From a virus: 64,000 nucleotides of DNA. The DNA lies in the IMG/VR virus record IMGVR_UViG_3300010354_000077, one strand, 5' to 3'. A program made the position numbers and the translations under genes. The notes beneath the pieces are model-generated. The model saw only the letters and a program-made list of their open reading frames with translations, ran no database searches and had not been told where the DNA came from. The number at the start of each line of letters is the position of its first letter. Positions within the stretch are counted from its first letter, which is position 1. Below, in pieces: positions 1-64,000 of the stretch.

Positions 1-34
1 CGAGGTATATCTGGAAGAGCATAATCACGTATAT

Positions 35-1264
35 GTGCATAAAAAAACTGGGATGTTGTACAATTCTGTTACAACAGCCCTTTCACTTTTAAAAAGTGAC
101 TTTGAGAAAGATAATATCATAGATGCAATCATAAAGCAATACGAGAACTTTATAAAATGGTATAATAAGAGGGGTGGAAGACCAGAACTGCTCCAACCAA
201 TCTTGTTTGATTATATCATCTATAACAAGTTAAGAAGGTATGATGTCTATGAGGATAAGAAAATCTATAAAGCTCTTAGTAAATATTCTACAATAGACGA
301 ACTTGCAAACGAATTATCTGTTGTTAAACAACAAAATCCAAATATTCAACTGAAAGGGTTTTATCTTAACGATGATAATACGATAATGAACAAGTCACAA
401 ATCCTTGATATATGGGATTCTACCAACTTGTTATCTCGACATTATGGTCACATGATCCATGAAAGTCTTGAACTTCACTTTATGAATGTTCAAGGATTTC
501 CTATTGACCGTCTCAAAAAAATCAAGGGCATTCAAGAGAAGTATGACGCGCTGCAAGAGATTATGTCAAGGGTCAGTAATGGATATAACAAGCAATTCTT
601 TTCTGTTTATGAAATGGACTTGAATGCAATTGAGTTCATGGATTGGATAGTAAACAAATTCAAGACGGTAAGACCCTATAAGAACGAAGTTATTGTACCC
701 GAAAAAGTAAATTTTTCGCCGACCTACGAAATATGTGGAACGACTGATGTGGAGGTTATTTTTGATGATATTAATTTCGAGATTGAAGACCACAAGACCA
801 ATAAATCATTCACTTTTGTTAATGAGTATAATAAGTTCTTGAAGGCTCCCTGTGACGATATGCCCGAAACCAGTTTCTCTACCTATGCCTTGCAGTTAAA
901 TATTTACGGCCATATTCAAGAGGTTGAATTTGGCAGGAAGTTTAATGGTGCCAGAATCACTTATTTTGACAGACAGAAAAAAGAATTTGAATTGATTGAA
1001 CTTCCAATCATACTTGATAGAGCAGAACAGGTTTTGAAACATTTTAAAGACTTTCAAACCAACACGAAAGAACTTTACAGGGCTTCTGGTATCTTGGATG
1101 GTATTCCCGAAAATCATCATAATGTCATAACAAAGATGTTATATGAAGACATTGAAAAGAAAAAGGCTTCAGGTAAACTGAATTTGGAAGACAAAAAAGC
1201 GAATAGAGAATATTATAAAACTTTTGTTCAAAATATTAGCAATAAACTTTCGGAAAAAATATGA
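35..1264 (+). CDS. Putative PD-(D/E)XK (RecB/Cas4-like) nuclease: D...EIEDHK and QLNIY motifs; sits upstream of the Mre11/Rad50-like pair
   Basis: The ORF track gives a 409-aa protein. Motifs read by eye are GTTDVEVIFDD, EIEDHKT and YALQLNIYG, resembling RecB-family motifs II and III. Confidence 0.35.
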   Translation: MHKKTGMLYNSVTTALSLLKSDFEKDNIIDAIIKQYENFIKWYNKRGGRPELLQPILFDYIIYNKLRRYDVYEDKKIYKALSKYSTIDELANELSVVKQQNPNIQLKGFYLNDDNTIMNKSQILDIWDSTNLLSRHYGHMIHESLELHFMNVQGFPIDRLKKIKGIQEKYDALQEIMSRVSNGYNKQFFSVYEMDLNAIEFMDWIVNKFKTVRPYKNEVIVPEKVNFSPTYEICGTTDVEVIFDDINFEIEDHKTNKSFTFVNEYNKFLKAPCDDMPETSFSTYALQLNIYGHIQEVEFGRKFNGARITYFDRQKKEFELIELPIILDRAEQVLKHFKDFQTNTKELYRASGILDGIPENHHNVITKMLYEDIEKKKASGKLNLEDKKANREYYKTFVQNISNKLSEKI

Positions 1265-2058
1265 TTAAAAAAATATTTCATATAGCAGACCTTCATTTGC
1301 GAAATTATGACAGGCATAACGAATTTATTGAAAGTATAAATCTTTTTTTAAAGGATGTCCGTGATTTTCAACTCCCGTATTATGACGGGGTTATATTGAT
1401 TGCTGGGGATTTATTTGAAACACAGGAACAAGTTTCAAATGAAGCCAATGTTCTTATGGTAAATACACTTAAAGAGTGTTTGAAACTTCATCCGACATTG
1501 ATTATCATAGGCAACCATGACCTCCCAAAGAATAGAACAAGAATGGATGCTATTACACCGTTAGTTAGTGCAATTCAGTCTCCTGACCTAATTTATTCAA
1601 AGAAATCGGAAGTTCTGACCTTAAACCACCAGTTGCATTTTGTTCATTATTGTTTCTTGGATAATTTCGCCGTCCAACCCCCACAAACATCTGATATAAA
1701 AATAGGATTATATCACGCTCCTTTACAGAACTGTAAAAATCCTTTGAATTGGGTGTTTGAGAAGAAGATGTTGGAACATAAAACATCTGTCAGTTTGTTC
1801 AAAGGTTGTGATGTGGTATTGATGGGAGATATTCATTTTCCACAGGAGATAAAGGGCGATGGTTATAGCGCATATTATGTCGGTTCCCTTTACCAACAAA
1901 ATTTTGGAGAGTCTGTTGAAAATCATGGCTATGGAATCTTGGATATTCCGTCATTAAGTTATACCTTTGTGCCGATAAATAACGGCTACGGAAAATATAA
2001 ATGTGTGATTCCAGATGTCAACACACCGCTTGACAAAATGATTATTGTTAACAAATAA
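1261..2058 (+). CDS. Mre11/SbcD-like calcineurin-type metallophosphoesterase nuclease (T4 gp47-like)
   Basis: Motifs FHIADLHL, IAGDLFE and IIGNHD are the classic DxH / GDxxD / GNH[DE] metallophosphatase signatures. Start overlaps the upstream gene (ATGA). Confidence 0.7.
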   Translation: MIKKIFHIADLHLRNYDRHNEFIESINLFLKDVRDFQLPYYDGVILIAGDLFETQEQVSNEANVLMVNTLKECLKLHPTLIIIGNHDLPKNRTRMDAITPLVSAIQSPDLIYSKKSEVLTLNHQLHFVHYCFLDNFAVQPPQTSDIKIGLYHAPLQNCKNPLNWVFEKKMLEHKTSVSLFKGCDVVLMGDIHFPQEIKGDGYSAYYVGSLYQQNFGESVENHGYGILDIPSLSYTFVPINNGYGKYKCVIPDVNTPLDKMIIVNK

Positions 2059-4549
2059 ATCAAAAAACATGATTAGAGACAAATCAGAAATTCAATTAAA
2101 TGTTGAAAGCACTCTTTCTCCTATGGAGAAGGATAAACTCGAACAAGAAATTAAAAAAACTTATGGAGAAAATGTAGTAGTAAAAATCAAAGGTAAAAAA
2201 ATCAGGAACGAAGGTTTTGAAGAAAATCGGGCTAAAATATCCAATAATAATTTGAAGAGCTTATATGAAGGATATTTGGACGATAATTACACTGGCATAG
2301 ACAAAGACCTTTTCTTCCAAATAGATGAGGAAATCGCTGCAATGGTTCCTGATTCAAGTGACGGAGCAAAGCGTTTTAAGATTAAATCTCTTTCTGGAAA
2401 AAACATTTTGTCGTTCAATGAGTTTGAATTGGAATTGGACAAGCGTGGTATCTTGAGGGTCTATTCCACACCTCAAAACATGGGTGGAAAGTCTAACCTA
2501 ATCAGGATTATCAAGTTGCTTCTTTTTGGAGAATTTTATCGTTCAAATCAGGAACGAAGTACGCTTTCAAGTGTTGTGAACAAGTTTTCTCCTTTGAATA
2601 TCGCACACATTGAAGGTGAGATTGAGATTGAAGGTAAGGAATATTTTATCAGGAGGGATTTTACCCGAAATGATAAAGGTAAGGTTTCGCAGAAGATACT
2701 TGTTTCTTCCGAGGGTGCCATTATTGACACTGCACAGTTTGAAACGATGGTCGGCAAGATTAAAGACTTTCTGTTTATTTCATTCTTTGACAGTTTTTCG
2801 ATTGAAAAATGGTTGAATACAAAACCGACTGAAAGGTACCGAATGTTTTTGAATTATTTCGGCCTTGGAAATATCGAAGATAAAGCAAAGATTGGCAAGC
2901 AAAAGTATGATGATTTTCAAAAGAAATCTATTTCGAAGAATCATACGGACATTGACCTTGAAATCAACGATGAAAAAAATAACGTCTTTGAACTGGGAAA
3001 AAAGTGTAGTGAACTCAAAGTAACTCTTGGAGAAGTTGAGGGTAAGCGTGTTGGGTTGGACGGCGAAATAATGAGGTTAAAGAACACACTAAAAGGTGTC
3101 CCAGATTCTTTGTTGAATGAAACAGAAGATTCTATTCGCGAAAAGATAGTTTCTGTTGGTGAAAATATTTCCAAGAAAGAAACTGAAATCGTTTATTTGC
3201 AGAGTACAATTTCCTTTCCTTCCGAAAGCAAAGAAGAGTTGCAGGGAAAAATAAATGATTATCAGGATCAAATAAGCAAGGTTGAGCCAGATAAGGAACT
3301 TCAATCTGAATTGGAAGCCCTTAATTATCTTTACCATGAATATTCTGTGCCTTCTACACTCCATAACCAAAAACTTGATTTGGAGGTTAAGGTTGATTCT
3401 TTGAGGGAGAAGTATGTTATCGAAACCAACAACAAGAAGATAAAAGAGGAGCTTTTGTCAAATACACCTGATACAACCACTTGTAATATCTGCAATGGTA
3501 TTTCGGATAACAAAGAAAAGAAACAACAACTTTCTTTGGAAATCAAACGTATTTCCGATAATCTGAATACGCTTGTTGAGGAAGGTGTTGCAGCGAAAAA
3601 AGAACTTTCGGATTTGGAAGCAGAAATAAAGAATGGTGAGTTGGAATACAAGAAGGGAATAAATAAGGACATTGAGTTGGTTAAAAGCAGAATTGAGGCA
3701 AACAAGCAGCAGAAAATTGATGCCATAAAAAAATCCATTTTCGCCGTCCAATCCCAACTAAACCAAATCAATGATTCAGAAAAATCGCAGTCCAAAACCT
3801 CTCTCCTCAAAGCAGAAATAGAAACATTGTCTGTAAGAAAGAAAGAGTTGGAGGAAAGGTTGAAAAACATGAAAATGTTTAATGACGACCTTTTGTTTAA
3901 TGACAAGATTAACAGTGAAATAAAAAATTTGGAGCAGCAACTTTTCGCCGTCCAATCCTCCCACAGTACCTTGACAGTAGAGTTAAAGTATAATGAAAAA
4001 TTACTTGCAGACGCAGAAGCCAAATTGCAAATGCTTGTAAGTAACAGGGATACGATAGCAAAAGAACTTAAAATTGACAGAGTCTATAAAACCTATATTG
4101 AGGTTCATAGTAAAGGTGGTCTTGCTATGAGGATTTTGAACGACCTAATAGGAGAAATAAACGAAGACCTTGCGGAGATTCTTTCAGAAGACGATTTCAC
4201 ACCTTTTATCAGGATTGAAAATGACGCAATAGAATTTTATTTTGAACGCAAAGGTATGGAGTTTAATATGGCAGAGGGTTCTGGTTATGAAAAAACTGTT
4301 CTCCTGCTTGCCCTACATTATCTCCTCCTTTCTAAGATGGTTGTTCCAGTTTCGAATATTTTTATCTTGGATGAGGTATTCGTTGCAGTAGCACTCCCGA
4401 ATCTGAACAAAGCGTATAACGTCGTTGAAAATTATCTCAATATTTTCGACACTATTTTGTTGATAACACACGTCGAAGAAATCGGTAATTGGTGCTCTGA
4501 CGAAATTAAAATCGAAAAATCTAATAACATCTCAAAAATCATACTCTAA
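2045..4549 (+). CDS. Rad50/SbcC-like SMC ATPase (T4 gp46-like): Walker A, long coiled coil, CxxC zinc hook, Walker B/D-loop
   Basis: N-terminal PQNMGGKSN (Walker A); a long Glu/Lys-rich coiled coil; central CNICNG zinc hook; C-terminal IFILDEVF (Walker B). Confidence 0.7.
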   Translation: MLTNKSKNMIRDKSEIQLNVESTLSPMEKDKLEQEIKKTYGENVVVKIKGKKIRNEGFEENRAKISNNNLKSLYEGYLDDNYTGIDKDLFFQIDEEIAAMVPDSSDGAKRFKIKSLSGKNILSFNEFELELDKRGILRVYSTPQNMGGKSNLIRIIKLLLFGEFYRSNQERSTLSSVVNKFSPLNIAHIEGEIEIEGKEYFIRRDFTRNDKGKVSQKILVSSEGAIIDTAQFETMVGKIKDFLFISFFDSFSIEKWLNTKPTERYRMFLNYFGLGNIEDKAKIGKQKYDDFQKKSISKNHTDIDLEINDEKNNVFELGKKCSELKVTLGEVEGKRVGLDGEIMRLKNTLKGVPDSLLNETEDSIREKIVSVGENISKKETEIVYLQSTISFPSESKEELQGKINDYQDQISKVEPDKELQSELEALNYLYHEYSVPSTLHNQKLDLEVKVDSLREKYVIETNNKKIKEELLSNTPDTTTCNICNGISDNKEKKQQLSLEIKRISDNLNTLVEEGVAAKKELSDLEAEIKNGELEYKKGINKDIELVKSRIEANKQQKIDAIKKSIFAVQSQLNQINDSEKSQSKTSLLKAEIETLSVRKKELEERLKNMKMFNDDLLFNDKINSEIKNLEQQLFAVQSSHSTLTVELKYNEKLLADAEAKLQMLVSNRDTIAKELKIDRVYKTYIEVHSKGGLAMRILNDLIGEINEDLAEILSEDDFTPFIRIENDAIEFYFERKGMEFNMAEGSGYEKTVLLLALHYLLLSKMVVPVSNIFILDEVFVAVALPNLNKAYNVVENYLNIFDTILLITHVEEIGNWCSDEIKIEKSNNISKIIL

Positions 4550-5751
4550 TGGCCAAAAAAAATCTTGCAAATATTTTACCTACTTCTCGATATTGGACGA
4601 GAACGGTGACTAAAATTGCCAAAAGGCAGATGGAATTAAACCCCAAACACCCCTTTCTTTCGAATGAAGAAAAAACACGTTTGTTTTTGGATTGGAAACA
4701 TAACAAAAACATTGAGAGCAGGGACAAGTTGATGGATTCCATGTATGTCTTGGCTCTTCAATTGGTGCATCAATTGATAAATGTCTATGGGAACAACAAC
4801 GTCCCCGTCGAAGACCTCGAACAGGAGGCAAACCATGCCCTTTTGGATATGCTTTGCAACTCTGATTACGACCCTGAAATGGGTACTTTGCCGACATATT
4901 TCAGAACCAGACTGAAAATGTTTTTTCACCCAGCGTTGAAGTCTGGAAACCATATTACGTTACCAGACAATACATGGAAACAGTTTAGTATCGAAAACAA
5001 GGCTTTTAATGCTTTTGTTAAGAAGAATCACAGATACCCAGCACACGGAGAAACATACACGTATAATGGAAGAGAATATTTATTTGGAGATGTAAGTGCG
5101 AAAATGCCCTCTGTTTTGGAAGGCAATAAAACGATAGGTGACGAAGAAGATTCTTTTGAATTGTTTGATTTGATAGGTGAAGCAGACCCTTACTATAACC
5201 TGTCCGAAGAAGAACAAAAACGAGCGACGGTTAGAGAAATTATCCACAAGTTGTCAAAAAGGGAGCAGGAGATTTTACATTATGCTTTTTTCACTGAAAT
5301 GGAGACACAAGATATAGTCTATAATCTGAAACCTTGTTCACCAACAGAAAGAAAGAAGTTGTACACGAAGTCAAAAAATACGTTGGAAATTAAAACATCT
5401 GATGGGAAGCAAGATTACACATTCTTTGTTTATCGGTCTGCCAAAATCAGAAGGTTCGATAGTATAAGTTCCAGTGTAATTGAACCACTTTCACATCCTT
5501 ACAAGACGAATTTTCAATATTCAGATTCACTGAAAATGACCTTTAAATCAACAGATGTACTTTCTGTTTCATTAAACGGTCAAGATATTACAAATCAGGT
5601 CGCTAAATTGGCGGATAATACATTCCAGTTAAATTGTAAATTAAAAGTCGGTTGTGTATTTTCCCAAGCCAATTACAACCATAAACTTTCAAAAATTAAA
5701 GAAAAAATCCGAACAAAAATTGTTGAATATGAAATTTTTAGACCATCCTAA
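4549..5751 (+). CDS. Sigma-70-family RNA polymerase sigma factor-like protein (possible phage middle/late sigma)
   Basis: Region-2-like DLEQEANHALLDML...LPTYFRTRL and region-4-like REQEILHYAFFTEMETQDIV. Confidence 0.5.
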   Translation: MAKKNLANILPTSRYWTRTVTKIAKRQMELNPKHPFLSNEEKTRLFLDWKHNKNIESRDKLMDSMYVLALQLVHQLINVYGNNNVPVEDLEQEANHALLDMLCNSDYDPEMGTLPTYFRTRLKMFFHPALKSGNHITLPDNTWKQFSIENKAFNAFVKKNHRYPAHGETYTYNGREYLFGDVSAKMPSVLEGNKTIGDEEDSFELFDLIGEADPYYNLSEEEQKRATVREIIHKLSKREQEILHYAFFTEMETQDIVYNLKPCSPTERKKLYTKSKNTLEIKTSDGKQDYTFFVYRSAKIRRFDSISSSVIEPLSHPYKTNFQYSDSLKMTFKSTDVLSVSLNGQDITNQVAKLADNTFQLNCKLKVGCVFSQANYNHKLSKIKEKIRTKIVEYEIFRPS

Positions 5752-6004
5752 TTACAGACTCGCCAAAGACATTGTGCTTGGCCTTACATTTCTCATGGTT
5801 ATGAGCATCGGTTGTAATACTTGTGCGATTAACAACGACATGAAAACAACAAAACGTGTTACAAAGACGTTAAATGAAAACATTGTGACAAAAGAAGACC
5901 TTGATGCTCAAACAGAACGTAATCTGATTTTGGAAAAAGAATTGGATAAGGTTAAGGGTGACAGTGTTGAACAATATCTTAAATCTAAAAAAGTTGCGCA
6001 ATGA
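5729..6004 (+). CDS. Small lipoprotein (ORF 5654..6004 trimmed to an internal ATG)
   Basis: MKFLDHP...LTFLMVMSIGC gives a signal peptide with a lipobox Cys. The 5' part of the listed ORF overlaps the sigma-like gene. Confidence 0.35.
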   Translation: MKFLDHPNYRLAKDIVLGLTFLMVMSIGCNTCAINNDMKTTKRVTKTLNENIVTKEDLDAQTERNLILEKELDKVKGDSVEQYLKSKKVAQ

Positions 6005-6948
6005 TTAAACTGATAAAAAAGATACAAAGCGAATTTGAAGAGAACCACAAGATAGCTGATAATTTTTTCACTGTTATCATTCTTTTTGTTAGTCTAACCT
6101 CTTTTTTCCACGTGATGGAATATTGGACGCTGACAAATAAAACACCTTTTCATATCATCACTGCGATAGCTACTGAACTATTCATTTTAGGTTCTATGTT
6201 CGCTATTCGATATACTTGGGTGGCCTGGATACCTTTTATTTTTGGTTTCATCGTCCAAAGTGTCGGTAATATTTTCTACTCATACGTCAATATCACTCCT
6301 GACAGTCCTTATTTCCAAGCCTTCATGGAACTGTTCAAACCCATGTTTGAATTGATGTATGGTGACGAACTTGAACTTCTGCATTATAAAAGGTTTTTGG
6401 CTTTTACCAACGGTCTTTTCTACCTGTCTCCGATTATGTTCTTGTGGGCCAAATTGGAGTTGAAGAAAAAGGTTGCCAATATGCCAAAAACTCCGATTGT
6501 AATTGAAGATGATTTGATTGGTAAGTCTATCCCGACAGACAATAACGATGGTGATGATGAACCTGTTATCACACCAGAACCAAAAGACATTGGCTTTGAT
6601 AAACCAGAAGAAGAGATTGAGGTTCAACCAGAGGTTATTCGACCAGAGGTTGTTGAAAATATTGAAGCGGATGTTTTAGATGAACAAGAAACGATTTCAC
6701 AACCTGTCAAAATGAGTTTTGATCCTGTTATAGAACAGGAGCGAAAAAAAAAATTGGAGACTCCAATACAGGCAATAGAAGAGGTTCCAACTGAACCCAC
6801 AGCTACAGAAATTTGGTTGGATATTATCCACGAAATAGCAGATGAAGAAAAAGAAAGGTCAAATAGAAAAGTTAAAAGAACCAATCTAAATCCTTTCAAG
6901 GTCGGTCCCCAAATGAATTTGATGGGATTGAAACCTGATGCAAAATGA
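6001..6948 (+). CDS. Membrane protein with an acidic, Pro/Glu/Val-rich C-terminal region (QPEVIRPEVVE)
   Basis: Several hydrophobic helices at the N-terminus and a low-complexity acidic tail. It contains an A10 homopolymer (about 6744-6753) in frame, encoding KKK. Confidence 0.5.
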   Translation: MIKLIKKIQSEFEENHKIADNFFTVIILFVSLTSFFHVMEYWTLTNKTPFHIITAIATELFILGSMFAIRYTWVAWIPFIFGFIVQSVGNIFYSYVNITPDSPYFQAFMELFKPMFELMYGDELELLHYKRFLAFTNGLFYLSPIMFLWAKLELKKKVANMPKTPIVIEDDLIGKSIPTDNNDGDDEPVITPEPKDIGFDKPEEEIEVQPEVIRPEVVENIEADVLDEQETISQPVKMSFDPVIEQERKKKLETPIQAIEEVPTEPTATEIWLDIIHEIADEEKERSNRKVKRTNLNPFKVGPQMNLMGLKPDAK

Positions 6949-7438
6949 TTTTATGCCAAGCGAAGGTTTTTCTTTGCTTGGCATATTTATTTTTAACCGA
7001 AACAATGTTATGTTTGATAAAGAAGCTCAAAATATATTAAATCAAATCAAGAATTATAGGTTTCTGCTTGAGCAGGATGACCTTGAAGAAAATAATTTGG
7101 ATGTCACCAAAGGGGATTTGCCAAAAGACAATGCTTTTTTTGTGCAGATGCAAACAGATTTAAGCGCCGCTATAAAATATAGCACCGTAGTGGTAGATTA
7201 TTTGAGGGTAGATGCCAATGACATGAGCAAGCCTTTGGTTACTGCTGCTGGTAAGATTGGTGGAATAGATTTTGTTTTTGATAATGACGGTGTGCATATC
7301 ACCATGAATGATATGGTAGTTACAGACAGGACACCAGATGTAATAAAAACTTTGAATGTATATTACGGTTATAAATTCAAAACAATTGAAAAAGAAATTA
7401 TTGAAGCATTAATAAAAAACAAAGGAAAAATACAATGA
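6938..7438 (+). CDS. Hypothetical protein
   Basis: 166-aa ORF in operon context, starting at ATGA overlapping the upstream stop. No recognisable motifs. Confidence 0.45.
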   Translation: MQNDFMPSEGFSLLGIFIFNRNNVMFDKEAQNILNQIKNYRFLLEQDDLEENNLDVTKGDLPKDNAFFVQMQTDLSAAIKYSTVVVDYLRVDANDMSKPLVTAAGKIGGIDFVFDNDGVHITMNDMVVTDRTPDVIKTLNVYYGYKFKTIEKEIIEALIKNKGKIQ

Positions 7439-9096
7439 AAAAAGAATATCTAAAAAGGATTAAGTTCGTCAGCGAGAATAAGATGGTGGTGGACGGCGAA
7501 CATAAGGTAACAAAAAATGCTGGACCTAAAAAAGGGTTCATTTTCAATGGCAAAGACGGTTCAAAATTGAAGTTTCAAACCGAAGAAGAACTGTTTGAAT
7601 TTCTTGATGAAATGACAGACAGTAGCTCTGCTGGTGGCATGGAACTTCCTTTTGTGCCAGCGTCAGACAGTGAATTTAAAAACAGAAAAGCAGCGCCTTA
7701 TAACCAAGTCGTAACTGGTCTTTACACTGAAAGTGAAGCGGTTGCCCTTGCTGAAAAAATGGTGAAAGAGGCTCTTGTTTCGGAGGCAAGCGGTGATTAT
7801 CCTGCGAAAGAGATGATTGAGAAATACAAAGCAGCGAATAAGAAAGAGAGTGAAAAGGCAATAAAAGATATTGAGGAGGGAATTAAAATCGTTTATGAAA
7901 AGCCGTTGGCTGCGTTTCCACCAAATTATTATCGTGATGACAACGATTATAACAAAGACGGTGTTCCGAATCAATATAAAAACAATAACACTCTTTTGGA
8001 TTTAAAATATGATGGAATCACTGACGAAGCAAAAGAATGGTTCACGTCTCAAATCAAAGCTGGTGGAAAAACTGCTGAAGATATGGCAAAGGCAGCCAAA
8101 AGGAAAGCAGAAATTCAAGATAAAAACCCTCTAAACGATGCTGTTTATGTTGGTAATGACATGGAATTGTCAAAAGTCAACACAGAAAAATCAAAAGACG
8201 GTATGCCAAGAACAGGTGTTGCCATGCTTGGATTCTCATTAAACGAAAATAAAATGTATAAATTCAAATTCGAATCTGATAAATATGATTTCGGAAGGAA
8301 CAGGGCACAGCTTGCCGAAGCTATTCCGAACAAAGTGAAACAAGATAACACCAAATTCCAGATGCAAGACGGAAAAGGAAATCTTTTTATGTTGGAATGG
8401 GCAAATGGTGAAGCTGTTATTTTGGAACATCGCAATCTGATTGCGGAGCAGAAATTGAATGAGAAGGTGGATAAACTTTTCAACTATAATAACACCGAAA
8501 AGAGGCCGAAGCAGAAAAAGGTTGATTTTGATTATTTTACGAAGGAGAAAAAAGATTTGAAGGAAAGTGTTGAAAACGAATCTTTAACTCAATATGGAAT
8601 TAAAGAATTGAGAGATGGTTTAACATTTGAAGATATAAAAACAAAGTTCCCTTGGATTTTGGAGGCTAAAATTGAAAACGCTGTTTTGGGGTTATTAGAT
8701 AAAAAATTTTTAATTTGGTATGATGTTGACTGGTATGATGGTGACTTATATAAAAGTATTTGGAAAAATGGTCGATGGTATAGTGGAAGTTGGTATGATG
8801 GTATTTGGTATGATGGTATTTGGTATGATGGTATTTGGAAAGGTGGTGAGTGGAAAAATGGGATTTGGAAAAACGGTATTTGGAATTATGGTCATTGGGA
8901 AAAAGGAGTTTGGTACGACGGTATTTGGAAAAACGGTATTTGGGATGGGGGTTATTGGTTTGGAGGCACATGGGAACAAGGAAAAATACCAGATAGTAAA
9001 CTTCGGCCCCAAGGTGACACAGAAGATTATATTACAGTGGAATTTCCACCTAATAAATACAAATATTTACAACCAAAAACTCCTAAAAAACCATGA
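7435..9096 (+). CDS. Protein with C-terminal tandem W-x-x-G-x-W (MORN-like) repeats
   Basis: The C-terminal 85 aa are WYDGIWYDGIWKNGIW...; the underlying DNA (8720-8960) is a 15/30-bp tandem repeat, tggtatgatggtatt. Confidence 0.55.
   Translation: MKKEYLKRIKFVSENKMVVDGEHKVTKNAGPKKGFIFNGKDGSKLKFQTEEELFEFLDEMTDSSSAGGMELPFVPASDSEFKNRKAAPYNQVVTGLYTESEAVALAEKMVKEALVSEASGDYPAKEMIEKYKAANKKESEKAIKDIEEGIKIVYEKPLAAFPPNYYRDDNDYNKDGVPNQYKNNNTLLDLKYDGITDEAKEWFTSQIKAGGKTAEDMAKAAKRKAEIQDKNPLNDAVYVGNDMELSKVNTEKSKDGMPRTGVAMLGFSLNENKMYKFKFESDKYDFGRNRAQLAEAIPNKVKQDNTKFQMQDGKGNLFMLEWANGEAVILEHRNLIAEQKLNEKVDKLFNYNNTEKRPKQKKVDFDYFTKEKKDLKESVENESLTQYGIKELRDGLTFEDIKTKFPWILEAKIENAVLGLLDKKFLIWYDVDWYDGDLYKSIWKNGRWYSGSWYDGIWYDGIWYDGIWKGGEWKNGIWKNGIWNYGHWEKGVWYDGIWKNGIWDGGYWFGGTWEQGKIPDSKLRPQGDTEDYITVEFPPNKYKYLQPKTPKKP
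8720..8960 (+). repeat. In-frame tandem DNA repeat (unit about 15 bp, ggtatttggtatgat) encoding GIW[YK][DN]G repeats
   Basis: Directly visible as repeated gtatttggtatgatggtatttgg and ggtatttggaaaaacggtatttgg. Confidence 0.8.
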
Positions 9097-9353
9097 AAAT
9101 AGAATCATATAATAACAACCGTTATATACACGTCACCGATGCACCGAGTGTGGATTTTTGGTGGGATAACTTGCTCCAGCAATTTGCAAACAAGAGCACA
9201 GTACAACAACTGGTTTTGAACCGTGACGAAATCGCTCTTTCTTGTGCGACCATCTGTGCTGGTTCACCTATCAATTGCTGTGAAGACTCATTGCTTGCAA
9301 ATAATCTGGATTGCTTGTTTACGAACGATTACGAGTGCATCGTTAGTAACTAA
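9093..9353 (+). CDS. Small Cys-rich protein
   Basis: 86 aa with 8 Cys (CATICAGSPINCCEDS...C...C). Confidence 0.4.
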   Translation: MKIESYNNNRYIHVTDAPSVDFWWDNLLQQFANKSTVQQLVLNRDEIALSCATICAGSPINCCEDSLLANNLDCLFTNDYECIVSN

Positions 9354-9360
9354 TAGGTTA

Positions 9361-9771
9361 TCACTTGTTGGCAGATTCCGTTAGAAGCTCCTTTGCGACT
9401 TCTAACGGATTTGCTATTATCAGCTCATTCTCCAACTCTTTTTTTGTGGTGATTGCGTCAAGATAAGTCACCAGCAAATTCCATGTCCAGTTGATGAAAG
9501 ATGAGAAACACCCGTGCATAAAAATCAGCCAGTAAATCGCCGTCCACCCAAAATAAGAATTAATTTCCGATATTTGTATTAGTGGAAATAAAAGTGAGAG
9601 TATTATCCCCACCCAAAATCCCATGCAGGTTGGACAGCCAAATAAGACACCGAAGAAGTTAGGAGAAATCCTTTCAAAGAAGTTTCTGATACCTGCTGTT
9701 ATGCTGGTTCCAGTGATGATGTGTGTGGCTCCAAGGCTGGTGCCTATCCAAAAAAAATCTATAAAACTCAT
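9361..9771 (-). CDS. Small membrane protein (ORF 9361..9900 trimmed to MSFIDFFWIG start)
   Basis: Three or four predicted TM helices. The upstream part of the listed ORF overlaps a divergent plus-strand ORF, and the ATG at 9771 follows an AT-rich leader. Confidence 0.4.
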   Translation of the reverse strand: MSFIDFFWIGTSLGATHIITGTSITAGIRNFFERISPNFFGVLFGCPTCMGFWVGIILSLLFPLIQISEINSYFGWTAIYWLIFMHGCFSSFINWTWNLLVTYLDAITTKKELENELIIANPLEVAKELLTESANK

Positions 9772-9779
9772 GTTATTAT

Positions 9780-10019
9780 ATGTTTGATGACAAATATAAG
9801 GAATTGGAAAAAGAATTGGAGGAATATGAAAAAGAGTATTTCGCCGTCCAACCCACCCTTTCAGACGCAAAGGAAAGACATAAAATGGAATTGCTCCCAT
9901 ATATAAATGAAATAAAGTCAGGTAAGAAATATCATAAGAAAGGAGGCAGCAGTTTATTCTATAAATTGAAGGTATGGTATTGGAGATTTATTATGAGACT
10001 TTATTATAAGCTCCGTTAA
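9780..10019 (+). CDS. Small Lys/Glu-rich hypothetical protein
   Basis: 79-aa ORF divergent from the 9361..9771 gene. It contains one copy of the dispersed motif, read as YFAVQP. Confidence 0.3.
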   Translation: MFDDKYKELEKELEEYEKEYFAVQPTLSDAKERHKMELLPYINEIKSGKKYHKKGGSSLFYKLKVWYWRFIMRLYYKLR

Positions 10020-10684
10020 TGCCTTGTACTCCTTCTTTTAAATTGGAAATGGGATAACCCAGTCAGTTTTACCAAACGCTTTATCAAATCAATTTTTATT
10101 TCTCTGGGCTTTTCTGGTACTTTACCTACGAAAAGGAAAGAATATATTTTCTTGGAGTGGACGGCGTTTTTCAGAAATTCATAAAGTCGCTTACATTCAG
10201 ACATATTTTTAGTGAGGATACATTCCAGGTCTTCCCCAGACTCCAAGACGATTTTATTTTTGAATGTCTTGACAGTCGTAAAGTCTTTGACGTATAACAA
10301 AAACACCTTTTCCAATAACTGTTCGACATTATATCTGCGCTTTTGGCCGTAAACGTAAAAGGTTTCTTCGACAAGGTACTCCTGCTGTTTGATTATCTTT
10401 TTTTCGGTGCCATGTTCTTCGACAAATAACAATAACTTCCTGTCCAAAGAAACAGCCTTCTTGTTGGCTTTGAATCTTTTAGGGTATGTGACATTTTTTT
10501 TATTTTCCTCCAAAGTTTTTTGATAAAAACTTGAAGTTTCCTTATATTTGTCGGAGGAAAACAATTTTTTAAGTTTTTTGGAATTAGACAAATAACACAC
10601 AAACATCCTTAAATATATGAACTGGATAACGATTTTACTCAAAAGCAGCAGAAAAAAGAAGCATATTATCAAAGGTATCGCCAA
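10016..10684 (-). CDS. Hypothetical protein (true start possibly the internal MFVCYLSN)
   Basis: 222-aa ORF with no recognisable motifs. Confidence 0.4.
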   Translation of the reverse strand: MAIPLIICFFFLLLLSKIVIQFIYLRMFVCYLSNSKKLKKLFSSDKYKETSSFYQKTLEENKKNVTYPKRFKANKKAVSLDRKLLLFVEEHGTEKKIIKQQEYLVEETFYVYGQKRRYNVEQLLEKVFLLYVKDFTTVKTFKNKIVLESGEDLECILTKNMSECKRLYEFLKNAVHSKKIYSFLFVGKVPEKPREIKIDLIKRLVKLTGLSHFQFKRRSTRH

Positions 10685-10898
10685 TATAGATGATAAACAT
10701 TACCTTTTGGATTACGTGGTCTTCACCAATTTTCAATGGTATGCAGCCTATGCAATCGAAGATCTTGAGACCTTTGATAAAAATAACGTAAAAAAAAGTG
10801 AGGTTAACTTGTTTTATAACGTCGAGACACGTACCTTTGCGTCAATTCAGGACGTACCTGAAGAAGTATTAACAAATTTTAAAACCGAACAAGATTAA
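10617..10898 (+). CDS. Hypothetical protein
   Basis: 93-aa ORF followed immediately by the next ORF. Confidence 0.35.
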   Translation: MNWITILLKSSRKKKHIIKGIANIDDKHYLLDYVVFTNFQWYAAYAIEDLETFDKNNVKKSEVNLFYNVETRTFASIQDVPEEVLTNFKTEQD

Positions 10899-10900
10899 TT

Positions 10901-11344
10901 ATGGCGTATACACCAGTCTGCGACACAACAGAAGAACTTTTTGAAAGCGTCTTCGCCGAAAGCTCATTGAGCCAAGTGATTAAATTTAAACTCATCCACA
11001 ACTCAAAACTAAAAATGAATCCCACGGGGTTTTGTGGGAAAGTAACCAAGACGCAAGATGTCATGCACAAAGCACTTGCCAACGAAGTAACATTACCAGA
11101 ATTTATCATTGAAATTAATGACGATGTTTTTATTCGTTTGAGTGATAATACTCAAAAAATTGTCATTGACAAAATTTTCGCTCAAATGCGCTTTGATTTT
11201 GAAAAAGATAAAGTGATTCTTGCGACGCCAGATGTGCAAGAATTTAGTGGAATTTTGATGAAATACCATTATGAAGCCATTGAAGCTGCAAAAATGGAAA
11301 CCCAAACAGCTTTTCAACAGCTGGCAGAAGAAAATAAGCGTTAA
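10901..11344 (+). CDS. Hypothetical protein
   Basis: 147-aa ORF. Confidence 0.45.
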   Translation: MAYTPVCDTTEELFESVFAESSLSQVIKFKLIHNSKLKMNPTGFCGKVTKTQDVMHKALANEVTLPEFIIEINDDVFIRLSDNTQKIVIDKIFAQMRFDFEKDKVILATPDVQEFSGILMKYHYEAIEAAKMETQTAFQQLAEENKR

Positions 11345-11652
11345 CGGGTTGCATCAAACATCCTGCGACGGAGTTCCGCTAACAGTTCTTCTCTTGTCTT
11401 TTTAACATTGTTTTTTTGGCTATTGACAGTCTGATTGACAAAAGACTTTGTTAGAGTTTCTTGGTTTGAAGTATTTGTTTTTTTATTTTTGCAAGAGCAC
11501 ATGATATATCTGTTTATAACAATAAATATAGTGACTTTACATTTTTATTGCTGTCAATTTGACATACACTCTTTTGTAAAAAATGTCAAGATGACAAGAA
11601 AAAACAGTTGGAACAGGTTTTGATTAAATGTTTGAAAAAAAACTTTTAGATT
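11345..11652. promoter_or_regulatory. Roughly 300-bp untranslated region with repeated TTGACA / TGTCAA hexamers and AT-rich tracts; candidate regulatory hub or origin-like region
   Basis: attgacagtctgattgacaaaag (11421-11445) and gctgtcaatttgacatac...atgtcaagatgacaag (11550-11600). This is the longest non-coding gap in the window. Confidence 0.4.
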
Positions 11653-12105
11653 ATGTTAGATAAACTCATTGAACAGTACCTTGAAATGTTGGCTAATAGC
11701 CGAAACACTACACGCCCTGAAATCTTTATTTACCGTTACTCTGTTGATTCCGATGGAAATATTACTGAATTGACAAGTAAGACTCCATATTCCAAACCAG
11801 TAAAATCTGAAAAGACGCTTTCTTTGGAGAAGACCATTAAAGAAAAGCGTAAGGAAATGGAGTTGCTTGCACAGAAAGAGAAATTTGAAGAAGCTATCTC
11901 TGCCAGACAGGAAATAAATGAGCTTCAGTTGGAACTCAATAAAAGTAACCGAAAAGACCTTGAGGATTACGAAAAGAACAAGACCGCTAAGGAATTGCTC
12001 CAAGACCTCAAGAAGCAACTCGAAAAGGCTGTGAAAGAAGAAGATTATGAAACCGCTGCAACTATTCGCGACAAAATCAAATCAATTTCTGAACAACCTA
12101 AGTAA
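11653..12105 (+). CDS. UVR-domain protein (two UvrB/UvrC-type UVR motifs)
   Basis: EKFEEAISARQEINELQ and EDYETAATIRDKIKSI match the UVR motif (hydrophobic-x-x-A-A-x-x-R-D). Confidence 0.5.
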   Translation: MLDKLIEQYLEMLANSRNTTRPEIFIYRYSVDSDGNITELTSKTPYSKPVKSEKTLSLEKTIKEKRKEMELLAQKEKFEEAISARQEINELQLELNKSNRKDLEDYEKNKTAKELLQDLKKQLEKAVKEEDYETAATIRDKIKSISEQPK

Positions 12106-12111
12106 TCACAT

Positions 12112-12150
12112 TTTTTTGGGGGGGGATTTACGTTCTCCCCCATATTTATT
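12112..12150 (+). terminator. T7-G8-...-C5 hairpin followed by a T-rich stretch after the UVR-domain gene; contains a G8 homopolymer
   Basis: tttttttggggggggatttacgttctcccccatatttattttt. Confidence 0.35.
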
Positions 12151-12166
12151 TTTAAACTAACTCAAC

Positions 12167-12625
12167 ATGAAAAATTTTATTCTCTTTGCGACCATTTTTG
12201 CATTTTTTACGGCCTGTAATTCGCCGTCCACCCCAACACCAGACCCAGCACCATTTTCAGAAACCGCTTATGTAACAATTACCGAAAATGATATTTCGCC
12301 GTCCACCCTCCAAGGCTTCCAAAACTACCGTTCACTATATTATATAAAAAGTGTAAATGAAGAACCAGAACAGTTGGAAGGCGAAGTGTTGGTTTCTGTT
12401 TCAGATACATTCGTTTATGTGACAGTGCCTAATCTTAAATCTCAAATAAAACTCTATGTAGTAAACAAAGAAATGAATGTTAAAGGTGAAAAGATAATTT
12501 CTGCTACCAGTGATAGAGAGACAAATATTCCAGACACAGAAATCACTATTAATTTTAGCAAGAATTTGATTATCATGGAATTTAAAAATTCCACATATTA
12601 TTTCTACGATTGTGAAGCACTATGA
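12167..12625 (+). CDS. Lipoprotein
   Basis: MKNFILFATIFAFFTAC: signal peptide with lipobox. Two motif copies lie in the Pro/Thr-rich linker (SPSTP). Confidence 0.55.
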   Translation: MKNFILFATIFAFFTACNSPSTPTPDPAPFSETAYVTITENDISPSTLQGFQNYRSLYYIKSVNEEPEQLEGEVLVSVSDTFVYVTVPNLKSQIKLYVVNKEMNVKGEKIISATSDRETNIPDTEITINFSKNLIIMEFKNSTYYFYDCEAL

Positions 12626-12867
12626 TAAATCTCCTATATGCGACAATCGCTGTTTCATTTGTTTCATGGTTGATGCTTTTCCTTTCGGTTAGCAGAACGA
12701 GAAGGGCATATATAAGAACCACCATCAGGAGGCTACAAAAGAAAAAACATATTGATGTGAAAGTGGTTTCGGATAAGTGGGGGGATCTTTATGGAAACGT
12801 CCTTTCGAGGTTCTATGACGAGATGATTTTCTTCTTTAAGAACCAGCAAAAAATTTTTAAAAAATAA
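12622..12867 (+). CDS. Small membrane protein
   Basis: 81 aa with an N-terminal TM helix and a basic tail. Confidence 0.4.
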   Translation: MINLLYATIAVSFVSWLMLFLSVSRTRRAYIRTTIRRLQKKKHIDVKVVSDKWGDLYGNVLSRFYDEMIFFFKNQQKIFKK

Positions 12868-12879
12868 TTGCCAAAATAT

Positions 12880-12909
12880 TTGCGGAATTTAGAAATAGCC
12901 GTACCTTTG
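12880..12909 (+). promoter_or_regulatory. Bacteroidetes-type promoter: TTG (-33) ... TAccTTTG (-7) upstream of the 12974 gene
   Basis: atttgcggaatttagaaatagccgtacctttgcag. Confidence 0.4.
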
Positions 12910-12940
12910 CAGAGCAAAACGGGTACGGTTATTTTTTTTC
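12899..12940 (+). terminator. Hairpin (CCGTACC / GGTACGG) plus T8 run; overlaps the promoter for the next gene
   Basis: ccgtacctttgcagagcaaaacgggtacggttatttttttt. Confidence 0.4.
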
Positions 12941-12973
12941 CTTACCTTCATTCTTAACTAAAAACTTTTCAAA

Positions 12974-13816
12974 ATGAAAAAAACTTCAGTTTTTGCTATT
13001 GATTTCCAAAACGATTTCATTGACATTCCGTCAAACCAACTCCCCCAAAATCCAGACGGTACTCCTATGTATTCTCCAGCACTTCCTGTTGCTGGTGCTT
13101 TGGAAGATGTAAAGCGTTTTGTTGCTTGGGCGACCAAAAACATTGACAAAATTTCCAGCTTTTATTTTACACAGGACAGCCACCACAACAACGACATTGC
13201 ACATCCGCAATGGTGGCAGGATGCTCAAGGTAATATCGTCAGCCCCTTCACACCTATTTCCTATGCTGACATCCTTGGTGGAAAGTATGTTCCACGTCGC
13301 TATATGAAGCAATCGAAAGAATATGTGAAGTCTCTCGAAGATCAAGGCGAATTTAGCCACTTCATTTGGCCTGAACATTGTATTGTGGGCACTTGGGGTC
13401 ACAATTTCCATGATGAAATCAATAAACTTAGAGAGACAATCAACCTGAAAGGCATTTGGCCTAACGTCGTCACGAAGGGTTCCAACCCTTTCACCGAACA
13501 CTTTGGTGCATTCAGGGCCAATATCCCACACGCACAAGACCCTTCTACCAATCTTGACTTCAACCTGCTCAACGCACTTATGGGTATGGACGAGGTTATT
13601 GTCGTAGGTGAAGCACGAAGCCACTGTGTTGCTAACAGTCTCAAACAACTTGTAGAAGAGGTTCCTGCTCTCGCACCGAAACTGGTTATTTTCGAGGATT
13701 GCATGAGCGATGTTCCAAATCTTCCAGCGGCTTTCTACGACCAAGTTCAAAAAATTTATGACGATGCCAAAGCCAAAGGCGTTCGTTTTGCTACAACCAC
13801 TTCTTATAACTTCTAA
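12974..13816 (+). CDS. Isochorismatase-family cysteine hydrolase, nicotinamidase (PncA)-like
   Basis: N-terminal VFAIDFQNDF (D-x-Q-N-D-F motif) and a Cys in ARSHCVANS. Confidence 0.55.
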   Translation: MKKTSVFAIDFQNDFIDIPSNQLPQNPDGTPMYSPALPVAGALEDVKRFVAWATKNIDKISSFYFTQDSHHNNDIAHPQWWQDAQGNIVSPFTPISYADILGGKYVPRRYMKQSKEYVKSLEDQGEFSHFIWPEHCIVGTWGHNFHDEINKLRETINLKGIWPNVVTKGSNPFTEHFGAFRANIPHAQDPSTNLDFNLLNALMGMDEVIVVGEARSHCVANSLKQLVEEVPALAPKLVIFEDCMSDVPNLPAAFYDQVQKIYDDAKAKGVRFATTTSYNF

Positions 13817-13828
13817 ATTCTTCTAACA

Positions 13829-14521
13829 ATGACTGAAAATAATTCTCCACTTACCTACCGTTACGGCAGCAACTTTGACCCTAACAACCTCGATACTGAC
13901 AGGGTCGTTCTTTGTGGTCTTGCAATTGATTGCTCACCTTCTATCACTTCATTTGAAGGCGAATTGACAAGAGCTATTCGCGCATTTGTTGACCAAAGCA
14001 AAACTCAAAGTTTTTCGGAGGAGCTTATGCTTCAGATGGTCACATTCTCAAGCGATGTGAAAATGGAAACAGGTTTTCAACCAATTTCCGCGCTCGATTC
14101 AAGTCTTATTAACATCACCAGTCGCCGTGGTTTGACTGCTGGGTATGATGCAGCCAAGCAGACACTTGATTCAATGCTTGCTTATGGCAAGACACTTGAA
14201 AACAGTGGCACTGATGTACGCTATATCTTCATCATCCTTACGGACGGCGAATTTAATGACGGCATGGATTCTAACGGTTCTTCCGTCTCTGCCATCCTGA
14301 ATGACATCAAAAAGGATGAATCGCTTTATGGTAAATTCAGTGCCTTCCTTTATGGTGTCGGAGATCAAGCTACTTTCGATGATGCACGTGCGCGTATGGG
14401 CCTGAAACCAGATGCCATGCTCACATTCGGTGCAACTGGCAGTGATTTCATGCGAATGATTGATTGTGTTTCCAAAAGCATTTCTCAATCTTCTTCTGGA
14501 AAGGCAGTTCCTACCTTCTAA
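13829..14521 (+). CDS. von Willebrand factor A (vWA) domain protein
   Basis: MIDAS-like VVLCGLAIDCSPS (DxSxS), TAGYDAAKQTL (Thr) and IFIILTDGEFNDG. Confidence 0.6.
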   Translation: MTENNSPLTYRYGSNFDPNNLDTDRVVLCGLAIDCSPSITSFEGELTRAIRAFVDQSKTQSFSEELMLQMVTFSSDVKMETGFQPISALDSSLINITSRRGLTAGYDAAKQTLDSMLAYGKTLENSGTDVRYIFIILTDGEFNDGMDSNGSSVSAILNDIKKDESLYGKFSAFLYGVGDQATFDDARARMGLKPDAMLTFGATGSDFMRMIDCVSKSISQSSSGKAVPTF

Positions 14522-14538
14522 TATCTTTTGTAACCTTT

Positions 14539-14568
14539 GGCGGGTAGAATTTCTACCCGCCATTTTTT
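14539..14568 (+). terminator. Rho-independent terminator: 9-bp GC-rich stem plus T6
   Basis: ggcgggtagaatttctacccgccatttttt. Confidence 0.7.
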
Positions 14569-14580
14569 AAATAAACTCTT

Positions 14581-15324
14581 ATGTTATCTGCTGTAACAAG
14601 AAAATCTGATAAACACATCAATTGGTGTGAAGACAACCATTATGTCTTTGAAAACGATAAAATAATTTTTGGTGCGGCCTTCGATGGTTGTTCTACTGGT
14701 GTGAATAGTGAATGGGCATCAAAAACACTTTCTTTGATTTTTAAACAACATGAATATGTTTATTCTGGTTGGGATTTTTCGAAAGGATTTAATGCTGACA
14801 GGTTGATAAACAATTTTCTGTTGGAAGATGTCTTGGATAAAATGGTGACTTTATACGCCGAACTAAATTTAACACATCTTGACTTCCTTTCCACAATAGT
14901 TGTTTTCCTTTATGATAAAGAAAGCAAATGTTTATATGTAAAATTCCTTGGGGATGGTTTTGTTTTTTATCGGGGAATCAACGGTGAAATTATAGAGATT
15001 GGAAATGATGAAGATAATATGCCGAATTATTTGGCTTACCTTATTAATGAACCATTTCCAGAAGTGATAGACAATATTAAGGAAAGGGTTAGTTATCTAA
15101 TCAATGATGTTGAAGATTTTAGTATCTGCACAGACGGTATCAAATCCTTCACTTATAAAATCGACCCTGAAGGTTTGGAACTACGAGACCCAATTCGTTT
15201 TTTGATAGATGATGAAACGATGGCACACCAAGAAAAAGGGTTGATAAAAAAAGTCAACATTCTCAAAAAAGAAGGCTGGTTGTTACAAGATGATTTAACT
15301 GTTATCCGTTATAAAAAACAATAA
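14581..15324 (+). CDS. PP2C-family Ser/Thr phosphatase-like protein
   Basis: GAAFDGCSTGVNSEWAS (resembles vFDGHGG..AA), FLGDGFVFY (GD motif) and ICTDGI (DG motif). Confidence 0.5.
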   Translation: MLSAVTRKSDKHINWCEDNHYVFENDKIIFGAAFDGCSTGVNSEWASKTLSLIFKQHEYVYSGWDFSKGFNADRLINNFLLEDVLDKMVTLYAELNLTHLDFLSTIVVFLYDKESKCLYVKFLGDGFVFYRGINGEIIEIGNDEDNMPNYLAYLINEPFPEVIDNIKERVSYLINDVEDFSICTDGIKSFTYKIDPEGLELRDPIRFLIDDETMAHQEKGLIKKVNILKKEGWLLQDDLTVIRYKKQ

Positions 15325-15326
15325 AA

Positions 15327-16985
15327 ATGGCAAACAAATATTTTTACCAAGACGGCACAAGTATAACACTTGAAGATAAACACAAGTTTGCTTCGGGTGG
15401 TGAAGGTAGTGTGTATATGCACCCTTCGTCGAAGGACAAATGTGTGAAGATTTATCACACCCCTAAAAAAGGAGATGTTGCTGATTTATATAAAGACCTC
15501 ATTGCACTTGATGGAAAATATTTTATCAAACCCGAAAGGCTACTCTTTTCCCAAAAAAACGACCTTGTTGGTTTTGAGATGAAATATGTGGATACATCCA
15601 ACTTCTTCATTTTGAAAAAATTGACTACGAAGAATTTCTCTTTGCAGAATGGTTATGATAAATCGTTTAAGTTCAGTGTCTATAAGAATCTCAAGGCGGC
15701 GGTTGAATCTGCTCACAAGTGTGGTGTTGTTATTGGCGACTTGAATCCCTATAACATCCTTGTGGATAATCGTGGTAATATTTTATTTGTTGACGTTGAC
15801 AGTTACGCTACCAAGAACAAAAAGCATAGTGGTGTCCTTCTGGAAGACATTCGAGACTGGTTGTTTCATCCTTCAATAGATGATAAAACAGATGCTTTTG
15901 CTTTCAATGTATTGATTTTTTGGATGTTTACTTATTTGCATCCTTTCAGGGGGAATACATCGAAATATAAAGACCTTGAGGAACGGGTTGCAAAGAAAGC
16001 ATCTGTACTTTCCAATATCCCAGATTTGGTTACTCCTGCTGTTTATGAACCGTTTATTAATAAGGATATTATTAAACAGTTCTCGGAGGTTTTTGATGGT
16101 GGACGGCGATTTCTGGTAGATATGGTTAATGCAGGGGTTATTCCAACAGATATGGGTGCACCTGTACCAACCAATCTTTCCTCAAAGGACTTGTATATCC
16201 GTTTGATTTTGGAAAAGGTTATTGGAGTAGATGCCAATGAAGACATTTTGGTTGCTACATTGAATGATGAACACAAAGTCTTCGATGTCTCCAACTACGG
16301 TGTCTATAATCAAAAAGATGCTTTTGTGGCTGATGCTGTTTTCCTTGGAAACAAGAATTATATGAAGAGGGTTGGGAACACATATTATGTCAATAACACC
16401 CCAATCAAAAATATCGAATATAATTCGAAGATTCGGGAAACAAATATGAATGGCAGCTTGTTCATGTTGAACACGCAGGATGATTTTGCTTATAAGGTCG
16501 CTGTTGACAATGTTTTGGGATCATCCATACAGGCAGACAGAATGGTTGTTTTTTCGCCGTCCATCTCCCAACACGACTCAATAGTCGCTTTCATAGGGGA
16601 TAACTATTGGTTGTTCATTCCAAACGGAATCAACCATAATCTTGTGAAGACAAATCTCAATATTGTAAACGCTTATTACAGGGGCTGTGTCTTTTGCATA
16701 GAATACCTTGAAAACAAGCAGACAAAATATGGGTTGTTTAAAATCTTTGGAACATCAATTGAAAAAGTAAAAGATTTAACAGATTTTTCTTACTTCGACG
16801 TGAAAAATAACTTTATATTTGTACCCAATAACGGAAGTATTGATTTGATTTCGACTATAAACGGGTCTTTGGCTATGACAATTGATTGCCCAGTTTCGAC
16901 AGTCGAATCGAAGATATTCCACACGAAAGCTGGAATGTTCCTTTATGAAGGTGATAAAATCTACTTTATTAACAGAAAAAATTAA
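15327..16985 (+). CDS. Ser/Thr protein kinase-like protein (N-terminal kinase domain, about 250-aa C-terminal extension)
   Basis: Gly loop ASGGEGSVY; VAIK-like CVKIY; catalytic loop IGDLNPYNILV; DFG-equivalent DVDS. Confidence 0.65.
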   Translation: MANKYFYQDGTSITLEDKHKFASGGEGSVYMHPSSKDKCVKIYHTPKKGDVADLYKDLIALDGKYFIKPERLLFSQKNDLVGFEMKYVDTSNFFILKKLTTKNFSLQNGYDKSFKFSVYKNLKAAVESAHKCGVVIGDLNPYNILVDNRGNILFVDVDSYATKNKKHSGVLLEDIRDWLFHPSIDDKTDAFAFNVLIFWMFTYLHPFRGNTSKYKDLEERVAKKASVLSNIPDLVTPAVYEPFINKDIIKQFSEVFDGGRRFLVDMVNAGVIPTDMGAPVPTNLSSKDLYIRLILEKVIGVDANEDILVATLNDEHKVFDVSNYGVYNQKDAFVADAVFLGNKNYMKRVGNTYYVNNTPIKNIEYNSKIRETNMNGSLFMLNTQDDFAYKVAVDNVLGSSIQADRMVVFSPSISQHDSIVAFIGDNYWLFIPNGINHNLVKTNLNIVNAYYRGCVFCIEYLENKQTKYGLFKIFGTSIEKVKDLTDFSYFDVKNNFIFVPNNGSIDLISTINGSLAMTIDCPVSTVESKIFHTKAGMFLYEGDKIYFINRKN

Positions 16986-16988
16986 GCT

Positions 16989-17621
16989 ATGGAAATTTTT
17001 GGTATTCTGCCTTGGGTTATACTCTCTGCAATCTGTCTTTACTTTGCAACGAAAATTGTAAAAAAAACAACACACGTTGTTGTGGAACCCAAGGTAGAAT
17101 CCAAAGTCCACACAGTGATTCAAATGACGCACAAGATGTCAAATATTATATATTTTAACGGCGATGTTTTGGAGGCAATAAAGACTTCCAAAGACGAACA
17201 CACCACAAAGATTCTTTTACATATTTGTAATAACAAAGGGGGTTGGGGGGCTGGATTTGTACTGGCCCTCTCTAAGGTCTGGCCGCAACCAGAAGCAACT
17301 TACAGATTAGCATACAAAGCGAAGAACGAGTGTTTTTTGGGAGATATTCAGGTGACGAAGGTGGATAAGGGAATTTATGTGGTAAGCATGATTGCCCAAG
17401 ACGGATACAAAACGCCGTCCAACCCACACCCATTAAATTATGACGCCTTACAATCATGTTTGGAAAAAATAATGCAATGGATAAATGATAAGGAGGTGGA
17501 GTTTCCAGTTATTTACGGTCCAAAGTTCGGAACAGGTTTAGCAGGTGGAGATTGGATTTTAATTTCTGAATATCTTAAACAAATCCTCGGTGAAGTACAA
17601 ATAAACATATATGAAATATAG
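16989..17621 (+). CDS. Macro-domain-like protein (ADP-ribose binding/processing) with an N-terminal TM helix
   Basis: NGDVLEA...ILLHICNNKGGWGAGFVLALS resembles the macro motif GDI..AIVNAAN..GGGV..AI. Confidence 0.4.
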   Translation: MEIFGILPWVILSAICLYFATKIVKKTTHVVVEPKVESKVHTVIQMTHKMSNIIYFNGDVLEAIKTSKDEHTTKILLHICNNKGGWGAGFVLALSKVWPQPEATYRLAYKAKNECFLGDIQVTKVDKGIYVVSMIAQDGYKTPSNPHPLNYDALQSCLEKIMQWINDKEVEFPVIYGPKFGTGLAGGDWILISEYLKQILGEVQINIYEI

Positions 17622-18150
17622 AACTACTTTAATCTTCTTTTTAATCAATGTTATAATCCATATAATAGTTAATTCGTTGACGAACAATGATGGGAAAATA
17701 TTTCTGGACTATGTGAGATTTGATTCAGATAATCCCATTTATACAACAGTGACCTACTCTTTCGTACATCTTAGCAATGAACACTTGTTGTCTAATATGA
17801 TGGTCTTTGTGCTTTATAGTTCTCTTTTGGAGGATGTTTTAAATGGACGGCAATTGACTTTTTTGTATATTGGTGGGGCTATTGGTGGCGCACTTTTATA
17901 CGCTACTTTTTGTAGTCAGTATGTTGGATTAGTGGGTGCTTCCGCTGCTTGCTTTTCTTTTGTAGCAGCTTCAATGATTTTAAAATTCAAACCAATACTT
18001 TTCGTTATAACTTTGTTTTTTCTTTATAAAGAAGTATTTGCTCTTATCGTATATCCACTGGAAATAATCCCCACACAAGTTTCTCACTTGGGGGGATTTA
18101 TTTTTGGGATTTTTTTTGCAACCGTTATTAAAATCGAAAAACATGACTAA
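17611..18150 (+). CDS. Rhomboid-family intramembrane serine protease-like protein
   Basis: LVGASAACF (GxSx serine motif) and SHLGGFIFG (catalytic His, AHxxGxxxG) within six or more TM helices. Confidence 0.45.
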   Translation: MKYRTTLIFFLINVIIHIIVNSLTNNDGKIFLDYVRFDSDNPIYTTVTYSFVHLSNEHLLSNMMVFVLYSSLLEDVLNGRQLTFLYIGGAIGGALLYATFCSQYVGLVGASAACFSFVAASMILKFKPILFVITLFFLYKEVFALIVYPLEIIPTQVSHLGGFIFGIFFATVIKIEKHD

Positions 18151-18535
18151 ACTTACATTCTTTCTCCTTTTCTTACTTTCTTTGGTCTTCGGTTATGAAT
18201 ATTGTCAAGGAATCATGGAAACAAAAAGTCGGGAGAACATTGTCTATGATGTCAAACTGGTTAACAAGGAAGACAATTTCTTTGTGGTAGAAGCATCAAA
18301 ACCACTTCCAAGGAAGAAAAACAAACTATTATATAAAATCCCTTTGGACATTATCAAACCTGAATTTAGGACTAAGATAAAAGCCAATAGCGACATTTAC
18401 TTTACATCGAATATCGAATGTAACGATGACAAAAAATGTGAGCGCCTTTTTTTCGCCGTCCACCTCAACCTCAAAGGCAAAAGAATAACCCAGACCTTTG
18501 ACGAACCATTTGTAGCTGAAATATATTTCCAATAG
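18143..18535 (+). CDS. Secreted protein (ORF 18104..18535 trimmed to MTKLTFFLLF)
   Basis: N-terminal signal peptide. Confidence 0.4.
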   Translation: MTKLTFFLLFLLSLVFGYEYCQGIMETKSRENIVYDVKLVNKEDNFFVVEASKPLPRKKNKLLYKIPLDIIKPEFRTKIKANSDIYFTSNIECNDDKKCERLFFAVHLNLKGKRITQTFDEPFVAEIYFQ

Positions 18536-18570
18536 TAAAATATTTATATTGAAATATATCTTCACATAAT

Positions 18571-19584
18571 ATGGAAATAGAATATATCAAAGAAAACCAC
18601 ATTCGAAATATTGTCGAATATTGCAACCTTATGGAATCCAAAGGCGTTTTGGAGGAAGCAGAATATAAGGGGAAAAAAGTGACCCTAAACAAACCCATGA
18701 GGGGGGATGTAAAGAAATACAAAGTCTTTGTAAAAAACCCAAAAACAGGTAAGGTGATAAAGGTTAATTTTGGGGACAAGAACATGGAAATCCGCCGTGA
18801 CAATCCAGAGAGGAGAAAGAGCTTCAGGGCGCGACATAAATGCGAAACAAGAAACGATAGGACAAAAGCCAGTTATTGGAGTTGCAAATTCTGGAGCAGA
18901 AAACCTGTGAGTGATTTGTTGGAGGATGAAAACCTGCTTACAGAAAAAATACTTTTAAATAAAGTCGGATTTAACAAATACGCTGAATTGGTGGCAGATG
19001 CTTATGAAGAGGCACCTGTTTTTGAACAGGAAGCAGTAAAACATTATGAAGCACTTAGGGCATCAAATAACGTCCTTTGGCAGAGGTTATTAAGTAAAGT
19101 AGATGTAGTTTTTGTTTCAGAGTTTGAAAATGAAGCTGGAAGAAAAATTAAAATTGGTTCGAATGTATATGTAGTCGAATTTATGAATCAGCCTTATAAT
19201 TCTGCTGAAGAGATGACTGCAAAGTTCAATGAAACGGGCAGACTTTATATTTCAGTTGACTATTCGAGTCATCCATTTTTCAATGAAATAGAGAATATTA
19301 TGTTCAGGACAATACATGATTACATTGTACACATTCTAGGTAAGAAAACTTTTGGGGTGGACGGCGAAATTAAAGCATATAATCTTCACGCTAAATTAGC
19401 TCCTGACATGGCAAAACCTGCTCTTTTTACAGAAGTGGTTGGACAAGCTGCTTATTTTGTAACGCGAGGCAAGTTTCCTACACAAAAAGTAGCCGTCCTT
19501 AACGGTTTCGATTATGATAATGTAGGATATGTGGAAGGATGGCGAATAGAAAATAAAGAGTTGGTGAAGAATGATGATGAATAA
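18571..19584 (+). CDS. Hypothetical protein
   Basis: 337-aa ORF followed by a strong terminator. Confidence 0.5.
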   Translation: MEIEYIKENHIRNIVEYCNLMESKGVLEEAEYKGKKVTLNKPMRGDVKKYKVFVKNPKTGKVIKVNFGDKNMEIRRDNPERRKSFRARHKCETRNDRTKASYWSCKFWSRKPVSDLLEDENLLTEKILLNKVGFNKYAELVADAYEEAPVFEQEAVKHYEALRASNNVLWQRLLSKVDVVFVSEFENEAGRKIKIGSNVYVVEFMNQPYNSAEEMTAKFNETGRLYISVDYSSHPFFNEIENIMFRTIHDYIVHILGKKTFGVDGEIKAYNLHAKLAPDMAKPALFTEVVGQAAYFVTRGKFPTQKVAVLNGFDYDNVGYVEGWRIENKELVKNDDE

Positions 19585-19590
19585 TAATCC

Positions 19591-19621
19591 AAAACCGCTA
19601 AAAAAATTTAGCGGTTTTTTT
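19591..19621 (+). terminator. Rho-independent terminator: perfect 12-bp stem AAAACCGCTAAA / TTTAGCGGTTTT plus T-run
   Basis: aaaaccgctaaaaaaatttagcggttttttttatg. Confidence 0.7.
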
Positions 19622-19632
19622 ATGTAAAAATA

Positions 19633-19662
19633 TTTGCATATTCGATTAATCTCCGTATCTTT
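19633..19662 (+). promoter_or_regulatory. Bacteroidetes-type promoter: TTG ... TAtcTTTG
   Basis: tatttgcatattcgattaatctccgtatctttgcag lies about 20 nt upstream of the ATG at 19681. Confidence 0.5.
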
Positions 19663-19680
19663 GCAGTGAAAAAAAAAGAT

Positions 19681-20340
19681 ATGGTTACAAAAAAAATACT
19701 CTTCAAGACAATTGTCGGGTCAACCGCTTATGGTTGTGACATTACTGGTTCTGACACGGACCTTAAATTTGTTTATGCACAGCCGAATGATGATGTTCTT
19801 GGTTATAATTACGTCCCTAACATTGTCTTAGACAAAGACTCCACAGGTTACGAAATCAGGGAATTTATTCGGCTTTTATCCAAAGGTTCTCCGACAATGC
19901 TTGAAATGATTTTTGCACCGCAATTTTGTGTCCTCGAATTGCATCCAGCGTTTAATTTGCTTTTGGATAACGCTGACAAGTTCTTAACAAAGAGAACAAA
20001 AAATGCTTATATAGGATTTTGCAAGCAAGCCATTTCAGATATAGAAAAAGAGAAAAAAAATCAAAACAAAACTCTTTATCACGTAAGGAGACTTATTGAT
20101 AGTGCCATAGAAATCGCCGTCCACCAAACCCTCACAGTTTATAATAGTAACAACAATCAATATTTGAGAGATATTCGTCTTGGATATGTGGGGTTGGACG
20201 GCGTTTTGGAATCAGCAAAAAAGGATTTGGGTTTGATAGATGAGCTATATGAAAAAAGCAATCTCCCAGAAGACGTTGACAAAGACTTTATGCAATGGCT
20301 TTTAATTGAAACAAGAAATAAAATTAATTGGAATGAATAA
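19681..20340 (+). CDS. Pol-beta-superfamily nucleotidyltransferase
   Basis: GSTAYGCDITGSDTDL fits the h-G-S-x(9-13)-D-x-D NTase motif. The ORF track starts at GTG 19666; the ATG at 19681 is favoured by promoter position. Confidence 0.5.
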   Translation: MVTKKILFKTIVGSTAYGCDITGSDTDLKFVYAQPNDDVLGYNYVPNIVLDKDSTGYEIREFIRLLSKGSPTMLEMIFAPQFCVLELHPAFNLLLDNADKFLTKRTKNAYIGFCKQAISDIEKEKKNQNKTLYHVRRLIDSAIEIAVHQTLTVYNSNNNQYLRDIRLGYVGLDGVLESAKKDLGLIDELYEKSNLPEDVDKDFMQWLLIETRNKINWNE

Positions 20341-21415
20341 AAACACAAATCTTGAACAAGACTATCTCCAGCTTTTGGAAGATATTGTTAAATACGGTGT
20401 CAGCAAGGATGACCGTACTGGAACTGGAACAAAGTCTTTATTTGGCCGTCAGTTGCGACATAATATGTCAAACGGCTTCCCGCTCCTTACCACAAAGAAA
20501 ATGGCTTGGAGGGCCGTTGTGACAGAACTGCTATGGTTTCTCCGTGGAGATACAAGCATAAAGTATCTGAAAGAGAATAATTGTAATATTTGGGATGGCG
20601 ATTGCTGGAAGGCGTATCAAAAACACCTATCACTTTTAGATGAAAAAGGATATTCGACAGTTTTTGAATATTATAAACTCGAAAGTAAAGAAGAATTTTT
20701 TGAAAGACTTGTTAAAGATGAAGAGTTTGGGTGGATGTTTGGTGAATTTGGTCCTATTTATGGTGAACAATACCGTAATTGGACTACTGAAGATGGTGAT
20801 ACTGGGATAGACCAAATACAATGGCTGATAGATCAAATTAAAACTAATCCAGATAGCAGACGTTTGCTTGTAAATGTTTGGAATGTTGGAGACCTTCATA
20901 AAATGGTTTTGCCTCCATGCCATTATAGTTTTCAAGTTTATACGAGAGAGTTGAGTTTACATGAGAGAGTAAAACTTTACGGATTAGAAAAAATAAACAC
21001 TACTGATAATGGTTATTATGAACAAGAATATGCTCGTTTTAAAGTTGATGAACATAACATCCCAACAAGAGCAATTTCTTTGATGTTCAATATGCGCTCT
21101 TCAGATGCTCCTTTGGGACTGCCATTTAATTTGGCGTCTTATGGTCTTCTACTTGAAATATTTGGTAGGATGGTAAATATGGTTCCTGATGAATTGATTG
21201 CTAATTTAGGTGATGTACACGTGTATAATAATCAGGTGGACGGCGTTTATGAGCAAATAAGCAGGACTCCCTACCAATTCCCAAAACTGGTTATGGATAC
21301 TACTTTAAATTTCAATAGTAGTCTTGATGCTTTTTTAGCTACTGCGACACCAAAGAGTTTCAATATCGAGGGCTATGAATCACATCCAACTGTTAAATAT
21401 CCTCTCTCTAATTGA
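20306..21415 (+). CDS. thyA: Thymidylate synthase (ThyA family) with two ~40-aa insertions relative to canonical enzymes
   Basis: DRTGTGT, FPLLTTKK, ELLWFLRGDT, DSRRLL and the catalytic LPPCH...FQVY. One motif copy lies inside a conserved segment (NNQVDGVYEQ) without changing length. Confidence 0.8.
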   Translation: MKQEIKLIGMNKNTNLEQDYLQLLEDIVKYGVSKDDRTGTGTKSLFGRQLRHNMSNGFPLLTTKKMAWRAVVTELLWFLRGDTSIKYLKENNCNIWDGDCWKAYQKHLSLLDEKGYSTVFEYYKLESKEEFFERLVKDEEFGWMFGEFGPIYGEQYRNWTTEDGDTGIDQIQWLIDQIKTNPDSRRLLVNVWNVGDLHKMVLPPCHYSFQVYTRELSLHERVKLYGLEKINTTDNGYYEQEYARFKVDEHNIPTRAISLMFNMRSSDAPLGLPFNLASYGLLLEIFGRMVNMVPDELIANLGDVHVYNNQVDGVYEQISRTPYQFPKLVMDTTLNFNSSLDAFLATATPKSFNIEGYESHPTVKYPLSN

Positions 21416-21614
21416 TATGGTAAAGGTTCATTTTTATATCGACGGGAAATTCAGTAAAGAGATTGAGTTTCCCATGCTACCTAGAATAGGAGACTGGGTG
21501 AAATTTGGAGATAAGGTCTTGAGGGTTGAAAGCGTTCAATTTATGATTGATTCTCCGAAAAAAGGATTTAATTTTGTGGAAATATTCTTAACTAAAATAA
21601 ACAAAAATGAGTGA
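21375..21614 (+). CDS. Small hypothetical protein
   Basis: 79-aa ORF overlapping the thyA end. Confidence 0.3.
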   Translation: MNHIQLLNILSLIDMVKVHFYIDGKFSKEIEFPMLPRIGDWVKFGDKVLRVESVQFMIDSPKKGFNFVEIFLTKINKNE

Positions 21615-22431
21615 AAAAGACAAGGCTTTACGTTACAACAGTGGCAAACAAAGACCAGACCTCCTTCATCCAAAGGCTATAGAAGGATTGGTTGGTGTTA
21701 TGACTGAAGGAGCGCAAACATACGCTCCGAGAAATTGGGAAAGTGGTTTCTCATGGACTTCTGTAATTGCATCTCTAAAACGTCATCTTCAGGCTTTTGA
21801 AGATTGTGTTGACTATGATTTAAAGTCAGGCAAATTACATATTGACCATTTGGCAGCGAATGTGCATTTTCTAAGCGCTTTTTATTCTACATACCCCGAA
21901 GGAGATGATAGGGTAGGACATTGGTTTAGAAAACCCTTAAAGAAAGTTTTTTGTGATTTGGACGGCGTTTTGGTAGATTTTGAACAGCATTTTTTGTCGT
22001 ATCTTGGTTTGCCAACACACCACCCCACCGATTGGGATGATTACAGGTTCAGGGAAAACTACCATAAAGTGATGGAGGACAAAGAATTTTGGCTTTCTGC
22101 TCCCAAATTGATTGAACCAGAGCAAATCACATACCCTATTAGTGGTTATGTTACATCCCGTTCGATAGACTTGGAGATTACAAAAGAGTGGTTGAGACAA
22201 AACGGATTTCCGCTAAAGACATTGGTTGATGTGGGTTCTGGAAATTCAAAGGTTGAGACATTGAAAGAGTTGGGTTGCGATGTTTTCGTTGATGATTATA
22301 TCGTTAATTTTATGGATTGCCAACGGGAAGGAATATTGTGTTACTTAATGACCAGACCACACAATGAAAAATATAATGTCGGCCATTTTAGGGTCGAAAA
22401 TTTTGACGAATTTATTAAAAGACTTCTTTGA
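21607..22431 (+). CDS. Fusion of a dATP/dGTP-diphosphohydrolase-like N-domain and a HAD-family 5'(3')-deoxyribonucleotidase
   Basis: N-terminus LRYNSGKQRPDLL...YAPRNWESG; C-terminus KKVFCDLDGVLVDF (HAD motif I, DxDGV). Confidence 0.45.
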   Translation: MSEKDKALRYNSGKQRPDLLHPKAIEGLVGVMTEGAQTYAPRNWESGFSWTSVIASLKRHLQAFEDCVDYDLKSGKLHIDHLAANVHFLSAFYSTYPEGDDRVGHWFRKPLKKVFCDLDGVLVDFEQHFLSYLGLPTHHPTDWDDYRFRENYHKVMEDKEFWLSAPKLIEPEQITYPISGYVTSRSIDLEITKEWLRQNGFPLKTLVDVGSGNSKVETLKELGCDVFVDDYIVNFMDCQREGILCYLMTRPHNEKYNVGHFRVENFDEFIKRLL

Positions 22432-22661
22432 CTATGAAAATCAAATCTTTAAATTTTATCGAGTCCAAAAGATTGCCAAATCTAATTGTCGCAACGGGTG
22501 CAAATTCTACCTATTGGATTAAAAATAAACCAGATAACGGAGAATATGAATATGGTGAATTGAAAAACTACCCTTATGGCCGTGCATCTACCATAGAAGA
22601 AGCAAAACAAAACCTCCAAAAAATTCACGAACAAAACCTGATAGAAAATTTTTTAGAATGA
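22428..22661 (+). CDS. Small hypothetical protein
   Basis: 77 aa, translationally coupled. Confidence 0.35.
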   Translation: MTMKIKSLNFIESKRLPNLIVATGANSTYWIKNKPDNGEYEYGELKNYPYGRASTIEEAKQNLQKIHEQNLIENFLE

Positions 22662-22858
22662 AAGAATTTTTAAATTTCGCCGTCCAAATCCTCATCATCT
22701 TTGGTATAGGGTATTTGTCTTGGATGCTTCTGCCGATTGTCGCAAATATTGTTTCGATTGTTTTGGTGGTAATTTTGATATTTTATATCATCTCCCTTTT
22801 TCGCCGTCCAATCATCCAATTCGATGTTTTCTCTTGGCTACAAAAAAGAGTAAAATAA
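22658..22858 (+). CDS. Small two-TM membrane protein
   Basis: 66 aa, hydrophobic, with two motif copies in frame. Confidence 0.4.
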   Translation: MKEFLNFAVQILIIFGIGYLSWMLLPIVANIVSIVLVVILIFYIISLFRRPIIQFDVFSWLQKRVK

Positions 22859-22869
22859 CCAACCACAAA

Positions 22870-22897
22870 AACGCTGTCAATTCGACGGCGTTTTTTT
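22870..22897 (+). terminator. Hairpin built from a degenerate copy of the dispersed motif, plus T7
   Basis: aacgctgtcaattcgacggcgttttttt. Confidence 0.55.
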
Positions 22898-22934
22898 GTT
22901 TATTCTAATATTTATAATAAAAAAAAGATAGATT

Positions 22935-23456
22935 ATGGCACTAAACATTCAAGGAACTTTTGAAACGAATGAAGGCTTGCAGGTAACTGACCTCTTCGCG
23001 TTTCTTTTCTTTTCATTCGACCGTTATCGCACTGGTATCAGCGTTCAATACTTCAAAAGTCTTGATGCTTTTAACAGCGGTAAAGATTACATCAATGTAA
23101 CGCTCCCAAAACAATTCACCCTCAATGTTACTCCCGACGAGTTTATTAACGGTAATGTTGTTCTTATGGGGCACAATCAGGTAATTGCCGCTATTTTGGC
23201 TGCAAACCCAAATGCAACTGCTGAAATCGTTACAGAGATTGCACCTGTTCCTCCCCCACCTCCTCCACCAGTTGAACCAGAGGTTGTAAGCCCAGAGGTT
23301 ATTGAACCAGAGGTTGTAAGCCCAGAGGTTATTGAACCAGAGGTTGTAATCCCAGAGGTTGTTGAACCACCTGTTGATCCCACGGTAACAGAACCAGAGG
23401 TTGTAAACCCAGAGGTTGTTGAACCACCTGCTGATACAGTTTCAGACCCACAGTAA
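22935..23456 (+). CDS. Protein with poly-Pro and ([10 protein letters not shown])n repeats
   Basis: PPPPPPP followed by 30-bp tandem DNA repeats (23270-23430) encoding PEVV repeats. Confidence 0.5.
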
Positions 23457-23468
23457 ATTTTTGTTTTA

Positions 23469-23505
23469 AGATGGACGGCGGATTTTAATTTTTCGCCGTC
23501 CATTT
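23469..23505 (+). terminator. Inverted pair of the dispersed motif forming a perfect 10-bp hairpin, ATGGACGGCG-(13 nt)-CGCCGTCCAT
   Basis: atggacggcggattttaatttttcgccgtccat lies between the stop at 23456 and the start at 23532. Confidence 0.6.
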
Positions 23506-23531
23506 CCTTACCTTAACCATCTCTCTTCTAC

Positions 23532-24218
23532 ATGAATAAAAAAAATTTCTTATCGGAAACCATTGAACAGATTTTGTTTGAAATGGATTACAGTGAAGCC
23601 TTGCGCGTGTTTCAACAATACGGCAATGTGGATGCTGGAAGTTTGTCGAAAGATGAATTGAAGAAAATATATAGGAACCTAAGCGTGAAATATCATCCCG
23701 ACAAAAACCCAAACGGTGGAAAAATCTTCACAGATATTAATTCCGCTTATGAGATTTTAGGTAAAGGTAAACCTGCTGGGGGTGGAAGTGGTGATGCCAG
23801 TTATGATGAAGCGAGAAAAAAGAGAGATGACTTGAGACAGCAATTTGACAATCTTAGAAAAAAATACGCTGATGATTTCAAAAGTTACAGTAGAGAAGAC
23901 ATATATGACAGGATGAGACAGGAGAGAGAAGGTAGAAGCAGTTCACAACAAGGGGCAGAATTTAGTGAGCCTTCTTTTTCGCCGTCCACAGCATCCAAAA
24001 TAAAAAAATTCTTTGGATTAAGTCCTTATTCAAGAGAAGATAAAGAAGCATATAATGATTTTAAAAAACAGATAAAGGCAGAGGAACAAGCGTGGATTAA
24101 AACATATCGTTCTGGAAACTGGAATGCAGATTTGCAACAGAGATATGATGATTGGAAAAAGAATACTGCAATCGCTGAAAAAAAATATGCAGATTATTTC
24201 AAACAAAAATATGGATAA
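23532..24218 (+). CDS. DnaJ (J-domain) protein
   Basis: LSVKYHPDKNP...AYEIL (HPD motif), then a Gly-rich linker and a charged C-terminal region. Confidence 0.7.
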   Translation: MNKKNFLSETIEQILFEMDYSEALRVFQQYGNVDAGSLSKDELKKIYRNLSVKYHPDKNPNGGKIFTDINSAYEILGKGKPAGGGSGDASYDEARKKRDDLRQQFDNLRKKYADDFKSYSREDIYDRMRQEREGRSSSQQGAEFSEPSFSPSTASKIKKFFGLSPYSREDKEAYNDFKKQIKAEEQAWIKTYRSGNWNADLQQRYDDWKKNTAIAEKKYADYFKQKYG

Positions 24219-24717
24219 TAAATTCTTCTCAAAAAATATTAATAAAATTCTGTTGGAATCTGATAGTGACAATGTCGAGGATTTCAAAGAAGCCTTGTTA
24301 AATTTGGCAACTCTTGACCTGGAAGACGACCAAGTCAGGATTCCAAAGTTCGACGATGAAACAGATTCTTATATTTTCCAAGTAGGAAAAACTTATATCT
24401 ACGTTAGAAACAGAGAAGAATTGCCAAGCAGCGGCCCATTTGAGTTATTTCTTTTGGATGTAAACGATGAAGTTATCGGATTCATAAGGGGAACGAAAAA
24501 AGGTCACGAAATATCTTTTAATTTGGTTTATCTGGAGCCAGAAAGACGGGGTTGGGGTATCGGTTATGACATTTACGAATATTTTTTGAATAATGGGTAT
24601 ACGATAAAATCTGATAGCGAGATAACAGATGGAACATATAGTCTATATTTAAAGCTATTGAAAGCAGGTTTTAAACCGCTTGTTTTCGATGATGGAAGAG
24701 TTGGATTAACAAAATAA
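24211..24717 (+). CDS. GNAT-family N-acetyltransferase (ORF 24124..24717 trimmed to MDNKFF)
   Basis: ERRGWGIGYDIYEYF matches acetyl-CoA motif A (R-x-x-G-x-G). Confidence 0.5.
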   Translation: MDNKFFSKNINKILLESDSDNVEDFKEALLNLATLDLEDDQVRIPKFDDETDSYIFQVGKTYIYVRNREELPSSGPFELFLLDVNDEVIGFIRGTKKGHEISFNLVYLEPERRGWGIGYDIYEYFLNNGYTIKSDSEITDGTYSLYLKLLKAGFKPLVFDDGRVGLTK

Positions 24718-24729
24718 AAAAATATTTCC

Positions 24730-24737
24730 TATATTTG
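24730..24737 (+). promoter_or_regulatory. TAtaTTTG -7 box about 12 nt upstream of the tRNA 5' end
   Basis: cctatatttgcaacattacat|tgcgaga. Confidence 0.45.
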
Positions 24738-24748
24738 CAACATTACAT

Positions 24749-24819
24749 TGCGAGATGGAAAAGCGGTAATTCGTCAGGCTCATAACCTGAAGACGGTGGT
24801 TCGAGTCCACCTCTCGCCA
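24749..24819 (+). tRNA. tRNA with anticodon CAT (Met, or Ile2 if lysidinylated); no encoded CCA
   Basis: Hand-folded cloverleaf. Acceptor TGCGAGA/TCTCGCC (6 bp plus a 1:72 mismatch); D arm GAA-AAGCGGTAA-TTC; anticodon stem TCAGG/CCTGA with loop CTCATAA; variable loop AGAC; T arm GGTGG-TTCGAGT-CCACC; discriminator A. Confidence 0.65.
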
Positions 24820-24861
24820 CAACAAAAAACCAAGTCAAAAAAAGATTTGGTTTTTTTTATT

Positions 24862-24889
24862 TGGATTGTAGAAAAAAGTCGTATCTTTG
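24862..24889 (+). promoter_or_regulatory. Bacteroidetes-type promoter: TTG ... TAtcTTTG
   Basis: tttggattgtagaaaaaagtcgtatctttgcag. Confidence 0.5.
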
Positions 24890-24952
24890 CAGTATCAAAA
24901 TACACTGATGTGTATTTTGATGAAATTATTTTCAAACTCAAAACTTTTTACT

Positions 24953-25831
24953 ATGTTTCAAAACAAAATTTTCAAAGCAGTTCTTTACGGCGGACTTATT
25001 TTGGTGGTCGGTTATTTTCTTCTCCGAGTAACGATGTTCGCTTATGTAAAACCGAATCAGGTTGGCATTTGGATGACAAATGGTGGAATGAACGGTCAAA
25101 GTGATTATCAAATCTGGCAAGGTTTCTTTCCGATTGACATTACTCCCCTCACAAAATCCTTTGTTCTTCCAGCACAATCTTATTCTGTTGACCTCGACAA
25201 AGCAGTTGTTCTTTCCAAGGAAAACGGTGAATGGACGGTTGATCCACAATTTACCTTCTCTTTGGACAGGTCACAAGCCGTGACCGTTTGTCACAGGTTC
25301 AATTCTTTCGTTGACAATGATGATGACGAAGTTTTTCTTAAATCGGTTGGAACTTATATTCTTACCCCGATTATCAGAAATTCTTTTACGGAAATTATTG
25401 GCTCACTGAAAGATACTGTGATGATGGACAACAAAGTCCTCGTTCAAAGAATGCTTGAAGATAGTGTAAGAGTTGCTTTTAATCGCGTTGGATTCAGGTT
25501 GGAAAATTTTGTTACGGGAATTACGCCCCCACAAAGCATTCTTGCCACCAACCAAGCCAAAAATCAAGCCCTTCAAGCTGTTTATGCTGCTAAAGCAGAT
25601 GTTGAAAAGGCAAATGCGCAAGCTGTTGTAAAGATAGCAACGGCACGTGCAGATGCTGAAGCGATGCTGGTAACAGCGAGAGCTGACGCAGAAGCCAGAA
25701 GGCTGAAACAACAAACCCTTAGTCCACTGCTTATTCAGGCAATGTGGATTGACAGGTGGGATGGTAAGGTGTCACAAAATAATTTTGGAAATGCTAACCT
25801 GATGTTTCAAATGCCTATAACCAATCAGTAA
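24953..25831 (+). CDS. SPFH/band-7 (stomatin/prohibitin-like) membrane protein (ORF 24887.. trimmed to MFQNKIF)
   Basis: N-terminal TM helix; SPFH-like core ...ENFVTGITPPQSILATNQAKNQA...; C-terminal Ala-rich coiled coil. Confidence 0.55.
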   Translation: MFQNKIFKAVLYGGLILVVGYFLLRVTMFAYVKPNQVGIWMTNGGMNGQSDYQIWQGFFPIDITPLTKSFVLPAQSYSVDLDKAVVLSKENGEWTVDPQFTFSLDRSQAVTVCHRFNSFVDNDDDEVFLKSVGTYILTPIIRNSFTEIIGSLKDTVMMDNKVLVQRMLEDSVRVAFNRVGFRLENFVTGITPPQSILATNQAKNQALQAVYAAKADVEKANAQAVVKIATARADAEAMLVTARADAEARRLKQQTLSPLLIQAMWIDRWDGKVSQNNFGNANLMFQMPITNQ

Positions 25832-25867
25832 AAAAAAGTTTTATTAATTGGTTTTGTAGTTTGGTGA

Positions 25868-25921
25868 TGTGGACGGCGGATTCTTGTTTTTTTCGCCGTC
25901 CACCCCAAATTTCGCCGTCCA
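25868..25921 (+). terminator. Inverted motif pair forming a 10-bp hairpin, GTGGACGGCG-(15 nt, T-rich)-CGCCGTCCAC, plus a third direct motif copy 8 nt downstream
   Basis: gtggacggcggattcttgtttttttcgccgtccaccccaaatttcgccgtccacccc lies between the stop at 25831 and the probable start at 25947. Confidence 0.6.
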
Positions 25922-25946
25922 CCCCACACAAAATAACTACACATAT

Positions 25947-26396
25947 ATGCAAGAAAGATTCAAGATAGGAGACCAAGTCTATAAACCAAAAGGGTACCAA
26001 TTCGATGGAACGATAGTATCAGTATTTAAAAATCTGAAAGGTGAAACAAGATTGGTTGCTGAAATGGATGGCAACGGAATGCTGCACATCTTCAATGAAA
26101 ACCAGTTGGAACTTGCCGCTTACAAAACCCCCACAGACATAATTTTACAAAATGAGTGGGAATGGAAGGGGCACAAATATAATTCAACATATAGCTCACC
26201 GATTCACATTTATACGAAAAAGATAAGGAAAAAGGTTTGCGTGTTGGAATACGATAGCGGTGAGAATATTCTCACGGGATATACGATGACAGACAAAACG
26301 GTTTATACCGAAGGTGGAGCACTTGAACAAAAGTTCTCATTCAAGTCCTTTAACCAGCAAGTTTTGTACGATTTGGAATTAAATACCAACTGGTAA
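25947..26396 (+). CDS. Hypothetical protein (ORF 25869.. trimmed to MQERFKIG)
   Basis: The ORF's 5' part is the motif hairpin region. Confidence 0.45.
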   Translation: MQERFKIGDQVYKPKGYQFDGTIVSVFKNLKGETRLVAEMDGNGMLHIFNENQLELAAYKTPTDIILQNEWEWKGHKYNSTYSSPIHIYTKKIRKKVCVLEYDSGENILTGYTMTDKTVYTEGGALEQKFSFKSFNQQVLYDLELNTNW

Positions 26397-26423
26397 ACAT
26401 ATTTATATATAAAAAAACTACTT

Positions 26424-26951
26424 ATGGCAGAAAAATTAACTATGCCGATTTCTCCCAAACTCTTGGGTAAAGAATCGGTTACAGTGCTTAACAACAGAAT
26501 AGCAGACGAATTTGTAGCACACTACTTCTATATGAACGCAGCAAACTGGTGCAACGGTGTTGGTTTTCAAAATGCTGCAAAATTCTTTCAAGCAGAGAGT
26601 GATAACGAACTGGCCCATGCAAAGGGATTGCAGGATTATTTGGTGGGGTGGAATGTTGACCCAATAATTCCACAGGTGAAGACGGAATATAAAATCACTT
26701 CTTTGGTGGGGATTATTAACGAGGCATACAATCTCGAATACGACCTTTTGCAAAAATATATGCAGGGCAGTGAACTGCTTATGGGTAAGGATTTGGCGAC
26801 CTTCGACTTCCTGCAAGGATACCGCCAGATACAGAATGATTCCGTAAAAGAATATGCAGACTTGCTTAATGTTCTTGAAATGCTTAACCTTGGTGAAGGA
26901 GATTATAACTATAAGGTTATTTATTTTGAAAACAATTATTTGAAAGGATGA
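26424..26951 (+). CDS. Ferritin (non-haem ferritin/FtnA-like)
   Basis: Aligns by eye with bacterial FtnA: LNNRIADEFVAHYFYMNAANWC...AAKFFQAESDNELAHAKGLQDYL...DFLQGY, with the ferroxidase E / ExxH residues present. Confidence 0.75.
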   Translation: MAEKLTMPISPKLLGKESVTVLNNRIADEFVAHYFYMNAANWCNGVGFQNAAKFFQAESDNELAHAKGLQDYLVGWNVDPIIPQVKTEYKITSLVGIINEAYNLEYDLLQKYMQGSELLMGKDLATFDFLQGYRQIQNDSVKEYADLLNVLEMLNLGEGDYNYKVIYFENNYLKG

Positions 26952-27178
26952 AGAAAGTAAAACTATCAGAATTTATCGCAAAACAATTGGCAGGAGGCCA
27001 CGAAGACCATGAAGTGGCTATGGCAAGGCAATCTTTGGAAGCAATCATCAAAAATGCAAATGAGCTTTTGGAAAAGATTGGGATGAATGAAAAAGACATT
27101 CCTGGGTGGGTCCAAGGGCACATTACCGTTGCAGATGAAAACCTCCAACACGCCAATCAAGGTTATCACGAACTCTAA
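26948..27178 (+). CDS. Small hypothetical protein
   Basis: 76 aa, coupled to the ferritin gene and followed by a terminator. Confidence 0.4.
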   Translation: MKKVKLSEFIAKQLAGGHEDHEVAMARQSLEAIIKNANELLEKIGMNEKDIPGWVQGHITVADENLQHANQGYHEL

Positions 27179-27222
27179 AAAAAATCCCGTAAGTTTTCTT
27201 GCGGGATTTTTTTTATTTTTTC
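27177..27222. terminator. Bidirectional rho-independent terminator: A-run, ATCCCGt / gCGGGAT stem, T-run
   Basis: aaaaaaatcccgtaagttttcttgcgggattttttttatttttt. Confidence 0.75.
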
Positions 27223-27223
27223 C

Positions 27224-27231
27224 TATATTTG
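27224..27231 (+). promoter_or_regulatory. TAtaTTTG -7 box 36 nt upstream of the 27267 start
   Basis: tcctatatttgaacc. Confidence 0.45.
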
Positions 27232-27266
27232 AACCATAAAGCGCGGTCATTAAAAATGACATTATT

Positions 27267-27596
27267 ATGGAACAATTTTATTTTGCATTTGCTTTGGGAA
27301 TCGGTTTTGCTGTTTTGGCCGCTGTGTCGGTCATGGCAGTGATGGCGTTTTTTAGGGTGAACAAATTGATTAAACAGGTTATTGAAGTTGAAAACAACTT
27401 GATTCGCGGGCTGGAAGAAAGCCAACGTGGAGTACAAATAGATATTGAAGCTGTCCATCGTCGGATATTCGATGACAAGGAAGCAATGGAAAGATATATT
27501 ACGAATGTTTCAGAAAATCTTGAAAGACAGATTGTAAAATTACAATCAAATTGCGATAGCAGGTTCGATAAAATCCAGAACCAAACTAAAGCCTAA
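27267..27596 (+). CDS. Small membrane-anchored coiled-coil protein
   Basis: N-terminal TM helix (FAFALGIGFAVLAAVSVMAVMAFF) plus a coiled coil. Confidence 0.45.
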   Translation: MEQFYFAFALGIGFAVLAAVSVMAVMAFFRVNKLIKQVIEVENNLIRGLEESQRGVQIDIEAVHRRIFDDKEAMERYITNVSENLERQIVKLQSNCDSRFDKIQNQTKA

Positions 27597-27641
27597 ATTT
27601 TCACACAACAAAAACCGCGCTTTATTTTTTCTAAAATCACT

Positions 27642-27872
27642 ATGAAAAAGAACGAACTTAAAAAAGGATTGCAAACCACTGGCACACCAGCACCCCAACA
27701 AAGCCGAAAATCTGCTGCCACTACGGTTGATTTTTTCGCCGTCCAAACCATCTACCTCCGCCACAAACATTCATGGCATAAGAAAACAAAACAACAAATC
27801 CCTTCCCTTGATGGATATACAGTAGAAAATTATATTCCATCGGCAAATCTCATTTATATTAGTAAGAATTAG
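27642..27872 (+). CDS. Small hypothetical protein
   Basis: 76-aa ORF. Confidence 0.3.
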   Translation: MKKNELKKGLQTTGTPAPQQSRKSAATTVDFFAVQTIYLRHKHSWHKKTKQQIPSLDGYTVENYIPSANLIYISKN

Positions 27873-27874
27873 AA

Positions 27875-28195
27875 ATGGAAGAACATATTTCGAATATATC
27901 GAAGATATTAAAGGATTTTTTATCGGAGAATCATATTCCAATCCTTGGTCTAACAATTTCTGGAAGGGTCTGCCCAAATATTTTCGAGGAGTTAAGAATT
28001 GAGCATCCTTTGTTTTTTGATAACTACAAGGTCTTGGAAAAAAAGGCTGTTGGACGGAAAATTCATTATTCCATCCAACAATATCTTATCGAGAATAAAA
28101 TAAAAAACAGCGTTTATATTGAACCGAATGCTGTTCATGGGAAGGTGGACGGCGTTTTGGTCTATATGAAATCTTGGCAGGTGGTAAAAGATTAA
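27875..28195 (+). CDS. Small hypothetical protein
   Basis: 106-aa ORF. Confidence 0.35.
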   Translation: MEEHISNISKILKDFLSENHIPILGLTISGRVCPNIFEELRIEHPLFFDNYKVLEKKAVGRKIHYSIQQYLIENKIKNSVYIEPNAVHGKVDGVLVYMKSWQVVKD

Positions 28196-28225
28196 AAAAT
28201 ATGATGGATTCTCAAAAAATCCATA

Positions 28226-28233
28226 TATCTTTG
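28226..28233 (+). promoter_or_regulatory. TAtcTTTG -7 box immediately upstream of the ATG at 28238 (leaderless-like spacing)
   Basis: catatatctttgtggcATG. Confidence 0.4.
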
Positions 28234-28237
28234 TGGC

Positions 28238-28636
28238 ATGAAAAAAATATGCTACGACTCTCAATTCTACTTTGTGACAGATATTGTCAAGAAAAAAAAT
28301 GTTTCGCCGAGGATAAGAAAATCTATCAAGCGGGGAATTAAAGCGGCACAGGATTTTTTGGGAATCAAAACAAAACCGAAAATCCTGTTCTCGTATTCCG
28401 ACTCGGATAATTTCGCGGAATTTTTGCCGTTAAAAGGCAAAAAGCCGATTATTCTATTCTATCCAAAAAAATTCTATGGTTTGGAGAATATGGAGGAGGA
28501 AATTATAAAAACCGCCGTCCACGAATATCTCCATCTCTATTTCCACCAAAAGAATCTTTCAAGTATTTTTTCAGTTGAACTTGAAGAAGAAACCGTGGTG
28601 AAATTAGAGATGGAGGTTTGGGTGAGGTATTTTTAA
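28238..28636 (+). CDS. Small HExxH metallopeptidase-like protein
   Basis: KTAVHEYLHLYFH. Confidence 0.35.
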   Translation: MKKICYDSQFYFVTDIVKKKNVSPRIRKSIKRGIKAAQDFLGIKTKPKILFSYSDSDNFAEFLPLKGKKPIILFYPKKFYGLENMEEEIIKTAVHEYLHLYFHQKNLSSIFSVELEEETVVKLEMEVWVRYF

Positions 28637-28639
28637 TTA

Positions 28640-31600
28640 TTAATATCCTGCGACAGTTGCTGTTGCTGTAACCATTACCCTTATCACACTTGCAGCACTT
28701 GAAGTTGTGGGTGGCGTAAACTCTACTTTTAAAGACTCGTTTCCAATTGTATCATCTGCACTTATTGTTACAATCGAAGAAGCCATATTTGTGTCGAATT
28801 TTGCTGTTCCAATTACTTCTGGTGTTCCAATAAGAGAGGTAGTATCACCTATACGTTTTATCAATACGTTATATTCTACACCATAAGAATCACCTAAATT
28901 TAAAGTGCCACCAGCGGTGCTACATATAGCGGCTATTTGCAGTTTGACGTTCCAAAGCCTGTTTGAAGGTAAGATTGCACGTCCTTGATTTGTTGGTGCT
29001 GCTCCATCTAATGTTAGTTCAGTTACTCCCGTTCCAGTTATTGACCTTCGATAACGCCATTGCATTGTCATAGCATCTCCAGCGCCTGAAAATTGGCCAG
29101 AGCCGTAAGCCCTTGAACCATATAATGCTGTATTGACTTGAAGTCCTGACGCAAAGCTATACAAAGCAGATGCCGTACATTGATTTCCTGCCGTAATTGA
29201 GTAGCCTCCAGATGCTGTGCTTGATCCCCCTCCGATTACCATTGAGAAATCGCCAGTTGCTGAATTGGCCTCGCCACCAGAAACTACAGAAAATTGACCT
29301 GACGCCCTATTCCATTGACCAGAGAATATTCCGCTATTTGCCCCAGATGCTACTTGAATATTACCGTTTCTCACCTGCTGCAAATCAACAGCGTATGTAC
29401 CCCTTGCATTGCCACCAGCTACCGCTCCGTTTGGCGCTGGACCAACAATAAACGCTCCTGTTCCCTTTGGTGTCAAAACCAAGTTTGTATTCGCACTGGC
29501 AGAGAAAACACTTATTTGTGCAGAATTTTGTGTTGTCACACTTGTGTTTGCTCCAACAACGACCATTCCATCATCCCTAACCCTAAACAATTCATTTGTT
29601 CCACCGCTGTTTCTGATTAACAGTGAAGATGTTCCAGATGCTACTCCAAGACCGTCTATTTGCAGACTGGCGTTTGGCGAAGATGTTCCGATACCGACCC
29701 TGCCATCGCCCCTAACGACAAGAATATTTGTTCCAGAGCTGTCTTGGAATCTTGCTGCAAAAGAAGTTGAATCTATTGTACTACTCGTAGCTTTCAATCT
29801 TGTTGTGGAATCTGAAGTCGTTAAACCCAGTGTCAGATTCCCATGAAGATGTGTTTGTGTTGTACCAGTGTTACCAAGAACACTTGTATTGGAACCCAAC
29901 CCAACTGCCTGATGACCTATAGCTATTTCGTTAGTAGTTGTAATCCCTTCACCAGCACTTGAAACCAATGTATTAGCACCGATATATATACTGTTTTCAA
30001 AATATTGTGCTGAACTTGTACCATTTGTTAAATATCTTCCAGCATTAAAACCTAACGCTATCCAATTCGAACCAAAAAGATTTTCTCTTCCAGCAAAAGC
30101 TCCTTGTGCAATCCAATTTGAACCGCTTCTATTAAACCTTCCAGCGTCTTGTCCTTGTGCAAACCAAAAACTACCATTTATATTCGACCTTCCCGCGTTT
30201 GTACCTTGCGCGAAAACCCCGTTTACAGTTACACTATTAAATCCAGCTGAATCCCCTAAAAATATATTATTACCTCCACTACCAAAATGCGCCCCCGCAT
30301 TTGTACCTTGAATAATAGATGCAAGACCTTCAACAACTCTTTGTTCGTATGTTGTGAATCCGCCTGTGGATTGGACGGCGAAAACAGGTTCAGCACGATT
30401 TACTGCGTTGATAGCAAAAGTTATAGTTCCATCAAAATCATTTGATGGCGTTACAACTAAATTATTTGTATTATTATGTGAAAAATATAAAGTCTGTGAT
30501 AAAGTGTTTCCAGTATAAGTTATACCTTTTAAACTAATATCGAATGTTCCAGCAGTTCTTCCAGTCACAGTTAAAACGACCCTATACATTCCAGAACTGT
30601 TATTTGTAACTGTTGCTGTAAGTGTGGCTGTACTTCCAGGTGTATGTGTCCATGTAAGATCACTACCAGTCCAGTTTGTTCCAGTATAACCTGAACTCAA
30701 TTCTGTGGTTCCTATGATTGGACCGTTAGACGATGAACGCAAATTAAGTGTCGCTGTTGGACTTGCAACCCTAACACCCAATCTTTGATTTGTGCCATCC
30801 CACGTCAAACCACTGCTGCTTGTGAGTGCTGTTGATGTTGTTCCAGTGGCTCCACTCCAAAACGCAACCTGTGTCGCCGTTCCGCTACCAGTTGTGCCAC
30901 CAGTTGCATTTAATGTATTCCCAGCCAATGAAAGGCCGCTGCCTACGGTGATTGCTGATACGTCACCGTTTCCATCACGGCCCATAACGGTTGTTGCGTT
31001 GGTGCCTGTAGAGTTGGTAAGGCGGAGGGTTCCGTTGATTGTTGTGGCACCGTTGTCGAGGACTTGGAAGAGGTTTGTTGAACCAGAGTTTTGGAGGAGA
31101 AACGCCGTTGTGCTAGATGTAGCGCCAGCGCCTTTTACGTGCAGTTGCGCATTTGTTGATATAGAGTTTATACCAACGCGCTGGCTATTTGCAAAGGTGT
31201 TTACATATATGGCAGGATTCGCATAGGCAGTGCTATAGTCCCTCGTTGAAATAACAATTGGCAGTCCACCCGTATTCCCATCACCAAATGATGTATTAAT
31301 AAGAAATCCGTTCGTTGGGTGATTGTAAAAAATCGAATTTCTGCTGCGCGAGTCTGCCCCACTTAGATATGACCTAATTTCAACGCCAAATGCCTTATCG
31401 TCGAATGCGGGTGCAAATATCATTCCTGTATTTACATCTGATGCTGAATTACCCACAAGGAACGCTGCTCTTGGGTATGGCCCAGCGGGACTTACTGCTG
31501 TAAATGAACAAAACGCATTTGTAACAGACGACCTTATTTCTGCGCCTGTTGAGCGAAATACATTTAAAGGGGATGCAGGAGTTGATGTTCCAATCCCCAA

Positions 31601-34327
31601 CCTTTCGTTCGTATTATCCCAATACAAATTACTGTTACTCGTAAGCGCCGTAGAAGTAGTGCCAGTAGCACCACTCCAAAAAGCTACTCTTGTCGCCACA
31701 CCACTACCCGTAACACCACTATTGCTTAACACATTCCCCGAAAGAGAAAGTCCACTACCAATACTCACGGCAGATATATCCCCGCTTCCATCACGACCCA
31801 TAACGGTTGTTGCATTTGTTGCGGTAGAACCTGTCAAGCGCATGGTTCCCGCAACCTCTAAGGTCTGGTTTGGAGAGCTGGTGTTGATACCCACACGGTC
31901 ATCGCCCCTTACCACCATTATATTCATTCCAGTGCTATCTTGGAATTTGGCTGCGAAGGAACCGCTATTAGCCGTAGAACTGCTTGTTTTCAATCTGGTT
32001 TCAGCATCCGCTGTGGTTAAACCAAGGGTCAGATTTCCATATAAATGTGACTGTGTTGTTCCTGTTGTTCCAACGGTGGTTGTATTATCCCCCAAGGATA
32101 ATGTATTTTGGCCGATGACGATTTGGTTGGACGGCGAAATATTGGCTGCTCTGGTGTTTGCGCCAATGAAAATGGAATTGGTTGACGTTGTTACATTAGA
32201 AAACCCTGTATCATAATAATATCCAGCAAGACTGCCAATTGCGACATTTTGAGAACTGTTTGCAGTTGTTAACCCACCTAAAGAAAATCTACCTACTGCT
32301 ACATTTGCACCCCCTACTGTATTTAAACTCAAAGCATCCGAACCGACAGCTACATTACCAAAACCAGTATTAAGATTTCTCAAAGCAGATTTACCAATTG
32401 CAGTGTTAGAACCAGTTCCAGTTCCAGTACTTCCTGTCAACGCACTAAAACCAAAAGCCGTATTTCCGCTTGCAAGAGAACCATTATTTATAAGTGCATT
32501 GACACCAAAAGCGGTGTTATCTGGGATATTATTGCCGCCCTTACCAGCGGTTATATTTGTCGCTATTAAAATGTCTTGGGTGGTGGTGAGTTGGTTGGAC
32601 GGCGAAGAGGTGCCGATACCGAGTCTATTATTGCCATTATCCCAATAGAGATTAGTGCTTCCAGTGAGAGAAGACGTCCCATTCCAGAAGGCCACCTGTG
32701 TTGCTGTTCCACTACCTGTAATAGTTCCTCCACCGCCACCACCTGTTGCGGTTAATTCATTTCCAGACAAAAGAAGTCCTGTTCCAATAGATACAGCGGA
32801 TATATCTCCGTTTGCATCACGGCCCATAATGGTTGTTGGGGTTGTTGCGGTCGAACCCGTAAGACGCATTGTCCCCGCAACGTGGAGTGTCTGTGCTGGC
32901 GTATCCGTTCCAAGTCCGAGACCTGTGCTGGATATTGCGAATGTTTGTCCACCCGTGATAGATAACTTGCTGTTGCTTGCAATAAAAGAGAAATCCGCTG
33001 GAGATGTTGTTGTTCTTACAAGACGGATGGTTGCGTTGGACGGCGATTGCACATGGAGGGGAACCAATGGAACCACACCAATACCCAGACGGTCTTCATC
33101 AAAATCCCAAAGAAGGTTGTTATCATTTGTCAACTCTGTTGCAGATGACCAAATCGCAAGTCTGTTTGCAGCACCTGTGCCTGTTGTGCTTCCTGTGGTG
33201 GTTAATGTATTTCCTGAAAGAGAAAGACCTGTTCCAACGGTGATGGCAGACACATCAAAACTTGCATCCCGTGCCATAAGGGTTGTACCCGTTCCTGTGG
33301 AACCTGTCAGACGCATGGTTCCTGCAACCTCCAATGTCTGATTCGGAGAGCTGGTATTGATGCCTACACGATTATCGTTCCGAACTACTAAAATATCTGT
33401 TGACCCACTGTTTTGGAATCTTGCTGCGAATGCAGCACTGGTTGTTCCAGAACCTTGAATCACTGCACCTTGTGTTATTAATGCGTCTCCAACAACGTGT
33501 AACTTGCTTGTGGGAGATGATGTTCCGACGCCAATAAAACTGTTATTATTATCCCAATATAAATTCGAACTGCTGGAGATTGTAGCCGATCCACTCCAAA
33601 AAGCTATCCTTGTTGCTTCACCAGCACCACCGATTTTGTTATTAAAAATACTCCAATCTGTTGACGATAAAAGACCCCTGTTAGCAGAACTTGCTGTGGG
33701 GATATTAAACGTGTGTGTCGTGCCAACAGAACTGATATTAAAATCCGACCCAGTGTTCCCAGTTGAAAACGTCTGTGTAGAGCCAGTAAGAGAATTTAAA
33801 GAAGTGATTCCACCACCACCAGATGTGCCAGTAGCACTTAAAGTTCCACCCGAAAGAGAAAGCCCACTGCCAACAGAAATAGAAGAAACGTCAAAGTTGG
33901 CATCACGACCCATTAATGAATCAGCCGTTCCATTTGAACCCGTAAGGCGCAGACTACCAGCAACATGAAGAGATTGTTGCGGATTATTCGTTCCAATACC
34001 AAGCCTGTCATTTCCACTATCCCACCAGAGATTATTTTCACCGCTTAGGGTGGTGCTTCCAATCCAGTATGCCACCTGACTTGTCGAACCGCTTCCACCT
34101 GTTGTTCCACTTGCGCCACCTGTGGCAAAGAGTTGCCCGTTGGTGATTCCAAGACCAGAACCGATTGACATATTCGAGACATTACCGTCACCGTCACGCC
34201 CCAATAATGTCGTTCCCGTTCCAGTGGAACCTGTTACCCTAAGCGTACCCCTGACATCAAGGGTTTCCGTGGGATTTTCTGTACCTATACCTACCTTTCC
34301 TTTGGGAAAATTTGTTATGTTTGGCAT
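28640..34327 (-). CDS. Giant tail-fibre protein A (1895 aa): about 40-aa tandem modules, Gly/Ser/Thr-rich, C-terminal phage-fibre-type A-x-G-x-x-S repeats
   Basis: Repeated ...RLTGSTGTGTTLMGRD.NGDVS..S.GSGLSLSGNTL.ATG... units, and a C-terminal SGQFSVVSGGEANSATGDFSMVIGGGSSTASGGYSITAG region typical of phage fibre repeats. Confidence 0.7.
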   Translation of the reverse strand: MPNITNFPKGKVGIGTENPTETLDVRGTLRVTGSTGTGTTLLGRDGDGNVSNMSIGSGLGITNGQLFATGGASGTTGGSGSTSQVAYWIGSTTLSGENNLWWDSGNDRLGIGTNNPQQSLHVAGSLRLTGSNGTADSLMGRDANFDVSSISVGSGLSLSGGTLSATGTSGGGGITSLNSLTGSTQTFSTGNTGSDFNISSVGTTHTFNIPTASSANRGLLSSTDWSIFNNKIGGAGEATRIAFWSGSATISSSSNLYWDNNNSFIGVGTSSPTSKLHVVGDALITQGAVIQGSGTTSAAFAARFQNSGSTDILVVRNDNRVGINTSSPNQTLEVAGTMRLTGSTGTGTTLMARDASFDVSAITVGTGLSLSGNTLTTTGSTTGTGAANRLAIWSSATELTNDNNLLWDFDEDRLGIGVVPLVPLHVQSPSNATIRLVRTTTSPADFSFIASNSKLSITGGQTFAISSTGLGLGTDTPAQTLHVAGTMRLTGSTATTPTTIMGRDANGDISAVSIGTGLLLSGNELTATGGGGGGTITGSGTATQVAFWNGTSSLTGSTNLYWDNGNNRLGIGTSSPSNQLTTTQDILIATNITAGKGGNNIPDNTAFGVNALINNGSLASGNTAFGFSALTGSTGTGTGSNTAIGKSALRNLNTGFGNVAVGSDALSLNTVGGANVAVGRFSLGGLTTANSSQNVAIGSLAGYYYDTGFSNVTTSTNSIFIGANTRAANISPSNQIVIGQNTLSLGDNTTTVGTTGTTQSHLYGNLTLGLTTADAETRLKTSSSTANSGSFAAKFQDSTGMNIMVVRGDDRVGINTSSPNQTLEVAGTMRLTGSTATNATTVMGRDGSGDISAVSIGSGLSLSGNVLSNSGVTGSGVATRVAFWSGATGTTSTALTSNSNLYWDNTNERLGIGTSTPASPLNVFRSTGAEIRSSVTNAFCSFTAVSPAGPYPRAAFLVGNSASDVNTGMIFAPAFDDKAFGVEIRSYLSGADSRSRNSIFYNHPTNGFLINTSFGDGNTGGLPIVISTRDYSTAYANPAIYVNTFANSQRVGINSISTNAQLHVKGAGATSSTTAFLLQNSGSTNLFQVLDNGATTINGTLRLTNSTGTNATTVMGRDGNGDVSAITVGSGLSLAGNTLNATGGTTGSGTATQVAFWSGATGTTSTALTSSSGLTWDGTNQRLGVRVASPTATLNLRSSSNGPIIGTTELSSGYTGTNWTGSDLTWTHTPGSTATLTATVTNNSSGMYRVVLTVTGRTAGTFDISLKGITYTGNTLSQTLYFSHNNTNNLVVTPSNDFDGTITFAINAVNRAEPVFAVQSTGGFTTYEQRVVEGLASIIQGTNAGAHFGSGGNNIFLGDSAGFNSVTVNGVFAQGTNAGRSNINGSFWFAQGQDAGRFNRSGSNWIAQGAFAGRENLFGSNWIALGFNAGRYLTNGTSSAQYFENSIYIGANTLVSSAGEGITTTNEIAIGHQAVGLGSNTSVLGNTGTTQTHLHGNLTLGLTTSDSTTRLKATSSTIDSTSFAARFQDSSGTNILVVRGDGRVGIGTSSPNASLQIDGLGVASGTSSLLIRNSGGTNELFRVRDDGMVVVGANTSVTTQNSAQISVFSASANTNLVLTPKGTGAFIVGPAPNGAVAGGNARGTYAVDLQQVRNGNIQVASGANSGIFSGQWNRASGQFSVVSGGEANSATGDFSMVIGGGSSTASGGYSITAGNQCTASALYSFASGLQVNTALYGSRAYGSGQFSGAGDAMTMQWRYRRSITGTGVTELTLDGAAPTNQGRAILPSNRLWNVKLQIAAICSTAGGTLNLGDSYGVEYNVLIKRIGDTTSLIGTPEVIGTAKFDTNMASSIVTISADDTIGNESLKVEFTPPTTSSAASVIRVMVTATATVAGY

Positions 34328-34360
34328 TTGTTATCTCTTTTTTATATAAATTGTTTTTAA

Positions 34361-37300
34361 TTAAATTCCGAAGCCAACCTCTGTTAAATATACTGTGGCA
34401 ATCACTTTGATTACAGTATCAGAAACTGCTGTCGAAGGCGGTGTAAATTCTATTTTCAGATTATCTGTTGCATTGTCTGCACTGATTGATACGGTTGCGC
34501 TGCTCATAGCAGTATCATTCGATATAATATTTTGAGCAACACCTTCACCGACAATTGTTGTTACTGTCCCAATCTTTTTAATCCCAAGAATATGTTCTGA
34601 AATGAATGAATCACCGATGGAAGCACCACCTCCAGTTCCAACAATTTCAACCACTGCTGCCAACTGAATACGAATGTTCCATAACCTGTTTGTTCCCGAA
34701 AGAATTGCTTTTGCAGAAACACCGTCCAAATACAACTCCGTCCTCGTAGTACCAGTAATACTATTTCTCATCCTGATAGTAGATGATTGTGCATCGCCAC
34801 CATAAGAGAAATTACCAGAGGAATTAGTATTTTGACCGTATAGATAAGCGGAGCCATATAAACCCCCAATAACAGAAGCATATTCAGCGGAAACGACGTT
34901 GCCTAATCCACCGAAGACGGAAGAATGTGTTCCACTGGCAGTATTGGAAGAACCACCTACAATATTGCTTCTTGTACCAGAAGCGGTGTTATTGGAACCA
35001 CCGATGATAACAGAATAGTTTCCACTGGCTACTTCTGTGTTATTGCTACGTTTTAGTTGGAGGTCGATGGCGAAGCTCCCCCTCGAATTTCCACCCGTTG
35101 CTGTTGCATCTGGGATATTACCCAAGAACGCGCCATCTCCTTTGGGTTGGACGGCGAAATTGATGTGTTCATCGCTTCCAACCGCTTCGAAAGATACTGT
35201 GTTTTGCGTCGTAGCAGCCAGATTCTTACCCAAAGTAATCCTGCCATCATTTCTGATATTGAGGATGTCACGGTCGTTGCTATCTGTAACCTCGAAAGCT
35301 GTGGCAGAATTGTTTGCTGTTGTGCCTTTAAGATAAAGAAGCGCTGTTGGAGATGTGGTGTTAATACCAACGGTGCTTCCTGTGTGGAATATAATCGAAT
35401 CGGTTAATCCGCTTGCAGAAGCCCATTTGGAAATGTAGTTTGTGGTACCTGTACCCGTAAGGGTTCCACCACCACCAGATGTTCCAGTAGCAGTTAATGT
35501 ATTTCCCGAAAGGCTTAATCCAACACCTACTGTGATAGCAGAAACATCAAAGTTTCCATCACGCCCCATTAAGGAATCCGCAGTTCCGTTAGAACCAGTA
35601 AGCCTCATATTACCAGCCACATGAAGTGTCTGTTGGGGATTGTTTGTGCCTACACCAAGTCTATCAGTACCATTATCCCACCAAAGATTATTCTCACCTG
35701 CTATTGAATTGGTTCCAGTCCAGTATGCTACCTGATTGGTAGAGCCTGTGCCACTTGTCGTACCAGTAGCGCCACCTGTTGCGAAGAGTTGCCCGTTTGT
35801 GATTCCAAGACCAGAGCCTATAGACAGGTTTGCAACATTGCCGTCACTATCACGTCCGAGTACGAAGGAAGGAGTGCCAGTAGAACCTGTCACCCTCAAT
35901 GTTCCACGAATATCGACGTTAGAACCTGTTTGGATGATAATAGAATCAGTTAATCCACTTGCAGAAGACCATTTGGGGATATAATTTGTTGTTCCTGTTC
36001 CTGATACAGTCCCAGCAGTGATACCTGTTGTTGTAAGAATGTTATTTGAAAGGCTCAAACCGTTTCCAACAGTAATTGCAGAGACATCACCACTATTATC
36101 TCTTGCCATTAAGGTCGTACCCGTTCCAGTAGAACCAGTAAGACGCATTGTACCCCTAACATCAAGTGTCTGTAATGGTGTGGTGGTGTTTATACCAACA
36201 ACTGTTCCATTATCAAAGATTATAGAATCTGTAAGACCACTTGCAGAAGCCCACTTTGAAACATAATTTGTAGTACCTGTTCCAGCAACCTTTGCATTTA
36301 GTTGATTTTGGATATTAGAGGTGACACCATTGAGATATTGGAACTCCGTGTTATCAACACTACCGTCAGCTATTTTCGCAGCGTCAATTCCATTTGCAAC
36401 CTTAATATTTGTTATTGCACTATCTGCAATACCATCTGTTCCAACCGTTCCAAATGATAATGTAGTACCTGACCTTCTAAGAACGGTTCCATCAACCGAT
36501 GCTGTAATGTCAGCAACATTACCTGTCGTATTTGAAGCCCTTCCGATAACAGAAAGACCAGAGCTTGTTCTTAATTTGGAATCGCTTACGACATTATTAT
36601 CAATAGTCCAAATGGTTCCCCCACCACTGACAGTAATATCTCCTTTGTCACCATCTGTAATACCAGCAGCAATCAACGTATTTCCAGAAAGATTTAATCC
36701 ACTTCCAATAGAAACAGCCGAAATGTCATCGTTTCCATCACGACCCATTAAAGTGGTTGCCGTTCCGTTAGACCCCGTAAGCCTCATATTACCAGCCACA
36801 TGAAGTGTCTGTTGGGGTGTACTTGTACCGATACCCAATCTGTTAGCACCACTATCCCACCAAAGATTATTCTCACCTGCTATTGAATTGGTTCCAGTCC
36901 AGTAAGCAACCTGATTTGTTGAGCCACTTCCGCTGGTAGTACCACTTGCACCACCTGTTGCAAAGAGTTGTCCGTTTGTGATTCCAAGTCCACTACCTAT
37001 TGACAGATTTGCAACATTGCCATCACTATCACGACCTAACACAAAAGAAGGGGTGCCAGTGGAGCCTGTCACCTTTAATGTTCCTCTTATATCTACGTTG
37101 GAACCTGTTTGGATGATAATAGAATCAGTAAGACCGCTTGCAGAAGACCATTTGGGAATATAATTTGTGGTACCTGTTCCAGATACAGTCCCAGAAGTGA
37201 CACCAGTGGTTGTAAGAATATTATTTGAAAGGCTCAAACCATTTCCAACAGTGATAGCCGAGACATCAAAGTTAGCATCTCTTGCCATCAATGTAGTACC

Positions 37301-40024
37301 CGTACCAGTAGAACCAGTAAGACGCATTGTGCCTGCCACATGAAGAGTCCTTACGGGTGTTGTGGTATTAATGCCAACAGATGTTCCGTTATCAAAGATT
37401 ATAGAATTTGTAAGACCTGTCGCAGATGCCCATTTGGTGACATAATTTGTGGTTCCTGTTCCACTGACGGTTCCAGAAGTTCCGCCAGTGGCGGTTAATA
37501 TGTTTCCAGAAAGAGAAAGACCACTGCCAACAGAAATAGCAGATACATCCCCGTTTCCATCACGCCCCATTATATTTGTGGCTGTTCCTGTAGAGCCTGT
37601 AAGGCGCATGGTGCCTGCCACATGAAGCGTTCTTGTGGGCACAACACCGCCGATGCCAACACCAGAAGATGTCGCCCTGAAAAATTCTGTAGTAAGATTT
37701 CCAACATACAGATTATCTGTAGCTCTTAAAAACAAATCTTTTGTAGAAGCTAAAAGAGTTGAATCTGCAAGATTCATCCCATATAATGTCGAAGTATCTG
37801 AACCACCGTAAACCATTAATCTAACACCGCTAAAAGTGTTATTTGTGAGCAATAAATTACTTGCAGTAGTAGAACCAGTTGAATTTACATAAATTTGGGG
37901 GGCGTTTCCGCGTATATCTATTTCAGATATTGGTGTATTTGTTCCGATTCCCAAAAAGTTGGATGAAGGATTCCACCAGAGGTCGTTTTCCCCTGTAAGA
38001 GATGAAGCAGTTGCCCAATATGCAATCTGATTTGCTGCTCCACTACCAGCTGTTCTTCCAGTGACAGTTAACGTGTTTCCAGAAAGTGAGAGACCATTGC
38101 CTGTTGTGATAGCCGAAACATCACCGTTATTATCTCTTCCCATAAGGGTCGTACCTGTGCCCGTAGAACCAGTAAGACGCATTGTACCCCTAACATCAAG
38201 TGTCTGTTGTGGTGCATTGGTGTTGACACCAATGGCCGTTCCGTTATCAAAGATTATAGAATTGGTAAGACCTGTTGCGGAAGACCATTTGGTTACATAA
38301 TTGGTTGTTCCAGTTCCGAATGTCACACCCGTAACCGAAATCACATTTCCCAAAAGCTGCAATCCGCCGTCCACCACCACAGCAGAAACATCACCACTGC
38401 TATTTCTTGCCATAAGGGTAGTTCCCGTTCCAGTAGAACCGCTAACCCTTAATGTCCCTCCTATATCAACCGTCTGTTGGGGATTGGAATTTCCGATTCC
38501 AAGTCTTTTATTTGACGGATTCCAAATGAACAAGGTATCACCAGATAACGTAGTGGTGTTGCCCCAGAAAGTCACCTGATTTGTCGTTCCAGTACCAGTG
38601 GCACCAGTGGCAGAAAGTGTGCCAGATGAAATAGAAAGACCAGCACCGAGAAGCAGATTTGATACATCCCCGTTATCATCACGACCCATTATATTTGTGG
38701 CGGTTCCTGTAGAACCTGTAAGGCGCATGGTACCTGCCACATGAAGCGTCCTTGTGGGCACAACACCTCCGATGCCAACACCAGAAGATGTCGCCCTGAA
38801 AAATTCTGTGGAGTTGTTACCAACCAGAAGGCTGCCACCGATATTTAAAAAGAGATTGCTTGAGGAGCGAAGTATGGTAGCACTTGCAAAACTTATACCA
38901 TAAAGACTCATAGGGTTTGAACCCCCGTATAAAACCAGTTGACCAGTATCGGATGTATTGTTTGTCAGACTTATACTCGTAGTTCCTGTTATAGTAGTTC
39001 CTATGAGGGAGGTGGACGGCGAAGTTGCGTTTATTTGGAGGTGGTTGGACGGCGAATTGGTGCCGATTCCCAAAAAGTTGGATGTCGGATTCCACCAAAG
39101 GTCGTTCTCCCCTGTGATTCCGCTGGATGTCCAATAAGCAACCTGATTGGCTGTCCCACTACCTATTACGCTACCTGTAACAGAAAGGGTCGTACCCGAA
39201 AAAGAAAGACCATCACCCAAAGAAATAAAACCCACATCACCATTTCCACTGTTCCTTCCCAAGAGTTGGGAATATGATGTCCCAGCAGCGGTTCCAATAC
39301 GCATATTGCCACTAACTTCCAGCGTCCTGTTGGCTGTAGAACCAGTTCCGACCAGCAAACCAGTTGACGTGACCCTAAAGATTTGTGTACCGTTGATTCC
39401 TGCTATAATATTCCCTGATTGAGAATTTATGGCAAGATTATTTGTCGCGTTTAGAACCGAAAGGTTGTTATAAGAAATTCCAAATAAAGTTCCAGTGTAT
39501 GTACTACCGTAACTGGAAAGGCTTGCAATGTTGGTTCCGTCGTTTTGGAGTTGGACGGCGGAATAATTGGATGCGGAAGTAGTTCTAACATAAGAGATTA
39601 TATCCGAAGAGCCTTCTATGTGGAGGGAATTGGACGGCGAATTGGTGCCGATACCCAAAAAGTTGGATGAAGGATTCCACCAAAAATCATTCTCTCCCGT
39701 TACTCCAGTAGATGTCCAATAAGCCACCTGATTGGCTGTTCCACTACCAGAAAGACCAGCGGTTGAACTGATTACCAGTTTGTTGGCGGCATCATTATAA
39801 TTTATGCTTATATTCGTCCCCCCAGAAAGAAGGGTTGCCACTTCGTCATCAATGATTTCTGGAAGCCCAAGGTCAGATACAATACCCGAAGCGGTACGAT
39901 AACCCAAAAGATTAAGGTCTGTTGTGCCAGTTCCAGTAAAGACGGCAAAGCGTTCTGCTGGAATATTCGGGTCTTGCGCACCTCTTACGAATATAGAGGA
40001 ATGTATAACGGTTTCGTTTGCCAT
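34361..40024 (-). CDS. Giant tail-fibre protein B (1887 aa), paralogous to fibre A with shuffled/duplicated modules
   Basis: Shares long near-identical segments with A (for example GITNGQLFATGGASGTTSGSGSTNQVAYWTG...NLWWDSG..RLGIGT) and has an internal near-exact duplication (FFRATSSGVGIGGVVPTRTLHVAGTMRLTGSTGTATNIMGRD appears twice). The C-terminus resembles that of A. Confidence 0.7.
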   Translation of the reverse strand: MANETVIHSSIFVRGAQDPNIPAERFAVFTGTGTTDLNLLGYRTASGIVSDLGLPEIIDDEVATLLSGGTNISINYNDAANKLVISSTAGLSGSGTANQVAYWTSTGVTGENDFWWNPSSNFLGIGTNSPSNSLHIEGSSDIISYVRTTSASNYSAVQLQNDGTNIASLSSYGSTYTGTLFGISYNNLSVLNATNNLAINSQSGNIIAGINGTQIFRVTSTGLLVGTGSTANRTLEVSGNMRIGTAAGTSYSQLLGRNSGNGDVGFISLGDGLSFSGTTLSVTGSVIGSGTANQVAYWTSSGITGENDLWWNPTSNFLGIGTNSPSNHLQINATSPSTSLIGTTITGTTSISLTNNTSDTGQLVLYGGSNPMSLYGISFASATILRSSSNLFLNIGGSLLVGNNSTEFFRATSSGVGIGGVVPTRTLHVAGTMRLTGSTGTATNIMGRDDNGDVSNLLLGAGLSISSGTLSATGATGTGTTNQVTFWGNTTTLSGDTLFIWNPSNKRLGIGNSNPQQTVDIGGTLRVSGSTGTGTTLMARNSSGDVSAVVVDGGLQLLGNVISVTGVTFGTGTTNYVTKWSSATGLTNSIIFDNGTAIGVNTNAPQQTLDVRGTMRLTGSTGTGTTLMGRDNNGDVSAITTGNGLSLSGNTLTVTGRTAGSGAANQIAYWATASSLTGENDLWWNPSSNFLGIGTNTPISEIDIRGNAPQIYVNSTGSTTASNLLLTNNTFSGVRLMVYGGSDTSTLYGMNLADSTLLASTKDLFLRATDNLYVGNLTTEFFRATSSGVGIGGVVPTRTLHVAGTMRLTGSTGTATNIMGRDGNGDVSAISVGSGLSLSGNILTATGGTSGTVSGTGTTNYVTKWASATGLTNSIIFDNGTSVGINTTTPVRTLHVAGTMRLTGSTGTGTTLMARDANFDVSAITVGNGLSLSNNILTTTGVTSGTVSGTGTTNYIPKWSSASGLTDSIIIQTGSNVDIRGTLKVTGSTGTPSFVLGRDSDGNVANLSIGSGLGITNGQLFATGGASGTTSGSGSTNQVAYWTGTNSIAGENNLWWDSGANRLGIGTSTPQQTLHVAGNMRLTGSNGTATTLMGRDGNDDISAVSIGSGLNLSGNTLIAAGITDGDKGDITVSGGGTIWTIDNNVVSDSKLRTSSGLSVIGRASNTTGNVADITASVDGTVLRRSGTTLSFGTVGTDGIADSAITNIKVANGIDAAKIADGSVDNTEFQYLNGVTSNIQNQLNAKVAGTGTTNYVSKWASASGLTDSIIFDNGTVVGINTTTPLQTLDVRGTMRLTGSTGTGTTLMARDNSGDVSAITVGNGLSLSNNILTTTGITAGTVSGTGTTNYIPKWSSASGLTDSIIIQTGSNVDIRGTLRVTGSTGTPSFVLGRDSDGNVANLSIGSGLGITNGQLFATGGATGTTSGTGSTNQVAYWTGTNSIAGENNLWWDNGTDRLGVGTNNPQQTLHVAGNMRLTGSNGTADSLMGRDGNFDVSAITVGVGLSLSGNTLTATGTSGGGGTLTGTGTTNYISKWASASGLTDSIIFHTGSTVGINTTSPTALLYLKGTTANNSATAFEVTDSNDRDILNIRNDGRITLGKNLAATTQNTVSFEAVGSDEHINFAVQPKGDGAFLGNIPDATATGGNSRGSFAIDLQLKRSNNTEVASGNYSVIIGGSNNTASGTRSNIVGGSSNTASGTHSSVFGGLGNVVSAEYASVIGGLYGSAYLYGQNTNSSGNFSYGGDAQSSTIRMRNSITGTTRTELYLDGVSAKAILSGTNRLWNIRIQLAAVVEIVGTGGGASIGDSFISEHILGIKKIGTVTTIVGEGVAQNIISNDTAMSSATVSISADNATDNLKIEFTPPSTAVSDTVIKVIATVYLTEVGFGI

Positions 40025-40048
40025 CTGCGAAATTGCTTTAAACTATAA

Positions 40049-41554
40049 TTATTTGGATTTTTTAGGTCGCCTTTGCTGACTTTTATCCTGTTTTTTCTGG
40101 ATTTTTTTCCTTAACAGAAAATCATTAATGTTATCAATAATTATATCCTTATGTGATTTCAGAACCTGCATGAAATCCGTGTTATAGGCTGCGAAAAGAG
40201 GGTTTAAGGTCTTGTTATTGAACATATAAAGACAAAGGTCAATATTTGCAATATCCCTTTCGGCATATTCAAGTAATCTCACATCGTCAAAAGGCGTTGT
40301 TGAATACTTTTCGTTGAAGTTTATGGTCTTGTTATAGACCGTGGAAGACACCGCGTCCTTCCAAAAACCAAGGTTATTACTATTAACAGGACAGGAAAGG
40401 AAAGCCCAAGCAAAATCGTCGTTTAGTTGGGATAATTCGTAATGTTTTAGAAGGGGTGTGTATTTTTCAAGGTCTTCTATCTTTAAAAACGACAGGCTTT
40501 GGGGGATGAATTTGAGTTCCTTAAATGCTTTTACCTTCAAATTCGGTGTTTTTTCTGGCAGGATTTTATATATTTCGCCGTCCAACCCATATACCCCAAA
40601 CTCCTCTTCTATATTAGATTCAAAAGCCGCTTTTATATCTTCAATAAACAGAGGATCAAGAGCAGTAACAATACCTTTGTTGGAAAGACCGTATCTACCC
40701 GCCCTCCCGCTGATTTGTTTGATTTCCTTTTCATTGAGTTTTCGCATTGATTGGCCGTCGAACTTGCTATCTTCAAGGAAGACTATTTGGTTGCATGGCA
40801 GATTAATTCCCATGCCAATAACATCTGTTGTCACCAAAACCTGTGTTTCGCCGTCCACAAACGCCCTTATCTGATCCTTCTTCACCTCTGGTGGAAGATT
40901 ACCATAGAGAATAGAACATTTGATACCCAGTTGTTGAAGCAGGTATTTTTGATATAGGACATTGATTCTTGAGAAGGTGACAAGTATGGTCTTGGAATCC
41001 AGTTTCTTCAGGTTAATGTCCCTTTCGGAAATCTCAAGGGGAACCTTTCTTTCGTAGGTTTGGACGGTATAGAAGTTGCCTGTAATAGATAACAGGTCTT
41101 CAATCAAGCCTCTGGATTCGAGATTGGTTATGATATGTACCTCATCCGCATTCACACCCATGATAGCATCCAGCCAGAATTTTCCCCGTTGCTTATCTGC
41201 TATCATAAAACATTCATCCACCACAACGATGTCGTAATGTTTTTCGGTATTGCACATTTCTATTGTACAGGAGCTTACGGTGCTGTTTTGGACGGCGATT
41301 TTTTCCTCCCCCGTAAAAAGCGAACACAAAACGCCGTCCAACCCCATCTTCTCATATATCTCCCATGCAAGTAATCTTAATGGTGCAAGATATATTCCTT
41401 TAGATGCTTCTTTAAGGCGTTGGACGGCGTTATATGTTTTCCCTGAATTTGTAGGACCGACATGGAGAATATATTTGGTCGGCTTGTTGTACCATTTCTG
41501 GTAGATTTGTTCTTTGAGCTTACTTTCGATTAAATTCTTTTCGGATTGATTCAT
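40049..41554 (-). CDS. SF2 helicase with Suv3-type motif I (GPTNSGKTYNA)
   Basis: GPTNSGKTY (Walker A), VVVDECFM (DExx) and QISGRAGR (motif VI). Confidence 0.6.
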   Translation of the reverse strand: MNQSEKNLIESKLKEQIYQKWYNKPTKYILHVGPTNSGKTYNAVQRLKEASKGIYLAPLRLLAWEIYEKMGLDGVLCSLFTGEEKIAVQNSTVSSCTIEMCNTEKHYDIVVVDECFMIADKQRGKFWLDAIMGVNADEVHIITNLESRGLIEDLLSITGNFYTVQTYERKVPLEISERDINLKKLDSKTILVTFSRINVLYQKYLLQQLGIKCSILYGNLPPEVKKDQIRAFVDGETQVLVTTDVIGMGINLPCNQIVFLEDSKFDGQSMRKLNEKEIKQISGRAGRYGLSNKGIVTALDPLFIEDIKAAFESNIEEEFGVYGLDGEIYKILPEKTPNLKVKAFKELKFIPQSLSFLKIEDLEKYTPLLKHYELSQLNDDFAWAFLSCPVNSNNLGFWKDAVSSTVYNKTINFNEKYSTTPFDDVRLLEYAERDIANIDLCLYMFNNKTLNPLFAAYNTDFMQVLKSHKDIIIDNINDFLLRKKIQKKQDKSQQRRPKKSK

Positions 41555-41578
41555 ATATCATAAATATGAACAACCTTG

Positions 41579-42031
41579 TCATCCCTTACAAATATAATCA
41601 GCGGCCTTTACAGCTATTTGTTGTTCTGGTTTCACAGTGACAGCATAACCAAGACCCTCAAACCAACCTTTCCATTCATGGAGGACTTTGTTTGAAAGAT
41701 GTCTTTCGTCACTATTATAATCAAATTCGACTACATCAACGGATATAAAATTATCTTCAAGATATTTTACAATCTCCATAGTGATTTCAGCCTCTTTTCG
41801 GAGCCGCTGTAATTTGTCCTTATATTTTTCTGTGAATGTTTTTAGGTGGCGATATGTAGCACCGCTGTTTCCATTTCTGATTGCGACGACCGTCACAAAC
41901 ATGGTTTGGCTCTGTTGTGTTACGCTGTCAGTGCCGACATAAACGCTTTTGTTTTTGCCTGCGTTTTCCTCGCAAAACTTGACAACATCAACGATTTGTC
42001 CTTTGCTATTTCTAAAAAACTTCTTTTGCAA
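41579..42031 (-). CDS. Hypothetical protein, possibly RNase H-like fold
   Basis: VYVGTDSV weakly resembles the RNase H vYTDGS motif. Confidence 0.3.
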   Translation of the reverse strand: MQKKFFRNSKGQIVDVVKFCEENAGKNKSVYVGTDSVTQQSQTMFVTVVAIRNGNSGATYRHLKTFTEKYKDKLQRLRKEAEITMEIVKYLEDNFISVDVVEFDYNSDERHLSNKVLHEWKGWFEGLGYAVTVKPEQQIAVKAADYICKG

Positions 42032-42037
42032 AATAAA

Positions 42038-42283
42038 TTACTTTTTTTGTAGAATCACCCCATTCCCCTCTGCATCGAATTTAACAAACCCATTGTATTC
42101 TTTTATCCCCTTTATTCCTGGAAATATTTCGACTGCGTAATCCAAAAACTTGACGCAAAAATTCTTGTAAAGGCAAGCATAAACTCCATTTGCGCACTCT
42201 GGTTTTTTTTCTGTCAGGGTTGAAACTACCTGAAATTCAGATGTGTTAACTTGTACTGTATTTGTTTGAACTTGTTGCATCAC
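42038..42283 (-). CDS. Small hypothetical protein
   Basis: 81-aa ORF. Confidence 0.35.
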   Translation of the reverse strand: MMQQVQTNTVQVNTSEFQVVSTLTEKKPECANGVYACLYKNFCVKFLDYAVEIFPGIKGIKEYNGFVKFDAEGNGVILQKK

Positions 42284-42315
42284 ATTGAAATTTTTTAATA
42301 AATATTTTTAATAAA

Positions 42316-42513
42316 TTAAAACAGGTTGCTTTGAAACTCTCTAACCAAAATTTTAACATTTCCAATCTGATTTTCATATTCTTTTGGAATGCTTCTGGCT
42401 GCAAGGATTTTAGCCATATCTATATCCTTGGCCATGCAAAGCCTGATTTCTGGAAAAATTAGTTGCAATTCCCCTTCATTTTCGACGGTGATAATATATT
42501 CAAAGATTTTCAT
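42316..42513 (-). CDS. Small protein, tandem paralogue of the 42523..42855 gene
   Basis: MKIFEYIITVENEGELQLIFPEIRLCMAKD...AKILAARSIPKEYEN versus MRIFEYLITIENDGDLQLIFPEVRICTAND...AKIIAARSIPQEYEN, about 70% identical. Confidence 0.5.
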   Translation of the reverse strand: MKIFEYIITVENEGELQLIFPEIRLCMAKDIDMAKILAARSIPKEYENQIGNVKILVREFQSNLF

Positions 42514-42522
42514 AGATGGATG

Positions 42523-42855
42523 TTAGATTTTATGCGGTAGGCTGGTTGCTATCGGATAGCCGTAGGTAGTGTGATGGCTGACAGTAGTGTTTGAGGTAGG
42601 AGCTGAAGTAGACAACCAATGGACATCGCTGGTACCAGTAACTAATTGTCTGGAGATATAATTGACAGGTTCTTTGAACTCCCTAATCAAAATTTTTATA
42701 TCCTCAAGTCGGTTTTCATATTCTTGTGGAATACTTCTTGCTGCAATTATTTTAGCCACTTCGGGGTCGTTTGCAGTACAAATCCTGACTTCTGGAAAAA
42801 TTAGTTGCAAATCCCCGTCATTTTCAATGGTAATAAGATATTCGAATATTCTCAT
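42523..42855 (-). CDS. Small protein, tandem paralogue (longer, with a C-terminal extension)
   Basis: See the 42316..42513 entry. Confidence 0.5.
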   Translation of the reverse strand: MRIFEYLITIENDGDLQLIFPEVRICTANDPEVAKIIAARSIPQEYENRLEDIKILIREFKEPVNYISRQLVTGTSDVHWLSTSAPTSNTTVSHHTTYGYPIATSLPHKI

Positions 42856-42872
42856 AGCGATAATTAATGTTT

Positions 42873-43184
42873 TTAAACTGTTACAGGCATAGATGGAAAT
42901 TTAAATGGAAAGGGGCAAGGAGTAAACGGGCATGGAATCTCTTTATGGCCGTGCAAATAGGTGCCTGAATCATTTTTATAAGTAGTGATAATTTGATTTG
43001 CAGAGTTTTCAAAGGCTCTAACTTTTATCAAAGTGGGCTGACTGTTATTTTCAAACAGATTCAAAAATTTCTCTTTGGCACTATCAAAGTTATCAGCGAT
43101 TATAATAGATTTTTGAGAAGTCCCGTCATCGAAGATTCCAAAGCATTCATAAACCGTTGATATATTGTTTTTTGAGTGATTCAT
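42873..43184 (-). CDS. Small hypothetical protein
   Basis: 103-aa ORF. Confidence 0.4.
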   Translation of the reverse strand: MNHSKNNISTVYECFGIFDDGTSQKSIIIADNFDSAKEKFLNLFENNSQPTLIKVRAFENSANQIITTYKNDSGTYLHGHKEIPCPFTPCPFPFKFPSMPVTV

Positions 43185-43218
43185 AGCATATTTATTTTAG
43201 GTAAATATAAGAATAAAA

Positions 43219-43782
43219 ATGGTTTTTAATCATAACTATAAATCCCTAAAAAAAGATATTTATGCTGCTTGGTGGTTGCGTCAAATGTGTAAGGACTTAA
43301 AGGATTACCTTTTGTCGGTTTCGTTTGACAGTGCATACACACCAGTGGTATATCTTATCGGTGAAATGGGTGTGGGAGAAGTGGCGGAAATTCTTGCACA
43401 GGAATTTCCGTTTCTGAAAATTCATTGCCTCTCTGAATGGGTTGGTGAAGATGCAAAATATGAAAATGAATTTGATGAACGGGTAAAATTCTATGATAAC
43501 ATCATAAAAGATAAGGGGAAGATTGAGGAGTTTATTGATGAGATTTATTCCCCAGCAATGGTTTATATTGCCTCATGCAACGATGCTTCGTGTCTGCAAC
43601 AAGACCTTGATTTTTGGAAACCAGGGTTAAGAAATGGTGCGATTATGGCAGGGGGGCATTATGCTTGGAAGCATTACAGAAACCATAAATTATTTTTTGA
43701 GGTTCAAAAGGTTGTTATAAATACTTTTTACTCGGAGCCAGACAAGAAATATACTGATGGGAGTTGGTATAAAATAATTTGA
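43219..43782 (+). CDS. Hypothetical protein, possible class-I methyltransferase fold
   Basis: YLIGEMGVGEVAE weakly resembles SAM-binding motif I. Confidence 0.3.
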   Translation: MVFNHNYKSLKKDIYAAWWLRQMCKDLKDYLLSVSFDSAYTPVVYLIGEMGVGEVAEILAQEFPFLKIHCLSEWVGEDAKYENEFDERVKFYDNIIKDKGKIEEFIDEIYSPAMVYIASCNDASCLQQDLDFWKPGLRNGAIMAGGHYAWKHYRNHKLFFEVQKVVINTFYSEPDKKYTDGSWYKII

Positions 43783-43814
43783 GAAAATATATATTTGAGT
43801 AAATCTTACTTTGA

Positions 43815-45176
43815 ATGATAAAATTAATCGTTTTTGATTTGGACGGCGTTTTGATAGATGCAAAGGAAATCCATTATCACGCACTAAACAGGGCTTTGAA
43901 GAGCATAGATGAAAAATATGTAATATCGGAAGAAGACCACCTGCAAAAGTTTGATGGTCTAAAGACGACACAAAAGCTGAAAATGTTAAGCGATGAAAGG
44001 GGGTTGCCTTGGGAGGACCATGTTCTTGTTTGGGATTTGAAACAGAAATATACCGAAGATGCCTTTTCCGCCGTCCAACCCGACAACCAATTAATATCCA
44101 TATTCAAGGATTTAAAAGCCGAGGGGTACCATATAGCTTGCGCGTCCAACTCAATCAGAAAAACACTGGTGACGGCACTCAAAAATTTGGGATTGATATA
44201 TTACGTGGATTTGTTTTTGTCCAATGAAGACGTGAAAAATTCAAAACCCCATAGCGACATTTATTGGATGACCATGCAGCATTTCGCCGTCCACCCCCAA
44301 GAAACATTAATAGTAGAAGATTCACCACATGGTTTATTTGCTGCACATAATTCAAATGCCAATGTTCTTAGGGTGAAAAACAGAGCGGATTTAACATACG
44401 AAAAAATCCATTTCGCCGTCCAATCCCCCAAACAAATCCAACCCCCAAAATGGAAGGATGAGAATTTGAATGTATTGATTCCAATGGCTGGTGCAGGGAG
44501 CAGATTTAAAGAGAAGGGATATAAGCTGCCAAAACCACTAATTGATGTCAATGGCCTTCCGATGATAGCGAGGGTTGTGGAGAACCTGAATGTTGATGCC
44601 AATTTTATATTCTTGGTTCAAAAAGAACATTTGGAAACTTATAATCTAGAAGTTATCCTTCCTCTTATCGCACCTGATTGTAAAATCATTGTGGTGGACG
44701 GCCTTACGGAAGGTGCTGCCTGTACCACACTACTTGCAAAAGAAATTATTAATAATGATAATCCACTTTTGATTGCAAATTCGGATCAGATTGTTGAATG
44801 GAATAGCAATGAATTTTTATATAATATGCAGGAGAGTGGTGCGGATGGTGGAATTGTAACATTCAAGGCAACAGAACCCAAATGGTCTTTTGCTAAAGTC
44901 AACGAAAATGGTTTTGTTACAGAAGTGGCAGAAAAAAATCCTATTTCGGATATTGCTACGGTCGGGATATATTATTGGAAATATGGAAGGGATTATGTGG
45001 AGAGTGCGGAGCAGATGATAGAGAAGAATGTGAGGGTAAATAATGAGTTTTACGTCTGCCCTACATTTAACGAAGCAATCCAAAACAGCAAAAAAATTAA
45101 GACTTTCGCCGTCCAAACCATGTGGGGCATAGGAACACCCGAAGACCTTGAATATTATCTACAAAATAACCAATGA
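43815..45176 (+). CDS. Bifunctional HAD-family phosphatase (N) plus IspD/TarI-like sugar/polyol-phosphate nucleotidyl(cytidylyl)transferase (C)
   Basis: LIVFDLDGVLID (HAD motif I), ACASNSI (motif II), then NVLIPMAGAGSRF...PKPLIDVNG (G-x-G-x-R NTP-transferase motif). Four motif copies lie in frame. Confidence 0.55.
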   Translation: MIKLIVFDLDGVLIDAKEIHYHALNRALKSIDEKYVISEEDHLQKFDGLKTTQKLKMLSDERGLPWEDHVLVWDLKQKYTEDAFSAVQPDNQLISIFKDLKAEGYHIACASNSIRKTLVTALKNLGLIYYVDLFLSNEDVKNSKPHSDIYWMTMQHFAVHPQETLIVEDSPHGLFAAHNSNANVLRVKNRADLTYEKIHFAVQSPKQIQPPKWKDENLNVLIPMAGAGSRFKEKGYKLPKPLIDVNGLPMIARVVENLNVDANFIFLVQKEHLETYNLEVILPLIAPDCKIIVVDGLTEGAACTTLLAKEIINNDNPLLIANSDQIVEWNSNEFLYNMQESGADGGIVTFKATEPKWSFAKVNENGFVTEVAEKNPISDIATVGIYYWKYGRDYVESAEQMIEKNVRVNNEFYVCPTFNEAIQNSKKIKTFAVQTMWGIGTPEDLEYYLQNNQ

Positions 45177-45649
45177 ATAAAATCTTAATCGCCCACAGGG
45201 GGAATATAAACGGCAAGATAGAAGAAGAAGAAAATAAACCTTCGTATATAGAAGAAGCCATTTCTTTGGGGTATAATGTCGAGATAGATGTTTGGGTGAA
45301 AGAAGGTAAAATATTTTTAGGGCATGACGCACCCGAATATGAAACCACAATTGCTTGGCTTTTAAATAGATGTGCAAGTCTTTGGGTTCATTGTAAGAAT
45401 ATAGAAGCACTTGAATATTTTCACAATCTTCAATTATTCAACTATTTTTGGCATCAAGAGGATACTGTGACACTCACATCAAAAAGTTATATTTGGGCAT
45501 ACCCGAATAAACAACCCATAAAAAAATCAATAGCAGTCCTTCCAGAATTACATAATGATGATGTTTCTTGGTGTTCGGGGATTTGTAGTGATTATATAAT
45601 AAAATATAAAGATGAAAAATTTAACAGGAATTTATTGGATAAAAAATGA
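45173..45649 (+). CDS. Glycerophosphodiester phosphodiesterase (GDPD)-like small protein
   Basis: KILIAHRGN...EIDVWVKEGKIFLGHD (HRG ... E.D ... HD). Confidence 0.4.
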   Translation: MNKILIAHRGNINGKIEEEENKPSYIEEAISLGYNVEIDVWVKEGKIFLGHDAPEYETTIAWLLNRCASLWVHCKNIEALEYFHNLQLFNYFWHQEDTVTLTSKSYIWAYPNKQPIKKSIAVLPELHNDDVSWCSGICSDYIIKYKDEKFNRNLLDKK

Positions 45650-46466
45650 AGCAAGGTATATCCCAGAATATGTCGAGTTTCACCTCCTACAAGGCTTCGA
45701 TCATTTTATTTTCTATGATAACAAGTCTGATGACAATTTATTGGAAGTTATAAGCCCGTATATAGAAGCTGGTTTGGTTGAAATAAGATATTATCCCCCA
45801 GAGGTAGTTAACAGAAATAACTTTTGGTTAATGGAACATTGTGTCCATGAACAGAAAGGTAAAAGTAAATGGGTGCATTTCCATGCTTTAGATGAAAGAC
45901 TTTTTTGCCCAGATGGCAGACAGATACCAGATTTGTTAAAAGAATATGAAGATTATGGTGGGCTTTGTGTTAGCTGGATTTATTTTAATTCTAACGGTCA
46001 TGTGGAAAGACCACAAGGGTTGGTTATAGATAATTTTACAACAGCGTTAAGCGATTATCAATACCATATAAAAACGATTGTTCAACCACAGTACACTGAA
46101 AGTCATCACGGGGATCCACATAATTTTATTTTTAATTCTGGTAAGTATTCTGTCGATGAAAACTTTAGAAAAATAACTGGACCGTTTAATCCATCAAATT
46201 ATACTTTCAATAAAATAAAACTACATCATTATGTGACAATGAGCCGTGAAGAGTTTGATATAAAAATGAATAAAGGTTTATTGGACATTGCTGGTTTAGA
46301 AAATATAAGAAGGAATACGGCAGACCCACAATGGCATCAAATGCACAACACACAAAACACTTTTTTCCAAAACACAGATTTAATAAAATTCTCAAGTCAA
46401 ATAAAAGAAAATATTAAAAACAGGTATGTTGGAAAAGAACATCTATTAAATTTTATAAACCATTAA
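45612..46466 (+). CDS. GT-A fold glycosyltransferase-like protein (GT92/DUF23-like)
   Basis: YWIKNEARYIPEYVEFHLLQGFDHFIFYDNKSDD resembles the GT92 N-terminal signature. Confidence 0.4.
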   Translation: MKNLTGIYWIKNEARYIPEYVEFHLLQGFDHFIFYDNKSDDNLLEVISPYIEAGLVEIRYYPPEVVNRNNFWLMEHCVHEQKGKSKWVHFHALDERLFCPDGRQIPDLLKEYEDYGGLCVSWIYFNSNGHVERPQGLVIDNFTTALSDYQYHIKTIVQPQYTESHHGDPHNFIFNSGKYSVDENFRKITGPFNPSNYTFNKIKLHHYVTMSREEFDIKMNKGLLDIAGLENIRRNTADPQWHQMHNTQNTFFQNTDLIKFSSQIKENIKNRYVGKEHLLNFINH

Positions 46467-46467
46467 T

Positions 46468-47022
46468 ATGACAAATTTAAAAACAGTAATGCGCCCAGAA
46501 TCTTCTGCGATTCCTTTAAAACAAATGTGTGGAAGCATAAAAAACAGATTTACAGATGTAAAAACCTTTGTTGAAGTAGGTAGTTACATGGGAGAAAGTG
46601 CGGTGATTTTTGCTTCTGAATTTCCAGAAGGGAAAATATATTGTATAGACCCTTGGATTGGTAATTTTGATAATGCAGATTCAGCCAGTTTTTCAGATTA
46701 TTCTGAAGTAGAAGAACAATTTGATTTAAGAGCAAAAAACTTTAACAATATAGTAAAAATAAAAAAAATGTCAACCGAAGTTGACATGGAATGTGATGTA
46801 ATTTATATTGATGGTTGCCATAAATATGAATGTGTTATAGAAGATATAAAATATTGGAAAGATAAAGTCAAGTATGCAATCTGTGGACACGACTATTACG
46901 ATGACTATATAGACCAAATTCAACCTCACACAGCAGGAGTTAGAAAAGCGGTACTTGAATTATTAGGGCACCCACATGAAAGATTTGCAGACGGGTCTTG
47001 GATTTTTTATTTGAATCAATAA
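46468..47022 (+). CDS. Class-I SAM-dependent methyltransferase (TylF/CmcI-like O-methyltransferase)
   Basis: FVEVGSYMGESAVIFA (E-x-G-x-x-x-G-x-S) and YIDGCHKYE. Confidence 0.5.
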   Translation: MTNLKTVMRPESSAIPLKQMCGSIKNRFTDVKTFVEVGSYMGESAVIFASEFPEGKIYCIDPWIGNFDNADSASFSDYSEVEEQFDLRAKNFNNIVKIKKMSTEVDMECDVIYIDGCHKYECVIEDIKYWKDKVKYAICGHDYYDDYIDQIQPHTAGVRKAVLELLGHPHERFADGSWIFYLNQ

Positions 47023-47777
47023 AACAATTCCCAAATATCGTTATAGTGTTTGTAAGAATTTAGATTTCTTTCACGTAATCCACTAATTTCGGGTAAATTA
47101 TAACGCCATTCTGGTTCAACATTAATTGGTTTTGCCCCGTGGAAATGTATTATTTTTGCATCTTCATTTATCCCCCAATAAGGTTTCCAATTATAGGTGA
47201 CTGGTAATGGCGTTATTCTACCTCCATAGAGGTTATTATATAATGTTTGGTCCCAAACATACAGATTATCAAATTCTTTGTTAATATAATCTACCAAAAA
47301 TTCGTCGGCTTCTATAAAGTGCTTTACATTTATTAACATAACACCAGCGTTAACATAACTCCAGTTATGTATATCTGATTCTGGTGCTGCTGCAAAAAAT
47401 TCTGGTTTCAAGTCTAATAAATCAGAGTAGTCTCCTTTTTGAAAAACTACGTCATAGTCCGTATATAAAACAAAATCGTCATTAAAACCATACTTCCTAC
47501 AAAGAAATGGAATTTCAGTTCTTAAAAAAGTACCAGTGGCAATTGCCATACAGTCTTCTCGTTTATTCTTTTCAGAATTTAAAAAGGTATCATAACATCT
47601 GTGACGATGTTCGAGAATTGTAACTTCCTTTGGTAGATTTAATTCTTCTTTATTTCCATCATAGATAACGAAAACCTCGAAGTTGGTGTTTTGGACGGCG
47701 GATTTACAGGCAACTTCAAGCATTTTAATGTTAAGGGTCTTGCTTGTAAGGCTGTTTGTTGCTAAAAATAATTTCAT
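47016..47777 (-). CDS. Glycosyltransferase family 8 (glycogenin/LPS-glycosyltransferase-like)
   Basis: VLYTDYDVVF (DxD) and NAGVMLINVKHF (GT8 signature). Confidence 0.55.
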   Translation of the reverse strand: MKLFLATNSLTSKTLNIKMLEVACKSAVQNTNFEVFVIYDGNKEELNLPKEVTILEHRHRCYDTFLNSEKNKREDCMAIATGTFLRTEIPFLCRKYGFNDDFVLYTDYDVVFQKGDYSDLLDLKPEFFAAAPESDIHNWSYVNAGVMLINVKHFIEADEFLVDYINKEFDNLYVWDQTLYNNLYGGRITPLPVTYNWKPYWGINEDAKIIHFHGAKPINVEPEWRYNLPEISGLRERNLNSYKHYNDIWELFY

Positions 47778-47832
47778 GGTGAATAAATTTAATCAAATAT
47801 AGTGCATATATATTTATTTAAAAAGCAAAAAA

Positions 47833-48471
47833 ATGATTTCAGAAGACTACCCGCAAGAATTTGACTGGGAACACTTTAAGAGTTTAGATAATCTCAAGGA
47901 TATTGTCAAATATGCTACGTCGAAACTTGGACGGCCAAAAAAAGGTAGCAGCAGGTTGACATATTTGATAGACGAGGATAAAGTCTTGAAAATCGCTTAT
48001 AACAGGGTCGGTTTGGAACAAAACAGGATAGAAAGTAATGAGTCAATCCAAAGACTTTATGATGATGTTGTAACAAAATTATACGAATACGATGAAGAAC
48101 ATTTGGTTTGGTTGGAAATGGAAAATGTGAAGCCTTTCAGGAACATAAAACAAATGGAAAAATTCTTTGACGGGTATGATTTTTATGATTTTAAAAATTA
48201 TATGAAAGATTTCATTGAAGATATAGACGAAAGTGTGTTTGAAAAATTAAATGAAGATGAATTTATTTATCAAGTTTATAATCTTGTAAAGGATTATCAA
48301 ATGGTGTTAGATGATGTTACTCGAATTGATTCTTGGGGATATTCTAAACGGACAAACGGACCTGTTTTAATTGATTTTGGGTTAACACAACGAACTTACG
48401 ACACATATTACTTTAACAGGAAATCAAAAGATTTTAAAACAACAAACAAGAAACTATCCGATTACGAATAA
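47833..48471 (+). CDS. Hypothetical acidic protein
   Basis: 212-aa ORF. Confidence 0.45.
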   Translation: MISEDYPQEFDWEHFKSLDNLKDIVKYATSKLGRPKKGSSRLTYLIDEDKVLKIAYNRVGLEQNRIESNESIQRLYDDVVTKLYEYDEEHLVWLEMENVKPFRNIKQMEKFFDGYDFYDFKNYMKDFIEDIDESVFEKLNEDEFIYQVYNLVKDYQMVLDDVTRIDSWGYSKRTNGPVLIDFGLTQRTYDTYYFNRKSKDFKTTNKKLSDYE

Positions 48472-48511
48472 AAAAAAGCGCAAAGGATAAATCCGATGCG
48501 CTTTTTCTATT

Positions 48512-50599
48512 TTAGATTTTAACTTCGATTTCCTTAAAAACAAGGTCTGCATCAACGATGCCGAACTCGCTTTGAAGTTCCACCTTCGTATCATCAAATC
48601 CCTCAAGGTCTTTGAACCAACCGCGTGACAAAATAAGAGATATTGTTTTGTTCGCTATATTGTATTCCAACGACCTCTTCTGTGCAACCACTTTCTTTGT
48701 GAGGTCTCTGATTGTTTCACCTGCGCTTTCAGCATTGAGTGAAATCAAGTTGTTGACCATGTCACAATACTTCAAGATCATCTTGTCAGCCAGATTCAAC
48801 TTCTTGTTTTCGTCTCGCTTTTTCTGTGCGTTTGGAATTGATGGCAATGATGAAAGGCCAGCGAACTTGCATTCCAGATTCGGTGCCATATAAACATCTG
48901 TTGAGGGGGCTGCGGTGGACGGCGGATTGAAGCCGTTTTTGGTAATCCCCAACATGGTAAGGAAAGCATCTTTCTGCTCATCATTCGTAATCGAAACAGA
49001 TGGGTTCATCTGTTGGTCGAAATAACGAAAGACTTTTTGTGCCGCCTTCTGTTCCTCCAAAGAGAGATATTCTTTTGTAAACTCCGAAGCGTTAAGTGAC
49101 TGGAGCATGGACTTGTTAATAATCGGAAGCTCCGAAAAGTCAATCAAAACCACTTCTTTACCATTTACTGGTTCCAGTGTCTCCACAATAAGACCCAAAG
49201 AATCGAATTTTGCCCTTGTTTCGCCGTCCAACGTCACAGGCATCCTTGTGACATTAAGAATACCATCCTTGATGATATTATAAGACCGTGTGATGTGGGT
49301 CTCATATTCGTTCATCCCCCATTGATTGGCAGGAAGATTAACCACCTTACCTTTCAGTGAAACAGTAATATTCACATTCGCCCTTTCGGTGTTAAATGCG
49401 AGTGTGCTTAATTTTGCACAACCAGAAGAATCGTTTGGAATGAATTTGGGTTTAACCGCTTTATCCAAAATATCCTGCGCCTCTTCCACACTATCCGCTT
49501 CTGCCAGCAACCCCTTTATTTCGCCGTCCAACCCACTCTTCACAATCCTGCTAACACCGATTTTAGAGTAGTTAAATTTTGAATGATAGGTATAGATTTC
49601 ATTCTCGCCATTAGACAAATCATTCAGCATTTCAATTACATTGTACGCATTCGGGTCTACTTTGTAATCGGCTACATAACCTTTATCGAAAATCGGCCTC
49701 CTGCTGAAATACATATCAGCGACCATCTCTTTAAAAGAGAGCATCTTTTGTTTACCATAGGCTTTGGAATAGGTTTCAATCAATTCCGCATCACCCCGCT
49801 TGTAAAGGATTTCCTCTACCTTCTCGTTCATTCCGAGTTCAAAATAACCGTAGATAAGTGGAAGTTCGTCGGTGTTATCAGATGCCTCGCCATAGAAAAG
49901 GATTTCAGTGTCTCCAGCAACCAATGCCTTTCCATTTTCGACCTTATATCGGATGAATTGACCATTACTTGTGCCGAACACGTAATCTGCATCAATATCA
50001 GTGACTTCGATTTTGGGTTGAACAAGTGCTTTAAGACCTGTTTCGATTTGTACTGTCAGACTTTCAAAATCCCTTGCATTCAGAACCGACCCACCAGTCG
50101 TTTCAGCCATATTTTGAATCAGTTGGCTGTCAACGTAGTTTCCATATTCGATGAAGAAACTGGAATCAAATTTGTTTGCAATCTTGTGAAGATTTTCAAA
50201 GACTTCGTTGATTGGACAGTCGTTATTATAACCATCGGTCATAAAAACAAGGTTGTTCAAAAAACTTTCATCTACCCGCTGGAGTGCCAGTTTGAGAGGT
50301 TTTGCAAAGGCAGTCGCACCAATGGGTTTCAAATACTGGTCAATACCTTTTTTGATGTTGGAGAGTTCCACAGCAGATGTGATTTTGTAATTGTCAAACA
50401 CATAATCCGCTTGGCCATCCCCTGAAAACCAAATGATTGAGAGCTTGTCCTTCTCATCAATCAGTGAAGAAAGTTTGTTCTTCAATTCTTCTCGTAACTT
50501 CGGAAGGGATGAAGACATGGAGCCACTGCAATCCACACAGATAATGTGGTTGACATTCTTTGTGGGCGTTTCGGTAACTTTGTTAATTCGTTTAATCAT
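48512..50599 (-). CDS. Large protein with an N-terminal vWA domain
   Basis: HIICVDCSGSMSSSL (DxSxS), IWFSGDG and VFMTDGYNND. Four motif copies, including GLDGEIKGL. Confidence 0.55.
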   Translation of the reverse strand: MIKRINKVTETPTKNVNHIICVDCSGSMSSSLPKLREELKNKLSSLIDEKDKLSIIWFSGDGQADYVFDNYKITSAVELSNIKKGIDQYLKPIGATAFAKPLKLALQRVDESFLNNLVFMTDGYNNDCPINEVFENLHKIANKFDSSFFIEYGNYVDSQLIQNMAETTGGSVLNARDFESLTVQIETGLKALVQPKIEVTDIDADYVFGTSNGQFIRYKVENGKALVAGDTEILFYGEASDNTDELPLIYGYFELGMNEKVEEILYKRGDAELIETYSKAYGKQKMLSFKEMVADMYFSRRPIFDKGYVADYKVDPNAYNVIEMLNDLSNGENEIYTYHSKFNYSKIGVSRIVKSGLDGEIKGLLAEADSVEEAQDILDKAVKPKFIPNDSSGCAKLSTLAFNTERANVNITVSLKGKVVNLPANQWGMNEYETHITRSYNIIKDGILNVTRMPVTLDGETRAKFDSLGLIVETLEPVNGKEVVLIDFSELPIINKSMLQSLNASEFTKEYLSLEEQKAAQKVFRYFDQQMNPSVSITNDEQKDAFLTMLGITKNGFNPPSTAAPSTDVYMAPNLECKFAGLSSLPSIPNAQKKRDENKKLNLADKMILKYCDMVNNLISLNAESAGETIRDLTKKVVAQKRSLEYNIANKTISLILSRGWFKDLEGFDDTKVELQSEFGIVDADLVFKEIEVKI

Positions 50600-50629
50600 T
50601 GTTTAAAAAATTTTTGGTTGTTGTGTAGC

Positions 50630-50923
50630 TTATTGTTCGATTCGTTCAATAATTCCAGTAGCGATTAGTTTTTCATTTTCATAGAAGAAAACCTTTTGGT
50701 GTTGGACGGCGAATTGTGAAAAAGTGTCATTGTGTACAAGCACCCTAACACCTTCCATTCTGTCGCCTGGATAGTACGACCTGTAAAATGGCAAAGCGAT
50801 TTCGCAGGGAAACATTGGCCTGTTGTCTCCACTGCAAATAAAACAGTGGATAGACCCTTCAAAATTTTCTGTTCTGCCACCATTTTCAGCAGTAATGGTT
50901 GATAGTCTAACGTAGATTTCCAT
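50630..50923 (-). CDS. Small hypothetical protein
   Basis: 97-aa ORF. Confidence 0.4.
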   Translation of the reverse strand: MEIYVRLSTITAENGGRTENFEGSIHCFICSGDNRPMFPCEIALPFYRSYYPGDRMEGVRVLVHNDTFSQFAVQHQKVFFYENEKLIATGIIERIEQ

Positions 50924-50924
50924 A

Positions 50925-51320
50925 TTAATTCAAAATGGGTTTTTCAAGTATCCCGATTAAAAGTTGTTGGTAAATTCTAATTGATAAAATGTTTTGCTTT
51001 CCTTGAGAATCAGTATAACCAGTAATCAGGAAATTGTAATAATCTTCTGTCGTGATTATCATGTCGAGAACACCCGAAAGCGAATTATCAATGATTTCCC
51101 TAACAGAAAAAATTTTCTTTATGTTCTGGAAGTCATTGATAATGATGATTGTTACGGTGTCGTTTCGGAGGAGGAAGGTGGATGGCGAATTGTTTTGAGG
51201 GCAAATTTCTGTGGAAATCACATCGCTCCCCCAAACGCCTTTTTCAAATGCTGCATTGATTACCTGTCCGAGGGCGAAAAAAGGAAAAAACAGCAAGATA
51301 AGTAGTAACGTCTTCTTCAT
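50925..51320 (-). CDS. Secreted small protein
   Basis: MKKTLLLILLFFPFFALGQ signal peptide, with a TAtcTTTG promoter box just upstream at about 51341-51348 (minus strand). Confidence 0.45.
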   Translation of the reverse strand: MKKTLLLILLFFPFFALGQVINAAFEKGVWGSDVISTEICPQNNSPSTFLLRNDTVTIIIINDFQNIKKIFSVREIIDNSLSGVLDMIITTEDYYNFLITGYTDSQGKQNILSIRIYQQLLIGILEKPILN

Positions 51321-51340
51321 GTAATTAAATTTTGATGCTG

Positions 51341-51348
51341 CAAAGATA
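51341..51348 (-). promoter_or_regulatory. TAtcTTTG -7 box (minus strand) about 20 nt upstream of the 51320 start
   Basis: Plus strand reads gctgcaaagatacgg. Confidence 0.45.
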
Positions 51349-51385
51349 CGGTATTTAATAACGTAATGTAAACTATTTTTAAAAA

Positions 51386-52228
51386 TTATTTTATCATTTT
51401 CGGTTTGTCAATTGTTTCCATTTCAATTATTGCAAGAAATTCATCTTCATTATATCTGTCGAGTAGAAAATAAACATTCTTATATTCTTTATTAAGTTCA
51501 TTATTTGTATTCGATAATTTATTTATCAAATTTCTTTTAATAGAATTTTCAGTTTGAATCGCGAAAGTTTTTTTTATGAAAAAATTTGTACCAAGCATAT
51601 CATTAAAAGAATCTAATAAATCACTTACAGCTTCTTTAATATTTTTTAAATCTTGAACGGTCATATTATATTCATCTTCAACACCAAAGATTTTATAGTT
51701 ATAGAATCTTAATTCAGATTTGATAACAGTATTTTGATAACCTTGTTTTTTTAAAAATCTACTTAATGAGCCATCAAGATTTATTTCTCCTATTGGTTTA
51801 AATTTGTATTGGACTCCAAAATCTTTTATTTTGTTTATGTGTTTGTATTTTAAAAAAGCATATAACGGATGTGTTACATGGTTTAAATCTGGAGAAGATA
51901 ATATACCGTATTTTTTTATAAAAACAGAAGCCTCGTTTCTCCTTAATTCTAATTCAGATGGGTTAGGATATATTTTATATGGAGATAAAGTGTTATCTAC
52001 TCGTTTTATTATAAAATCTTCAACGGTTTTATTATCTGATTTATCAATAATTGAAGCTAAATATTCCTTCGCTTGATTTTCAGATTTAAATTGTTTACCA
52101 ACTATATAATTTTTTGTAAAATAATCTAAATCTAATTGGTCATAATTCAAACCATTACTTTCAAATAATTGTTTTTTAATTTTTTCGTTTATAAATTTGG
52201 CTATATTGGTGTTAGGTTTCATTTTCAA
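51386..52228 (-). CDS. Hypothetical protein (very AT-rich gene)
   Basis: 280-aa ORF. Confidence 0.45.
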   Translation of the reverse strand: MKMKPNTNIAKFINEKIKKQLFESNGLNYDQLDLDYFTKNYIVGKQFKSENQAKEYLASIIDKSDNKTVEDFIIKRVDNTLSPYKIYPNPSELELRRNEASVFIKKYGILSSPDLNHVTHPLYAFLKYKHINKIKDFGVQYKFKPIGEINLDGSLSRFLKKQGYQNTVIKSELRFYNYKIFGVEDEYNMTVQDLKNIKEAVSDLLDSFNDMLGTNFFIKKTFAIQTENSIKRNLINKLSNTNNELNKEYKNVYFLLDRYNEDEFLAIIEMETIDKPKMIK

Positions 52229-52268
52229 TATGCTTAATACTTTGTTATGTAATTTTTATAAATATATT

Positions 52269-52679
52269 TTAAACCAATCTTTTTTCCATCAATTGCAGGA
52301 TTTCTGATTTCTGGTGGAACGGGTTGAGTTGTTCCAAAGAATCAACCAGCAGCATTCCTTCCATATCTCGCACAAGTTGCCCACCCTTGTCAGATTTCTT
52401 ATTCGATGCAGAGTAATATGCTCCGAACATATATTTCAATGTAACGGGGTTTGGTTCGCCTGTGATTTCAAATTTAATCACCTCATTCATTTTTATATCT
52501 CCAGCAGTTTCCTTTGCCTTGTCTGAAGCGAATTTGAAATCCTTAAAAGATTTTTTGGTTGTCCTCAAAACCTTTGCTTTTTTATTTCTGGAAACTTGAA
52601 ATTCATCCCCTTCTTCGAGTTTGGCGAAGAGTTCTTGGATGTGGACGGCGGATTTTTCTCCTTGAAATTTGAATGACAT
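52269..52679 (-). CDS. Hypothetical protein
   Basis: 136-aa ORF. Confidence 0.45.
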   Translation of the reverse strand: MSFKFQGEKSAVHIQELFAKLEEGDEFQVSRNKKAKVLRTTKKSFKDFKFASDKAKETAGDIKMNEVIKFEITGEPNPVTLKYMFGAYYSASNKKSDKGGQLVRDMEGMLLVDSLEQLNPFHQKSEILQLMEKRLV

Positions 52680-53049
52680 ATTTATAGTTATGTTTGGAAA
52701 AGTTAGATTGCAATTGTTGCGTGAATTTATTGACTTCGCTTTGGATTTTCTTCAGATTCAAAGTAAACCAAAAGTCGTTTTAAAGACTAACAGAGAGGGT
52801 GTAAAAACTTACGCAAATTTTGAGTTCGGTAATGGAAAATCCAAAGTCAATGTCTATGTTAAAAACAGGTCTTTGGCTGATATAATGAGAAGCATTGCAC
52901 ATGAATTAGTTCACCAAAAACAATTCGAGGAAGGTCTTTTGGAAACCATGCCACAGGACATTGGTGGAAAAATCGAAGACGAAGCAAATGCTCTCGCTGG
53001 GCAGATGGTAAAAGCGTTCGGATATAAACATAAGGATATTTATGAGTAA
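52669..53049 (+). CDS. Small HExxH metallopeptidase-like protein
   Basis: MRSIAHELVHQKQFEEG. Confidence 0.4.
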   Translation: MNDIFIVMFGKVRLQLLREFIDFALDFLQIQSKPKVVLKTNREGVKTYANFEFGNGKSKVNVYVKNRSLADIMRSIAHELVHQKQFEEGLLETMPQDIGGKIEDEANALAGQMVKAFGYKHKDIYE

Positions 53050-53211
53050 GTTGAATTAAGGTTTTACACGTTTGAAAATGACTTTCTCGCCATCAATTAT
53101 TACAGTAGCTTGTTCATCTCTTTTGAGAATCTTAATTAGACGTAAAAGTGAGCCATCGCCCAACTTTTCAAGTTTTTTTGTGTGTTTTCCAATAGGAGCA
53201 TCCATTGTCTT

Positions 53212-53454
53212 TCAACTTTTAATTAACTGATTTTGTTTGTATCCATTTGTTTTGAGCCATTGGATTATTTTGTCTGCGGTTTCTGGGGTATAAAACCCCT
53301 CAAACCGCATATTTTTTGCGTAGTTCCCATTAACCGCTGGTTCATGCGCATTATCAAGAATGAACTGATAAAACGCACGAACCATTTCTTCGGTTTGAAA
53401 CTCTACTGAAATTTTTACCAAGTTTTTATCTACCTTGAAAAAAGAGTTATTCAT
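53212..53454 (-). CDS. Small hypothetical protein
   Basis: 80 aa, coupled to the upstream nuclease gene (ATGA overlap). Confidence 0.4.
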   Translation of the reverse strand: MNNSFFKVDKNLVKISVEFQTEEMVRAFYQFILDNAHEPAVNGNYAKNMRFEGFYTPETADKIIQWLKTNGYKQNQLIKS

Positions 53455-53984
53455 TTTTTGGGTTTATTTTGTTTCCTGAAAACAGAAGGCTTTATCTTTT
53501 CGCCGTCCACACCCCAAAGACCTACTTTATTAGCTTGAGCAGTTTTTTGAAGACCAAGATAAAAAGACCTTTCATTCTTTGTCATGTCATTAGAAACATA
53601 GTACCATGCCCAACCTTTAGTGATTAAATGGGTTGTCATATCAGTGGTACCAAGTTTCACCTTTGCCACCCTCCTGCCATAAAAGTCCCTGTATAACGTA
53701 TCAACAAGAACCCGTTTTTGTTTAATCAGAAGCCTTACAGAATCGCCAGCCTCCGTACCAAAAACCTGTGTGTGGGCAACATAGTTGGATTGAACTTCTG
53801 GTGCATCAGCGCCCCAAAGACGGACCCAAAAAGCCTTTTTTTCGCCGTCCATCAAGACCTTGTAACTATCACCATCATGCACAGCCATTACTGTTGCGTT
53901 TGGTTTAAATTGGATTGTGTCTTGGGATTGGACGGCGAATGTAAATCCAAGGATTAAAGAAAAGGTTAAAAGAATTTTTTGCAT
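53451..53984 (-). CDS. Secreted staphylococcal-nuclease-like thermonuclease (SNase domain)
   Basis: Signal peptide, then VHDGDSYKV...VRLWGADAPE (SNase motif). Confidence 0.65.
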   Translation of the reverse strand: MQKILLTFSLILGFTFAVQSQDTIQFKPNATVMAVHDGDSYKVLMDGEKKAFWVRLWGADAPEVQSNYVAHTQVFGTEAGDSVRLLIKQKRVLVDTLYRDFYGRRVAKVKLGTTDMTTHLITKGWAWYYVSNDMTKNERSFYLGLQKTAQANKVGLWGVDGEKIKPSVFRKQNKPKK

Positions 53985-53994
53985 TTGAAAAAAT

Positions 53995-54273
53995 TTAAAG
54001 ATATGTTTGTGTTAAGTACTGCATGGCAAGCGCAACCTCGACTGAAGATTTTAGATAATTGCAAAATGCCATCTGATATGTTTTTCCAGCGATGATTTGA
54101 ATGAGAAGAATGTTAACATATTCACCCTCAAATTCCAGTTCAAAGTTAAAGAATTTATTTCCCTTTAACCAAAAAGTCATTTTTGAACTGGAATTGATTT
54201 CGCCGTCCACCCCATAACCATCCTTCTTTGAAAGAAGGTTATCTACAAGATTTTTAATTTCTGTTTGTTCCAT
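53995..54273 (-). CDS. Small hypothetical protein
   Basis: 92-aa ORF. Confidence 0.35.
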   Translation of the reverse strand: MEQTEIKNLVDNLLSKKDGYGVDGEINSSSKMTFWLKGNKFFNFELEFEGEYVNILLIQIIAGKTYQMAFCNYLKSSVEVALAMQYLTQTYL

Positions 54274-54296
54274 TATCTACTGTTTATTAAGTAAAT

Positions 54297-54389
54297 ATGT
54301 TATTCTTGTAATCCTTCGTCTGCGGGGAATAAATAGTTGTAGATAAGAGCCAGAAGGCCACCAAAAATAAAAATAATAATAAACGCTTT
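54297..54389 (-). CDS. Unlisted 30-aa hydrophobic peptide (MKAFIIIFIFGGLLALIYNYLFPADEGLQE) with its own TAtcTTTG promoter
   Basis: Reverse complement of 54297-54389 read by eye. The -7 box lies at about 54414-54421 (minus strand). Confidence 0.25.
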
Positions 54390-54475
54390 CATAGTTAAAA
54401 AGTTTTGTTGACGCAAAGATAAAAGAAATTTCAGAAATTATCCAAAAAAAAATTGTTAATGAAATTTAAATTTCC

Positions 54476-54483
54476 TATATTTG
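54476..54483 (+). promoter_or_regulatory. TAtaTTTG -7 box about 20 nt upstream of the ATG at 54504
   Basis: tttcctatatttgaacatatttatttaatacctATG. Confidence 0.5.
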
Positions 54484-54503
54484 AACATATTTATTTAATA
54501 CCT

Positions 54504-55454
54504 ATGAAAACACAATTAACAATTATCCTGAAAAACCTTGGTCTTATTAAAAATGGTTATCCAAGTCCGTATGTATTAGTAGCCTGTGCGATGCTATTCC
54601 TGTCGGTACCATTCATCACAAAAATTCTTTATTATGATGAGGTCGCTGAAAAGCAATATCTGAAAGATGAGGAACTGATTGAACTGATTGTATCCGAATA
54701 TGATAGCCTCGAAACCACGGACATCGTATTAGTCGAAGAAGAGTATGATGAAAACGGTCAAGTATTGGCTGAAATTCGCGGGGATTTTGATGACGACGTT
54801 GTTAAGAGGAAATCAGAGAACGTGGATTTCAAAAAAATTCAGAGAGTTGTCAGAGAGCAGAAGAGTAAATCTGCCAACAACTTGACGAAACTTTTGATTA
54901 AGGCGCGTGAAGACAGTGATAATCTTACCAAATGGGATCACTTCCGTTTGCAAGTCTATCGCACTGCACTTAACCTGAAGAAGCGTTATCCTGAAATTGA
55001 TGGAACACCGTCTGAAATCTACCAGTGGAGTATGAAGACTTTTCATCAGGAGAGCAGGTACAACGGCAATGCAAGTAACCCGCATTCTTCTGCAAGGGGA
55101 ATTTTCCAAGCAATGGCTTCCACCAGAAAGGCACTGAATATGCCTGTGGGATTGACAGAGTTTGAGCAGGTTCCTTATTATGAGAAGTACATCATCATGC
55201 AGATTGAGGGACAAAAAATTAATCCAGAAAAGTTAGGTTCAGCACTTGACTGGTATCTGATTACTTTTTATCCGCGACTTGCAGACAAGGGAGACCATGC
55301 CAAATTTGCAAAGTGTAATGCTTTTGCTCGATGGGCTTGTAGTAAAGGTTGGAAAAAATGTAACTATCATGCCAACCAAGCCTACGACCTCGATGAAGAT
55401 GCTATCATCACAAAGGCAGAAATTGGAGAACACTTGATGAGGCCAAAGAAATGA
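54504..55454 (+). CDS. Lytic transglycosylase (SLT domain) protein with N-terminal TM helix; candidate endolysin or virion peptidoglycan hydrolase
   Basis: HQESRYNGNASNPHSSARGIFQAM matches the E-S...A-x-G-L/I-x-Q SLT motif. The ORF track start at 54453 is a TTG inside the promoter. Confidence 0.6.
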   Translation: MKTQLTIILKNLGLIKNGYPSPYVLVACAMLFLSVPFITKILYYDEVAEKQYLKDEELIELIVSEYDSLETTDIVLVEEEYDENGQVLAEIRGDFDDDVVKRKSENVDFKKIQRVVREQKSKSANNLTKLLIKAREDSDNLTKWDHFRLQVYRTALNLKKRYPEIDGTPSEIYQWSMKTFHQESRYNGNASNPHSSARGIFQAMASTRKALNMPVGLTEFEQVPYYEKYIIMQIEGQKINPEKLGSALDWYLITFYPRLADKGDHAKFAKCNAFARWACSKGWKKCNYHANQAYDLDEDAIITKAEIGEHLMRPKK

Positions 55455-55487
55455 CAAATGGCGGGGAATCGTTCCCCGCCATTTCTT

Positions 55488-56159
55488 TTATAGGTTAAAA
55501 ATTGTTTGAAGACTTATCCCCAAAACATTCATTCTCGCATATCGCTTTAGTTGTTCTGTCACATCTTGGTTATAATAGATTCCAGCGCCGACAGAAAAGT
55601 TATTGAAGCTCCTATATATCCCTGTTTCAAATCTGATTAGAGTACCAGATTGTTTAACTGGTTTTGAAACGAAGAATTTTTTCAGTTCATTTCTCGCTAC
55701 ATCATTTCTGACCGAGTTTACAATCGTAGCTGTCCCAAAGCCTTTATCTATTACATAGACGAATGATGTTTTACCTTGAATTGTCCAACCATTGTTTAGA
55801 AGGAAATCTTTTCTTATTCCTATCTCTCCTTTAAACATTGGTTTTTGGAGGGTGGACGGCGAAGTGGAAACTCCTGTGGAAATAAACAGTGGAATTTTTT
55901 CGTGCCATATTTCGCCGTCCACCCCAAAAACAGGATTAAAACAATACGATTGAACCCCATAGACTTCCTTAAATTCATCGAAGGTGAGATTATCATTAAA
56001 GGAAATAGCCACCAGCCGATAGAGGTTGTAAAGGGATGTTTGCTGATAATCTGTTTTGTGGAAAACAAACGCACTTCCGCCGTCCACCCCCAAATCAAAA
56101 TGAATTTGTGAAAATAGAACAGAGGGAAAAAATAAAAGAAAGAAAACAAGTTTTTTCAT
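55488..56159 (-). CDS. Secreted protein, possibly outer-membrane beta-barrel-like
   Basis: Signal peptide MKKLVFFLLFFPSVLFSQ; alternating pattern; C-terminal Phe-x-Leu end. Confidence 0.4.
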   Translation of the reverse strand: MKKLVFFLLFFPSVLFSQIHFDLGVDGGSAFVFHKTDYQQTSLYNLYRLVAISFNDNLTFDEFKEVYGVQSYCFNPVFGVDGEIWHEKIPLFISTGVSTSPSTLQKPMFKGEIGIRKDFLLNNGWTIQGKTSFVYVIDKGFGTATIVNSVRNDVARNELKKFFVSKPVKQSGTLIRFETGIYRSFNNFSVGAGIYYNQDVTEQLKRYARMNVLGISLQTIFNL

Positions 56160-56161
56160 GT

Positions 56162-56644
56162 TTAAGAATTTTCAAGTTTTAATAGAAATTGCATCCATTT
56201 CGGGTGGTCAATAGTCTCACTGCCAAAGATTTTAAATTGCTCAAGATTTTTCCTTAAATCCAAAGACAGGATTTTTTTTTGTTCCTTGGTCATCAATTCA
56301 AAATATTCTTCTGTTATGTCGTCAGGAAGCATGGCAGACGCAATTGTCTGCCTGTTCATTGCATAAAGAATGGCCGACCTTATCAAGGTAAAATCAATGT
56401 CTGATATTTTACTTTCCTCGTTTAGCTTATATCCGACACAAGATTTGTCCAAAGCCTCAATCAATTCCAAATGGTCTTGAACTTGAAATTCGCTTAGGAT
56501 TCTTTCTCTATCAAATTCGCTTATCAGCGGCCAATAATGGTTTACAAATTCTTCGGGTTCGGCTAAACATGGCACATTTTCATAGGCTTGAATATGTCGA
56601 AGGGCCATCCAAAAGATTGTTCTTTTTGTTTCGTTCATAATCAA
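56162..56644 (-). CDS. Hypothetical protein
   Basis: 160-aa ORF. Confidence 0.4.
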   Translation of the reverse strand: MIMNETKRTIFWMALRHIQAYENVPCLAEPEEFVNHYWPLISEFDRERILSEFQVQDHLELIEALDKSCVGYKLNEESKISDIDFTLIRSAILYAMNRQTIASAMLPDDITEEYFELMTKEQKKILSLDLRKNLEQFKIFGSETIDHPKWMQFLLKLENS

Positions 56645-57249
56645 CAGTTTTTAATATATTCCCCCCACTGCTCTGCCATTGCTTCAGCGATGCCAGTGTA
56701 GGTTTTCGACCTGATTTTTGCTCTGTCTTTCGAGGGACCGAGCTTGTTTTGTCCACTGGGGGTTTGATTGTCCCAATAAGGAGTTGTTTTTTCAAGAATA
56801 TTTGTCGGAACAAGTTTTGGTAGATTTTTCAACCAAAGACAAGTTTTTTTGGACTCTGGATGACCATATTCGTAGGGTTGAATAATTTGGTCAGGCTTCC
56901 GATATTTGGTGCTCATAACACAAATAGGGTTTTCAATTGCTATATGTGGAGCATTCGCATTTACCAATCGCATAAAAAATTCTACGGCATCTTCCTGAAG
57001 GCTCCAAGGTTTTTTTCCTTCTGTAAACCAACGGGCACCGCTCACAGATAGATGTGTGCAGGGAGGGTGAGCAATTATTAAATCCCAATCGCCGTCCAAC
57101 ACCGACAAAACATCTCCTTGAATATGCCATTCAGGATGGCCACCGCTACATGATGCAACGTCACAAGAGAATGCTTCAAATCCTTTGTTTCTGAATGCTT
57201 TTGTTACCGTTTGAGATTCTTCACAGGCAACCAGTATTTTTTTGCTCAT
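56641..57249 (-). CDS. Short C5-cytosine-methyltransferase-like protein (catalytic PC motif; no recognisable target-recognition half)
   Basis: IIAHPPCTHLSVSG has the same spacing as C5-MTase motif IV GFPCQAFSISG. It is only 202 aa, so possibly a partial or divergent pyrimidine-C5 enzyme. Confidence 0.35.
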   Translation of the reverse strand: MSKKILVACEESQTVTKAFRNKGFEAFSCDVASCSGGHPEWHIQGDVLSVLDGDWDLIIAHPPCTHLSVSGARWFTEGKKPWSLQEDAVEFFMRLVNANAPHIAIENPICVMSTKYRKPDQIIQPYEYGHPESKKTCLWLKNLPKLVPTNILEKTTPYWDNQTPSGQNKLGPSKDRAKIRSKTYTGIAEAMAEQWGEYIKNC

Positions 57250-57326
57250 AGTTTTGTTTTTTAAGAATTAGAAAATATATATGGGGGACAATCCGAAGAT
57301 CATCCCCCAAAAACAAACAAACAACA

Positions 57327-58268
57327 TCAAACCAGTTGGAAAACCCAGCCCTTGCTAACATAACGGCCAGCAATCTTCATAATCAAATCATTCATACTCT
57401 TCTGCATAAAAGGTATGATAAAAACATAGGTTGTCTTGATTACCCAGTGGAGTTCAATCCTGCCAGCCTCATCCATGCGGAACCAGCCGACGTGGTAAGC
57501 AGTAAAAAGTGCATCAGCAAACATGGCAACCCAAAGCGGATTCAATTTGAAACCGAATACATCGAATTTGTAATTGAACACGGAGGCTACAATCGGGAAT
57601 AGAACCCAAACGACAGACAGCATCACATTGAGATACACCTCAAGACCCATTGTTTCGGACAGGATTTCATAGGAAAAGCCACCGAGAAGGATTGCGAAAA
57701 CCATAGAAATCATTACTGGAAACCATGCGTTATAAAGAAACGCAATGACAGGGTTTACATTGGCCTTGCTATATTCGTCAAGGTCTGTCTGCCTCTGAAG
57801 TTCTTCTGCTTCAAATTGTTTGACACGTTCACGAAGGTCTTCCAGTTCACGAACAGAATTGAGCTGCTTCTTATTGCGCTCTTCCTGTATTTCCTTTTCC
57901 CTTGCATCAGAGATAAAAGACTTGTGGCCTGTGTTATACAGGTAATCAAACAGGTTTTCCTTGAAAGCATACCAATCAATCATTTCAGCACCATCAAACT
58001 TCTTTGCGTTTGGTGCTTTCTGATTAAAAAAGGTGTTCATGGTCTGGAAAGGAATCCACATAGGATTCTGACCGCCATCATAAATTACACCTTGCGTGTG
58101 CTGGAGTTCTGTAATATAGTTTTGAGCGCTTGAGAAGACGCCGTTGATGAGACCTTTGGTTTTTGCGTTGATGAAGAGATTATCGCCGTCAATAGCATAG
58201 TTGACGTTGATGTTGGAAGCGGAGAAAAAAGACTGTTGCATAGTGTTGTTTGTTTTGTTTAGTAACAT
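57327..58268 (-). CDS. Membrane protein
   Basis: Several TM helices in the C-terminal half and a coiled coil (LEDLRERVKQFEAEELQRQ). A TAtcTTTG box sits upstream at about 58286-58293. Confidence 0.45.
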   Translation of the reverse strand: MLLNKTNNTMQQSFFSASNINVNYAIDGDNLFINAKTKGLINGVFSSAQNYITELQHTQGVIYDGGQNPMWIPFQTMNTFFNQKAPNAKKFDGAEMIDWYAFKENLFDYLYNTGHKSFISDAREKEIQEERNKKQLNSVRELEDLRERVKQFEAEELQRQTDLDEYSKANVNPVIAFLYNAWFPVMISMVFAILLGGFSYEILSETMGLEVYLNVMLSVVWVLFPIVASVFNYKFDVFGFKLNPLWVAMFADALFTAYHVGWFRMDEAGRIELHWVIKTTYVFIIPFMQKSMNDLIMKIAGRYVSKGWVFQLV

Positions 58269-58335
58269 TCATTTGAATTGTGCTGCAAAGATAAGCACAA
58301 CGAAAGGTAACTTCCAAATTTTTTTGAAGATTTTT

Positions 58336-58782
58336 TTAATTTTTTACTCTCTTATAGATTTTTAACATTCCATTGAAAGGAAAGTCGTAGCCATGATAAA
58401 ACCAAAGTTCACTATATGCAGCAAGTCTGTGATTTCCGTCGAGGATTTTATAATTTTCATCTACTACTATTGGAGATAATTCAACACCATCTACAATCTT
58501 ATTCATTAGTTTTCTACTGATAAAATAATCTTCATCCATTCCGACTTCTTCAAAATAAGAAACCGTTTGCTCAAGTTCATCGTCAGGGTCGTTGTTAAAA
58601 CCGTTAGCAGTTCTTAATTTTTCAATGTTTATTTTCTCTTCAATAAATTCCGCGTCTTCATTACTAAAAAGCAAGTCGTAAGCAGGACTACCTTGTTGCT
58701 GTTTTTTTAAGACATCGTCATAAGAAATCGAAGCCGATTCTTTAAGAGATTGAATTACATTTTTTTTTATAAAATCAAACAT
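58336..58782 (-). CDS. ParB/Srx-like nuclease-domain protein
   Basis: KILDGNHRLAAYS (DGxHR motif). Confidence 0.5.
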   Translation of the reverse strand: MFDFIKKNVIQSLKESASISYDDVLKKQQQGSPAYDLLFSNEDAEFIEEKINIEKLRTANGFNNDPDDELEQTVSYFEEVGMDEDYFISRKLMNKIVDGVELSPIVVDENYKILDGNHRLAAYSELWFYHGYDFPFNGMLKIYKRVKN

Positions 58783-58935
58783 TGTTTTCTGTTTTAATTT
58801 CTTCTTCTTTCAGGATAGTAACAATTTCTCCATCTTCGTTAATTGCTGCAAACAGTTTTGGCTGCTGTTCCTCCTCACTTAGAAAATCGTAAACATATTT
58901 TACGACATCAATTTTTTCATTATTTTCCATGTTAA

Positions 58936-59646
58936 TTATTTAATCACTGTTACGTTTCCATAAAACAAACCCCTTTCTCCACCCAATTCCAAACCCAAAA
59001 CCCAAACATAAACTCCAGCGGGTACATTTAAACTAAGCCAACCCTCGCTTGGGGTATTAGGCAAAAAATTCCTCCGTTCCCAAACAAGGCTACCCCACCT
59101 GTTATAAACTGCCATGTATTCTATCCTTTCGATATTCAAGTCATCTGAAACAAACGGGTATAGTACATCATTACCAGAAGAATAAGGTGCTACCGCATTT
59201 GGGACATATATTCCATCGGGTAACATTTTACCGCTGTTATTGTTCGGATTGTTAACAACAATTGTATCATTTCCAGGCGGAATCTTTCTACAATCAAGGA
59301 TTGAATAGACACTGTTCTTATAGTAAACCAATCCAGAGAAGTTATATTCTGTTTTTTTCACCTGTACTGTTCCTGTGCTTTTCCAGTGGACGGCGAAAGT
59401 GTCAAGGTGGGGGAGTGTGTCGTATGGCGGCCAGAAAACATAGTCTTCGGGAATTGTCACATAATGTTTGTTTCCTTCCTCCAAAGTAAAAATAGTACCG
59501 TTCTGCTGCATGGTTGATCCCATGAATTGGGTGTTGACAAAATAACTGGTGTCATTTACGCAAACATAAACAGTGTCAGTAAATTCACATTGTGCATCAA
59601 CTGCAAATGGAAGAAGCAGAAAGAAACGGATTAAAATATTTTTCAT
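58936..59646 (-). CDS. Secreted protein
   Basis: Signal peptide MKNILIRFFLLLPFAVDAQC. Confidence 0.4.
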   Translation of the reverse strand: MKNILIRFFLLLPFAVDAQCEFTDTVYVCVNDTSYFVNTQFMGSTMQQNGTIFTLEEGNKHYVTIPEDYVFWPPYDTLPHLDTFAVHWKSTGTVQVKKTEYNFSGLVYYKNSVYSILDCRKIPPGNDTIVVNNPNNNSGKMLPDGIYVPNAVAPYSSGNDVLYPFVSDDLNIERIEYMAVYNRWGSLVWERRNFLPNTPSEGWLSLNVPAGVYVWVLGLELGGERGLFYGNVTVIK

Positions 59647-59665
59647 GTTGTTGGTTTATAAATAA

Positions 59666-60205
59666 CTATTTTGCCAAAGTTTTTTCAGTGGAGTTATAAA
59701 ACTCTGATGCTAAATCAGTTCTGGGAATTACGTTTTGGATTTCGGTTATTACTGTTGACTTACCATTGTAACCTGTAATAACTAAAGAGCTTTTTCCGCT
59801 GTCTTGGAATTTTTCCCAAAAACCATAATATTTATCTGGCGCATATAAATCAATTCCGTAGTCCATATCGAAATCTCTACTTGGATTAAAAGATTTTACA
59901 TTAAACTTTTTGTTATCATAACGATATAATTCACATGGAATCACATATTTACCATAAGCCTTTGCCTCTTTAATGTCAGTCGTTAAAAACAAATATCCTT
60001 CAGGTAAATCTCCACTCCAAACATTGCTGTCTTCCCAATCATAATCGTCTCTTAAATTAAATCTTTCAGGTGGAGTTCTTGTGCCATGATATAAAAACAT
60101 TTTACTTCTTGGATTTTTAAATTTCTTGTCAGATAGAAATTCAACGAGTGTTTCTATTTTTTGTTCGTTTAATTGTTCAAAGATTGCATTTTTTATAAAC
60201 TGCAT
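59666..60205 (-). CDS. Hypothetical protein
   Basis: 179-aa ORF. Confidence 0.4.
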   Translation of the reverse strand: MQFIKNAIFEQLNEQKIETLVEFLSDKKFKNPRSKMFLYHGTRTPPERFNLRDDYDWEDSNVWSGDLPEGYLFLTTDIKEAKAYGKYVIPCELYRYDNKKFNVKSFNPSRDFDMDYGIDLYAPDKYYGFWEKFQDSGKSSLVITGYNGKSTVITEIQNVIPRTDLASEFYNSTEKTLAK

Positions 60206-60291
60206 GGTATTTTTTATATATAGATATTGGTATCAACAAAAAAACGGCACCTTTTGGTAAAGATGCCGTTACGAAAAACAGATTTCAGTCC

Positions 60292-62358
60292 TTACAACCT
60301 CGCCTCTGTCATAGCGCGGGAGACGGTTTCCCAAGGGGTGTTCTCGTCAAATACCAGTTCGGCACTATCCCTATCCGAAACAATATCGGAAGACAACATA
60401 TTCAGGATATGTCCTTGACCGAACTTGTTCCAATTCACTTCAGTGCTGCCATCATCAATCAATGCAATATTCTTCGTGAATGAAAGAATTTTTTTCGCAT
60501 TGGCATCATTCGTAACATTCGATTCATTCTGTGCCACATCCAAATAAACTACACAACTGTTTACCACGTCAATAGCAAAGAGGTAAGCAGATGAAGATTT
60601 GGATTCAATCTTAATCGCGTTCTCTACCGTTTCGGGGAGCCAAAGGTTGTTCGCTTCGGGAAATTCACGGAGCATGAAACCAGCATGGACACCAGCACCA
60701 CCCCAACGATTAAAATTGGGGCCACTATAGACTTTAGCATCACATATCACCCAAGTGATACCCATAGAACGGAGTTTTTTCAAGTCAAAGTCGAGATATT
60801 CGGCATTCTTATAAGAACGGCCTGTGTTATCACCACTGTAAACCACAGCATCCGAGAATTTGTAACTTCCATTCCAGCCGATTTTTTCCACAAAACCGTT
60901 TTCAGTGAAAATGAATGCAGAAAGATCAATGTCGTACCTATCCACCCAATGAACATAAGCGCGAATAACTTTTTTGCCATCAAACTTCAAACTCGTACCA
61001 GTAGTGATGTTATTGATAGAGTTGGAAGAAGCACGGTTGTTGGTAGCGATAGGCGAAAAGTAAAGTTTCCTGTCAATGTAAACTTTCTTATTCGTCTTCG
61101 AAACAACACTATCCATAGCAGATTTCAACTTCGCTTGGATAGCATCCACGACCTTCACATCCATAGCAGTCTGTGTACCAAAACTGTTGACCTTCGATGC
61201 AGATTCAGAAGCCAGCACAACCGACCTTTCTTTATCATATCGCCGTCCATCAAAGTAATTGTACAGCGTAACCAACTGTTCAAAAGAAGGTTTTGCATTG
61301 ACAAAAGCATCAATGGTTTCAATTCCGAAAACAGAATAAAGTTCGTTGATTCGGCGCATGAAATAACCTTTTCGCTTTGAAAGCAACCTAAAAACGCTCA
61401 CATCCTTGTTACGAAGAGCCTCTTCAACCCGCGAAGCAAATGTTCGGAGTTGCTTTGGTTGATTACGCAGAAGGTCTGCATATTTCGCAACCATTTTATA
61501 TGCTTTACGATTTTTAGCTGTAAGCGGATTCAAGTAAAAAAGAACCTTCAACCACTTTTCACGGTTTGTCTTGAAAGCCTCTTCGAGATCACCACAAGCA
61601 TTCAAAGCATAAAGAATAGCTCTCTTCTCACGGTTTGACAGTTTTCGGAACTTTACATTCTCCTTCAAACCAGCATCGCCACCAGAAGAGACTGCATATA
61701 TACGAAGAATTTCGTTTGCAGAATTTATGCTGGGGAGTTGGCCATAGGCAAGTGAAATGGAACCGACAAAAGCCTTCGTCTCAAGGAAAGGGATTTTGTT
61801 GTACTCATAACCATAATCATGGTTGATGAACCACTCGACAATAGCTTTATCATTGTTTGACAATGAATCACCACTGTAAATCAAATCATAAAAGATGTTA
61901 TCGAATGTCTCCTTTGAGATAAGCGATACAGGTTTCAGATTTACACACTCGACCTTAAATTCGCGGCTAAGGTGTGCATCATCTTCAGGTCTCCAAGCAC
62001 CAAAAGTAATGTAGTGCAGGAACGCATTAAGAAAAAGCAACTCGTCAGAAGCGTTTAAAACGGCCTGTGGGAAGTTTTTGTAGATGGGTTCATAACCACC
62101 GTCACCATAGAGATTTTTCAAACCTGAAACGATGTCATTGTAAACCGTTTGCAGCGTAGCGTCATTTTGGGTAATGAGATTGGAAAACAACCGTTTATCA
62201 AGAATGAATCCATGTGACATAAGTTCATGGTTAATCCTGTTTACAATCAGTCTGCCGCCGCCATTGTTGTAAATGTCTTCGGGATTGTCGTAAAAGTTGT
62301 TTGGATTTTCTGCAAGGTGTATTCCTTTCAGTTTTTGGAAAGAGATGAAGTGTTGCAT
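60292..62358 (-). CDS. Large hypothetical protein (688 aa)
   Basis: Long ORF with no motif I could assign. Confidence 0.5.
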   Translation of the reverse strand: MQHFISFQKLKGIHLAENPNNFYDNPEDIYNNGGGRLIVNRINHELMSHGFILDKRLFSNLITQNDATLQTVYNDIVSGLKNLYGDGGYEPIYKNFPQAVLNASDELLFLNAFLHYITFGAWRPEDDAHLSREFKVECVNLKPVSLISKETFDNIFYDLIYSGDSLSNNDKAIVEWFINHDYGYEYNKIPFLETKAFVGSISLAYGQLPSINSANEILRIYAVSSGGDAGLKENVKFRKLSNREKRAILYALNACGDLEEAFKTNREKWLKVLFYLNPLTAKNRKAYKMVAKYADLLRNQPKQLRTFASRVEEALRNKDVSVFRLLSKRKGYFMRRINELYSVFGIETIDAFVNAKPSFEQLVTLYNYFDGRRYDKERSVVLASESASKVNSFGTQTAMDVKVVDAIQAKLKSAMDSVVSKTNKKVYIDRKLYFSPIATNNRASSNSINNITTGTSLKFDGKKVIRAYVHWVDRYDIDLSAFIFTENGFVEKIGWNGSYKFSDAVVYSGDNTGRSYKNAEYLDFDLKKLRSMGITWVICDAKVYSGPNFNRWGGAGVHAGFMLREFPEANNLWLPETVENAIKIESKSSSAYLFAIDVVNSCVVYLDVAQNESNVTNDANAKKILSFTKNIALIDDGSTEVNWNKFGQGHILNMLSSDIVSDRDSAELVFDENTPWETVSRAMTEARL

Positions 62359-62487
62359 AATGAAAAAAAGTTAGTTTATGAAAAAAAAATCCCAGCGAAT
62401 CTATTTCAGTGTGGTTACAGATAAAAAGTCTATGCGAGTAACTGAAATAATGTGCTGGGTGTGAAGTTTTTTAAAAAAAGCCGCCGT

Positions 62488-62563
62488 TAAGTCTCGTCAG
62501 GAAATAAAAGCATCCAAAGTTTTTGTAGTATCCAAACAAATGGAACGGCGGCTAAAGTTTATT
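62488..62563. other. Long imperfect hairpin (AGCCGCCGTT ... AACGGCGGCT, about 56-nt loop) in a 330-bp gap; possible terminator or small structured RNA
   Basis: aaaaaaagccgccgttaagtctcgtcagg...caaatggaacggcggctaaag. It lies downstream (minus sense) of a 22-aa ORF and a TAtcTTTG box at about 62649-62656. Confidence 0.3.
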
Positions 62564-62690
62564 GAAAAGACCGAATCAAAACAGGTTTAAAAAAGGTTCC
62601 GATATTTTTGTAGTAACCTGTCCTATGTGGTCTGTAATTTTCATGGTGCAAAGATAGGGCGACATTGAGTAACCGACAAAATATTTTTAG

Positions 62691-63347
62691 TTAAGGTTTT
62701 GTTAAATATTTTGACCATATTCCCATAAGGGTCGGATTCTTGCTACTTAGGATTCTTTTTTTCTGGAAGAGAATCAAATCGTTTTTATTTATGTATCCGT
62801 TCTCATCAAAATCCAAAGCAGCGTTATTTTCAATGTTACATAAAGTATCTGTGTTCATTGGGGTGGACGGCGAAAGGTTTATTTGGTGAAGGTCAGCAGC
62901 GGTTTTGATTTTGTTTGCTTTACCTGTGGCCTTAATAAAAAGGTAAAGGTATTCTGCTTGATCTTCAAAAGCCTTGTCTGTGATGTTTGAGGGTATATCC
63001 AAATAAAATCTTGTAGCCCTTGTCCATTGAAATAACCCTTGAGCATCAATTGAGTTTTTTGCTTGTGGGTTCCAACCGCTTTCACAATAGGAAACAATTA
63101 GTGCGTAGTCTGCGAAGGTGGACGGCGAAATGGATAATCCCTCTGGGAGCAATTTTTCACCGACCTTTTCAAAGATTTTATGGTACTCCCGCACCTGATA
63201 AATCTGTTTGTCTGTTGTCTGGATTACTTCGCCGTCCACCTCCTCTCTTTTCGCCGTCCAATCCCCCACATACCCCAAAGCAGATAGTAACACGAATGTA
63301 CCAGTAAATAATATCTTTCTTTTGTTAAATCTTTTATTTTTTATCAT
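62691..63347 (-). CDS. Secreted lytic-transglycosylase-like (SLT motif) protein
   Basis: Signal peptide, then YCESGWNPQAKNSIDAQGLFQW. Two tandem motif copies encode GDWTAKREEVDGEV just after the signal peptide. Confidence 0.45.
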   Translation of the reverse strand: MIKNKRFNKRKILFTGTFVLLSALGYVGDWTAKREEVDGEVIQTTDKQIYQVREYHKIFEKVGEKLLPEGLSISPSTFADYALIVSYCESGWNPQAKNSIDAQGLFQWTRATRFYLDIPSNITDKAFEDQAEYLYLFIKATGKANKIKTAADLHQINLSPSTPMNTDTLCNIENNAALDFDENGYINKNDLILFQKKRILSSKNPTLMGIWSKYLTKP

Positions 63348-63642
63348 CTATAGTCTTTTTAACAGAGTTGTAAATATTCGCCAGCATTTCTACTGACATT
63401 TTTGTGGAGATAACATTCCAATCGTGAATGGAATCTGTAAGCTCATTTACCGAAACCACCACCAATTCGCCGTCCATATACCGCACAGCAAAAATATGAT
63501 TATAAAGAGATGTGGCACAGGTAGAGGATAATAGAAATTCTCCTCCATTAAAGTTGGGAATAAGCATTCTTGCTATTTCCGAAACAAATTCCTGTTTAAA
63601 TTGCTCGTTGGTTTCTACCCACCTTTGGTAAACGTCGTTCAT
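63334..63642 (-). CDS. Small hypothetical protein
   Basis: 102 aa, with a TAtcTTTG box at about 63663-63670 upstream (minus strand). Confidence 0.4.
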   Translation of the reverse strand: MNDVYQRWVETNEQFKQEFVSEIARMLIPNFNGGEFLLSSTCATSLYNHIFAVRYMDGELVVVSVNELTDSIHDWNVISTKMSVEMLANIYNSVKKTIDDKK

Positions 63643-64000
63643 GTTATTAATTTTTGTTGACGCAAAGATAAGGCGCTGACTTCAAATAACCAACTGTTTT
63701 ATTAATATTTTTTTTCCTTTTGTATTCTGGAGAGGTAATTTATATAGTATTTTCAACCCTTTCAGAATACACCGAACACACTGATTGTCAATCTGTTATA
63801 CCACTTTTAGCTACTGCTAATTAAGGCTAATATTCCCCTGATAATTTCTATGAAAGTAAAGAATAAAAGTGTCGCCAAAGTAACCCTCAAGAAGAAAATC
63901 AATGACTTGTTTGACTCCTTTTTCCCAATCAGAAAATCGAAATTAATTAAGGATGCAAGGCAAACGCAGGTGCCATATAATATAATCAAGAAAATCATTC

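Follow-up and report, generated by a model that had tools for sequence, protein, structure and literature searches.

A DNA-level signal, the word CGCCGTCCA, recurs throughout the window, the whole 64 kb stretch of viral DNA analysed here, and is confined to one clade of phages. We propose that it is a lineage-private recognition word, possibly a private Chi-like self tag, and give this function a probability of about 35%. The window contains 71 exact matches (39 on the plus strand and 32 on the minus strand), or approximately one per kb, in good agreement with the ∼70 copies of the first-pass annotation. The k-mer control which that annotation proposed was carried out with 100 dinucleotide-preserving shuffles, in which CGCCGTCCA occurred on average 0.10 times and at most twice, corresponding to an enrichment of ∼700-fold. 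The window has a GC content of 36%, its top 8-, 9-, 10-, and 12-mers are CGCCGTCCA, and it is the only enriched word, with nothing but A/T-rich words left once it is masked. Near-copies are rare, with 11 one-mismatch versus 71 perfect matches. An assembly artefact was ruled out, since the same copies are found in independent assemblies of other samples. The core copies are as follows, with their orientation relative to the coding strand and the peptide encoded.

1668..1676 (+), sense copy, FAVQ
3057..3065 (-), antisense copy, LDGE
3742..3750 (+), sense copy, FAVQ
3946..3954 (+), sense copy, FAVQ
7490..7498 (-), antisense copy, VDGE; conserved in relative L157
9538..9546 (+), copy in doubtful ORF; probably intergenic per public gene calls
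9842..9850 (+), copy, FAVQ; in publicly called gene 9780-10019(+)
10158..10166 (-), sense copy, NAVH
12222..12230 (+), sense copy, SPST
12297..12305 (+), sense copy, SPST
16100..16108 (-), antisense copy, rare class GGRR
16555..16563 (+), sense copy, SPSI
17413..17421 (+), sense copy, TPSN
18454..18462 (+), sense copy, FAVH
19358..19366 (-), antisense copy, VDGE
20115..20123 (+), sense copy, IAVH
20195..20203 (-), antisense copy, LDGV
21237..21245 (-), antisense copy, VDGV; conserved ThyA segment, without indel
21959..21967 (-), antisense copy, LDGV; conserved in L005, substituted in L188
22678..22686 (+), copy in short doubtful ORF; probably intergenic
22802..22810 (+), copy in short doubtful ORF; probably intergenic
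23472..23480 (-), intergenic copy; inverted pair, left arm
23494..23502 (+), intergenic copy; inverted pair, right arm
23980..23988 (+), sense copy, SPST
25870..25878 (-), copy, inverted pair, left arm; intergenic per public gene calls
25894..25902 (+), copy, inverted pair, right arm; intergenic per public gene calls
25913..25921 (+), copy, tandem to 25894; intergenic per public gene calls
27737..27745 (+), sense copy, FAVQ
28146..28154 (-), antisense copy, VDGV
28513..28521 (+), sense copy, TAVH
30372..30380 (-), sense copy, FAVQ; giant ORF 1
32128..32136 (-), sense copy, SPSN; giant ORF 1
32596..32604 (-), sense copy, SPSN; giant ORF 1
33037..33045 (-), sense copy, SPSN; giant ORF 1
35148..35156 (-), sense copy, FAVQ; giant ORF 2
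38365..38373 (+), antisense copy, VDGG; giant ORF 2
39013..39021 (-), sense copy, SPST; giant ORF 2
39046..39054 (-), sense copy, SPSN; giant ORF 2
39552..39560 (-), sense copy, SAVQ; giant ORF 2
39631..39639 (-), sense copy, SPSN; giant ORF 2
40576..40584 (+), antisense copy, LDGE
40849..40857 (+), antisense copy, VDGE
41289..41297 (-), sense copy, IAVQ
41332..41340 (+), antisense copy, LDGV
41421..41429 (-), sense copy, NAVQ
43840..43848 (-), antisense copy, LDGV
44069..44077 (+), sense copy, SAVQ
44285..44293 (+), sense copy, FAVH
44414..44422 (+), sense copy, FAVQ
45107..45115 (+), sense copy, FAVQ
47692..47700 (-), sense copy, SAVQ
48916..48924 (-), sense copy, PPST
49222..49230 (+), antisense copy, LDGE
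49522..49530 (+), antisense copy, LDGE
50703..50711 (-), sense copy, FAVQ
52642..52650 (-), sense copy, SAVH
53501..53509 (+), antisense copy, VDGE
53843..53851 (+), antisense copy, MDGE
53929..53937 (-), sense copy, FAVQ
54201..54209 (+), antisense copy, VDGE
55853..55861 (-), sense copy, SPST
55913..55921 (+), antisense copy, VDGE
56078..56086 (+), antisense copy, VDGG
57090..57098 (+), antisense copy, LDGD
59387..59395 (-), sense copy, FAVH
61241..61249 (+), antisense copy, rare class DGRR
62864..62872 (-), sense copy, SPST
63119..63127 (-), sense copy, SPST
63230..63238 (+), antisense copy, VDGE
63252..63260 (+), antisense copy, rare class WTA
63468..63476 (+), antisense copy, MDGE

The earlier list held 69 of these 71, missing 3057(-) and 9538(+), and placed five starts ∼10 nt off (12230 for 12222, 53509 for 53501, 32138 for 32128, 33047 for 33037, and 35158 for 35148). 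The ∼17-nt consensus with T-rich 5' and C-rich 3' flanks that it described was recovered as the asymmetric element W(-4)-T-T-T-CGCCGTCCA-M-C-C-C, in which G or C never occurs at -2 and G never occurs at +9. A feature overlooked at that stage is that the C/A-rich, G-poor composition on the 3' side continues for ∼15 nt past the 17-nt site, to approximately +25-30.

The coding context of the copies demonstrates how the word is accommodated. Copies had been said to occur in all reading frames, which is literally true and is misleading, as just three orientation/frame classes out of six account for 63 of the 71 (89%). These favoured classes encode the benign peptides FAVQ/H, SPST/N, and L/V-DGE/V. 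A protein repeat was rejected because several frames and both orientations are used and every frame class shows the same flank preferences, which upholds the original reading of a DNA motif. Peptide positions compatible with the word are encoded by it in 68 of 81 cases, versus 0.7 expected, and word-compatible peptides are 5-10x over-represented. The proteins of the phage are bent to fit the word, and its density nears saturation of the coding contexts that tolerate it. The reported 2:1 preference relative to the coding strand is seen in the window (sense:antisense 41:28) and is gone in relatives (135:151), so it is local to the window and does not characterise the element; the near-exclusive sense orientation noted in the two fibre genes holds for 9 of 10 copies in the two giant genes. 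Inter-copy spacing is Poisson-like (CV 1.02), a runs test on orientation gave a z of 0.69, and copies are placed uniformly inside genes. We infer that the position, spacing, orientation, and coding context of a copy are immaterial, and the benefit of the word would therefore grow simply with the number of copies, counted on both strands.

Comparison with relatives revealed how copies arise. Between the window and diverged relatives the copies turn over: two sites are shared, 17 are present only in the window, and 19 only in the relatives. Substitution under selection, rather than insertion, had been proposed from a thymidylate synthase copy that sits in a conserved segment with no length change. 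Both points were confirmed, as 34 of 36 ortholog differences are free of indels and the ThyA segment HVYNNQVDGVYEQ aligns gap-free with thymidylate synthases of solved structure (HLYQNHVEQMQEQ and HLYSNHMDQTHLQ). Point substitutions therefore write the word in place wherever the encoded protein tolerates it. Selection then keeps it intact; in ∼96%-identical relatives all 11 of 11 sites are preserved, and none of their 99 core bases has changed where ∼4 changes were expected.

The search of related phages and hosts suggested by the first-pass annotation found the word in related phages and no cellular carrier. Contigs dense in the word all interlink as one clade of large uncultured phages with a GC content of 30-39%. 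At marker identities of 55% and 51%, clade members carry 16 copies per 22 kb; at 44% and 35%, sister phages carry one and zero, and no replacement word was found in them. The same word persists across phages of 35-60% protein identity and differing GC. Complete scans of 2.9 M viral contigs and of 241 M metagenome records returned the dense word only in this clade and in no cellular DNA; the metagenome scan demanded the flanks and would overlook a host that has the 9-mer alone at modest density. A scan of cellular genomes gave no carrier among the matches listed. Because the word is kept in the clade despite 35-60% identity and is absent from sister phages, other viruses, and the cellular DNA scanned, its reader most likely travels with, and is inherited with, the phage genome.

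The leading analogy had been a host DNA-uptake signal. The architecture does resemble that of DUS and USS in density, frame bias, peptide enrichment, and inverted-pair hairpins (PMC2817400), as first proposed. However, alignment on the shared GCCGTC places CCA of the word opposite the essential CTG found in all DUS dialects, and membership in the DUS family is not supported. A host carrying the word at similar density should give on the order of a hundred matches per genome, and the metagenome scan gave none from cellular DNA, so a host uptake signal is disfavoured. With no examined cellular genome carrying it, the word behaves like a virus-owned DNA-uptake or Chi signal. There is precedent in phages that benefit from Chi, which accumulate it to ∼1 per 1.9 kb (PMC12315714). 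Against a Chi-like reading, Chi in such Chi-rich phages is strongly orientation-biased (20:3) and an own Rec module is lacking (PMC12315714), whereas the word is orientation-unbiased and a Rec module is present here. Known Chi words are also shorter, at 5-8 nt versus at least 9 nt for the word. To the best of our knowledge, no phage-encoded Chi-like system has been described.

Our current hypothesis is that a DNA-tracking enzyme would recognise the word in a strand-specific manner, on single-stranded DNA exposed by unwinding, and treat it as a self tag, so that the word would act as a private Chi-like signal. On meeting the word, an end-processing helicase/nuclease would switch from degradation to recombination-dependent replication, and host DNA without it would be consumed. 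A candidate for this enzyme is the exonuclease/SbcCD (gp46/47-like) recombination machinery that the phage itself encodes; the exonuclease, SbcD, and SbcC genes of a recombination nuclease module lie at 35-4549. The G-poor tract of ∼30 nt was counted toward strand-specific reading, probably by a phage-inherited factor acting on single-stranded DNA. Folding prediction with RNA energy parameters leaves the C-rich strand unstructured (-4.8 kcal/mol, against -9.3 kcal/mol in controls matched for GC; p 8e-16), but not the complementary strand; this low predicted structure restates the depletion of G. One candidate reader, a clade-restricted protein at 7450-9096, gave an unusable structure model. 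The class of explanation raised earlier, with a phage-specific site for binding, nicking, or modification and a recombination signal used with the Mre11/Rad50-like nuclease as its candidates, is now favoured. Within it, a site of base modification or nicking is a rival to the self tag; the small putative DNA methyltransferase is found widely and is not restricted to the clade, which counts against the preferred explanation. Priming sites, whose orientation would switch at a replication origin, are a further rival. A reader encoded by the host retains some probability next to the phage-inherited one.

Hairpins formed by inverted pairs and by a degenerate copy were recovered at the three places first described, together with an intragenic pair.

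22867..22895 (+), intrinsic-terminator-like hairpin from a degenerate half copy (AAAAACGCTGTC/GACGGCGTTTTT), then a T run; -16.7 kcal/mol, z -5.3
23469..23505 (+), terminator-like hairpin, inverted pair, 3' of gene 22935-23456; 14-bp stem; -22.3 kcal/mol, z -6.7
25868..25903 (+), hairpin, inverted pair, between genes; -26.9 kcal/mol, z -4.1
41289..41340 (-), intragenic inverted pair, 34 nt apart, long hairpin possible; -26.3 kcal/mol, z -3.7

Such GC-rich inverted pairs may secondarily serve as transcription-terminator hairpins.

The 9-nt core word CGCCGTCCA occurs 71 times as an exact match in the 64-kb window, with 39 copies on the plus strand and 32 on the minus strand, whereas dinucleotide-preserving shuffles average 0.10 copies and never exceed 2. 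A first-pass annotation, made from the sequence alone, had counted about 70 copies; this observation is confirmed and the case for it is stronger than was claimed. The list of copies in that annotation contained 69 of the 71, missed those at 3057 (-) and 9538 (+), and placed five coordinates about 10 nt off. A 9-mer of 78% GC is especially unexpected here because the GC content of the window is 35-44%. In an unbiased k-mer count, the most frequent 8-, 9-, 10-, and 12-mer of the window are the word or its sub- and superstrings, and a literature search for the word itself returned primers and reporter genes only. The window is part of a 66.7-kb metagenomic contig and the same sequence was found in independent assemblies, which rejects an assembly artefact as the source of the word. 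When the word is masked, only A/T-rich words are left in the k-mer count. The commonest of the remaining words is the palindromic 8-mer AAATATTT, which has 20 sites (e.g., 12874, 18538, 19628, 24720, 42300, and 62679). Six of these are intergenic or at gene edges, as compared to an intergenic fraction of 5%, and this 8-mer may be a promoter-type element of the phage.

The core can be set beside a longer form, WTTTCGCCGTCCAMCCC, and alignment of the copies gives the consensus W(-4) T T T, followed by CGCCGTCCA, followed by M C C C. Neither G nor C is ever found at -2, G is never found at +9, and the motif strand is G-poor and C/A-rich as far as about +25-30. The element therefore has about 17 informative positions and a compositional tail, and is strongly asymmetric. 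The copies have no longer unit in common; the best pairwise extension is 23 nt and there is no conservation outside of -4 to +13. Spacing between copies is Poisson-like (CV 1.02), the order of orientations along the window is random (runs test, z = 0.69), intragenic positions are uniform (KS p = 0.18), and the number of copies per gene is only mildly heterogeneous. Each orientation is present at about 1 copy per 1.6-1.9 kb, with per-strand gaps as long as 9.9 kb. Imperfect copies are few, with 11 one-mismatch copies against 71 perfect ones; 3.7 are expected by chance and the excess is +15%.

Folding predictions give the C-rich motif strand around each copy far less self-structure than GC-matched controls (-4.8 versus -9.3 kcal/mol, p 8e-16), and its complement slightly more. 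This low predicted structure restates the G depletion, yet it fits a factor that would read the word on one unwound strand. Three stable hairpins lie at gene ends: two are built from inverted pairs of copies (23472/23494 and 25870/25894) and the third from a degenerate half-copy (22867-22895), as had been noticed in the first pass. Like the uptake sequences of Neisseriaceae (DUS) and Pasteurellaceae (USS), the GC-rich word thus serves secondarily for terminator stems.

The signal is laid over coding sequence. Counted on a simple set of non-overlapping ORFs (95% coding), 63 of the 71 copies fall within three frame classes.

Frame classes of the 71 copies in the window
Strand relative to gene; encoded peptide; copies
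Sense; (F/x)AV(Q/H); 24
Sense; (S/T/P)PS(T/N/I); 16
Antisense; (L/V/M)DG(E/V/G/D); 23
Three classes forcing RR or W; 6
Intergenic; 2

Public gene calls shift the copies at 9538, 22678, 22802, and 25870-25913 from doubtful short ORFs to intergenic DNA and place 9842 in the FAVQ class. By these calls up to about eight copies are intergenic, which is still near the non-coding fraction. The preferences in the flanks (T/A at -2, T at -1, C at +10 and +12) are equal within each frame class, and thus the flanks are not codon artefacts. The word is used at 68 of the 81 peptide positions that it could encode, where the phage's own codon usage predicts 0.7. The compatible tetrapeptides occur 22-25 times each, as compared to 2.6-4.2 times in shuffled proteins, a 5- to 10-fold enrichment. 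Selection for the DNA word has therefore altered protein sequences, and more strongly than for USS and DUS, where the encodable peptides are enriched about 2-fold (PMC2817400). A protein repeat, i.e., one frame of one repeated domain, can be rejected, since the copies occupy three main frame classes, both orientations, 35 different ORFs, and intergenic DNA; the word stands as a DNA motif. A promoter for a phage sigma-like factor was also rejected, as the copies are uniform inside genes, occur in both orientations, and have no second conserved box upstream. An RNA-guided target was rejected because base-specific conservation does not extend past +13, and a DnaA box and a sigma-54/ECF promoter were considered and rejected.

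The gene content of the window is that of a large tailed phage. A near-identity search among deposited phages found no near relative; among annotated phages, Ackermannviridae and Aeromonas phiA8-29-like myoviruses come closest, at about 31% amino acid identity. In addition to the features below, the phage encodes a Suv3-type helicase with an RNase H-like gene and VWA proteins; an Rfam search returned one tRNA and nothing else.

35-4549: nuclease module of exonuclease, SbcD-like, and SbcC-like genes
4549-5751 (+): 400-aa protein that follows the SbcD/SbcC-like genes immediately and has weak but consistent matches to regions 2 and 4 of the sigma-70 family
7450-9096 (+): 548-aa protein just downstream of the nuclease module
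20333-21415 (+): canonical thymidylate synthase (3uwl, 7e-71)
21607-22431: dGTP_diPhyd_N (MazZ-like) gene
24749-24820 (+): single tRNA-Met (CAT), followed by A/T-rich terminator-like hairpins at 24824-24856 and 24893-24922
28640-34327 (-) and 34361-40024 (-): two adjacent giant ORFs of about 1,890 aa (1,895 and 1,887 aa), with no Pfam match on record
43815-47777: sugar-nucleotide/glycosyltransferase cluster, with a HAD-phosphatase/sugar-nucleotidyltransferase fusion, GT92 and GT8 glycosyltransferases, and a Methyltransf_24 protein
56641-57249 (-): 202-aa putative methyltransferase
60292-62358 (-): 688-aa protein with matches to the MXAN_6230/SCO0854 RING-domain family (NCBIfam 2.9e-40, below cut-off) and to phrog_33734, unusual content for a phage

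The giant ORFs lie in a region of 42-44% GC, as compared to 35-38% elsewhere, and match relatives in many internally repeated segments. The region either is rearranged or has only 68% identity in one relative of 96% identity, which suggests that the two are mosaic, fast-evolving fibre-like genes. At the position of the glycosyltransferase cluster, which may glycosylate DNA or the virion, relatives have epimerase/GT2/GT11 genes. Besides the small-domain insert of Lactobacillus type, thymidylate synthase has an insertion of about 40 residues (query 209-248) that is unmatched in solved homologues. The T4 late sigma gene sits near genes 46/47, and the placement of the sigma-like gene at 4549-5751 (+) recalls this arrangement.

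Direct DNA alignment to relatives reached only four sites, and codon-level alignment was used instead. Against diverged relatives (30-76% amino acid identity), two sites are shared, 17 are found only in the window, and 19 only in the relative. Of the 36 ortholog differences, 34 involve no indel. The pairs differ at 3-8 of the 9 core bases. For example, TTC GCC GTC CAA (FAVQ) stands opposite TTT GCA CTG CAA (FALQ), and GAC GGC GTT stands opposite GAT GGG GTA, both of which encode DGV. The thymidylate synthase copy is in a conserved part of the gene, and the alignment of this part with solved enzymes has no gaps, which bears out the earlier remark that it entails no change in length. In relatives of about 96% identity, all 11 comparable sites are intact and none of the 99 core bases has changed, where about four changes were expected. 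Taken together, the gap-free ortholog differences, the intact sites in close relatives, and the small number of one-mismatch copies establish that the copies were made in place by substitution, are kept by purifying selection, and are turned over on long time scales. This agrees with the proposal of the first-pass annotation that the word arises by substitution under selection and not by insertion. A mobile mini-element of the MITE or REP type is rejected by the 34 of 36 differences lacking an indel, by conservation that ends at -4 to +13, and by the location of >90% of the copies in genes.

When 2.9 M viral contigs were scanned completely for one 16-mer, 18 stretches were found, and every multi-copy stretch is low in GC; a looser scan added further stretches. 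All of the dense contigs are interlinked by translated similarity via a 136-kb contig and therefore constitute one clade. Pooled clade DNA, which is redundant, contains 414 copies in 483 kb. Members of ~31% GC carry about 0.5 copies/kb and members of ~36% GC about 0.9-1.3/kb, with an identical extended consensus in both groups. Using a conserved VWA protein as the ruler of divergence, we compared the neighborhoods of its homologues, 22 kb each. The two loci dense in the word, L316 and L319, were picked independently of the motif and repeat its flanks, with C and T about equal at -1. The two sister-phage loci, L317 and L318, have no alternative enriched word.

Related phage loci around the conserved VWA marker (22 kb each)
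Locus; marker identity; GC; core copies per 22 kb
L316; 55%; 31%; 16
L319; 51%; 33%; 16
L317; 44%; 44%; 1
L318; 35%; 42%; 0

A complete scan of 241 M metagenome records for the extended word ATTTCGCCGTCCAMCCCA found 63 stretches. The dense ones are all low in GC (32-42%) and are either clade members or one 40-kb phage replication module (helicase, clamp, RNA ligase); the other ~40 are single chance matches in high-GC DNA. No cellular contig with a dense word was found in these records with this query. For cellular species genomes, the matches listed are all scattered single chance matches in high-GC genomes and say little about the host. The word is thus private to one phage clade. The first-pass annotation had proposed a search for the same word in related phages and the host chromosome; relatives within the clade carry it, but sister phages and cellular metagenome DNA do not.

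The word is a DNA word maintained by selection, in which copy number is what matters and which has been substituted into every tolerant context. It belongs to a known class of genome-wide recognition words and is unusual in being apparently virus-owned and in its strong imprint on the proteome; its function is putative. Chi-rich phages provide a precedent for the accumulation of such words (PMC12315714). From the sequence comparisons, we infer that the factor that recognizes the word probably travels with the phage, because the word is invariant across phages with 35-60% protein identity and different GC, because host-determined words (DUS dialects, Chi) change between host genera, and because no co-occurring unrelated virus or cell carries it. 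Our tentative proposal, to which we assign a probability of roughly 0.35, is that this phage lineage tags its own DNA by a private word of ~17 nt at about 1 per kb and not by base modification. A phage-encoded DNA-tracking machine, which could be an end-processing nuclease/helicase, a packaging motor, or a primase-helicase, would read the word and would tell viral from host DNA by it. The mechanism we prefer is a private Chi-like self tag that would be read on single-stranded DNA by an end-processing or DNA-tracking enzyme, with reading coupled to the recombination-dependent replication of the phage. The estimate applies to this self tag with the generic phage-owned reader included; attenuation of a nuclease as the specific step is more doubtful. 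Among the alternatives named in the first pass, a phage-specific recognition site, possibly linked to recombination, is the favored class, and what it does is putative.

Two other readings would assign the word to the host. The likeness to DUS (consensus GCCGTCTGAA and its dialects) and USS (AAGTGCGGT / ACAAGCGGT) on which the first-pass annotation had remarked holds for the architecture, which includes a short, asymmetric core whose flanks are directional, a density close to one per kb with copies on both strands and mostly in genes, a preference for frames with tolerable peptides, enrichment of encodable peptides (PMC2817400), gain by substitution, inverted-pair terminators, and few imperfect copies (PMC2817400; PMC3630211). 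The one-mismatch excess of the phage word also lies within the DUS range of +15-45%, at its tight end (PMC3630211), and six bases, GCCGTC, are common to the word and the Neisseria DUS. These features would suit a host uptake signal, whereby a competent host prefers the word and the phage gains copies by the same drive or enters by transformation. However, two defining features fail, namely saturation of a host chromosome and the CTG core. Aligned on GCCGTC, the phage word reads GCCGTC-CA-M-C, with CCA in place of the DUS CTG at +6 to +8 and C in place of A at +10, and this essential CTG is common to all DUS dialects. Unlike DUS and USS, the word resides in a phage lineage and in no sampled cellular genome, and no competence machinery was seen. 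A host as dense as the phage should give ~100 matches per genome, whereas every dense stretch in the complete metagenome scan was phage, which disfavors an uptake signal. Unrelated viruses and sister phages also lack the word, and its form stays constant in phages that are deeply diverged, while DUS dialects differ from genus to genus. Host uptake is the reading most directly contradicted, and we give it only a slim chance. The word could instead be the host's own Chi, a RecBCD/AddAB word that the phage would gather to withstand degradation from DNA ends and to promote growth dependent on recombination, as LLS or P1 does. Like Chi, which is read as single-stranded DNA by a translocating enzyme (PMC12315714), it is over-represented, acts by copy number on linear DNA, has one G-rich strand, and is linked to a phage with recombination functions in its replication. 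The G-rich strand is the complement TGGACGGCG, which in this respect resembles known Chi words and has a G/T-rich tract on its 5' side. Its density per orientation is comparable to the 1 Chi per 1.86 kb of LLS (PMC12315714), and both orientations would be needed if genome ends are permuted. However, LLS and P1 use a host 8-mer, have no Rec module of their own, and are strongly biased in orientation, 20:3 in LLS (PMC12315714), whereas the phage word is oriented 39:32 in the window (z 0.69) and adjoins the phage Rec module at 35-4549, with its SbcCD and exonuclease. Chi is a host word of 5-8 nt that is enriched and oriented in the host chromosome, and the information in 9 nt plus ~8 informative flank positions exceeds that of any known Chi. 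Moreover, no other phage lineage has the word, though co-infecting phages of one host should, and it is identical in phages likely to have different hosts, so that we find a host Chi improbable. As to the idea of GT-rich islands, a preprint on the sequence context near Chi contains nothing on them.

The word might also be the target of a phage-encoded modifying or nicking enzyme, either as an epigenetic self mark or as nick entry points for clamp loading, recombination, or late transcription. In its length and asymmetry the word resembles the sites of nickases and homing-type enzymes, and the window encodes a putative small methyltransferase, several nucleases, and the sugar-nucleotide/glycosyltransferase cluster. 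The nick-associated motifs of T5-, phiKMV-, and tf-like phages are likewise phage-specific asymmetric consensus sequences recognized by a phage function, but they are limited to a single strand and a few sites per genome (PMC3517423), about a dozen at most, and not ~130 on both strands. The present word has 71 sites per 64 kb on both strands, and nick motifs, unlike it, do not saturate protein-coding sequence. A modification site alone would leave selection for ever more copies, at a cost to proteins, unexplained, and the methyltransferase-like gene is found in >1,400 unrelated phages. This reading is unlikely, if the least so among the alternatives. Were a terminase or packaging accessory protein to prefer the word, so that capsids fill with phage DNA, this would explain a rare, long, and private word whose benefit rises with copy number and which is needed anywhere on a permuted genome. 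Known pac sites are single loci, however, whole genomes are packaged so that the benefit per copy should saturate early, and a strand asymmetry of 30 nt suits a duplex-translocating motor less; we judge packaging decidedly improbable. For lagging-strand priming, a primase-helicase would start primers at the word, which contains GTC, with the G-poor tract keeping the template unstructured. The C-rich strand is indeed predicted to be unstructured, both strands would be needed if forks run both ways, a GC-rich core would make a stable primer in AT-rich DNA, and prokaryotic Okazaki fragments are similar in length to one copy per ~1.6-1.9 kb per strand. In contrast, known primases read 3 nt, a site of at least 9 nt is costly, spacing is no more even than random with gaps to 9.9 kb per strand, and sister phages whose replication genes are similar get by without it, which makes priming very doubtful. 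The last reading is a non-adaptive drive, in which a sequence-specific repair or gene-conversion bias converts near-matches into the word and the phage gains nothing, as has been suggested for very-short-patch repair and for HIP1 (GCGATCGC), the highly iterated chromosomal palindrome of cyanobacteria that is thought to be methyltransferase-linked. HIP1 is similarly a hyper-abundant GC-rich word in coding and non-coding DNA that reflects selection or drive and not mobility, but it is palindromic and chromosomal, whereas the phage word is asymmetric and viral. A drive would accord with the few imperfect copies and the gains by substitution in place, and the small methyltransferase-like gene could belong to such a system. 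Against this, a repair bias acting on single mismatches does not account for differences at 3-8 of 9 core bases, one-mismatch copies do not fall below chance, and the enrichment is 700-fold as compared to the ~2-fold of known repair drives. We consider a drive the least likely of all.

Returning to a self tag read by a phage-encoded machine, candidates for the reader were sought in the window. The 548-aa protein at 7450-9096 (+) has 25 homologues among 5.8 billion proteins, essentially all of them in the clade, and is a candidate by distribution only. Its N-terminal ~370 aa are conserved and its C terminus is variable; a low-confidence model from a 12-sequence alignment has a pLDDT of 42. The putative methyltransferase at 56641-57249 matches phrog_757 "DNA methyltransferase" at 6e-72 with no Pfam or NCBIfam match. 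More than 1,400 unrelated phage records contain homologues, which carry the annotation (cytosine) DNA methylase, and thus it is not clade-specific. It was rejected as the reader on account of this wide distribution and the missing Pfam/NCBIfam support; its single-sequence model is of low confidence (pLDDT 35). The sigma-like protein was dismissed because the word has no promoter-like placement.

USS/DUS, Chi, KOPS, and HIP1 are genome-wide words under selection for copy number that have been described in cellular chromosomes, and phages borrow those of their hosts. The word described here appears to be virus-owned, being invariant over a deep clade and absent from sister phages and sampled cellular DNA. 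If it is read by a phage-encoded factor, it would represent a new form of self/non-self DNA discrimination, by a sequence tag and not by hypermodified bases, as well as an orthogonal word-reader pair. Reading as a self tag would make it a virus-owned counterpart of Chi or DUS, with a visibly reshaped proteome. In practical terms, metagenomes can be screened for the clade with the word as a one-line diagnostic. Selection has fixed the word in 84% of the possible coding contexts and changed amino acid sequences, and the word also offers a clean natural experiment in the extent to which selection on DNA can override selection on protein.

Two further observations concern the related loci. Adenylosuccinate-synthetase-like (PurZ-like) genes are present in L317 (7338-8477) and L318 (13847-15229 and 20154-21488), and L318 also has an adenylosuccinate lyase gene. 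This gene content suggests that the motif-free sister phages have 2-aminoadenine (Z) genomes. The pooled clade DNA (~480 kb) yielded no PurZ-like gene, although a MazZ-like gene is present in the window at 21607-22431. In L319, a 790-aa gene at 6800-9172 contains Hint/intein-splicing and LAGLIDADG domains; its counterpart in L316 is a 424-aa RNA ligase gene, and the L319 gene is probably an intein-containing version of it.

Follow-up and report, generated by a model that had tools for sequence, protein, structure and literature searches.

A nicotinamidase linked to a vWA–PP2C–kinase triad in large phages: a candidate phosphorylation-switched module for NAD+ salvage

Introduction

Contiguous genes for a TerY-like vWA protein, a PP2C phosphatase and a Ser/Thr kinase form the TerY-P triad (Anantharaman, Iyer & Aravind 2012), which, in the account given in PMC11090510, was first defined within Ter systems. 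The same account attributes anti-phage activity to TerY-P (Gao et al. 2020), with protection when the kinase carries an OB fold. The yegL-pphC-yegI locus of E. coli is of comparable make-up, and its products YegI and PphC are an active Ser/Thr kinase and an active PP2C phosphatase, respectively (10.1101/819920, 10.1101/303594).

Depletion of NAD+ is a common defence, and phages rebuild the cofactor by NAD+ reconstitution pathways, namely NARP1 (Adps and Namat), NARP2 (Nampt and Nmnat) and NARP3 (PnuC and a NadR-like protein). Jumbo phages carry pncB-nadD-nadE clusters and pncA (PMC11662467), and large phages also carry NAMPT, Macro, NADAR and Nudix enzymes (PMC11662467; PMC7824862). A kinase, phosphatase or vWA gene linked to pncA is not mentioned in PMC11662467, neither TerY nor PP2C appears in PMC7824862, and we found no prior description in the literature of a nicotinamidase coupled to a kinase switch. 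Here, we describe a cassette in which the two themes meet, starting from a 64-kb stretch of viral DNA (the window).

Results

A four-gene cassette and its distribution

The initial annotation of the window described a phage-borne, contiguous vWA–PP2C–kinase triad, and its three plus-strand ORFs (13829-14521, 14581-15324 and 15327-16985; 230, 247 and 552 aa) were recovered with exactly the same coordinates. The contiguous triad is real, but the conserved unit consists of four genes and starts at 12974, with a nicotinamidase gene (12974-13816) that lies immediately 5' of the triad and had been overlooked. The features of the region are as follows.

12974..13816, + strand: nicotinamidase (PncA/Pnc1-like cysteine hydrolase), 280 aa; from profile, AF2/Foldseek and conserved residues
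13829..14521, + strand: TerY/YegL-type vWA protein, 230 aa, intact MIDAS; from Pfam VWA and family HMM
14538..14572, + strand: terminator-like hairpin, 11-bp stem with 7 G-C pairs, followed by a T-run; from a consensus scan
14581..15324, + strand: PP2C-family Ser/Thr phosphatase, 247 aa; from Pfam PP2C_2, profile and conserved metal-site residues
15327..16121, + strand: eukaryotic-like Ser/Thr kinase domain, YegI-type, aa 1-265; from AF2, Foldseek and HMM
16179..16985, + strand: seven-bladed beta-propeller fused to the kinase, aa 285-552; from AF2 strands and Foldseek
16989..17621, + strand: macro-domain-like protein with an N-terminal hydrophobic segment; from phrog_335, E=2.8e-27

The triad is three-quarters of a cassette made up of two pairs, nicotinamidase with vWA and PP2C with kinase-beta-propeller. 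Within the pairs the genes nearly abut, the vWA start codon lying 12 nt past the nicotinamidase stop and that of the kinase 2 nt past the PP2C stop, while the hairpin falls within the 59-nt gap between vWA and PP2C, i.e., between pairs that rearrange independently in other genomes.

A scan seeded with the nicotinamidase found the cassette in at least 182 IMG/VR contigs, mainly of large phages, and kinase-seeded scans likewise recovered cassette loci. The full set of four genes was present within 9 kb in 71 of the best 80 of the 182 viral loci. Loci L001, L004, L005 and L007 also carry the four genes found in the window. At least three gene orders occur among the non-redundant loci (66 of order A, 9 of order B and 3 others), yet the two pairs are kept through every rearrangement, with a median gap of 17 nt between nicotinamidase and vWA. 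Since the triad recurs in about 80 non-redundant loci, its adjacency is far above chance. The window itself is phage-like and its relatives lie overwhelmingly on large viral contigs, so the triad is indeed phage-borne; in addition, the cassette occurs in a Bacteroidota clade and on Variovorax megaplasmids. Pairwise divergences of the cassette genes are correlated (r=0.78-0.86), and the four genes are co-inherited in all three settings.

The vWA, phosphatase and kinase proteins

Pfam scores of the single triad sequences were marginal, and the family evidence was decisive. The vWA protein scored 28.9 bits against VWA (PF00092; cut-off 23.8), its family profile matched integrin I-domains, and the MIDAS residues D34, S36, S38, T103 and D139 are retained in 80-82 of 82 vWA sequences. 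Its C-terminal tail is Ser-rich, contains a conserved SxSxSSxS motif and ends in Phe; across the family the last residue is hydrophobic in every one of the 82 sequences (Phe in 67). The phosphatase scored 24.2 bits against PP2C_2 (PF13672; cut-off 24), and its family profile matched the bacterial PP2C structures tPphA, RsbX and Stp1 in the PDB. Residues D18, D35, G36, D125, D185, G186, D237 and D238 are retained in 85-87 of 87 sequences. As a single sequence, the kinase scored 25.1 bits with RIO1 (cut-off 22) and 24 bits with Pkinase, the latter under the cut-off of 31.7. Its AF2 model (pLDDT 93.2), however, matched the kinase domains of PDK1, PKA and PknB in Foldseek, and K41, D138 (the Asp of GDLNPYN), N143 and D156 are retained in 94-95 of 95 sequences, as is G24. 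The motif residues of the triad are thus intact in the window and conserved across 82-95 non-redundant relatives, which bears out the MIDAS-type vWA, PP2C and kinase assignments made initially, along with the catalytic Asp residues on which they depended.

The long extension at the C-terminus of the kinase is predicted by AF2 and Foldseek to be a seven-bladed beta-propeller, with 28 strands over residues 289-550 and a match to the Vps18 propeller. A phmmer search with the propeller alone gave 74 matches among 1.84 billion representatives, nearly all being C-termini of proteins of ~520-580 aa, or fragments; judging from these matches, and aside from weak ones to two large repeat proteins, the propeller is confined to this kinase family. 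Its evolution is also the more rapid, with a mean identity of 0.25 against 0.41 for the kinase domain.

Relationship to YegL-PphC-YegI and TerY-P

The gene order of the triad is that of E. coli yegL-pphC-yegI, and the family HMMs matched the corresponding E. coli proteins, with 76.9 bits for the kinase against YegI, 23.7 bits for vWA against YegL and, weakly, 15.2 bits for PP2C against PphC. The 77-bit YegI match includes the GGEG...KIYH N-lobe, and 'YegL' is the JGI name given to relatives of the vWA protein. Sequence identity is nevertheless low, at 26% over the kinase N-lobe, and BLAST gave no match for vWA or PP2C. At 648 aa, YegI spans the membrane twice and has a C-terminal region unlike that of the cassette kinase, and the E. 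coli locus lacks a nicotinamidase gene. On the strength of the profile matches, the triad is a distant homologue of YegL-PphC-YegI, of the TerY-P type. The view that the neighbourhood was already known from comparative genomics therefore agrees with both the E. coli locus and the TerY-P triad as presented in PMC11090510 (citing Anantharaman et al. 2012).

With TerY-P, the cassette shares the three domains, their order (vWA, PP2C, kinase) and contiguity, the predicted activity of every member and the metal-binding MIDAS of the vWA protein. They differ in the C-terminus of the kinase, which is a zinc ribbon in classical TerY-P, an OB fold in the defence form and a seven-bladed beta-propeller in the cassette, as well as in the nicotinamidase, which as a fourth linked gene is a feature of the cassette. 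The surroundings also differ, being NAD metabolism for the cassette and restriction or CoCoNuT systems for TerY-P.

This kinship raises the prospect that the cassette is itself a phage-borne immunity or superinfection exclusion system of the TerY-P type, in which the propeller would sense a rival phage and the nicotinamidase would play an effector or auxiliary part, such as depriving rival phages of the nicotinamide on which NARP1 or NARP2 depends. The identity of architecture and order with phage-protective TerY-P, as the latter is described in that source, speaks for it, as do the distant homology to the E. coli proteins and a weak resemblance of the kinase to the defence kinases PD-T4-6 and MkoA, and a fast-evolving, family-specific propeller resembles an arms-race sensor. 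On the other hand, the C-terminal domain of the kinase is unlike both known TerY-P forms, and a nicotinamidase is not a toxic effector. PADLOC models matched none of the vWA members and 4 of 34 PP2C members, a result to be read alongside a classical-looking control triad (L048) that likewise hit no TerY-named model and makes the comparison uninformative. Taken with the genomic context described below, we regard an immunity role as unlikely, though worth keeping in view.

The nicotinamidase

The nicotinamidase is the most conserved member of the cassette, with 39-43% identity to its counterparts in L001, L004, L005 and L007, against 26-31% for the triad proteins. The top PDB matches of its family profile were all nicotinamidases (Pnc1 2h0r, E=2.8e-21), and for the AF2 model (pLDDT 95.7) the top 16 Foldseek matches were all nicotinamidases, with other enzymes of the family lower. 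An Asp-Lys-Cys triad (D10, K168 and C218) is retained in 86-87 of 87 sequences; these residues align with D8, K122 and C167 of Pnc1. An Asp-His-His metal-binding site distinguishes nicotinamidases from other cysteine hydrolases, and here it is formed by D68, H70 and H135, which are retained in 86 of 87 sequences and align with the 'D-W-H' and 'WPVHC' motifs of Pnc1. These results place the enzyme among the nicotinamidases of the isochorismatase superfamily, and it would be expected to hydrolyse nicotinamide to nicotinate. With this, predicted catalytic or binding residues are retained in all four cassette proteins.

PncA and Pnc1 share with the cassette enzyme the fold (TM 0.74-0.80, normalised to target), the catalytic triad and the metal site. 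The cassette enzyme is ~60-80 residues longer than canonical enzymes, owing to an insert near 86-130 and a C-terminal extension, and, unlike PncA/Pnc1, it is apparently translationally coupled to a vWA protein. Its linkage to pncB, nadE and NrtR genes resembles many bacterial NrtR regulons.

Genomic context

The cassette lies in a context of NAD metabolism. Besides the nicotinamidase, the genes concerned are pncB, nadE, NAD kinase, macro, NADAR and NUDIX/NrtR; pncB was found within 9 kb of the cassette in 13 non-redundant loci and nadE in 12, with pncB so placed in only ~15% of loci. Neither gene was found in the whole 64-kb window, so the cassette there would rely on host enzymes. The genes of the jumbo-phage NAD+ clusters also recur near the cassette. 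On Variovorax megaplasmids the cassette sits inside an island of NAD genes: a divergent nrtR-like gene and nicotinamidase-vWA pair have a macro gene, two NUDIX genes and an NAD kinase gene nearby, and PP2C-kinase-pncB...NADAR...nadE lie ~21 kb away.

In Bacteroidota, a gene of the NrtR family (NUDIX plus WHD_NrtR) is directly upstream of the cassette in all nine loci that have upstream sequence. These cassette loci carry paired palindromes of the type T(T/A)GTGTA-N5-TACAC(A/T)A, including pairs of the form TTGTGTA-N5-TAACACAA. The NrtR operator is a 21-bp palindrome with a GT-N7-AC core (PMC2330246), and the Bacteroidota palindromes fit this published consensus and are putative operators. Known regulators of the NrtR family in Bacteroidetes act on genes for arabinose and xylose, not on those for NAD (PMC2330246; PMC4666351), and because of this the upstream gene is weaker evidence for a role in NAD metabolism in Bacteroidota.

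These contexts speak against a defence system. In Bacteroidota, the chromosomal surroundings of the cassette are conserved and include a regulator of metabolic type, unlike a variable defence island, and the recurrence of pncB and nadE nearby suggests that NAD+ is made rather than withheld. The same contexts also bear on the analogy to T7 Gp0.7 drawn in the initial annotation. Under that reading the triad would be a self-contained phospho-signalling device that takes over the host, tuned by its phosphatase and vWA protein, with the nicotinamidase a mere neighbour. It is true that the triad is phage-borne, that its kinase appears catalytically competent from its residues, that the propeller could recruit host targets, and that the homologous E. 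coli YegI has no known substrate (10.1101/819920), so that host targets are possible. However, the nicotinamidase is linked as tightly as the triad members are to each other, in 71 of the best 80 loci and through rearrangements, and takeover is meaningless for a cassette resident in bacterial chromosomes, behind an NrtR-type regulator, and in the NAD island of Variovorax megaplasmids. No particular resemblance of the kinase to any takeover kinase characterised in phages was found, and its one PHROG kinase match is weak (phrog_2361, E=6e-4). The analogy thus gained no specific support, and we consider takeover improbable. As the kinase always comes with its own phosphatase, vWA adaptor and enzyme, a dedicated internal switch is indicated rather than broad phosphorylation of host proteins.

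The macro gene of the window starts 3 nt past the kinase stop. Its product gave weak matches to DarG-like models and has a homologue (E=4e-8) in the macro protein encoded next to the Variovorax cassette. No such gene was seen to adjoin the cassette elsewhere among the viral loci, and we treat it as a possible accessory gene outside the conserved core. Band_7 and HAD/NTP-transferase genes are also present in the window.

Two phage loci have Ter genes in the vicinity: L053 has TerD, TerF-like vWA, TerC and PRTase_3 at 6-10 kb from the cassette, and L009 has TerF-like and PRTase_3 genes. Both can be counted in favour of TerY-P-type immunity, and they also suggest a Ter-type metabolite system, in which nicotinate would pass to a phosphoribosyltransferase. 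The product, along the lines proposed for the biosynthetic modules of Ter systems, would be a nicotinate-derived signal or toxin resembling a nucleoside, and the TerY-P-like triad would act as a metal or phospho switch. That the TerY-P triad was first defined within Ter systems (PMC11090510) would suit such a pathway, as would the Band_7 and HAD/NTP-transferase genes, but Ter genes were near the cassette in only these 2 of ~80 loci, with none in the window, and the recurrent phosphoribosyltransferase is the canonical pncB, accompanied by nadE, which indicates ordinary NAD+ synthesis. A Ter-type product is accordingly the least probable of the readings considered here.

Discussion

The explanation we favour, with slightly better than even confidence, is that the cassette serves NAD+ salvage through a nicotinamidase under a phospho-switch, plausibly as a counter to NAD-depleting host immunity. 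Nicotinamide, the product of NAD+-cleaving enzymes, would be converted to nicotinate by the nicotinamidase, and nicotinate would enter the Preiss-Handler route (PncB, NadD and NadE, supplied by phage or host) by which NAD+ is rebuilt. The vWA protein may serve as an adaptor of the nicotinamidase, to which it appears translationally coupled. The kinase would phosphorylate a component of the cassette, the best candidate being the Ser-rich C-terminal tail of the vWA protein, a phospho-acceptor proposed from conservation alone, and the invariably hydrophobic last residue of this tail could provide a docking contact with PP2C or with the propeller of the kinase itself. MIDAS sites bind extended peptides (PMC7159879), and by analogy with acidic peptide ligands a phospho-serine might engage the MIDAS metal. 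With PP2C resetting the switch, the activity or assembly of the nicotinamidase would come to depend on whatever signal the propeller reads. For a phage, the most likely pay-off would be the upkeep of NAD+ during infection, including in the face of NAD+-depleting defences; in Bacteroidota, the module would operate within an NrtR-type autoregulated operon. The anti-defence role suggested at the outset therefore remains plausible, but by way of NAD+ salvage rather than generic phospho-signalling.

Several considerations weigh against a salvage switch. Among them are the lack of pncB and nadE in the window and the small share of loci with pncB within 9 kb. It is also not evident what so simple a salvage enzyme would gain from such elaborate control, and the Ter genes near the cassette in two phage loci fit a conflict role of the Ter or TerY-P kind.

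NARP1-3 recycle nicotinamide or related precursors to counter NAD+-depleting immunity, and the cassette would plausibly serve the same end. Its enzymes are entirely unlike theirs, its route runs via nicotinate and needs PncB, NadD and NadE, and, unlike the cassette, NARP1-3 have no kinase, phosphatase or vWA module. None of the NARP1-3 families is represented among the four cassette proteins, nor did any such Pfam family turn up between 5 and 60 kb, the annotated part of the window. A more specific proposal, which we put forward tentatively and hold to be doubtful as it stands, is that the cassette constitutes a 'NARP4', a phosphorylation-gated NAD+ counter-defence of large phages with regulated entry into the Preiss-Handler route. 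Here, the propeller would sense a signal of infection or NAD breakdown, the kinase would switch the nicotinamidase on by acting on the vWA tail, and PP2C would switch it off. If true, 'NARP4' would provide the first natural substrate and output for triads of the TerY-P/YegL-PphC-YegI type.

The vWA-PP2C-kinase triads (TerY-P/YegLKI) are widespread; one form is protective and the E. coli form is biochemically active, with no known substrate or output. In the cassette, such a triad is joined to an enzyme of defined type, across at least 182 viral contigs as well as two lineages of bacteria, and nicotinamidase activity and the level of NAD+ become concrete candidates for the output of the switch. 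The vWA tail is a candidate phospho-acceptor, and natural versions exist in bacteria whose regulator and operator can be recognised. None of NARP1-3 has a nicotinamidase or a regulatory module, and the cassette would bring both to NAD+ warfare. Our findings suggest that many large phages and some bacteria place NAD salvage under a phosphorylation switch; such control of a metabolic enzyme by a Ser/Thr phospho-switch encoded in a phage would, if confirmed, be a rarity.

Domain architecture of the triad

Three ORFs of the plus strand lie exactly where the initial annotation had placed a vWA protein, a PP2C phosphatase and a kinase, and the domain calls proved correct, as judged from family profiles, AF2/Foldseek comparisons and conserved residues:

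13829-14521, plus strand, vWA protein (230 aa)
14581-15324, plus strand, PP2C phosphatase (247 aa)
15327-16985, plus strand, kinase (552 aa)

Pfam searches with the single sequences gave marginal scores (VWA, 28.9 bits; PP2C_2, 24.2; RIO1, 25.1; Pkinase, 24), a doubt that is removed by evidence at the family level. TCAD9 and YrbL matches of the kinase were set aside, being sub-threshold and accounted for by the shared kinase N-lobe. The vWA family profile matches integrin I-domains, and the PP2C profile matches the bacterial PP2Cs tPphA, RsbX and Stp1. The kinase has 173 full-length relatives, of which 56 served to build an AF2 model (pLDDT 93.2) that Foldseek matched to the kinase domains of PDK1, PKA and PknB. 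The C-terminal extension, for which a Foldseek comparison had been proposed, is modelled as a beta-propeller of seven four-stranded blades (28 strands, residues 289-550), and this half of the protein matches the beta-propeller of Vps18. The catalytic residues on which the domain calls had been staked are present, and the active sites are intact across the families: kinase K41, D138, N143 and D156, eight metal-site positions of the PP2C and five MIDAS positions show at least 97% retention in the 82-95 non-redundant sequences per family.

An overlooked nicotinamidase gene

While the triad stands as described, it is incomplete as a unit, a nicotinamidase gene directly upstream having been overlooked:

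12974-13816, plus strand, nicotinamidase (280 aa), its stop codon 12 nt before the vWA start

Single-sequence searches gave weak isochorismatase and PncA matches. With the family profile, nicotinamidases rank first (yeast Pnc1, E=2.8e-21), and the top 16 Foldseek matches of the AF2 model (pLDDT 95.7) are nicotinamidases, above every other isochorismatase-family enzyme. Of 87 sequences, 86-87 retain the Asp-Lys-Cys triad (D10, K168, C218) as well as an Asp-His-His metal site (D68, H70, H135) that is specific to nicotinamidases. This is the best conserved of the four proteins, with 39-43% identity compared to 26-31% for the triad, and its gene also precedes the triad in a 462-kb phage (L001), two phage contigs (L005, L007) and a Bacteroidales chromosome (L004). 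Stop-codon recoding was considered for the nicotinamidase genes of L009, a phage locus, and L013, and rejected; the in-frame stops are true stops overrun by tblastn. Phage G encodes a PncA-like protein, gp275 (PMC12484599), which did not match the window nicotinamidase at E<=1e-10 and so belongs to a different lineage.

A solitary nicotinamidase-like gene is found on an 882-kb plasmid of Vibrio parahaemolyticus (L138, 8992-9831), where it adjoins an RNA ligase family gene and has no vWA, PP2C or kinase gene within 9 kb. Four Vibrio megaplasmids have this layout.

Linkage, gene order and putative transcription signals

Kinase-seeded searches returned 24 loci among viral contigs and 19 with one genome taken per species, and nearly all loci of sufficient length carry the four genes. 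The nicotinamidase-seeded search found 182 viral loci; in 71 of the best 80, by HMM scoring, the four genes lie within 9 kb of one another, and several of the exceptions are cassettes cut at contig ends. Among non-redundant loci the order nicotinamidase-vWA-PP2C-kinase occurs 66 times, PP2C-kinase-nicotinamidase-vWA nine times and other orders three times, but the nicotinamidase+vWA and PP2C+kinase pairs are never split. Nicotinamidase and vWA genes are separated by a median of 17 nt, and pairwise divergence is correlated among the four proteins (r=0.78-0.86, 77 loci). The four genes are co-inherited, and no computational evidence for a functional connection is stronger than linkage that persists when gene order changes.

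One putative transcription signal falls exactly between the two gene pairs:

14538-14562, plus strand, strong terminator-like hairpin, followed by a T-run

A further hairpin (CCGTACC...GGGTACGG), also with a T-run after it, separates the preceding gene from the nicotinamidase start (12900-12940), which suggests that a new transcription unit starts with the cassette. A sigma-70 promoter scan performed no better than on shuffled sequence (21 sites, 22.5 expected).

Carriers of the cassette

The phage origin assumed at the outset is borne out by the gene content of the window: dense, co-directional ORFans, several PHROG families, a PhageMetallopep domain, a thymidylate synthase and giant ORFs bearing tail-fibre patches, with no housekeeping genes. 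Relatives of the cassette occur on IMG/VR contigs, the longest of about 600 kb, and in three curated huge-phage genomes. By megablast, the 3.2-kb region had no match among 50,697 phage records, and the tblastn relatives are uncultured huge phages only; none is annotated or cultured, and no cultured phage in the collection carries the cassette. The kinase-propeller architecture is represented by one protein only in the viral structure library. The Bacteroidota genomes form a single clade nested in the viral diversity, and their cassettes have a conserved chromosomal context adjoining the ATP synthase operon. A divergent, high-GC version is present on Variovorax megaplasmids of about 800 kb.

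NAD-metabolism neighbourhoods

The genomic context of the cassette is NAD metabolism. In 13 non-redundant loci pncB is no more than 9 kb from the cassette, and 12 loci have nadE in that range. In all nine Bacteroidota loci with upstream sequence, a gene for a NUDIX+WHD_NrtR regulator is directly upstream. It is preceded by paired palindromes, T(T/A)GTGTA-N5-TACAC(A/T)A, spaced about 53 bp apart (about 4600-4830 in L004), with equivalent regions in L036, L038, L039, L042, L044, L045 and L046; TTGTGTA-N5-TAACACAA represents the predicted sites of the Bacteroidota NrtR-like protein. The proximal palindrome shares sequence with a -7 promoter element of the Bacteroidetes type (TAnnTTTG), and the arrangement looks like an autoregulated operator pair. 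NrtR is a repressor released by ADP-ribose, with operators of 21 bp and a GT-N7-AC core, which the palindromes fit, although the regulators of this family that are known from Bacteroidetes act on pentose genes (PMC2330246, PMC4666351).

In Variovorax, nicotinamidase-vWA is divergent from an NrtR-like gene (E=5e-44 to the Bacteroidales NrtR-like protein), with two NUDIX genes, a macro gene and an NAD kinase in the vicinity. The PP2C-kinase pair is about 21 kb from there, with pncB immediately after it and NADAR and NAD+ synthase next. This 'NAD island' (L136/L137) occupies about 607-646 kb of Variovorax sp. SRS16 plasmid 2, an 800-kb replicon that may contain a phage-derived region, and it also holds a nucleoside 2-deoxyribosyltransferase, two AlkB genes and many hypothetical genes. 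The Variovorax divergon resembles, in layout alone, nrtX-nrtY, an NrtR-regulated gene pair of unknown function that is often divergent from nrtR (PMC2330246, Table 1). The nrtX-nrtY genera (Streptomyces, Frankia, Kineococcus, Proteus and Hahella; Rodionov et al. 2008, PMC2330246) do not overlap with the named organisms among the vWA homologues (Variovorax, Nostoc and Sulfuritalea).

With such neighbourhoods, the generic phospho-signalling proposed by the initial annotation is wrong or incomplete as a theme. A kinase for host takeover, as suggested there for this phage-borne triad, is quite improbable, and the analogy drawn with T7 Gp0.7 is unsupported.

Other genes of the window

Several further genes lie near the cassette or elsewhere in the window:

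16989-17621, plus strand, macro-like gene with an N-terminal hydrophobic segment, starting 3 nt past the kinase stop
17611-18150, rhomboid-family intramembrane protease (Pfam Rhomboid, 58.9 bits), overlapping the macro-like gene
19666-20340, RlaP-family nucleotidyltransferase, 2.7 kb downstream of the cassette
20306-21415, long thymidylate-synthase-like gene (369 aa)
about 21607-22431, gene with a dGTP diphosphohydrolase N-terminal domain (PF18909), following the thymidylate-synthase-like gene
28640-34327 and 34361-40024, minus strand, two adjacent giant ORFs (1895 and 1887 aa)
48512-50599, minus strand, second, much larger vWA protein (695 aa; phrog_2426, 433 bits; Pfam VWA and VWA_3)

A membrane-anchored macro domain beside a rhomboid protease is an unusual pairing in a phage. 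Six other phage loci (L005, L011, L017, L018, L023 and L026) also have RlaP close to the cassette, in some of them together with Hen1, PNKP-type ligase, DnaJ and AAA genes; the cassette thus seems to be accompanied by an RNA-repair module. The thymidylate-synthase-like and PF18909 genes suggest nucleotide-pool editing or DNA base modification. The giant ORFs have no Pfam or PHROG match, but one contains short patches matching annotated phage tail-fibre proteins; the GC content of this block is 0.42-0.46, against about 0.35 elsewhere. The 695-aa vWA protein is unrelated to that of the cassette. A cellular-looking run at 23532-26951 comprises DnaJ, tRNA-Met (24749-24820), a Band_7/SPFH protein and a ferritin-like protein, and in L016, L020, L025 and L053, too, Band_7 is at most 10 kb from the cassette.

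Comparison with known systems

The triad is a known module, as first proposed, sharing its architecture with TerY-P (PMC11090510) and its gene order with YegL-PphC-YegI of E. coli. A similar kinase-PP2C-vWA theme has been described (PMC7159879). TerY-P, as summarised in PMC11090510, joins vWA and PP2C to a kinase that ends in a zinc ribbon, and a form with an OB fold on the kinase is a validated defence; the window triad instead has the propeller and an obligate nicotinamidase partner. A TerY-P-like role in immunity or exclusion is possible but rather unlikely. PADLOC gave no informative TerY-P matches for the cassette, and a control triad was likewise unmatched, so that the missing matches weigh neither for nor against membership. 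The JGI label for the vWA family is 'YegL', and the family HMMs score 77 bits with YegI, 24 with YegL and 15 with PphC of E. coli, in identical gene order. YegI and PphC are biochemically active, with substrate unknown (10.1101/819920). When the propeller domain was compared by phmmer with 1.84 billion representatives, only 74 relatives emerged, almost every one being this kinase or a fragment of it, and the propeller evolves faster than the kinase domain (identity 0.25 and 0.41, respectively). We would describe the cassette as a triad of the TerY-P/YegLKI type that has a putative, family-specific propeller sensor and is apparently hard-wired to a nicotinamidase.

A metabolite system of the Ter type was also considered. 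In L053, a phage locus on a 226-kb contig, Ter stress-response genes (1-4122; TerD, TerF-like vWA, TerC and PRTase_3) sit 6-10 kb from the cassette, and TerF-like and PRTase_3 genes are present in L009 as well (2719-4590). However, the Ter genes of L053 recur in that one other locus only and are absent from the window, which makes this a minor and very improbable rival.

Rebuilding of NAD+ by phages is established as NARP1-3, and pncB-nadD-nadE clusters and pncA are known in jumbo phages (PMC11662467). NARP3 was examined as a prior description of the cassette and is unrelated, consisting of PnuC and an NadR-like enzyme. The NARP and jumbo-phage NAD papers (PMC11662467) and the Aravind-group survey (PMC7824862) report no kinase, phosphatase or vWA coupled to pncA, and targeted literature searches found no description of the four-gene combination.

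Proposed function

We lean towards a nicotinamidase that is switched by the kinase and PP2C, with the vWA protein as adaptor, and that sustains infection through NAD+ salvage. The nicotinamidase would convert nicotinamide to nicotinate, supplying PncB, NadD and NadE; the vWA protein would be its adaptor, and a component of the cassette would be reversibly phosphorylated by the kinase and PP2C. The best candidate for the phospho-acceptor is the C-terminal tail of the vWA protein, which has a conserved SxSxSSxS stretch and an S/T fraction of 0.33, against 0.15 elsewhere. Since MIDAS sites bind extended peptides (PMC7159879), the phosphorylated tail is a possible MIDAS ligand. The last vWA residue is hydrophobic in 82 of 82 sequences (Phe in 67), and either the propeller or the PP2C could offer a docking site for this terminal Phe. 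The likely benefit to the phage would be that NAD+ is sustained during infection, including against NAD+-depleting immunity. Apparently undescribed before, this nicotinamidase-wired cassette of the TerY-P/YegLKI type is widespread in large phages.
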